A stretch of DNA of 64,000 nt from positions 39,324 to 103,323 of the forward strand of contig NIVC01001614.1 of NCBI GenBank assembly GCA_002269645.1. Direction: 5' to 3'. The DNA is from Macrostomum lignano. Lineage: Eukaryota. The translations under genes were made by a program, and so were the position numbers. Positions 1 to 64,000 of the stretch are shown here, in pieces. Within the stretch, counting starts at the first letter, position 1. Each line of letters begins with the position of its first letter. The notes under the pieces were generated by a model, which was given only the letters and a program-made list of their open reading frames with translations, did not search any database and was not told the origin of the DNA.

Positions 1-215
1 TTGAGTCATTAAATAATTGAGTCATTAGATCATTGAGTCATTAGATCATTGAGTCATTGAGTCATTAAATAATTGAGTCATTAGATCATTGAGTCATTAA
101 ATCATTGAGTCATTAAATCATTGAGTCATTAAATAATTGAGTCATTAAATCATTGAGTCATTAAATCATTGGTCACTGAATCATTGAGTCATTGAATCGT
201 CGAGTCATTGAGTTA
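1..215. repeat. 15-16 bp tandem repeat (ATTGAGTCATTAAATC-like), about a dozen TGAGTCA cores
   Basis: Directly visible; runs off the window start; probably lies in an upstream futsch intron. Confidence 0.9.
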
Positions 216-362
216 TGCAATAATTAAGTCATCAGTCTCCCGTGGAATTTAGCGCCAAAGACGCTTACTTACGAGTACGAATAAGTGAATTTACGGCACA
301 GCAAGCAAATAGAAAACCAAACAACGCATTTTAAAACCTCAATTTCGCCGATCAATCCGCAG

Positions 363-3300
363 GCGACATCCTGCTGGAATGGCCCGGCAGCGATCAGCTG
401 ACCATTCTGGCCCTGCTGAACCCCAGCCTGCGCACTCTGGCGGAACAGCTCGCCACTATTCAGCCTCGCCACCCAAATCGTCGTATTGTCTACGCTGGCC
501 CGTTGTCGAATTCATCCGGTTGGCAACTGCGCGACGCCTTCGTGACACCTGGCCGATTGGCTCACCTGGCCGGAGACTCGGCCAGTATTGCAGCCTCCAA
601 TAATCTCAGCATTTTTGAAGAGGAGAATAGCGATGATCAGATGTTGGCTCAGTTCTCGTCTTCGCTAATTGATCGAACCGTTGCTATTAGCAACGATGCC
701 AGTAACGGTTCAATGAAAATGCGACCGCCGGCCGACGCATCGGCTGCCGGTTCAATCGACTGCTCAAATCGCCCGGCTGTCTACCTGTTCCCCGAAGCTG
801 AGTGCCCGTCACTATGCCTATGCGTTGACGGCTACTGTCTAGTTAGCGGCCTGGGCGTTAGCAACTCGCCAAGCGCCTGGCGATTCCTAGCCTGGCTGGT
901 TCGCATCGATGCCCTGCTGTTGACTAATTGGTCCGAATCTGCCGGACTTGGCGCTCTGCTCGGCCATCTGGACGGTTGCGGCGGCGGCGGGCCGAAGCTT
1001 CAAGCCTGCCTGATTCCTGGCAAGCCGCCGGCCAGCTCTGCCGCCGTGTACGATCTCATGCGCTCGTTTAATGGCGGCAATGGACTGCACGTTCAGGAGG
1101 CTTTGTCGTCTTTATCGGCTAAGAAGCCGACAGAGCCGCTCATTCTGTACTCAATGGTCGGTCGAGGCTGCCTTAACCTCTATTGTTTCCCTGTTGCTGA
1201 GCAGCAGCAGCAGCAGAAGACTAAGCCTGCTGTGGCTAAATCAAAAGATTCCGCGGCCAACGCGGCTAATTCTTTTATTAGTCTGTTAGTCTGGCAGCCG
1301 GCAGCTAAACAGGCGGACACTGCGGCTGCCTGGTCAAGAGTGTTGCTACCAGGCGCTGCCACCTATTCGCAGGTGTTGCAGGCGTTAGATCGGGGCGACG
1401 CCAAATCTATGGACTGTTTGCGCTCGCCAGTGTACACCGGACCGCAGGCCGCTGCCGCTGCTGCTGCGCCTACCTCGAAGAAAACTTCAACAGCCCCTGC
1501 TGCTGCTTCTGCCGCAAAGAAATCGTCGATTGTCAGCAAGGCAAAGCCAACAGCCGCTGCGCCAGCTGTCAAAGCTCCGGCGGCCTCTTCATCTTCAAAG
1601 CCAACATCGGCCGTGGCGTCCAAGTCTTCTAAGTCGCCTAGTCCGGCGCCAGCTGCTACGCAGGCGTCGACTGGCGCCGTTAAGAAAGCCCCGGCAGCCG
1701 CGTCCACGGCTAAGCGAGGAGTCGTCGCACCTGCCGCCGCTGCCTCGAAACCAGTCGCGAAGCCGACCGCCAAATCGGCGCCGGCGGTTAAACTGGCCCC
1801 GACAAAATCGGCAGCAACAAACGCTGCTGCAAAGCCAACAACAGCCGTTTCGAGGCCGCCTGCTAAAACTGCGCCAACTGTTGCGGCTAAGGCGCCGGCT
1901 AAACCCGAACCGAAGAAGGCGACCTCTCCGGCTCCAAAGGCTAAAGCGGAACCAGCTGTACCAAAGGCTGCCAAGGCTCCTGTCAAAGCTAAGGAAACTG
2001 CTTCTGCTCCTTCTGCTGCTGCTGCTGCTGCAACTGCCGCAAAGAAAAAAGCTCCGGCGAAAAAGCCACCTGCGGAAGTTGAGCCCGTTCCAAAAGCAGA
2101 AGACATTGTGACTGATAAGCCTCAGGACACCACAGATCTTACCGATGTTGTTGAACAGACAACGCAAGACATTGTTGAGGTATCTCAGGAAGAGCAGAAA
2201 TCTCGTGACATTGTTGAAGCTGGAAATGAGGAAGAGCAGAAATCTCACGAGATCCTTAAGGCTGCCGATGTGGAAGAGCAGAAATCTCACGAGATCCCTG
2301 AGGCTACCGATGAGGAAGATCAGAAATCGCAGATCTTTGAGGCTGCCGATGAGGAAGATCAAAAATCGCACGAGATCCTTGAGACTGCTGATGAGGAAGA
2401 TCAGAAATCGCACGAGATCCCTGAGGCTGCCGATGAGGAAGATCAGAAATCTCACGAGATTCTTGAGGCTGCCGATGAGGAAGATCAGAAATCGCACGAG
2501 ATCCTTGAGGCTGCCGATGAGGAAGATCAGAAATCGCACGATCTCCTTGAGGCTGCCGATGAGGAAGAGCAGAAATCTCACGAGATTCTTGAGGCTGCCG
2601 ATGAGGAAGATCAGAAATCTCACGAGATCCTTGAGGCTGCCGATGAGGAAGATCAGAAATCGCACGAGATCCTTGAGGCTGCCGATGAGGAAGATCAGAA
2701 ATCGCATGATATCGTCGAGGCTGACGATGATGAGGAGCAGAAATCTCAAGAGTTGGCTGATGATTATAATGATGAGAAACTGGAATCTAACGACATTACA
2801 GAGTCGGACGAGCAAGTTTCTAAAGACTTTACGGGAACCAATGATGCACACGAGAATCACCCTGAGAATGATGTTGCCCAGATGGCACAGGACGTGAATG
2901 AAGATGAAAATCTTAATCCAAATAATCAGCAGCTAATTGGTCTTCACGATCAAAGTCACGAAGGACTCGGGGAATTCGAGAAAGATCATTCGCCTAACAT
3001 ATTTGGTAATGGCAATCAGAAGCCTCAGGACATGTTCGGCGGTGATGCTGGGACACCCCAGGACGTATTCGGCGACGAGAGTCAGAAGCCACAGGACATG
3101 TTCGGCGATGAGACTCAGAAGCCACAGGAGATGTTCGGCGATGAGAGTCTGAAGCCACAGGACATGTTCGGCGATGAGACTCAGAAGCCACAGGACATGT
3201 TCGGAAATGAGACTCAGAAGCCACAGGACATGTTCGGAGATGAGATTCAGAAGCCCCAGGACATGTTCGGCGATGAGACTCAGAAGCCACAGGACATGTT

Positions 3301-4885
3301 CGGCGATGAGACTCAGAAGCCACAGGACATGTTCGGAAATGAGACTCAGAAGCCACAGGACATGTTCGGAGATGAGATTCAGAAGCCCCAGGACATGTTC
3401 GGCGATGAGACTCAGAAGCCACAGGACATGTTCGGAGATGAGATTCAGAAGCCACAGGACATGTTCGGCGATGAGAGTCAGAAGCCACAGGACATGTGCG
3501 GCGATGAGAGTCAGAAGCCACAGGACATGTGCGGCGATGAGAGTCAGAAGCCAAAGGACATGTTCGGCGATGAGACTCAGAAGCCGCAGGATATGTTCGG
3601 AAATGAGACTCAGAAGCCACAGGACATGTTCGGAGATGAAATTCAGAAGCCACAGGACATGTTCGGCGATGAGAGTCAGAAGCCCCAGGACATGTTCGGA
3701 GATGAGAGTCAGAAGCCCCAGGACATGTTCGGCGATGAGAGTCAGAAGCCACAGGACATGTTCGGAGATGAGAGTCAGACAGCTCACGTGTTTAGCAACG
3801 GTGGCAATGGCAAAAATTACTCGGACGCTATCCAGACAATGCGACCTCGTTACCATAGCAGCCAGTCTGGCGACGGAGCCAGCGCTAGCGATGATCCCGT
3901 TGATGACGATGACCAAATTGGCACCGAAGAGGTCGACGATATCGTGTGGCGCGGACCTGGCAATGCCATGCAGCAGCAGCCGCTGGAGCCGTCACCAAAA
4001 TTGGACACGGATTACCTACCCGGCAACGACGACGGACACCGACTGTCGGCTATGGAAGATGCCGAGGCTGTCCGGCCAGTGTCCGGTGAGTACGGCTTCG
4101 CCCGCGATTCCGACGACAACAACGACGACGACAACGATTCGGTGAAATTGGCACCGCCGGCTATTATCGGTAAATCGACGCTCGACAGTGTAGACGAATT
4201 CGGTAATAACGACACTAGCGGTGGCAGCCTCCCAATGCCTGGCAGCGCCAACGGCAACGGCACTTCGTCTTATCTGTCCGATTCTGTGCTTCAAGCTAAC
4301 GCTGAGGCCGATTCTACGGCTGGAGTTGGTGACGATGATTTGGCCGGAGTTGGCATGACAGATTCGTTCTATCGACACGGCAACGGGGGCGCTGGCGACC
4401 TGGACCAGCTGCAGCAACAGCCACAGATAGATCCAATCAGCGGCTGGGATCAGCCTCTGGGACTTCCAGCTCCGCCACCGTCCGCCGCGTCGAAGCGACC
4501 GACATCTTCATCGACAAATTCGTCCTCATCAACCGGTGCGGTTTATTGGTTCGACTTGGCCTACATTCCCGGCTGCGGCCAGCCTAACAGCGTCGATGTT
4601 GAATTTTTCCGACGCGTTCGAGCTCGTCACTACGCTCTGGCTAGCTGCCAGCCGGATACCAGCGTGTTGAACGCACTGCTGGAAGCTAAATTGGCCTCTT
4701 GGCCAGCTGAAGAGACCTGCTTAGTGCCGGCTTACGACACGGAGACCATGTCCTGCTGGCTTGGCGCCAATGCCACCCGCTTAGCCGAGGCCAACATTCG
4801 CGTGGCCCCGGCTGTGGCCGGCTGTCAGGTGCGAATGGGCTCTGGCGACTCGGCCGGATGCGCCGGCTACAGGGTTGAGCTGTGA
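363..4885 (+). CDS. futsch: Microtubule-associated protein 1 / Futsch-like, 5'-partial (large terminal exon)
   Basis: The frame is open upstream of the track ORF to the acceptor TCCGCAG|GC at 361-362, with an in-frame stop at 332. N-terminal ALLNPSLRTLAEQL..RRIVYAGPLSNSSGWQLRDAF matches the MAP1/Futsch N-domain. C-terminal FDLAYIP..VDVEFFRRVRARHY..LNALLEAK..PAYDTE..CAGYRVEL matches the MAP1 light-chain domain. The middle has a K/A/P-rich basic region followed by acidic repeats. It needs an upstream exon (possibly about 236-284, or outside the window). Confidence 0.88.
2185..2750 (+). repeat. Coding 42-bp repeat (QKSHEILEAADEED x about 14) inside futsch
   Basis: Seen in both the DNA and the translation. 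Confidence 0.95.
3020..3780 (+). repeat. Coding 33-bp repeat (QKPQDMFGDE[S/T/I] x about 23) inside futsch
   Basis: Seen in both the DNA and the translation. Confidence 0.95.
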
Positions 4886-5092
4886 AGCCGCTGAGTTGTT
4901 TGATAAGGACGTTTGAAACGATATAAGAAACGAAACAAAAACTATAAACTGTATAGATTCAACCAAGACTTGGGGCACTTTAACCTTCTCAAACTATCCC
5001 ATGGATGAGGGAATATATGATTTATACTTAGTTACCTAAACAAGGAAGCCTGTAATATCGCACAAATTTACGTCATTACAACAGATTTCCTT

Positions 5093-5572
5093 AGCCCGTT
5101 GAAAACGATACCGTGACAAGAATTGCTAAAAAGTCGTTGCAACCAACTCACTTACTAGTGACTCTAGCAACTCTGGGGCGGCTCTTGTGACTTTTTGACG
5201 ACTCAAACGCGTATAATGCAACGGAGAGGCGACTGTTGCGTCATAATCACAAGCGCGTCGCGTGAGTTGTAGAATCGTAAAAAAATCGTCAAGCGACGCA
5301 AAGGCGCTCAGTGACTCTAAAGCGACTCTAGCACGCCTCAGATACGACTCCACGGCCCCAGAGTCGTTCTACCGTCGCTCCAGAGTCGCAGACAAATAAA
5401 AGGCTTTAATGTGACTCTTAAGCGACTGACTCTTTGACGACTTTTTGGCGACTTTTACCGTGACATCTCGTCGTTTTTGAGTCGTCTAGAGTCGCTTCTT
5501 TTATATTTTACCCGTGCTACCTGCAACGACTCTGAAACGCTTCTTGACCTAGGTGCCGTTTTCATTGGGTAG
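5093..5572. mobile_element. Putative degenerate MITE
   Basis: Imperfect terminal inverted repeats (CCCGTTGAAAACG / CGTTTTCATTGGG); interior dense in GACTC/GAGTC and CGAC/GTCG motifs; no clear TSD. Confidence 0.4.
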
Positions 5573-7775
5573 TTCACAACTAGATATTTCGCTGACAGGC
5601 CAGTCCATTAATCCACGTATTTATGGCTCAGTTAATTTGGTTAGATAGCGAGTTAAGAGAGGATCGAAATTGATATGATTGAGGACTAAGTCCAATTTAA
5701 TTCATTCTTACTTGCCATTGTCCGTTGAGTAATCTTTTGTTTGTTTCATCGCTTGTTAAAGATCACAAGGTCTTTCCATCAATGCTTGATTAAAACAAAA
5801 TAAAACAGCCCTTCTTGATGATTTTAAGGTAGTTTGTGTACTTTTGTAGTCAAGCTGGATAATAATTAAAAAAAAGTAGCGAAACGGCTTTTTGTTGAAG
5901 AAAAGTCTGTGGAAAATTTCTATTAATTATCCATTTATTAATTTTATTTTATTTTTGTACTGATATTCGCGTTTAAATTTATTAATGTCGCTTTAACAAT
6001 TGCGCTATTTTTATTTCCGCTATAATTATATTTTGAATATAACGAATCACATTTGCTGCACGCTTATTGCAATTGATAAATAGTAAATTCAAAGTCCGCT
6101 GTTATATTCAGAAGCACCTCAGTACTTACTTGTCAACGTCTCTTGTTTTATTTTATTCCCGCTTTTATCTTTTAACAAAAAGTGTAACTAAATCTGTGTG
6201 TGAATGTGCAATTTTTTAGCGAAATTATTAGTCGAAAATTCAACCGCAATATAACCTGGCTACAATTAATTGACATTGTTACTGCATTGGATGTTGTTTG
6301 TACTTTTTTTTAATTACTAATTCGACAATTGAAATTTGTCTGTTTGTCCGGCTGTCAAAAAACAAGCTTTCTAAAAACATTTTACAGCTTAAATTTGCCT
6401 TAAGAGAATAAACCCGTGTTTACTAATTAAACTGTGCCGCTTTCAATGTTTCACTTTTTATTGTCACAGCTCGCTATCTGGATATGTCTAGCTTTTTTGT
6501 TTGTTTTTGTTTATTTATAATATATTTATTTGTGGGTAATTTATGCTACAAAATTTATTTTAGTGTCCCTAAACTTTGGTTTGACCGTTTTTAACTCCTA
6601 TTTATAATGAAATCTGTTTGTGTCTACATTGTCATGATTAATTATAATTAATTTTTACCAAGCAATGATTAACCGGTTATCCATGTATTAAAATTCGATT
6701 CTATTAAAGCTTGAATTATAGCTGGCAAGCCTTGCTACTAATTAATTATATTGAAATTCTAAGTGTTGTGCAGCTGCCCAGTGCTTTTTGAAAGCTTTAG
6801 CATAACTCTCGAAACTTTATAAAGTCCGATTTTTTTGCAAAAATTATAACAAAAAATAAATTCATAAAGGAAAAGCCATTCACACAACCCAGCGGAGAGA
6901 GGCCGCGCGCCTTTCCGAGCGCCTCTCTCTGGCTTCCTTATTTCTTTCTAAATGCACTGCTTTGCCCAGTTTCGCTTTACAAATCTTTCTGACTTGAAAC
7001 GCATTCAGTTCTTTAACTACGTTTAGCCTGGATTCCTTGACCCGGAAGAAATCCGTTTCTTTTCGTGGGAATTCACGTCAGGTCGTAAACTACATCTGCT
7101 ACTTCGCTGCAATAAAATGTGATTTAAAATCCGTTTGTAAAAAAACAAAAAAAAACGAAAAAAAGAAATCAATTTTGTTAGCTAAAATATAGTTATACGA
7201 GTACTTTAGTCGATGTATAATTTAATGTATATATAAATATACCAGGTAACATCCGTCTAAAGTTTGTTTAATAGGCAACCTTAAATAAAAGTGTTACATG
7301 TCATGTAATAAATAATTATATAAGAATTCAAATTAATTGTTAAGGTGTAGAAAAGATTAACAACAATCTTCTATTACGCAAAAAATCGCGAAAACACTCG
7401 ATAGAAAATATATGGAGATTTTTAATATATAAAAATTATCACAGCTGTTCTTTCAACCCATTAGTTTGATAACGTTTAGTTTGGCAAGTTTTGTTTATAA
7501 TAATAAATAACAATTACAGTCAATCATAGATAATAACTCGCCTTAATCACAACAGCGATAGGGAGGCATAGAGGCAATGTGCTGGAAGAAAGACTGCCAT
7601 TAATCAATTGTTGGTTTCTTTTCATGTTATTTTCCTAATCAGAATCTCTGCAGCTCAATGAGGCTGTTGTACCAACAGAATGAAGGATGTGAATCTTTAC
7701 TGAGGATTTTGTCTGCTAGATTTTCTTATTTAAAAAAGTACATGAGCTTGTACTAAAAAACATTCGAGATAGAGC

Positions 7776-19331
<11,556 letters not shown>

Positions 19332-20831
19332 GTCAAAGCCAGGAGTGTTGGTAGGGTTGTCTTTTTTGCTTTAATATTTAAATGGACGACAAATTAGCCA
19401 AGGAATATTGTAAAATGATCTTTCAAGTTTTCTGAATGGTACCTATCCAAATATTCCAATCATTTAACTGTATAGAGTCTTTAAAAGTTCATTAGGCTAA
19501 ATAACGCAGGATTTCCCTAATTTCATTCATTCGAGACAAGAAAAAAGACAATTTTAAAAGATAAATCAACTACAGTTTTGTTTCTTTGCATCAATCTAAT
19601 TTTTTTGTTTCGACGCTTTGTTGCATTGAAAATCGATAATGAACTTTTTAACAAAATACATTTGAAGCTATACTTTTAGCTATATAGGCATAGCTATGTA
19701 TAAATGCTTTTTGCTAGAATTAAAAGTAACAAAAATTTGTCAATAACTTTTTTTCGTCTACTAGTATTTTTGAGACCCTATTACAGAAACCCAAAATTTT
19801 TTTATTGTGATAACTGATTGTCTGCACTCTGTAAAAGGTGATAATAAGTGAAATGGATCATTGCTTTGAAGGAAAATTTCTTGAAAAATAATTATGTATT
19901 GATGATAAAATTAACAGCAGCTGTTGTTGGGTGCAATAAAATTTCAAAAGTGATGGGTTAGCGGGCTCGATGAAATAAATATAAGGCGAAATTTAAGTAC
20001 TGTACTTACTTGCTTTACTGTACTGTGTACTGTACACTATACAGTAAACATACTAAATATTGGATTTTCTTAGCTAAATTGGGAGGAAATAGCCTCCTAG
20101 ACCTAAATAAAAATATCCAACTGCTAGCTTTCCTACGCCAATACTATACGTAGTATACTATACCTAGTTACTATATCATACCTGGTTATCTAAAACCTAG
20201 ACAAAAGTATCATAGCCGTGTAGCGAATGAGCGAAGTAGCAATTTTGTTGTATTAGGAAGTATTGCCAAACACTATTGTGTGCTATTGTGACGACTGCCA
20301 AACAAAAAATTCGACAAAGCTCTAGCAGATTGGCTTTCTGTGAGCTGATATTAAACCCGGATGGTTATATTCTAGGAGCTGTCTAATAGCATTGTACATT
20401 ACGCAGTGTCAGTGTCAGAGTCCAAGAAATGGAAAACTTGGAAAAACATTCTCACTTGTTGAAAATTTAACTCCCACTCAAAAAAGTTGAAAGTGATTAT
20501 TGCAAGATTCAACTAGCAACACGTAGTTAATGCTTTAGTTGCAATATTAGGAATATTTTATAAGTTTTTTTATTACTTTTTAAAGATTAGCCAGTAATTA
20601 AAGTGAGCTTTGTGTAGCATGTATTAGTAATATTTGTTTTAGCAAGCAAAGTTTTTGTCTATTTTTAATATTGAATGTTTGTCTATATTGGACCGGCCAA
20701 TGAAGACAATAATATACTCTGCGAATTCAATGCTATATATTTTCATATCAAGAAATAGTTATCTTTTGTGAAACTTATTACTACTCTATAATCTCCAGTT
20801 CTCCACTATATCAAGGAAAGGCGTGAACAAA

Positions 20832-36539
<15,708 letters not shown>

Positions 36540-36739
36540 TTTATTGACTTATTGATTAATGTTATAGAATAATAATATTGTACATAGTTACTCGGCTATC
36601 CACATGCGTCTATAAGTTGAATGATCAAGGTTTTGGTTATAGAGTTTTATCGTCTGTGGTATGCAGCCGATACCTTTTAAGCTTGTTTATATTACAAAAG
36701 ATCATTAGATTTATACGATCATCTGTAGGTTCAGTGGAA

Positions 36740-37555
36740 CATTGCTATGACCCACTGTAGGGTCATTGAAAGATTGCTATGACCCACTGTAGGATCATTG
36801 AAAGATTGCTATGACCCACTGTAGGATCATTGAAAGATTGCTATGACCCACTGTAGGATCATTGAAAGATTGCTATGACCCACTGTAGGATCATTGAAAG
36901 ATTGCTATGACCCACTGTAGGATCATTGAAAGATTGCTATGACCCACTGTAGGGTTACTAAAAGATTGCTATGACCCACTGTAGGGTCATTGAAAGATTG
37001 CTATGACCCACTGTAGGGTTACTAAAAGATTGCTATGACCCACTGTAGGGTTACTAAAAGATTGCTATGACCCACTGTAGGGTCATTGAAAGATTGCTAT
37101 GACCCACTGTAGGATCATTGAAAGATTGCTATGACCCACTGTAGGGTCATTGAAAGATTGCTATGACCCACTGTAGGATCATTGAAAGATTGCTATGACC
37201 CACTGTAGGGTTATTAATAGATCGCTGTGACCCACTGTAGGATCATTGAAAGATTGCTGTGACCCACTGTAGGGTTATTAATAGATCGCTGTGACCCACT
37301 GTAGGATCATTAAAAGATTGCTATGACCCACTGTAGGGTCATTATAAGATTGCTATGACCCACTGTAGGGTTACTAATAGATCGCTGTGACCCACTTATC
37401 ACTGAAGTCCAGTAATTCAGGGCCACGAGGATCTGGAAGATTGCTATGACCCACTGTAGGGTCATTGAAAGATTGCTATGACCCACTGTAGGGTTACTAA
37501 TAGATCGCTGTGACCCACTTATCACTGAAGTCCAGTAATTCAGGGCCACGAGGAT
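36740..37555. repeat. 32-bp minisatellite (TGCTATGACCCACTGTAGGATCATTGAAAGAT)
   Basis: Directly visible; downstream of the FEM1B stop. Confidence 0.95.
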
Positions 37556-38362
37556 CTGGAAGATCGCAAATTCTGTTTATAGCCTGTTAAAAGCCTTTCA
37601 TATATTACTCACTTGAATTCACTTTTTAAGTCTGTAATTCTTTATTTTAAAATCGTATCCTGTCCGCTCAGTTTTCACTTACGCCTTGGATATTCATGTT
37701 TATCCTAGATAGAAGCTGCTTTATCTGATGTAAAACTAACAGAAAGACACCTGATTTTGTAAATTTATAACGTTACTTACAGTAGTCTTTCTTATTCAAC
37801 TTTGTGTCTTGTTTTGTAATTTTTCTGTCTTAATTTCATTAAAAAACTTGTGATTGTTGATTTGTATATTTTTGTGTTAATTTCTCTGTTTAATTCATTT
37901 AGTGCTACTGAGTTGCATTGTAGACACAAGTAGTATATAAAATTGGCTGACATTAAGAAAAAGCAAAAACTACAGACTTATTATCCATTAATTAAGAAAT
38001 AGGTATACTACTTCTAGTAGATTCAATAGCTTAAGCAGTTTTAATTTTTTTCTATAGTAATTATTACCAATCTGCTGATATCGTGTTTATATTCAGCCAA
38101 ATATAATATCTTTGTTCAATTGTAAAACTCCTATAATAAATAAACAAAATTAATTATTATTTTAAATGCAAATTCAGTTTATTTGGTTTCTTTGAGACGG
38201 GTGCACAGGAAAAAGTTATACTCACGTATTAGACTACAAATTGTTTGTTATAAACTCAAACCCGTTGATTCTTAAAAATAATAATTCAAGCAACAGATGA
38301 CCCAACGAGTCGGAGTATAGGCATGAGAAAAATTATTATTAAACAATGCTGTTGCTACGCTG

Positions 38363-40750
38363 TCAGTCGGTCGAGTCCACCTCTCGTCTTCGGCGTCTTG
38401 TCAGGCCCATCAGCTTGAATAGGTGGCTTCTCTGGCGCCGGTGACCCTGCTGCTGTTTTTGTTGCTGCTGCTGCTGCTGCCGCTTTCTGCTTGTGGCGGC
38501 GCTCAAATTGTCGGCTGCCGCCAGATCGACGCAAGTCAGAGTGGCCATAGACGGATTTGAAGTGTCACAATCGGCCTCGCTTATATCCGTCAGGCTCTGT
38601 CGCAGGCTGGAGTCAATTTGGCCTAGCAGTTGGTCGCAAGTTCGAATCCTATTAACAGTCAGGTTGGCCAGCTCCGAGGTTGTTAGAATCGATCGAATCC
38701 GATCGAGTTGAGTCAGGCAGCTCTGTTGGATTTGTCGAATTTCAATCAAATCGTTACCTGGCTGATCCTCAAGTGTCAAAGGAGACAGCGGGGCAACTCC
38801 GCTGCAGGTGAAAAATGCCGAGTCCATTGAGGCTGCCGTGTCCTTGCAGTTGGATTGAGTTTCCACTGTGCTATTGGAGAGATCCGGAGACTGATCAATG
38901 ATTGCTGCTTGCTGGTTCGAGTTCGCCTGTTGGTCAAGCAGCAACTGCCAGGCTAGGGAGGCGTCTGTTGATGAGGCTGCTTAGGGATGGGGCGGATATG
39001 GGAGTAATGAGTTACCAACGATAGAACCAAGTTGTCCTTTAGGGGCGTAGCCATAAGGAGCGGAGCAAGTGATGGTGCACCTTAAAATTAAAAACCCTAT
39101 GGCTTGGGCAGGCATAAACGACAATTGCCATGCGCTTGATCCCCCGCCCCACCTTGAGGCCTGTTATGGAAATCAATAATTTTGCTTCCGCGGGCGCCAA
39201 AACGATCCAGTGCCGGCGGCGTTAAAATCGAGTGTCTGTGGCGCCAAAATGATCGAGTGCCAGTGGCGCCAAAACGATCCAGTGCCGGCGGCGTTAAAAT
39301 CGAGTGTCTGTGGCGCCAAAATGATCGAGTGCCTGTGGCGCCAAACTGATCGAGTGCCTGCGGCGTTGAAATACATGTAAGTGCCAGTGGCGCCAAAATG
39401 ATCCAGTACCTGCGGCGCTAAAATGATCGAGTGCCTGCGGCGTTAAAATGATCGAGTGCCTGCGGCGCCAAAACGATCGAGTGCCTGTGGCGCCAAACTG
39501 ATCCAGTGCCTGTGACGCCAAAACGATCGAGTGCCTGCGGTGCCAAAACGATCGAGTGCCTGCGGTGCCAAAACGATCGAGTGCCTGTGACGCCAAAACG
39601 ATCGAGTGCCTGTGACGCCAAAACGATCGAGTGCCTGTGGCGCCAAAACGATCGAGTGCCTGCGGCGTTGAAAAAAGTGCCAGTGGCGCCAAAATGATCC
39701 AGTGCCTGCGGCGCTAAAATGATCGAGTGCCAGTGGCGCCAAAACGAGTGCCTGCGGTGCCAAAATGAGGGCAAACACCACCGATTCCCAAAAATAATAT
39801 GTAGAAATTTAGTCGTGTAATGCGCTCGTAAAATTCTCGGCTTCGTCCCGCACCATAAAATCGATTGCGACATCCTTGGACATGTATGTCATGTACCGAT
39901 CCTTACTGCAGAAGCTTTGGCACCCCTAAGTGCTTGCCATGCAGTTTCCATTGTACATATCATAGCCCATTCAAATGAAGGGTCTTCCCCCAGCTGACTC
40001 ACGCAAATCCCAAGTCTCAGTAGCTGTTGTCTCCTCCAGCTGCTGCTGTTGCACCGACTGATTCAACCGACGCCGATGCAGTGGTCGCTGCTGCTGAAGT
40101 CGGGCCGGTTTCCTACTGCTGGCCTTGCCACAGGCGCGCTTTTGAGCTTGATGATGCAGCAACAGTTGAGGCCTTCGACTGGGCGAATCCAGGTCAGTCT
40201 TGGCCGCGCTCTTCGTCGACAGAACCATCGGCACCGCCCGCTTAGCAGCCAGGATTGTCGCTTCTGCTCTACAGTAGCAACAGACGCTGTAGCTTATCGC
40301 GGACACAATGTCCTTTTCCGTTAGCTCATCCGATGATGTAGCCAACTCTGCTAGATTGTCATCCACAAACACTCGCTGAGTTGAGTAGCTCAACATCCGA
40401 CTCTCCTGATTGGCCAGATCCACTCGGCAGGCAGCAACGGGAAAGCCGAAATGCCTGACTGGCGACAGAGGTGCTCGCTCGTCCCAGCTGCTGGTGAACT
40501 CCTGCAAACTGTGGTAGGTCAGCTGACTCGACAGCGACTGACCTGCCGTCGTTGATGCCACCATAGCAGCATTGACGACATGTCCTGAGCACAGCTGCTG
40601 CGCCACAGAGTCGCACAGATGAGGCAATAGCTGACGCCGATTCAGCGTTAACTGATGGCGTCTTTTCGACCTGATGAATCCGAAACGGCGCTTCCCCGTG
40701 TTGCCGCGTACATGATGAAGCAGACAAGCGGAACCAACGATGCTTTTCAT
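38363..40750 (-). CDS. Hypothetical protein, 2 exons, about 453 aa
   Basis: Exon 1 is 40750-40003 (donor C|GTGAGT, phase 1). Exon 2 is 38976 (or 38979)-38363 (acceptor CCCTAAGCAG|CC). Splicing joins two track ORFs in frame. The sequence looks coding (Q runs, basic C-terminus), but I recognise no family. Confidence 0.6.
39190..39765. repeat. Degenerate 25-bp minisatellite (GGCGCCAAAACGATCGAGTGCCTGT)
   Basis: Directly visible; intron of the hypothetical gene. Confidence 0.9.
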
Positions 40751-41179
40751 TGTATTGAGGCGCGGTTGAAAAACTATGATTTGTTTATCAGCATATTCAA
40801 CACCAATTAAATTTGTAAAGTGGAAGCTGATAGGTGCAAACCATATGTTTTCATATACACGTAATATAAAAAAGAATGTTAAATTTCCATGAGCTCTGTA
40901 TCTAATTCTAGTTTTATCTTATTTAATCATCAATACACAGCTTCTGAGCACAATTCTAACGAAAGTGTACCATAGACATGGAAGTTCTGCATCATTAACG
41001 TACTAAAGTCTTTTTATGATCTGTTAGGCCATAAAGTCAATATTTGATTTCGCACACAGCCACAATTCACTCAGTGCAACAGAGAATATTCAGCTTGTCT
41101 CCTTGCTTCCCAAGCAGTACCTAAGTACATGTAGCATCATCGCCATCAATTATGAAATAAAATCATCCGACTACTCTAG

Positions 41180-41530
41180 ACCGCTCTCCTAACTGCTCTC
41201 TCATTGGCTGAGCTAGATTGGGCCTGCCCCTCTGGACTGAGTTTCGTCCTTCTAACTTTGACCTCTCTCCTAACTGCTCTCTCATTGGCTGAGCTAGATT
41301 GGGCCTGCCCCTCTGGACTGAGTTTCGTCCTTCTAACTTTGACCTCTCTCCTAACTGCTCTCTCATTGGCTGAGCTAGATTGGGCCTGCCCCTCTGGACT
41401 GAGTTTCGTCCTTCTAACTTTGACCTCTCTCCTAACTGCTCTCTCATTGGCTGAGCTAGATTGGGCCTGCCTGAGTTTCGTCCGTGTAACATCGACCTGT
41501 CTCTTTACTGCTCTCTTATTGGCTGAGCTC
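41180..41530. repeat. 81-bp minisatellite x about 4, each unit with a CCAAT box on the minus strand
   Basis: Directly visible; related to the array at 55945-56275. Confidence 0.92.
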
Positions 41531-41972
41531 AAACCGGCAAAATTTAAAACAGTAAAATCAAAACAGGTTTCTTTATTAATTCCAGTTGGAAGTAAAATTC
41601 AAACCGCGAGCAATTATTACGGATGTAAATTTGTTTATTTAAATGCGCAATCGTATATAAGATTCAAAAACATTCAGTAGACTACCGAGGAATAACCAAG
41701 AATCGCTAAAGTTACTATTTAATCAGAATCAGAGATACTAAAATAATTACTAGTTATTTTACTATCCGTGGTGTGCACAGACGTTTCTTTCGTAGCAACT
41801 TTTTCAGGGCTACGTGAGGGATTTTACGATTCAAATCTTTATTCGTCTACTTTTCTCAGTAGTCTAAATTGAATCTCCCACAGTGAGCTAAGATACATTC
41901 TTTATCTGAGCGTTCAAATAAATCCTGATAAAACAGTAACTTCCAGTAGTCCTTCGTGCTAACATTGAATAG

Positions 41973-42788
41973 TCATCTGAGGAAGGCAACCTCCAAGATG
42001 CTGACCTCAATATCTTTGGACTCCTTAAGATGATGGTTGTACGATCTGTTTAGATTATATCGCAGATTAGCAACCTGACTGACGCTATAGTCGCGACCTT
42101 CCACCATAGCGCTAGCAACGTCATCGCTGCTCATCAGCTTCCGAGCGCAGGCCTGCCTCGCGCGATGCATCACAAATGGCATTGTGGCAGTTTTGTGCAA
42201 CGAGAACACTAACCCACAAGAAGCGGCAATACCGGCTTCTAAAAAAGCAATATCAATTCCTTTCGATGATGTTGACTGTCCTGCTTTCTTGTTCCTCCTA
42301 TTACTATTGCTTTTGTGACTGAGTTTCGCGTCGCTGTAAGTGCCAAACGGTGGATTGGTCACAACCACATCGAACTGTCTTTGATGAACCAGTCCAGCCG
42401 ACAGGCGAGTCACATCCGCCTGCAGCAGATCCCAGTTCGCTGATACGTCATTATCATCATCATCATTGCCAGGTGAAAACAGCTCCATCAAGTTGGAGCG
42501 GCAGAGGTCAAGCGAGTCGCTGTCAATATCGACTCCGCACACGTAACCGGAGCCCAAAGCCAGACAGCCGGTCATGAGGGCGCCGGGACCGCAGCCCAGA
42601 TCCAATACGGACTGCTCGGCAGTGAAGCAATTCCAGCGCATCTTGGCATCGTACAGCCAGCTGGCAGCCACCTCGCCAGGCGTGGCGTATTGCTCCCAAC
42701 GCGATTGAGGATTAGCAAATGTTGGCACCTGTTGCAGCAGCGATTCTAACTGTTTCCGATTGCGAACCAGAGGCTGTACAGGGGCCAT
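41973..42788 (-). CDS. METTL5: 18S rRNA N6-adenosine methyltransferase METTL5, intronless
   Basis: LESLLQQV..F..P...EQY.T, SAM motif VLDLGCGPG, NPPFG, GID.AFL, VFSLHK..T, LRYNL..SY.HH...S.DIEV. True ATG at 42788 (the track used TTG). Confidence 0.93.
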   Translation of the reverse strand: MAPVQPLVRNRKQLESLLQQVPTFANPQSRWEQYATPGEVAASWLYDAKMRWNCFTAEQSVLDLGCGPGALMTGCLALGSGYVCGVDIDSDSLDLCRSNLMELFSPGNDDDDNDVSANWDLLQADVTRLSAGLVHQRQFDVVVTNPPFGTYSDAKLSHKSNSNRRNKKAGQSTSSKGIDIAFLEAGIAASCGLVFSLHKTATMPFVMHRARQACARKLMSSDDVASAMVEGRDYSVSQVANLRYNLNRSYNHHLKESKDIEVSILEVAFLR

Positions 42789-42844
42789 GCAGCGAGCCGA
42801 CAAGTTTTAAGATAATCTAGGTTAATTAGAAACATTATTGCTGA

Positions 42845-43445
42845 GACGAGATGCGAGACTGGGGAGTGATTTAGTGAGAGGAGATCTGAGGCTGAGACTG
42901 ATATGAGAGACTTGGCGAAAAGAGATCTAAAACTGAGATGAGAGATTTAGTGAGAGGACATCTGAAACTCAAATGTGAGATTTGGTGAGAAGAGATTTGA
43001 GAATGAGATGTGAGACTTGGCGAGAAGACATCTGAAACTGAGACGAGAGATTTAGTGAGAGGAGATCTGAGATTTAGATGAGAGATTTAGTGAGAGATGT
43101 GAGAATTGGTGAGAAGAGATCTGAAACTGAGATGAGAGACTTGGCGAGAAGAGATCTGAGATTGAGATGAGAGATTTGGTGAGATGAGATCTGAGATTGA
43201 GATGAGAGATTTGGTGAGATGAGATCTGAGACGTGAGACTTGGCGAGAAGAGATCTGAAACTCAGATGAGAGATTTGATAAGAGGAAATGAAACTCAGAT
43301 GAGAGATTTGATGAGAAGAGATCTGAAACTCAGATGAGAGATTTGATGAGAAGAGATCTGAAACTAAGATAAGAGATTTGGTGAGAATAGATCAGAGACT
43401 GAGATGAGAGATTTGGTGAGAAGAGATCTGAAAGTGAGAAGATAT
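42845..43445. repeat. Degenerate GA-rich minisatellite of about 33-35 bp (GAGATGAGAGATTTGGTGAGAAGAGATCTGAAACT)
   Basis: Directly visible. Confidence 0.85.
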
Positions 43446-43789
43446 CTGGCAAGACGAGTTTTGATTTTTAAAATCAAAAAGACAGTTGATTCTCTATCGA
43501 AATTTTGTTAAATTGATTTCAAACAAACATTTCAATAATACAGTAATTAAGTAGTATATTTAGAACATCATACTCAAACACAAGTTTTAGCAGCCACTTT
43601 TGATAAGAATTTAATTTATTAATGTACTTTTATGCGATTTTTCAAGTTAGCAATTTTTCATAAGCAAATCATTATCCTCAAGTAAAGTACAGGAAATGCA
43701 TTTGCGAAGCACGATTCATATGGACAGGCAAATACGATGTTTAAATACAATAATGATTGCATGTAGAAAATTTACATACTCTTAATCAT

Positions 43790-44785
43790 AGGAGCTTCGC
43801 AGATTGTTGAGAGTTCTAAGAGTTCGTAGAGAGCCACATTTATGGAAGATGACACAGGCACATTTAAGGAAGAAGTAGCTTTTAGATCGTAAGGAGCTAC
43901 ATCTGTAAAATAGAATATGTGCTGAAAAAATCGTATATCCTTATAAGGGAGTCAAATTTGTGGAAGAGAGTACATTTAAGAGACTGTAGAGAGCCAAATT
44001 TTCGGAAGATGACATGTTTCAAGAAATTGTAGGGAGCCACATCTGTAAAAGATTATTTGTGCTAAAAATCGAAGAAAAGCACATCTGTGGAAGAGAATAT
44101 ATTCTAAGAGAGAGCGTAGAGAGCCACATTTTCGGAAAGAGGACATGTTCTAAGAAATCGTAGGGAGCCACATCTTTAAGACGACACGCGCTAAGAAATC
44201 GTAGGGAGCCACATCTTTAAGACGACACGCGCTAAGAAATCGTAGGGAGCCACATCTGTAAGAGGACACGCGCTAAGAAATCGTAGGGAGCCACATCTGT
44301 AAGAGGACACGCGCTAAGAAATCGTAGGGAGCCACATCTTTAAGACGACACGCGCTAAGAAATCGTAGGGAGCCACATCTTTAAGACGACACGCGCTAAG
44401 AAATCGTAGGGAGCCACATCTGTAAGAGGACACGCGCTAAGAAATCGTAGGGAGCCACATCTGTAAGAGGACACGCGCTAAGAAATCGTAGGGAGCCACA
44501 TCTGTAAGAGGACACGCGCTAAAAATCGTAGGGAGCCACATCTGTAAGAGGACACGCGCTAAAAATCGTAGGGAGCCACATCTGTAAGAGGACACGCGCT
44601 AAAAATCGTAGGGAGCCACATCTGTAAGAGGACACGCGCTAAAAATCGTAGGGAGCCACATCTGTAAGAGGACACGCGCTAAGAAATCGTAGGGAGCCAC
44701 ATCTGTAAGAGGACACGCGCTAAAAATCGTAGGGAGCCACATCTGTAAGAGGACACGCGCTAAGAAATCGTAGGGAGCCACATTT
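43790..44785. repeat. 41-bp minisatellite (GTAGGGAGCCACATCTGTAAGAGGACACGCGCTAAGAAATC); homogeneous at 44150-44785, diverged copies to the left
   Basis: Directly visible. Confidence 0.93.
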
Positions 44786-44921
44786 TGTGAAGAGAGTATG
44801 AGTATATTTCTATATGAGTATATAAATATTTAACGCAGAGCAAATAGGGCTTTCAAAGTTTCGAATGCGTGATAAATTCTCCTTAGATATATTAAATTAA
44901 GATTAATCCACATTATTACTA

Positions 44922-45395
44922 TTAGTAGCGTCGATAGGACTTGCTAGCGGATCCACTGGAATTGTCTCCGTTATTCCTATCGAAATGACGACTGTCTCGT
45001 TTAACACCGGCGGCAATATTTCTCGACGGTTCGTTGCGTTGATAATAATCGCCGTCTCGACTGTCGCCTCTGTGGTTGCCATGGTAACGCTGGCGCTGCT
45101 GATGCCGCCGACCCTCGCTAGTCCAGTCGTACTGCCGCCGGGGATTCCGGTACCAGCGGGTCACCACGGGGGGTGTTGGCGATTTCTCGCGATTCCAACA
45201 GGCCTGAAAGTCCGGATCCTGCTCGGTGAACCGGTGCTGGAATTTCATCTCTAATTGGAGGACGCTGAGACCGCCGGATGGCGGAGCTGCGGCTGCTGCG
45301 GTTGACTGCTCAACAGCTGTCTTAGAAGACTCTGCTGCCTCTGCTGTTGCCTGAGATGAACTTTTCTCAGCTGCAGCTTCTTCTGGCATTTTCAT
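44922..45395 (-). CDS. RAMAC: RNA guanine-7 methyltransferase activating subunit (RAM/FAM103A1)-like, intronless
   Basis: LEMKFQHRFTEQDPDFQACWNREKSPTPPVVTRW resembles the RAM domain (FEEMFASRFTENDKEY...PPIVEEW); R/N/D/Y-rich disordered tail; ATG at 45395. Confidence 0.75.
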   Translation of the reverse strand: MKMPEEAAAEKSSSQATAEAAESSKTAVEQSTAAAAAPPSGGLSVLQLEMKFQHRFTEQDPDFQACWNREKSPTPPVVTRWYRNPRRQYDWTSEGRRHQQRQRYHGNHRGDSRDGDYYQRNEPSRNIAAGVKRDSRHFDRNNGDNSSGSASKSYRRY

Positions 45396-45814
45396 GAATA
45401 AATGAGTTGATTGCTTTATTAGGCCAGCCAAGTTGGTCTAGCGCTTCAAGTTAAGCAGAGCTGGCCGCGGTTAGTGCGCAGCTTAACTATCGAAAATTTG
45501 ACTGCCTAAACTAACGCTTAACCTAAACTCTAACTTATTGAATAAAACCTATCCTGTATCTAAACTATATCATAAAACTAAACTAAACCGAATCTTAAAC
45601 CCTAATCTAAACCTTTAATCTGGGGGTCGGCCAATTTCGGCCCACGAAGCCTCTCTATCCCGCCTCGGGTCCTTTGAAACTTCACAATAGCAATCCGGCC
45701 CGCTCAAGGTTTGTGTCTCTTCTCAGCTCTCTTCTCTCGTCTCTTTTTTCTTTTCTCCGTTCTCTTCTCCCTGCACAGCCTGTGATAGCATGTCAGCGGA
45801 ATGGGCCTCCAATA

Positions 45815-46990
45815 GACAAGGGCGCCCACCTACGAGACAGGGGCACCCACCTAGGAGACAGGGGCGCCCACCTAGGAGACAGGGGCACCCACCTAGGAGA
45901 CAGGGGCGCCCACCTAGGAGACAGGGGCGCCCACCTAGGAGACAGGGGCGCCCACTAAGAGACAGGGGCAACCACCAAAGAAGACAGGGGCGCCCACCTA
46001 GGAGACAGGGGCGCCCACCTAGGAGACAGGGGCGCCCACCTAGGAGACAGGGGCGCCCACCTAGGAGACAGGGGCGCCCACCTAGGAGACAGGGGCGCCC
46101 ACCTAGGAGACAGGGGCGCCCACCTAGGAGACAGGGGCACCCACTTAGGAGACAGGGGCGCCCACTAAGAGACAGGGGCAACAACCAAAGAAGACAGGGG
46201 CGCCCACCTAGGAGACAGGGGCACCCACCTAGGACAGGGGCACCCACTTAGGAGACAGGGGCGCCCACTAAGAGACAGGGGCACCCACCCAGGAGACAGG
46301 GGCGCCCACCTAGGAGACAGGGGCGCCCACCTAGGAGACAGGGGCACCCACCCAGGAGACAGGAGCGCCCACCCAGGAGACAGGAGCGCCCACCCAGGAG
46401 ACAGGAGCGCCCACCAAGGAGACAGGGGCGCCCACTAAGAGACAGGGGCACCCACCAAAGAGACAGGGGCAACCACCAAAGAAGACAGGGGCGCCCACCT
46501 AGGAGACAGGGGCACCCACCTAGGAGACAGGGGCGCCCACCTATAGGAGACTGGGGCGCCCACCTAGGAGACAGGGGTACCCACCTAGGAGACAGGGGCG
46601 CCCACCTATAGGAGACAGGGGCGCCCACCTAGGAGACAGGGGCACCCACCAAGGAGACAGGGGCACCCACCAAGGAGACAGGGGCGCCCACTAAGAGACA
46701 GGGGCACCCACCAAAGAGACAGGGGCACCCACCAAGGAGACAGGGGCGCCCACTAAGAGACAGGGGCACCCACCAAGGAGACAGGGGCGCCCACTAAGAG
46801 ACAGGGGCACCCACCAAAGAGACAGGGGCGCCCACTAAGAGACAGGGGCACCCACCAAAGAGACAGGGGCGCCCACTAAGAGACAGGGGCGCCCACCAAG
46901 AAACAGAGAAGAAACAGAGGCACCCACCAAAAGATAGGGGCGTCCATTTAAAAGACATGGGCGCCCACCTAGGAGACAGGGGCACCCACA
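45815..46990. repeat. 21-bp GC-rich minisatellite (GGAGACAGGGGCGCCCACCTA), about 55 copies
   Basis: Directly visible. Confidence 0.95.
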
Positions 46991-47679
46991 ATGACTTTCC
47001 CACTCTCGTCAGACAGTATACAGCACATTCTCATTATGTTTCGGCAATGAAAGCGTAAAGACAGTTAGTTTATAAAATAAAATTATGTTCAACTCTGTTG
47101 AAAAATTATTTACGCACGTAGCTATACTTTCAGTTTTTGCAGCGCGCAGGTAGCCAAAAACTGATTGAAATATATAGGGGAGTTGCCTGTGTAGATGATG
47201 CACACACACAACTAGATGGCAGTAATAATAATATTAATAATAATAATAAAAATTATACAGAAATTCAATTTATCCAACGGCACAGGAACACCTACAAGAA
47301 AAGCACATGTCAATACCAATAAGAGAAAATTACTGGATAGATGAAAAAATCACAAAACTGTAGTAGTAAGTTAGGCATATAAATAGCAAAATACAGAGAT
47401 AAATATTATAGCATCTACTTAGAATTTCTGCATGCACTTATTAATTTAAGAATCGAAATGAAGTGTGTGCATTTAAACACATTGAAAGCAGTTTAAGTTG
47501 AAAAAAAGCATTATATTTTTCTCAAAATTTATAAAAAATTATAAGCAGACTGTTTTCTGCTATTTGGAAACATAAAAAGTCACAACCAAAAATTATTTTT
47601 GTCTAGTTTTTGATGTTTTGTATATTAAAACAGAAGTTGATGTACTATTAAATTACTTTAATTAAGGACTCGGATAGTC

Positions 47680-47687
47680 TGTCTTTG

Positions 47688-47744
<57 letters not shown>

Positions 47745-47771
47745 TTCTGTCTGTCTGTCTGTCTGTCTACC

Positions 47772-47833
<62 letters not shown>

Positions 47834-47867
47834 CCTGTCTGTCTGTCTGTCTGTCTGTCTGTCTTAA

Positions 47868-47921
<54 letters not shown>

Positions 47922-47983
47922 CCTGTCTGTCTGTCTGTCTGTCTGTCTGTCTGCCTGTCTGTCTGTCTGTCTGTCTGTCTACC

Positions 47984-48021
<38 letters not shown>

Positions 48022-48023
48022 CC

Positions 48024-48073
<50 letters not shown>

Positions 48074-48103
48074 CCTGTCTGTCTGTCTGTCTGTCTGTCT
48101 GTC
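47680..48103. repeat. (TCTG)n microsatellite
   Basis: Directly visible. Confidence 0.97.
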
Positions 48104-48314
48104 TCCCCATCACAGCTGCAGCTCCCAAATTTACAAAAAACTGAATAACAAGAAAATAATGATACATCAGTTTAATATTGTTCCATGTAGATATTACATA
48201 TAAGCAGATACACTTATAGTCAATATGTATAGAAGCAGAAATCTCTTATTCACAAGCGTGACTGAGGCCAGATTAGAGAACAATGGCACATCACAGATCG
48301 CCGCGAAGGCCTCC

Positions 48315-49568
48315 TCACTGGCGCAACTGAGCCAGTCGCTTGTTGAGCGCGTCCTCGCGCTTCCGCTCCTCGGACTGGGCTGACGCGGCCCCCGGGGTGG
48401 CTCCGGCGGCCGGTTCGAGCCCGGCCAATTGGTCGGCCACCTCCAGCCCGTTCTCGTCGGCCACCTGTTGAATCAGGGAGCTCACCTGATCCTCCGGGGC
48501 GCTTAGCGTCATCGCATTGCCCATAGACGATTCTACAGTCTGCGTGCGAACGTCTAAATCTTCGAATGTTTTCTCGAATTTGCCCATCACCTTTTCGACC
48601 TCCTCCAGGTTCATGCTGGACATGGCTCGCTCTAGGTCTTTGGTTACCTAGATTAAAGGAACAGCAACGGTTGCTATGGTCTTAAATTATGCTACATACT
48701 GGTAATCAAAATACTAATTTGATATAAAATTCGCTTACTTAAGTTATTTACCCTACATATCGGCCATCTTACGTGGCAACTTAAAACACTAACTAAGTGT
48801 AGAAGATGGAATAGAAGCTACAGTAAGATTATATAATTGTTCCCTACAAAATAATTTACGCTACATTTCGGGCACAGATACAGATAAACTACTGTTAGAT
48901 CAAACATAAGTTATATAATATAATTTCAATTAAAAATTGCCCTACAAAGCATTTTTCGATACATATCGGCTTTTTTAACAGTATAATTAACTGTTAAATA
49001 CTGTTAAATACATTTAACAGTATTCTGTTAAAATAAGGATAAATTTGTTTGTTTTCCTTTACTCTTATTAAGATAGAAATGTATAAACATCAATCGTACC
49101 TGTCCAATATTTTTAGTAACGCCCTTCATAGTTTGGGCAGTTTGCACTCTAGCAGCTACAGCGTCAATGCGGGCAGCAAACCGGAGATAATTAAGCGATT
49201 CGTTCTTCTTTCTGATGGCATTCTCGGCATAGATTCGAGCGCCTTCGACGTTGCGCTGCTGTAACGCTTTCTTAACTTTGGCCTGTTTAAAATAGGGAAT
49301 TATTTCACAATTTTTGGTTAATAGCATATACTACTGTCAATATTTGCACCGCAAGTAAGTACGATAATTAGCGTTTAATGGTATCCTTCGTTAATAGCGG
49401 CAAAAATGAAAAAATATATGCTGGTCTAGTGAAGAAAATAAAAATTCTCACCTGTTCTTTAGCCTGCTCCTTCTCAGCTTTGGCAGCGAGTCGAGACAAC
49501 TGTTTATTAGTCATGCGAAGATTAAACAATGTTTCTGTTAGATCGGGTTCCTTTCCAAACAGAGGCAT
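48315..49568 (-). CDS. CHMP1: ESCRT-III subunit CHMP1 (CHMP1A-like), 3 exons, 210 aa
   Basis: Exons: 49568-49452, 49282-49100, 48647-48315, all phase 0. Motifs: [59 protein letters not shown]-terminal [16 protein letters not shown]. Confidence 0.95.
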
Positions 49569-50269
49569 GATTGCGTGTCCGATAGAGTTTGCACTGAGCA
49601 TGAAAAAAATAAAGAAATTGTTTTTATCGATACTACTTACTATGATCGCTTAAGTCAGTAGTATAAAACTAACTGAAAAAGAAAGAAATTTAGAAAAAAA
49701 TACAAAAAAACAAGAAGCTACGGGTTAATTCTATTCTGTTGAAACTGAACTTTTAATTTTAAACTTGTTTTATATAAAAATAGCAGCATGGTGATTTTTG
49801 ATAAAATGTTTACAGGGTGATCTTTTCAGTTTTAGCAGGACAAAAATAGACTGAAAATACGAGCGTACATACACTGACACGATCTATCAGATTATTATAT
49901 CAAATTAGGCAAATCTGCAAATAAAATGTTTATAGAGAAAAAATATATTCTTTTTAAAATGTGCTTATTAAAGACAGTGTTCAACTTTGAGTAGGCGATA
50001 AAGAAAATGCATAATAAAATTGTTTATCCAGACCGTATCATACTGGGCACAATAGGAATTTTGGCAATGCTTCTTACCGCTTATTGGTTGCAAACTATGA
50101 TCGAATTATAAAATCAAGTTATGCAGGACTACTGGGATGACTGAACAGAAAATACAAACTAAAAGATAACTTTAATTAGATCAAACAGACCTAAATACTA
50201 GGATTTATTGTAAGAGAAATATGCAAATCGAAAAAAAACAGTTAAAATTACTAGATTTACAGATTTTGA

Positions 50270-52670
50270 CTTTCAGGGTGACAAAGACTACAGAGATTGA
50301 GAGGCCCGTTATTGTTAGTGTGACAAAGACTACAGAGAGAGGCCGGTTATTGTCAGGGTGACAAAGACTACAGAGAGAGGCCCGTTATTGTTAGTGTGAC
50401 AAAGACTACAGAGAGAGGCCGGTTATTGTCAGGGTGACAAAGACTACAGAGAGAGGCCGGTTATTGTCAGGGTGACAAAGACTACAGAGAGAGGCCGGTT
50501 ATTGTCAGGGTGACAAAGACTACAGAGAGAGACCGGTTATTGTCAGGGTGACAAAGACTACAGAGAGACCGGTTATTTTCAGGGTGACAAAGACTACAGA
50601 GAGAGGCCGGTTATTGTCAGGGTGACAAAGACTACAGAGAGAGGCCGGTTATTGTCAGGGTGACAAAGACTACAGAGAGAGGCCGGTTATTGTCAGGGTG
50701 ACAAAGACTACAGAGAGAGACCGGTTATTGTCAGGGTGACAAAGACTACACAGATTGAGAGGCCGGTTATTGTCAGGGTGACAAAGACTACACAGATTGA
50801 GAGGCCGGTTATTGTCAGGGTGACAAAGACTACACAGATTGAGAGGCCGGTTATTGTCAGGGTGACAAAGACTACAGAGAGAGACCGGTTATTGTCAGGG
50901 TGACAAAGACTACAGAGAGAGACCGGTTATTGTCAGGGTGACAAAGACTACAGAGAGAGGCCGGTTATTGTCAGGGTGACAAAGACTACAGAGAGAGGCC
51001 GGTTATTGTCAGGGTGACAAAGACTACACAGATTGAGAGGCCGGTTATTGTCAGGGTGACAAAGACTACACAGATTGAGAGGCCGGTTATTGTCAGGGTG
51101 ACAAAGACTACAGAGAGAGACCGGTTATTGTCAGGGTGACAAAGACTACAGAGAGAGACCGGTTATTGTCAGGGTGACAAAGACTACACAGATTGAGAGG
51201 CCGGTTATTGTCAGGGTGACAAAGACTACACAGATTGAGAGGCCGGTTATTGTCAGGGTGACAAAGACTACAGAGAGAGGCCGGTTATTGTCAGGGTGAC
51301 AAAGACTACAGAGAGAGGCCGGTTATTGTCAGGGTGAAAAAGACTACAGAGAGAGACCGGTTATTGTCAGGGTGACAAAGACTACAGAGAGAGGCCGGTT
51401 ATTGTCAGGGTGACAAAGACTACAGAGAGAGACCGGTTATTGTCAGGGTGACAAAGACTACAGAGAGACCGGTTATTGTCAGGGTGACAAAGACTACAGA
51501 GAGAGGCCGGTTATTGTCAGGGTGACAAAGACTACAGAGAGAGGCCGGTTATTGTCAGGGTGACAAAGACTACAGAGAGAGGCCGGTTATTGTCAGGGTG
51601 ACAAAGACTACAGAGAGAGACCGGTTATTGTCAGGGTGACAAAGACTACACAGATTGAGAGGCCGGTTATTGTCAGGGTGACAAAGACTACACAGATTGA
51701 GAGGCCGGTTATTGTCAGGGTGACAAAGACTACACAGATTGAGAGGCCGGTTATTGTCAGGGTGACAAAGACTACAGAGAGAGACCGGTTATTGTCAGGG
51801 TGACAAAGACTACAGAGAGAGACCGGTTATTGTCAGGGTGACAAAGACTACAGAGAGAGGCCGGTTATTGTCAGGGTGACAAAGACTACACAGATTGAGA
51901 GGCCGGTTATTGTCAGGGTGACAAAGACTACAGAGAGAGACCGGTTATTGTCAGGGTGACAAAGACTACAGAGAGACCGGTTATTGTCAGGGTGACAAAG
52001 ACTACAGAGAGAGACCGGTTATTGTCAGGGTGACAAAGACTACACAGATTGAGAGGCCGGTTATTGTCAGGGTGACAAAGACTACAGAGAGAGGCCGGTT
52101 ATTGTCAGGGTGACAAAGACTACAGAGAGACCGGTTATTGTCAGGGTGACAAAGACTACAGAGAGAGACCGGTTATTGTCAGGGTGACAAAGACTACAGA
52201 GAGAGACCGGTTATTGTCAGGGTGACAAAGACTACACAGATTGAGAGGCCGGTTATTGTCAGGGTGACAAAGACTACACAGATTGAGAGGCCGGTTATTG
52301 TCAGGGTGACAAAGACTACAGAGAGAGGCCGGTTATTGTCAGGGTGACAAAGACTACAGAGAGAGGCCGGTTATTGTCAGGGTGACAAAGATTACAGAGA
52401 GAGACCGGTTATTGTCAGGGTGACAAAGACTACACAGATTGAGAGGCCGGTTATTGTCAGGGTGACAAAGACTACAGAGAGAGGCCGGTTATTGTCAGGG
52501 TGACAAAGACTACAGAGAGAGACCGGTTATTGTCAGGGTGACAAAGACTACACAGATTGAGAGGCCGGTTATTGTCAGGGTGACAAAGACTACAGAGAGA
52601 GACCGGTTATTGTCAGGGTGACAAAGACTACAGAGATTGAGAGGCCAGTTATTGTCAGTGACAAAGACCA
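50270..52670. repeat. 36-41 bp minisatellite (TTATTGTCAGGGTGACAAAGACTACAGAGAGAGGCCGG), about 60 copies
   Basis: Directly visible; each unit contains the hairpin TTGTCA-GGG-TGACAA. Confidence 0.97.
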
Positions 52671-52750
52671 CACAGGCCAATTTTACATTAGGTAGTCAGT
52701 TCAAAACAGTTTTTACAATTTTGAAGTAACACTGAAAAAAAGTAAGCATC

Positions 52751-53290
52751 CTATTTTCTAGACGAAGCAACCCGATCCAAAAAGGCGGCATTTGCCTGAC
52801 GCATTTGATCACGCCGTTGTTCAGTCGATGATTGCTGCTTTGGCGGCTCCTTTGATGTCTTATCAGCTTCGCCAGACAGCGGCCTACCGCCGGACATAGA
52901 TTTAATATTTTTCGTTGCTCTCTCGTATTTAGCCAGCTTCCTACGCTTCATCTCGGCCTCTTGCTGCTCAATAAAAGACCGACGAAGACTGCCGCTTGAT
53001 GTTTCACCGCCGCCGCCGCCTAATTGATGAGTGAAAGGCGCCGGTCTATTAGCTTCTACATAGGCGGCTAACTGTTGGCTCTCCCGTTCAGCTATTTGTT
53101 GATTTAATTGTCGCCGCTCACTATTGGCTGGCAGTACGCTGTAGCTGCCCCGATATTCTAACTGCCTGCCCCCTGCCTGGCGCTGATTGGCTAATTGATC
53201 CGATTGGCTGCCGTCAGGATTGGCTGGGTTAACACCGCTGCTACGATTATTGTAAATGCCTGTTGGCTGAGCGTTGGAATCGCTGTACAT
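52751..53290 (-). CDS. EPSTI1: Epithelial-stromal interaction protein 1-like, intronless, 179 aa
   Basis: GSYSVLPANSERRQLNQQIAERESQQLAAYVEANRP....LGG resembles EPSTI1 (GAYTLIAPNINRRNEIQRIAEQEL..LEKWKEQNRAKP...LGG); C-terminal RRDQMRQANAAFLDRV; ATG at 53290. Confidence 0.7.
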   Translation of the reverse strand: MYSDSNAQPTGIYNNRSSGVNPANPDGSQSDQLANQRQAGGRQLEYRGSYSVLPANSERRQLNQQIAERESQQLAAYVEANRPAPFTHQLGGGGGETSSGSLRRSFIEQQEAEMKRRKLAKYERATKNIKSMSGGRPLSGEADKTSKEPPKQQSSTEQRRDQMRQANAAFLDRVASSRK

Positions 53291-53984
53291 TGCTGTGTAC
53301 ACAGAAATATGTGTAAATAAATTTAAATTTAAATAAGCAAGATTAAACAAGGAGAAAAAAACAAGGTTTAGTGCTATGATCTTTTTTATTGATTTATCTA
53401 TCTATTTGTCTAACTACGTATCTATCTCTATCTATCTATCTATCTATCTATCTATTTATCCAACTATATATCCACCCATCTTTATTCCTCTTTATCTCCA
53501 TAATATACTACATGTAGCACTCTCCGGAATTCCGACAGACTAAAAAGCCAAAAAAGCATCAAGGTAAACAACAAAGCATCAAACTGCTTGTCTTCCGAAC
53601 AAAAAACTCAGATAGACAATATTGTCTGGCTGTTTATTTGTTTTATTATCGCGGTTCCCTTTTCGAGTTTTTTTTACGTTGCAGACTTATTAATTGATTT
53701 TAATTACTATATAGTTACTTGTACGCAAACACTGCGGCTACACAGCGGGGTTCGTGAATTGAGAGTTATTAATAGAGATATACTTTTTGTCTAAAAGCTA
53801 AAGGAGTCAGTTATACTTAAGATAGACAGACAGAAGAGACAGGGTATAATTGTGAGAATTAACTAAAGCAATCATCAAATGGCGACTTTTATTAGGTATT
53901 GATAAATTCTATGGCTATTATCTAGCGTATAGTTTGTATTAGAAACAATATAGTTGTCAGTCAGTTCGAATAGACGAGGCCAAC

Positions 53985-54335
53985 TCAATGGTAGCCTTCG
54001 TGCGGATAATCCAAAAATTTCAAACCCTCCTCCGTGTTCTTCATCGGCTTATGCGTCGGCACCCTAAAATAGCCGCTACCAAGCATTATAATCACGGTTG
54101 TAGCCGCCACAATTAAACCGGCGCCAAATACTTTGTTATACTTGGCGTTGAAATGAGCGTAGCCTTCGCTATATTTCATAGTGGGTTGGATAATCTCATT
54201 CATAGAGATTGACCGGGCGGCCTCGGTGTAAGAATGATAAATGCCGACGTGCTTCTCGTGATGGCCGTGATGACACAGAGCCCGACGGCTCTGCCTGGTG
54301 GCTACAAGGCTGGCCAGCTTAAGGATTCGATTCAT
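53985..54335 (-). CDS. Small mitochondrial membrane protein of the deltamethrin-resistance prag01-domain family (invertebrate COX7B-like)
   Basis: Arg-rich, acid-free presequence-like N-terminus, HHGHH, then SMNEIIQP...Y...NAKYNKVFGAG followed by one TM helix, matching my recall of the prag01/CG7630 family. Confidence 0.6.
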   Translation of the reverse strand: MNRILKLASLVATRQSRRALCHHGHHEKHVGIYHSYTEAARSISMNEIIQPTMKYSEGYAHFNAKYNKVFGAGLIVAATTVIIMLGSGYFRVPTHKPMKNTEEGLKFLDYPHEGYH

Positions 54336-54474
54336 ATTTGCTTTTTAAAGAGTTTTGGTTGACATGCATTGGTCGGGTTGCGATGGTTTTAATAACCACA
54401 GCGAATTTTATGTACAGATTTAATTTAGACCAGTTTTATAAAACATAACAAGCTTGATTTTGACTATAGATTAC

Positions 54475-54975
54475 CGCTAGATTAGACTAGACCATAGACT
54501 ATAGTGTCGCTAATATACCATAGACTAAGTGCGCCACTATACCGTAAACTATAGTGCTGCTAGACCATAGACAGTAGGGTGCCACTAGACCATAGACTCT
54601 AGTGTGCCGCTAATACCATAGACTCTAGTGTGTCGCTAATACCATAGACGCTAGTGTGCCGCTAATAACATAGATGCTAGTGTGCGGCTAATAACTTACT
54701 CTAGTGTGCCGCTAATACCATAGACTCTAGTGGGCCGCTAGACCATAGACGCTAGTGTGCCGCTAATAACATAGACTCTAGTGTGCCGCTAATACCATAG
54801 ACGCTAGTGTGCCGCTAATACCATAGACGCTAGTGTGCCGCTAATACCATAGACGCTAGTGTGCCGCTAATACCATAGACTCTAGTGGGCCGCTAGACCA
54901 TAGACTCTAGTGTGCCGCTAGACCATAGACTCTAGTGTGCCGCTAGACCATGGACTTACAGAATGCCGCTAGACT
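54475..54975. repeat. 26-bp minisatellite (GCTAATACCATAGACTCTAGTGTGCC)
   Basis: Directly visible. Confidence 0.92.
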
Positions 54976-55944
54976 AACCTTAGTGTCTACGGGCTTTAAT
55001 ATAGCTGTGTCTTGAGGTACATCTGTGTATAGATGAAAAAATAAAAAAAGTAAAAATCGGAAAAGCCATATATTAACTATTAGAACTCAAAATGAACAAT
55101 ATTAACAATGTATTTCTGACTTTAGGTTTAGCATATATGATATAAAAAATTAAAACAAAAAGAATAAATTTCGTACTACACATACTACGCATACTAAACT
55201 GGCCAATTTTTGTATTATTTAAAGCAAATTGAACATAAAAAACAGCACAGTATCTGCGGATATCAACTTCATACACATCAACACTTTTACAAGAAATCTA
55301 AGCTTTGATGAACAACAATTGCATGAACTATTATCGTGGGACAACTGAAGGTTTAGCCATTGAAAAAAACACTTACACAAAAAGGCACAATGACCTACAA
55401 TGGAACTATAATAGTATTTGTGTGCGTTTGACTGAGAGGTATGTTAAAAATTAATTCCTAGCGCATGAGTGATATATATAGTGAGTAAATATCATCAGAG
55501 TCTTATTATACTCGTATCAAAACAATCAATGAATTAAATGTCTTCACTTGGAGTATTGTATTTCTGTGCAACACAGAGAAGGCAAAAACAATGGCACTAA
55601 AAATGACAGAAAAAGGATATATTATTATATATTGTTAGGAACAGCTTACAAAACAATCGCAGAGCGTACTCACTACTGGAAGCAATGTATGAGTATATAT
55701 ATATTAAACAAAGATTCAAATTAAATATGCTGAGCATAGGTCACAGATACCGGAATAACAAGATACGTCACCCGCAAAATATGCGTTTATTTAGTTTTTT
55801 TTCTGTAGCAAAATTGGCTGTTTTCGCTTTTATAATTTTATAATAAAAAATTCTTAGATTTTGCAAGATCGAAAATTTTACGACCAAGCAAGAGAGACAA
55901 GGGATACCAGACCGATAAACAGTTTGGCTTTCCTCTTGCCCGAT

Positions 55945-56275
55945 GGTGTCTAACTTTGACCTCTCTCCTTACTGCTCTCTCATTGGCTGAGCTAAATTGG
56001 GCCTGCCCTCTAGCCAGACTGTGCTTTGTCCGTCTGATTTTGACCTCTCTCCTCACTGCTCTCTCATTGGCTGAGCTAAATTGGGCCTGCCCTCTAGCCA
56101 GACTGTGCTTTGTCCGTCTGATTTTGACCTCTCTCCTCACTGCTCTCTCATTGGCTGAGCTAAATTGGGCCTGTCCCCTAGGCTGGGTTTCGTCCGTCCA
56201 ACTTTGACTTCTCTCCTTACTGCCCTCTCACTGGCTGAGCTAGATTGGGCCTGCCCCTAGACTGAGTTTCGTCTA
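55945..56275. repeat. 84-bp minisatellite x about 4, same family as 41180-41530
   Basis: Shared core CTGCTCTCTCATTGGCTGAGCTA(G/A)ATTGGGCCTGCCC. Confidence 0.92.
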
Positions 56276-56718
56276 TACTGCGTTCACTTGTGTACATCGA
56301 GTTAAATCAAATCCTTATTGTTCATTCTGAACTTATATGACCCTAAGGCCGCAAACCCAGAGCAAGGAAAGGAAATTTTAGCTTCCACTTTAACTTTAAG
56401 CGACACTGCGCAGACAAACTACTGAATAATGAGTAAATGTACTCTTTTTTCACAACAATAACTGCGAGTGAGATATTTCGTTAGTCTAGTTATATCCTGT
56501 GGCATAGATGCACAGAGTACAAAATAAACATGTATGAATACATATCATAAGCATTTACACGCAAAATATAGAGAACTAAATTCAATATGTCAACAGTTTG
56601 TATTAACTGAACAAGCCCTATTTTATATTTCGTTGGGGGGCCACGACTATTTGCCTGTCCGTAGTGAGTAACTTCAAAATTTGCCACGTTTTGTCCATTA
56701 ATTACCCCATGTAAGCAT

Positions 56719-56925
56719 TTCATCACGTGACTGTTTTATAGTCTACTTATTACTTATCTTTGCACTAGCGAGAAATAAGTGTTAAATGTTTAATGACCAC
56801 GCGCGATCGTAATTGGCTATTATTCAACTTAAGTATTCACATACTAAATAATCTAGCATAAAGGGGTAGATAGATAATAAAGGGGTAGATAGATAATAAA
56901 CGATGGAAAGCAGTCACGTGATGAA
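56719..56925. mobile_element. Small MITE-like element
   Basis: Perfect 15-bp inverted pair TTCATCACGTGACTG / CAGTCACGTGATGAA about 200 bp apart; no TSD seen. Confidence 0.4.
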
Positions 56926-57129
56926 GTTTGTATATGGATTAAGTGTACATTGGGGAGGAAATAAAGAATAATGACCAAAACTAATTGCCATTTGTGTCTG
57001 AGTGAATACTTTTATTATCAACCAGGATAAGAAAGAGCTATCAAAACGATTAGGCCATTAAAGTACGTAGTCATTACGAATTCAATTTTTAATTCAATTA
57101 TATTGATAACCCAATATATAGCAGAAAAC

Positions 57130-59298
57130 TTATTGAACTTTCTTATCCTTAACAAGGCCATTTCCGCCGTTATCGCCAGCGGTTGCTGCGGCCGAGTCTA
57201 TCCAATGCTCCATGGCGCATTTCTTTGGAAACCAGCCCCTAGAAGCGGAAGCGTCTCTCGCAGACTGAGACTGCTCATCAGCTAGTAATAGCTGACCGTA
57301 GAGCCATTCGCCGTGAGCTCGAGTTACAATCAGTCGCTGACCAGGCGACAATGACAATCGTTTCTCTTCGATCCAGATTGAGCACGGCTGGCAACAGGCG
57401 GTTCTCAAGCCGAAGCTAATAGGAAATCTGGTACCAGTGTAAGCTCGAATAACGCTCGCTAATACAGCCGTACTGGCTTTATGCGCCTTTTGCAGCACCT
57501 GCTCCTTTGTTAAATCGTATTTGCCGCAATCGGGTGCCAACGGCCAATCGTCCAGGCCGTTGCCAACTGGTCGGCCGGACCAGTTTATCACCTGCCGGGT
57601 AGGAGGGAGATGGCATCTATTCTCATAGGCGATTGTGCCTAACAGGTACATTTACATATAACTGGGGTCTAACAGGGTAACAGGTGTCTAACAGATACAT
57701 TGGTATCTAACACGTGTCTAACAGATACATTGGTATCTAACAGGTGTCTAACAGGTACATTGGTATCTAACAGGTGTCTAACAGGTACATTGGTATCTGA
57801 CAGGTGTCTAATAGATACATTGGTATCTGACAGGTGTCTAACAGATACATTGGTATCTGACAGGTGTCTAACAGATACATTGGTATCTAAAAGGTGTCTA
57901 ACAGATACATTGGTATCCAACAGGTGTCTAACAACTAACACACTTTGAGCATAACACGCGTCTGGTTTGTGTGTGTGTGTTATTTTGCGTGTTAACGTTA
58001 ACAATCCAGAAAAGTCCAACATGCAACTTAATTACCTGCTTAAAGTTTCTCATCCTACCCAAATCGTAGGGATATTGAAACTTCGGCGGCTGTCCAGCCT
58101 CATCAATGGACAAGTGAGCAGTCATGGAGTCGTGCCGGCATTCTAATCGATAATCGGCTTTATCGCAGATCCAAAACTCGATACCAGTTCGATTGCGTAA
58201 TATCGATTTTAGCTGAACAAAGAACAGAGCGCCAACTGCTATGGTGGTGCCTAAAGCGAGGCCCAGACAGAAGAATGCTAACAATACCTCCCACAGGTTC
58301 ATCATAGCGTAGTCCTCGGTCGGGAACTCAGAGTCCTGATGATAGAACGGATAGAACAGAGTATAATAGACGCAGTAGGACACAATGACAGCCGAGTGCA
58401 GGCAGCCTAACGGGGCGAACAATAGAAAATAGGTGAACTGAGCGTGATTCCGGTGACCGACGCAGGCGTTGATCCATGGACAGTGATGATCCATCTTGGT
58501 GACGCAGCGGCCGCACCTGCTGCAGTGATGCGATCTGCAAATTTTATAATTACAGGTATTCTAGTGTCGCTTTTTTATCAGCATAGGTTGCAATTGTTAT
58601 TATTTTATATATTCTCTCGAGATGAATTATATTGCAATAATCTCGTACATTATATTTTAATCCTGATCATTTCGATCATTTATAATTATTATCGTCTGGC
58701 TGGTCCCATATACTCGACTCTTACACCATTGATCATCAACATTATCATTGGCAACACCATCACTATCACTGTCATTACCAGTATCATCATCATCGAAATC
58801 ATCATTATCATCACACTTATCATCATTAAAATCATCACCCCACCATCTTCATCATCATCACCACCACCATCATCACAATCATAGTATTAATAATAATTTT
58901 CATAACTATAATACTCATGCCTTAAAATAATTTCAAAAGAAAAGTACTCAGCTTGTAAGTTAGTCAATAAACCAACGAAGGCCACTCACCTAGGAGCTTT
59001 GTATCCCTTACAGATAGAGCACCATTGCAACAAAGATTTCAGTTGTTGATCGTCTGTCAAATCGATCGGTCTCCAGCCAATAGGCACAAAACCGGGACCC
59101 AGAACATGGCCTTCAAATAGGTGGACATCACCAGGTAGTATTCAAGCGCGTATACGGCTACGTGCAGCAAATTGCTGTGCGATTTCAATGGCGGCCACCA
59201 TATTAGCAGCAGTCGACTAGTATAGATAGCTATATAGAATATGATAAATAGGGCGATTAAGGGGCCCCAGTGCAGGACCCGGCGAAGTCTCTGCTTAG
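57130..59298 (-). CDS. ZDHHC6: Palmitoyltransferase ZDHHC6 (DHHC plus C-terminal SH3), 3 exons; one apparent frameshift; no start codon found
   Basis: Exons: 59298-58990, 58534-58036, 57591-57130. Motifs: RRVLHWGP, GPGFVP.GW, C..C.GYKAPRSHHC..C.RCV.KMDHHCPWIN.CVG..N, YPYDLG..RNFKQV, SH3-like LIVTR...WLYG...RGWFPKKC. A 1-nt deficit lies at about 59102. Confidence 0.9.
57670..57935. repeat. 30-bp minisatellite (CTAACAGATACATTGGTATCTAACAGGTGT), about 9 copies
   Basis: Directly visible; ZDHHC6 intron 2. Confidence 0.92.
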
Positions 59299-59329
59299 CT
59301 GTGCGACAGGAAGAGTCCAGAAAAAGAGT

Positions 59330-59755
59330 TATGCGTGTGGAGTAGTGGCTAGTCTTTGTTGACTGTAGCTGCGTGTGGAGTAGTGGCTAGTCTTTGTTGA
59401 CTGTAGCTGCGTGTGGAGTAGTGGCTAGTCTTTGTTGACTGTAGCTGTGTGTTGGGTGGTGGCCAGTCTTTGTTGACTGTAGCTGTGTGTTGGGTGGTGG
59501 CTAGTCTTTGTTGACTGTAGCTGTGTGTTGGGTGGTGGCCAGTCTTTGTTGACTGTAGCTGTGTGTTGGGTGGTGGCCAGTCTTTGTTGACTGTAGCTGT
59601 GTGTTGGGTGGTGGCCAGTCTTTGTTGACTGTAGCTGTGTGTTGGGTGGTGGCCAGTCTTTGTTGACTGTAGCTGTGTGTTGGGTGGTGGCTAGTCTTTG
59701 TTGACTGTAGCTGTGTGTTGGGTGGTGGCCAGTCTTTGTTGACTGTAGCTGTGTA
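59330..59755. repeat. 38-bp minisatellite (GTGTGTTGGGTGGTGGCCAGTCTTTGTTGACTGTAGCT), about 11 copies
   Basis: Directly visible; just upstream of the first ZDHHC6 acceptor. Confidence 0.95.
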
Positions 59756-60724
59756 TGGGGCGGCTATTCTCGATTTTATGTTTAAATCAGTCGATTGAAA
59801 ATAAATATGCATCAAAGACGAGGTATAATACGTATAACGAAGTAGTGTTATGATATATTTCTAGTTAGTCAACGAAATTGACATTGATTATAATTTAGTT
59901 GCAAATAGGACACAAAAAATCACAAGACAGGAGTGAACTATCAACCCAACATATCAATATATTTAAAGCTCCAGAACCAAATATAAAAACAGAATCGTTT
60001 TAGCAATTTTATAATATAGTAGAGATCTAAATTTAATACCGCATACGAGATGAGGATAAATCAGCGCAATAAAACAACTGGGAAGTTACCCTAATAACAT
60101 GGAATAAAAATTAATTTAATAAAAAAGTTATTATAAGTGAAAATTTCATAAATTACTTTTATAAAAAATTGTGCAAGATATTTACATCAGATTGGACATG
60201 AAGTCCAGATGTGTAATCTTCAAAAGTATTGATAAAGGAAGCCTGAATGTCTCAATTAATGAATTCAAATTATATCTGAGATATCAGGTAAATTACCAAT
60301 GTTACGAACTGTTTAGTGTCCTATTTAATTGAGACATTTTTGCATACTTTCTATACTTTTAAGTGAGGTTATTAATTTAATGTCATTCTAGCATAAAAAT
60401 CTGATATACCTTAATGCACGAGTATAACAAACAAGAGGTACTTGTAAATGAGCTATATATATAGTATCTGAATATTCATAAATAGTCATGCACCTTTTTT
60501 AATACAGGATAATAAACAATTAATAAAAAAGAAAAAATGACAATAACAATTGGACGCAAAAAAAAACTTTTTCAACTCAATTCAACGTAGCCTTAAAAAG
60601 GTATAATATAACCATCTAACTATCTAGTCAGAGGAACAGCTCCCAAAAAATGTAAACTATTGAATTATGGATATTTAATGAGTTTAGCTCGTATAATCGT
60701 TATTCTTTTACCTAGATAAGAAGC

Positions 60725-60850
60725 TTAGGTTTACAGAAGCTTACAATTTACAGAAGCTTACAGTTTATATAAGCTTACAGTTCACAGAAGCTCACAGTTT
60801 ACAGAAGCTTACAGTTTACAGAAGCTTACAGTTTACAGAAGCTTACAGAA
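60725..60850. repeat. 17-bp repeat (TTTACAGAAGCTTACAG), about 7 copies
   Basis: Directly visible. Confidence 0.85.
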
Positions 60851-60983
60851 TCAGTGCAGTAGCTTGTAAAGGAACAATACATCTAAGATTTTGCTTTTAA
60901 AGCAGAATTTGTGACCACAGTAACGAAAACAGACGGTCAACCTTTCTTGGAAATATCTTTCAGTTCTTCAGTTGGAATTTCAA

Positions 60984-62849
60984 TCACAGAGCACTAGCAC
61001 TATTAGAAGCCGATGGCGTCTTGGCACTGCTCGGATCATTCTGATTGGCTGAAGAATCCACAACTGCCGCCTCATTCTGCTGATCACTTAAGACAGCCTG
61101 TTGATCTGATGACTCAACATCGAAACGATTGTTCTCGCGATAATCATCCGGAAGCGATGTATGAAAGTATAATTTTAATTCTCTTTTAATAGCCGCGCAA
61201 AGGTAAGATGTTAGTAGGATTAGAGGAACAATGTAAAGCAAAGCTGGTTGGCCGCTGCCTGTAGCAAAGAGAACGCCGGCACAGGCGCCAAGTCCAAGCA
61301 GGTAGCCAATCATTGACGAGACAAAATAAGGATAGAAACGATTTTTCCAAGCCAAATCGAAGAACAAATTCAGACTGATTAGGATAGCCGGCATTATGAC
61401 ATCGCCGAGACCGAGAATTGAGTAGGGCAGCAGGCAGGTGGATACAGACTCAGCCGGAGGATAGGGCATGACCTTAAACACAATGGGAATAATCTCCCCG
61501 GATAAACCGGCTGTTCCCAAGGCTACGCGTTCCATAAAAGAGCCGCCACGTTCGACGTAATAATCCATAACGGTGTCACGCCTAACTCTATTCAAGGTTG
61601 AAGCCTCCGTTGACGGCGGGTTCGTTGGACTCGGGCCGCTGCCGCTGCCGCCGCCGCCGCCAGAGAATAGCGGCGTAATAAAGACAAAGAAAACGTCGTA
61701 CACTAGGAAGCATATCAGGATAATTGTAGCAATCTTGATGCGCAGAGCCATAGCCAAGGATTCAATGACGCGCAACACGAGTACAACGTTAAGAATATTA
61801 GTCAAGATGAAGGCCCAATGAGCATTGCGGAATACAAACCAGATTACGGCAACTGCCAGACAAAATGGATAAACGATAAACTCTAAATAAGTGTAAGATA
61901 TTTTTCCGCAACATTTGCCAAGATCGAATTCTACAGTAGTTGCTAGCCAAGGCCTTGGACCAGTCTCTAGTTTGGCTTTCACGCAGGCCAGATAGATTCT
62001 ATTGATATAATAGACGAGACTGCTAGACACGGAATAGCCGTAGAGCACTAGCATTAACCAAACGAAATAGTCGTAAGCAAAGTTCAATAGCAACAGTATA
62101 GTGATTGGAATGGCAAGAGCAAATAATAGTGAATATCGCTGTGTGCCACCAAGGCGCGCTAGCATTTACGTCTGGCTCATGCTCGGAGTTCGTATTCACA
62201 TTAGAGGCCAACCTTGAGCGTGTTAACAAGTATTCTTTCAATGCTGTAGCGGCTGTAATGCAAGACAGCACCATAGTGACCAATGCGATAGCATACAAAA
62301 TGAGAAACATGTACTGCTTAGAACCGGAATTGTCGTCGTCTGGCCTATAGAGAGTCGCTTTGACATTCGAATCCGACATGAACTGCGACTTAAAGGATTG
62401 GTAAGCTACCTTCGATATAACGACAGTTTGAAAGCTCTTAGGTAGAAGGTGCGACTCGGCCGTTAAATAAGTCGGATACCTTTCTGACGATACCACAATG
62501 AGACCAATGGCACCTTGAGCGAATGCGTTAACAGCCTTATCTGTATAGGTGCAACCACCCAAAGCCAGTATGACAATGCGATTAGCATAACTGGCATTGT
62601 TTCTATTACATCCGTTGTTTGGATAAGCATCGATAATTGGCTTGCTATCCGACGAGTGGAAAGTGTTGCTCAGATTAAAGGTTAACGATGGATCGCCGTA
62701 GGCGCAATAGTTCTCATAATGAGAATCCGTGGTGCCAACGCGAAGATAAGCAATACCATTGAGATTTAAATTCAAGGCTCTCGCTGTTCCGACTTCGAGT
62801 AGGAAACCAGCAGAACTACCAGCGACAACCAACTTGCTCGTTGGTTCAT
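60984..62849 (-). CDS. SPPL2: Signal peptide peptidase-like 2 (PA domain plus GxGD intramembrane aspartyl protease), intronless, two apparent frameshifts
   Basis: PA domain (IVILALGGCTYTDKAVNAFAQGAIGLIVV), catalytic LVYDVFFVFITP and LGLGD, and QPALLYIVP. ATG at 62849; frame breaks at about 62805 and 62100-62165. Confidence 0.85.
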
Positions 62850-63629
62850 TTCTTTCTCTTTGAAGAAAATTGATCGTTCAAACAAATATTTATATAACTG
62901 CTGATCAACTCGTGAAAAATGGTATCATGAAACATTCAAAATATTGTGTCAGTCAGAGTTTACGATTTTAAATTTGGATACAAAGCTAGCTAAACAATAA
63001 CAATTTTAAAAAAACACGAAGACATAAGGCGTACTTTAACTCATAAATTCGCTTCAAATTTAATTTATTAACTAAACAAATACAATGCCAGCGAAAAAAC
63101 CAAATATTTACAATTTGTAACAATCGAAAATCAATCTAATAATTATAACTATTACCAAATATATAGAGACACCATAGAAAATTTGCACAACATTCAATAA
63201 GTAAGAAGATACAATGAGAGTAACTATTAAACAGACTGATTGATATCTTAGTGATTTTTTTAATCCAGTAGTAATAGGACAATATAAAGTATTGTACAAT
63301 AATAACTAGTGTGTATAGTAGGGTAAAATATGTGGACAATCTGATTGAAAAATCGAAGGAATTTAGTCGATCATATAACACGATGAACAAGTATTACTGT
63401 GTAATTATGCATCTGGGTTGCATATGCATCATTACAATGAGTACAAAAAGCAGTAAATTACCAAGCAAACCAAGGATTACTAGAATTAGTATAAATGTAG
63501 CAACAAAATTGATCGATAGCAACGTTAATTTTTGTTACTAACACAACACCGATTCGTTAAGTTGAATGCTACCGTTTTCGTGCTTGTAAGAATTCTTCAG
63601 AATGTACTATAAAGCGATGTTATGAGCGA

Positions 63630-63952
63630 TTCTGTGCTGAATTGATTAATTAATTGAATAACTGTTCTGATGCGCAGATGTGCAACCGACAGCTCAGCCT
63701 CAGCTATTGCGCAGCGCATCTGAAGGCTGCGTACGGCTATTCAGTCTAAGAACTTCAGCTCAAAGTTCGCCACATAGCCTCAAATACCCAGCCAATGCAG
63801 GCACCCATTTTACAGCTGGGTGAACTGAAGCAATGCAGAGTCAATTGGCTTGCTCAAGGACAAAAATAAAGTTCCGAATGGGTCGAGAATCGAACCCCTG
63901 ACTTTTCAGTTGTGAGTTAGAGTTAGACGTCTAACCACTAGGCTACAACCCC
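63630..63952 (-). mobile_element. tRNA-derived CORE-type SINE
   Basis: The minus strand reads A box TAGCCTAGTGG and B box GGTTCGATTC, then GTCCTTGAGCAAG...CTTCAGTTCACCCAGCTGTAAAATGGGT, resembling the CORE domain of MIR-like SINEs. The 3' end is approximate. Confidence 0.72.
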
Positions 63953-64000
63953 TAGATTTCAACCTTTTGGATCGAACAGGTATCAGTGCAAGTGGTCTTC

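What the first reader, a model, noticed from the sequence alone, without database searches (positions are those of the whole stretch)
38363..62849. Eight consecutive co-oriented genes with acceptor sites before the ATG: candidate SL trans-spliced operon inflated by satellites
SPPL2, ZDHHC6, COX7B-like, EPSTI1, CHMP1, RAMAC, METTL5 and the unknown gene all lie on the minus strand, and five are intronless. Acceptor-like AGs sit 2 nt (EPSTI1, GTACACAG|CAATG), 25 nt (CHMP1, TTTTTTCATGCTCAG|), 28 nt (METTL5, CTAATTAACCTAG|) and about 23 nt (unknown gene) before the ATG, with no upstream exon visible. Spacers are 0.7-3.2 kb, and the longer ones are mostly tandem repeat. SL trans-splicing and operons are established in flatworms; that this locus is one is inference.
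Basis: partly seen in the sequence, partly recalled or inferred. Interest (0 to 1): 0.75.

Follow-up and report, generated by a model that had tools for sequence, protein, structure and literature searches.

The report
Trans-spliced gene cluster in Macrostomum

Summary
The window is the last 64 kb of contig NIVC01001614.1 of the Macrostomum lignano Mlig_3_7 assembly. The eight minus-strand genes, their order, five intronless bodies and the 0.7-3.2 kb satellite-rich spacers are real.

The four "acceptor AGs" are not informative: 84-86% of all ATGs in the window have an AG 2-30 nt upstream, and none of the four fits the published acceptor motif.

The real junctions show up another way. Mlig_3_7 was polished with RNA-seq, so the 3' end of the spliced leader (..ATTGCATG) was written into the assembly just upstream of trans-splice sites. 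Paralogous copies, or proteins modelled on the older ML2 assembly, keep canonical TTCCAG/TTTCAG acceptors at the same positions for ZDHHC6, the small Deltameth_res-like gene, CHMP1 and METTL5. RAMAC carries the best leader-like match in the window. METTL5's "ATG" is leader-derived, so its start codon comes from the leader.

Published locus tags place SPPL2, ZDHHC6, EPSTI1 and CHMP1 in one transcriptional-unit family, and RAMAC with METTL5 in another. The cluster continues upstream (TRAPPC3, RAB3GAP1) beyond the contig end.

Verdict: trans-splicing is well supported, polycistrony in blocks is likely, and a single eight-gene operon is unproven. The phenomenon, repeat inflation included, is already published.

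The parts
60984..62932 (-). SPPL2-like gene (PA domain + signal peptide peptidase), intronless. ATG at 62849, stop at 60984. Candidate trans-splice junctions are at 62932 (caatattttgaATG|TTTCATG, 11 of 14 matches to the leader 3' end) or 62925 (tttcATG|ATACC).
   Evidence: Pfam. Paralogues encode 643-644 aa in one ORF, and their 5'-partial CDS starts at the position equivalent to 62918. Leader-suffix scan. The window copy has 1-nt indels at 62805 and 62118-62121 relative to the overlapping contig, which explains its truncated 393-aa model. Junction evidence is weak to moderate.
57130..59317 (-). ZDHHC6-like palmitoyltransferase. Exons are 59317-58990, 58534-58036 and 57591-57130. The trans-splice junction is immediately before 59317, and the start codon is supplied by the leader.
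   Evidence: The window and two other copies read ctttttCTG|GAC. Paralogue contig 126 reads ctttGCATG|GAC. ML2-based UniRef models read TLFQ|DSSC, i.e. tttttCAG|GAC. The annotated 5'-partial CDS starts exactly here in three copies. A 1-nt deletion at 59101 truncates the window's own model to 306 aa.
53985..54362 (-). ATG at 54335. The trans-splice junction is before 54362, 27 nt upstream of the ATG.
   Evidence: The window, contig 814 and contig 4279 read ccaaTGCATG|TCAACC, while contig 126 reads ccaaTTCCAG|TCAACC. Pfam.
52751..53292 (-). EPSTI1-like gene, intronless. ATG at 53290-53288.
   Evidence: Annotated 5'-partial CDSs in three copies start 9 nt upstream, 6 nt upstream and 3 nt downstream of the A of the ATG, so the genomic 5' UTR is about 0-11 nt. 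All copies are identical here, so the junction cannot be resolved. A junction at 53292 would put the leader AUG out of frame as a 36-codon overlapping uORF (read).
48315..49598 (-). CHMP1-like gene (Snf7). The trans-splice junction is before 49598 and the leader AUG is in frame. A genomic ATG lies at 49568. Coding exons run to 49452, then 49282-49100 and 48647-48315.
   Evidence: The window reads tttttttCATG|CTCAGTGC, contig 126 reads ttttTTGCATG|CTCAGTGC, and the ML2-based model P0138 reads ILFQ|[16 protein letters not shown], i.e. TTCCAG|CTCAG. Exon model. The annotated CDS starts at 49565, right after the genomic ATG; this is unexplained.
44922..45392 (-). RAMAC-like gene (RNMT-activating mini protein), intronless. 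ATG at 45389. The trans-splice junction is before 45392, 3 nt upstream of the ATG, with the leader AUG in frame.
   Evidence: aACTCATTTATTCATG|AAAATG compared with the leader GACTCAATTTATTGCATG. This is the best leader-suffix match on either strand of the whole window (score 11.0; 99.9th percentile 6.5). The paralogues read ..TTTATTGATG|. Pfam RAM.
41973..42785 (-). METTL5-like rRNA methyltransferase, intronless. The trans-splice junction is before 42785. The 'ATG' at 42788-42786 is leader-derived, so the start codon is supplied by the leader.
   Evidence: The window and contig 126 read cgcTGCATG|GCC, while contig 814 reads cgcTTCCAG|GCC. The annotated 5'-partial CDS starts at GCC (APVQ..) in all three copies. 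In contig 814 no in-frame genomic ATG exists between the upstream TAA and the conserved N-terminus (read).
38363..40927 (-). Unknown gene (453 aa from the ATG at 40750). Exons run to 40003 and 38976-38363. The annotated 5' end is about 40917-40915. A leader-like tgTATTGATG| ends at 40928.
   Evidence: NCBI models of 453 and 508 aa. Sequence. No Pfam family. Junction evidence is weak. The gene belongs to its own transcriptional-unit family (Mlig026529).
50273..52672 (.). 38-bp satellite (about 62 copies) filling 75% of the EPSTI1->CHMP1 spacer.
   Evidence: TRF. The same spacer is only 1219 and 1282 nt in the two paralogues, against 3185 nt here.
45814..46897 (.). 21-bp satellite in the CHMP1->RAMAC spacer. 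Together with the (GTCT)n array at 47677-48104 it makes up 52% of that spacer.
   Evidence: TRF; spacer arithmetic.
42892..44783 (.). 35/105-bp array (42892-43439) and 41-bp array (44137-44783) in the RAMAC->METTL5 spacer, 56% of it.
   Evidence: TRF.
54487..56260 (.). 26/52-bp array (54487-54956) and 84-bp array (55948-56260) in the ZDHHC6->next-gene spacer. The 84-bp unit belongs to the same family as the 81-bp array at 41179-41471 in the METTL5->unknown spacer.
   Evidence: TRF; self-comparison of the window.
59345..59754 (.). 38-bp array ending 28 nt upstream of the ZDHHC6 junction. Together with the 17-bp array at 60719-60848 it lies in the SPPL2->ZDHHC6 spacer.
   Evidence: TRF.

Best explanation
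The locus is part of a run of at least ten co-oriented Macrostomum lignano genes: RAB3GAP1, TRAPPC3, SPPL2, ZDHHC6, a 116-aa gene, EPSTI1, CHMP1, RAMAC, METTL5 and an unknown gene. Their mRNAs receive the 35-nt spliced leader. The run is transcribed as polycistronic precursors at least in blocks: SPPL2 through EPSTI1/CHMP1, and RAMAC plus METTL5. Trans-splicing at a pyrimidine-CAG acceptor just upstream of each reading frame, together with upstream 3'-end formation, resolves each precursor into monocistronic mRNAs. For METTL5 and ZDHHC6 (and optionally CHMP1, RAMAC and EPSTI1) the leader's terminal AUG is in frame and acts as the initiator. Tandem-repeat arrays that vary in length between paralogous copies have expanded the spacers without moving the junctions.

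Shown: gene content, gene order, and the junction positions for five genes. Inferred: co-transcription (from published transcriptional-unit names) and the number of promoters.
For: Organism and known biology: the window matches M. lignano Mlig_3_7. [quoted passage not shown] Repeat-subtracted spacers peak near 100 bp, and the operon criterion is under 1 kb after repeat subtraction (PMC8629364).

Junctions: Mlig_3_7 was Pilon-polished with RNA-seq (PMC5730564 Methods). At METTL5 and the 116-aa gene, two or three assembly copies read TGCATG| where one paralogue reads TTCCAG|. At ZDHHC6 and CHMP1 the assembly reads CTG|, GCATG| or CATG| where ML2-based protein models encode CAG (Q). RAMAC has the top leader-suffix match of the whole window.

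Controls: of the six TGCATG sites on the gene strand of the cluster, only the two at gene 5' ends differ between copies. Outside tandem repeats, clusters of three or more substitutions within 7 nt are rare, and the METTL5 (42790) and ZDHHC6 (59322) junctions are among the few found.

Annotation: 5'-partial CDSs begin exactly at these junctions for METTL5 (3 of 3 copies) and ZDHHC6 (3 of 3).

Co-transcription: name prefixes denote clusters of transcriptional units, which were then cut into genes at SL and poly(A) signals. SPPL2 = Mlig015429g1, ZDHHC6 = g2 and EPSTI1 = g3 on one contig. SPPL2 = Mlig029636g2, EPSTI1 = g5 and CHMP1 = g6 on another. RAMAC = Mlig015112g1 and METTL5 = g2.

Spacers: 573-1952 nt remain after removing sequence repeated within the window, and this still includes the 3' UTRs. 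Junctions are conserved while spacer lengths differ between copies.
Against: No SL-containing reads, poly(A) sites or TSS data could be examined here. The public protein and contig collections hold no M. lignano RNA-seq assemblies for these genes.

Co-transcription rests on interpreting locus-tag prefixes, not on seeing a precursor. The annotation splits the run into at least five transcriptional-unit families: RAB3GAP1; TRAPPC3; SPPL2 to CHMP1; RAMAC-METTL5; and the unknown gene. The authors say such units tend to break in repeats, but the breaks could equally be real promoters.

The ZDHHC6->next-gene spacer keeps about 1.95 kb of non-repeated sequence, above the 1-kb criterion unless the 3' UTR is long.

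Junction evidence is weak for SPPL2 and the unknown gene and ambiguous for EPSTI1. Annotated 5' ends scatter by about 12 nt around some inferred junctions.
Confidence: 0.72

Rival explanations
1. One reading: exactly these eight genes form one operon driven by a single promoter upstream of SPPL2, with trans-splicing at the AGs 2, 25, 28 and about 23 nt before the ATGs.
For: Same-strand run with no intervening opposite-strand gene. Trans-splicing is real at most genes. Most repeat-subtracted spacers are compatible with the published operon criterion.
Against: The AG sites are chance-level (84-86% of ATGs have one). They differ from the junctions marked by leader imprints and paralogues: METTL5 is at 42785, not 42816, and CHMP1 is at 49598, not 49593. 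TRAPPC3 and RAB3GAP1 lie upstream on the same strand, and TRAPPC3 carries aATTTGCATG| 27 nt before its ATG. So SPPL2 is not evidently the first cistron. Published transcriptional units split the eight genes into three families.
Confidence: 0.12
2. A cluster of independently transcribed genes: each has its own promoter and outron and is trans-spliced as a monocistronic transcript, and the shared orientation is historical.
For: About 60% of trans-spliced M. lignano genes are not assigned to operons. Spacers are 0.7-3.2 kb, far above the roughly 100-bp mode. 570-1950 nt of non-repeated DNA per spacer could hold promoters. Several transcriptional-unit families exist.
Against: Non-homologous neighbours share transcriptional-unit name prefixes on two independent paralogous contigs. 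This is expected only if RNA-seq coverage joined them into one unit before cutting. Older ML2-based models fuse RAB3GAP1 and TRAPPC3 into one 1269-aa protein, which is typical of read-through precursors.
Confidence: 0.2
3. The leader-like sequences are genuine genomic relics: the intronless genes are retrocopies of trans-spliced mRNAs that kept part of the leader.
For: Five genes are intronless. RAMAC carries 15-17 nt of leader-like sequence with 1-nt indels in all three copies.
Against: At METTL5 and the 116-aa gene a paralogue has a canonical TTCCAG acceptor at the identical position, differing by three substitutions in otherwise identical flanks. ZDHHC6 and CHMP1 show the same imprint and have introns. 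ML2-based models encode CAG at those sites. The assembly was polished with RNA-seq, which predicts exactly this artefact.
Confidence: 0.04
4. Nothing special: a chance run of same-strand genes with conventional capped mRNAs and no trans-splicing.
For: A run of eight same-strand genes is not vanishingly rare.
Against: Leader imprints and canonical acceptors lie at the 5' ends. In one copy METTL5 has no genomic start codon. 5'-partial CDSs start at these sites.
Confidence: 0.02

Closest known systems
Macrostomum lignano SL trans-spliced operons / transcriptional units (Wudarski et al. 2017, PMC5730564; Ustyantsev & Berezikov 2021, PMC8629364)
   Same: Same organism, same 35-nt leader and same acceptor type (TTCCAG/TTTCAG fits [T/C]TNCAG). 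Same-strand neighbours were cut from shared transcriptional units. Spacers are inflated by simple repeats, exactly as those authors describe. Genes are mostly conserved housekeeping types, as they report for trans-spliced genes.
   Different: Nothing in kind. The run (9 genes from TRAPPC3, 10 from RAB3GAP1) is at or above the reported maximum operon size of nine. Whether it counts as one operon under their rule could not be checked, because no operon list is available.
Caenorhabditis elegans operons (SL2-type)
   Same: Polycistronic precursor, downstream cistrons resolved by trans-splicing coupled to upstream 3'-end formation, 2-8 genes, housekeeping bias (established knowledge; summarised).
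   Different: M. lignano has a single leader with no SL1/SL2 specialisation. Spacers here are 0.7-3.2 kb rather than about 100 nt. The leader ends in AUG and can supply the start codon.
Flatworm spliced-leader 3'-terminal AUG used as initiator (Cheng et al. 2006, as cited in PMC12582326; noted for Macrostomum in PMC10468722)
   Same: For METTL5 and ZDHHC6 the junction is in frame with the ORF, and no genomic ATG precedes the conserved N-terminus. The leader AUG must therefore initiate.
   Different: Not tested experimentally here. For CHMP1 and RAMAC a genomic ATG follows in frame 11 and 2 codons later, so either could be used.
Chimeric gene models from polycistronic precursors in parasitic flatworms (PMC12582326)
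   Same: The UniRef 1267/1269-aa model fusing RAB3GAP1 and TRAPPC3 resembles the chimeric models those authors treat as operon evidence, with intergenic distances of up to several kb.
   Different: Those are parasitic species analysed with a 300-bp criterion. This is a free-living macrostomid with much larger repeat-filled spacers.

Membership tests
SL trans-spliced operon (metazoan; M. lignano criteria of PMC8629364) | The organism performs spliced-leader trans-splicing | tested here: met
   The window is M. lignano Mlig_3_7. The leader and its prevalence are documented.
SL trans-spliced operon (metazoan; M. lignano criteria of PMC8629364) | Adjacent genes on the same strand, not interrupted by an opposite-strand transcript | tested here: met
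   The NCBI gene calls in three or four copies are all co-oriented. Caveat: non-coding transcripts were filtered out of the deposited annotation. Two exact ATTGCATG 8-mers lie on the opposite strand in spacers; they are identical between copies and have no ORF.
SL trans-spliced operon (metazoan; M. lignano criteria of PMC8629364) | Downstream genes are SL trans-spliced at an acceptor just upstream of the ORF | tested here: met
   The test is indirect but specific. It uses the leader imprint against a canonical acceptor in paralogues or in ML2 for ZDHHC6, the 116-aa gene, CHMP1 and METTL5, plus the top leader-like hit at RAMAC. EPSTI1, SPPL2 and the unknown gene are weaker.
SL trans-spliced operon (metazoan; M. 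lignano criteria of PMC8629364) | Repeat-adjusted intergenic distance under 1 kb between gene end and next gene start | tested here: inconclusive
   From stop codon to next junction, minus sequence repeated within the window: 1109, 1952, 573, 747, 1310, 674 and 690 nt. Poly(A) sites are unknown, so 3' UTR length cannot be subtracted. Four pairs pass outright, two pass if the UTR is 110-310 nt or longer, and one needs about 950 nt or more.
SL trans-spliced operon (metazoan; M. lignano criteria of PMC8629364) | Genes are co-transcribed as one precursor from one promoter | tested here: inconclusive
   Shared transcriptional-unit name prefixes imply joint units for SPPL2-ZDHHC6-EPSTI1(-CHMP1) and for RAMAC-METTL5. 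The run spans at least five unit families. No TSS, nascent-RNA or long-read data are available here.
SL trans-spliced operon (metazoan; M. lignano criteria of PMC8629364) | 3'-end formation (poly(A) site) of the upstream cistron shortly before the downstream junction | not testable with these tools
   Only hexamer positions could be listed. Examples: AATAAA 28 nt before the RAMAC junction and 103 nt before the EPSTI1 junction, and ATTAAA 31 and 62 nt before the 116-aa gene junction. Such hexamers are common in AT-rich DNA.
Leader-donated initiator AUG | The leader ends in AUG, the junction is in frame with the ORF, and no genomic in-frame ATG precedes the conserved N-terminus | tested here: met
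   METTL5 on contig 814 reads TAA..TTG TCG GCT CGC TTC CAG|GCC CCT.., and the annotated protein starts APVQ. ZDHHC6 reads ..TTT CAG|GAC TCT.., and its protein starts DSSC. Use of the leader AUG in translation is inferred, not measured.

The most novel reading that the evidence does not exclude
The whole run from RAB3GAP1 (or TRAPPC3) to the unknown gene is one precursor of nine or ten cistrons and roughly 35-45 kb that carries kilobase-scale satellite arrays. It would equal or exceed the largest operons reported for M. lignano (nine genes). It would also show that a polymerase and the trans-splicing machinery tolerate multi-kb satellites inside intercistronic regions whose length differs 2.5-fold between paralogous copies.
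Probability: 0.12. Interest if true: 0.45.

Novelty: already known. Interest (0 to 1): 0.25.

Why it matters
As biology the locus is a textbook example of something already published for this species: trans-spliced, repeat-inflated operons of conserved housekeeping genes.

Its practical value is a caution. In the Mlig_3_7 reference, RNA-seq polishing overwrote the last 2-17 nt of outrons with the spliced-leader 3' end. This erases AG acceptors and creates start codons that are not in the genome.

It may also partly explain why only 44% of annotated trans-splice sites showed the [T/C]TNCAG motif in the 2021 study; this is speculation. Conversely, the imprint is a usable in-assembly marker of trans-splice junctions.

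Tried and rejected
1. Rfam scan of the window found no family, and so no SL RNA gene. No 15-mer of the leader occurs in the window.

2. Looking for RNA-seq (Logan) contigs bearing the leader found nothing. Exact look-ups of the ATG-started and 5'-extended EPSTI1 proteins were not on record. The 90% clusters of METTL5, EPSTI1, RAMAC, CHMP1, ZDHHC6 and TRAPPC3 contain only NCBI or UniRef members. No transcript-level evidence was therefore reachable, and I ran no further search on it.

3. Supplementary tables of three M. lignano papers hold none of the locus tags and no operon list. The 2015 ML2 genome paper is not held.

4. I first assumed L001 was the window itself. It is a paralogue at 94-97% identity, which turned out to be useful.

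5. I considered that every 5'-partial CDS start marks an exact trans-splice site. I rejected this as a general rule, because EPSTI1, SPPL2 and the unknown gene have starts that scatter by up to about 12-21 nt between identical copies. Also, the CHMP1 CDS starts after an ATG that is also present in ML2.

6. The retrogene-relic reading of the leader-like sequences was rejected for four genes (see rivals).

7. Poly(A) hexamer positions were listed but judged too unspecific to define cistron ends.

Full report
WHAT THE SEQUENCE IS.
The METTL5-like ORF (41973-42803, minus strand) is 100% identical over 98% of its length to a Macrostomum lignano protein of assembly GCA_002269645.1 (Mlig_3_7). Exact-sequence look-ups show three to four copies of the locus in that assembly. 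The window is the last 64 kb of contig NIVC01001614.1 (103,323 bp); window position equals record position minus 39,323, so base 64000 is the contig end. Two paralogous copies lie on NIVC01000126.1 ('126') and NIVC01000814.1 ('814'), with 3.4% and 1.6% substitutions over the aligned sequence, repeats included. The start of NIVC01004279.1 ('4279') overlaps the window end over 11.3 kb with one substitution and 32 one-base indels. It is therefore the same locus left unmerged.

CHECKING THE OBSERVATION.
Pfam confirms SPPL2 (PA + Peptidase_A22B), a DHHC palmitoyltransferase, RAM (RAMAC) and a METTL5-type methyltransferase. The deposited annotation adds Snf7 (CHMP1) and EPSTI1. The 'COX7B-like' 116-aa protein has only a sub-threshold PF16020 (Deltameth_res) match. 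All eight genes are on the minus strand, and the next gene downstream (ankyrin repeats, 28363-36539, plus strand) is convergent. Five genes are intronless. ZDHHC6 and CHMP1 have two introns and the unknown gene has one. Spacers are 697-3185 nt and carry 11-75% tandem repeat.

However, 84-86% of all ATGs in the window have an AG 2-30 nt upstream. None of the four fits the published acceptor motif [T/C]TNCAG. So the gene-level observation is confirmed, while the 'acceptor' observation carries no information.

WHAT IS ALREADY KNOWN.
M. lignano has a single 35-nt leader, CGGTCTCTTACTGCGAAGACTCAATTTATTGCATG. About 30% of its genes are trans-spliced and 15% are assigned to operons. Operon size reaches nine genes. 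The authors state that repeats contribute substantially to intergenic distances in operons, and they use a repeat-subtracted threshold of 1 kb (PMC8629364). The 2017 genome paper assembled 'transcriptional units' from RNA-seq and found that about 7% are multi-gene precursors. It cut these into genes at SL-read peaks and poly(A) sites, and name prefixes denote clusters of similar transcriptional units (PMC5730564).

FINDING THE REAL JUNCTIONS.
No RNA-seq reads or transcript contigs of this species were reachable. The decisive clue came from comparing the 5' ends of the genes between copies.

- METTL5: the window and 126 read cgcTGCATG|GCC, whereas 814 reads cgcTTCCAG|GCC.
- The 116-aa gene: the window, 814 and 4279 read aaTGCATG|TCAACC, whereas 126 reads aaTTCCAG|TCAACC.

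In both cases three substitutions within 7 nt, in otherwise identical flanks, convert a canonical acceptor into the last six bases of the leader. The genome paper states that the assembly was polished with Pilon using Illumina DNA and RNA-seq mapped by STAR. Reads carrying a short leader overhang would impose exactly this change where RNA coverage outweighs DNA coverage. I infer that mechanism; the pattern itself is observed.

Two controls support it. First, of the six TGCATG sites on the gene strand of the cluster (6.7 expected by chance), only the two at gene 5' ends differ between copies. Second, outside tandem repeats, clusters of three or more substitutions within 7 nt are rare, and the METTL5 and ZDHHC6 junctions are among the few found.

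Independent confirmation comes from UniRef proteins modelled on the older ML2 assembly.
- ZDHHC6 starts TLFQ|DSSC, so the codon is CAG where Mlig_3_7 has CTG or GCATG.
- CHMP1 starts ILFQ|[16 protein letters not shown], so the codon is CAG where Mlig_3_7 has ATG.
Both had been predicted from the imprint model before I looked.

An unbiased scan of both strands of the window for 3'-anchored leader matches puts the RAMAC site first. It reads aACTCATTTATTCATG|AAAATG with score 11.0, against a 99.9th percentile of 6.5.

INFERRED JUNCTIONS (first exon base, window coordinates).
- ZDHHC6: 59317.
- 116-aa gene: 54362.
- CHMP1: 49598.
- RAMAC: 45392.
- METTL5: 42785.
- EPSTI1: 53287 or 53292. All copies are identical, and the annotated 5' ends lie between 11 nt upstream and 3 nt downstream of the A of the ATG.
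- SPPL2: 62932 or 62925 (leader-like 11 of 14, and TTTCATG|).
- Unknown gene: 40927 (TATTGATG|) or 40917 (after an AG, matching the annotated 5' end).
The last three are weak to moderate.

For METTL5 and ZDHHC6 the deposited 5'-partial CDSs start exactly at the junction in every copy.

METTL5's 'ATG' is leader-derived. In copy 814 there is no in-frame genomic ATG between an upstream TAA and the conserved N-terminus, so the leader's AUG must initiate. The same holds for ZDHHC6.

A terminal AUG that can act as initiator is a known flatworm feature (PMC12582326; PMC10468722).

OPERON OR NOT.
Evidence for co-transcription is indirect. Non-homologous neighbours share transcriptional-unit prefixes on independent contigs:
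- Mlig015429 g1/g2/g3 = SPPL2/ZDHHC6/EPSTI1 on 126.
- Mlig029636 g2/g5/g6 = SPPL2/EPSTI1/CHMP1 on 814.
- Mlig015112 g1/g2 = RAMAC/METTL5 on 126.

The unknown gene (Mlig026529), TRAPPC3 (Mlig032831) and RAB3GAP1 (Mlig018442/020287) have their own families. The authors note that units break in repeat-rich operon spacers, so the breaks do not prove separate promoters, but they do not exclude them either.

After removing sequence repeated within the window, the spacers (3' UTRs included) are 1109, 1952, 573, 747, 1310, 674 and 690 nt. Four pairs meet the 1-kb rule outright. Junction positions are conserved while spacer lengths vary between copies; EPSTI1->CHMP1 is 3185 nt here against 1219 and 1282 nt.

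Upstream of SPPL2, on the overlapping contig and both paralogues, lie TRAPPC3 (with aATTTGCATG| 27 nt before its ATG) and RAB3GAP1 on the same strand. On contig 814 the 10 kb upstream of RAB3GAP1 contain no annotated gene. Older models fuse RAB3GAP1 and TRAPPC3 into one 1269-aa protein, as expected from read-through precursors.

VERDICT.
- Trans-splicing of most of the eight genes is well supported.
- Polycistronic transcription in at least two blocks is likely.
- Nothing here differs in kind from the published description of M. lignano operons, so novelty is low.
- The most useful by-product is the demonstration that Mlig_3_7 carries leader imprints that erase acceptors and create false ATGs.

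Noticed in passing
window 42786-42791, 54363-54368, 59318-59319, 49599-49602, 45393-45409 (and paralogous loci L003-L009): The Mlig_3_7 assembly carries the 3' end of the spliced leader written over the last 2-17 nt of outrons, probably from RNA-seq-based Pilon polishing. This destroys AG acceptors and creates ATGs that are absent from paralogues or from ML2-based models. It may affect motif statistics and gene models genome-wide.
   Followed up: yes
window 52700-64000 vs L007 (NIVC01004279.1): The window end and the start of another contig are the same locus (11.3 kb, 1 substitution, 32 one-base indels). Indels at 62805 and 62118-62121 break SPPL2 (393-aa model), and one at 59101 breaks ZDHHC6 exon 1 (306-aa model). 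These look like contig-end consensus errors, not pseudogenes.
   Followed up: yes
window 13664-13801, minus strand: There is another leader-like imprint, AAATTTATTGCTG|AAAGGC, ending at 13789. It is the second-best leader match in the window. An ATG follows at 13736 and a GT donor near 13664. The 1.9-kb (TATC)n array at 11530-13446 would lie in its intron. It is probably the first exon of a further trans-spliced minus-strand gene.
   Followed up: partly
window 55318-55325 and 43756-43763, plus strand: Two exact 8-nt leader suffixes (ATTGCATG) lie on the opposite strand inside the ZDHHC6->next-gene and RAMAC->METTL5 spacers. They are identical in all copies and no ORF follows. About 0.4 are expected by chance. 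They could be chance, or junctions of antisense non-coding transcripts, which would matter for the operon call.
   Followed up: partly
window 49565-49570: The deposited CHMP1 CDS (209 aa, 5'-partial) begins at CCT, directly after a genomic ATG that is also an M in the ML2-based model, although the supported junction is 33 nt upstream. This may be a second acceptor overwritten in all copies, or an annotation quirk. It remains unexplained.
   Followed up: partly
L005-L007 (upstream of the window's contig end): UniRef holds 1267- and 1269-aa 'Rab3 GTPase-activating protein' models that equal RAB3GAP1 (1091 aa) plus TRAPPC3 (178 aa). This is a chimeric model of two adjacent cistrons.
   Followed up: partly
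window 41179-41471 and 55948-56260: The same 81-84-bp repeat family forms short arrays in two different spacers of the cluster, which suggests a dispersed element rather than local slippage only.
   Followed up: no
window 50273-52672 vs L004/L006: The 38-bp satellite between EPSTI1 and CHMP1 spans 2.4 kb here. The whole spacer is only 1.2-1.3 kb in the two paralogues, so array length changes quickly between duplicated copies.
   Followed up: partly
window 1-215, minus strand: A short-period satellite with units such as AATGACTCAATTATTTAATG resembles the leader segment GACTCAATTTATT and scores among the top leader-like hits. This is probably coincidence.
   Followed up: no
window 25655-31514: A 5.9-kb, 45-bp satellite (about 130 copies, 98% matches) overlaps the span of the annotated ankyrin-repeat gene that converges on the cluster.
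   Followed up: no
L003 16641-16868; L004; L006: Annotation differs between copies. RAMAC is 75 aa on contig 126 (premature stop after ..SPTPPW) against 155 aa in the window, and it is not annotated on 814. CHMP1 is not annotated on 126 although its sequence is present.
   Followed up: no
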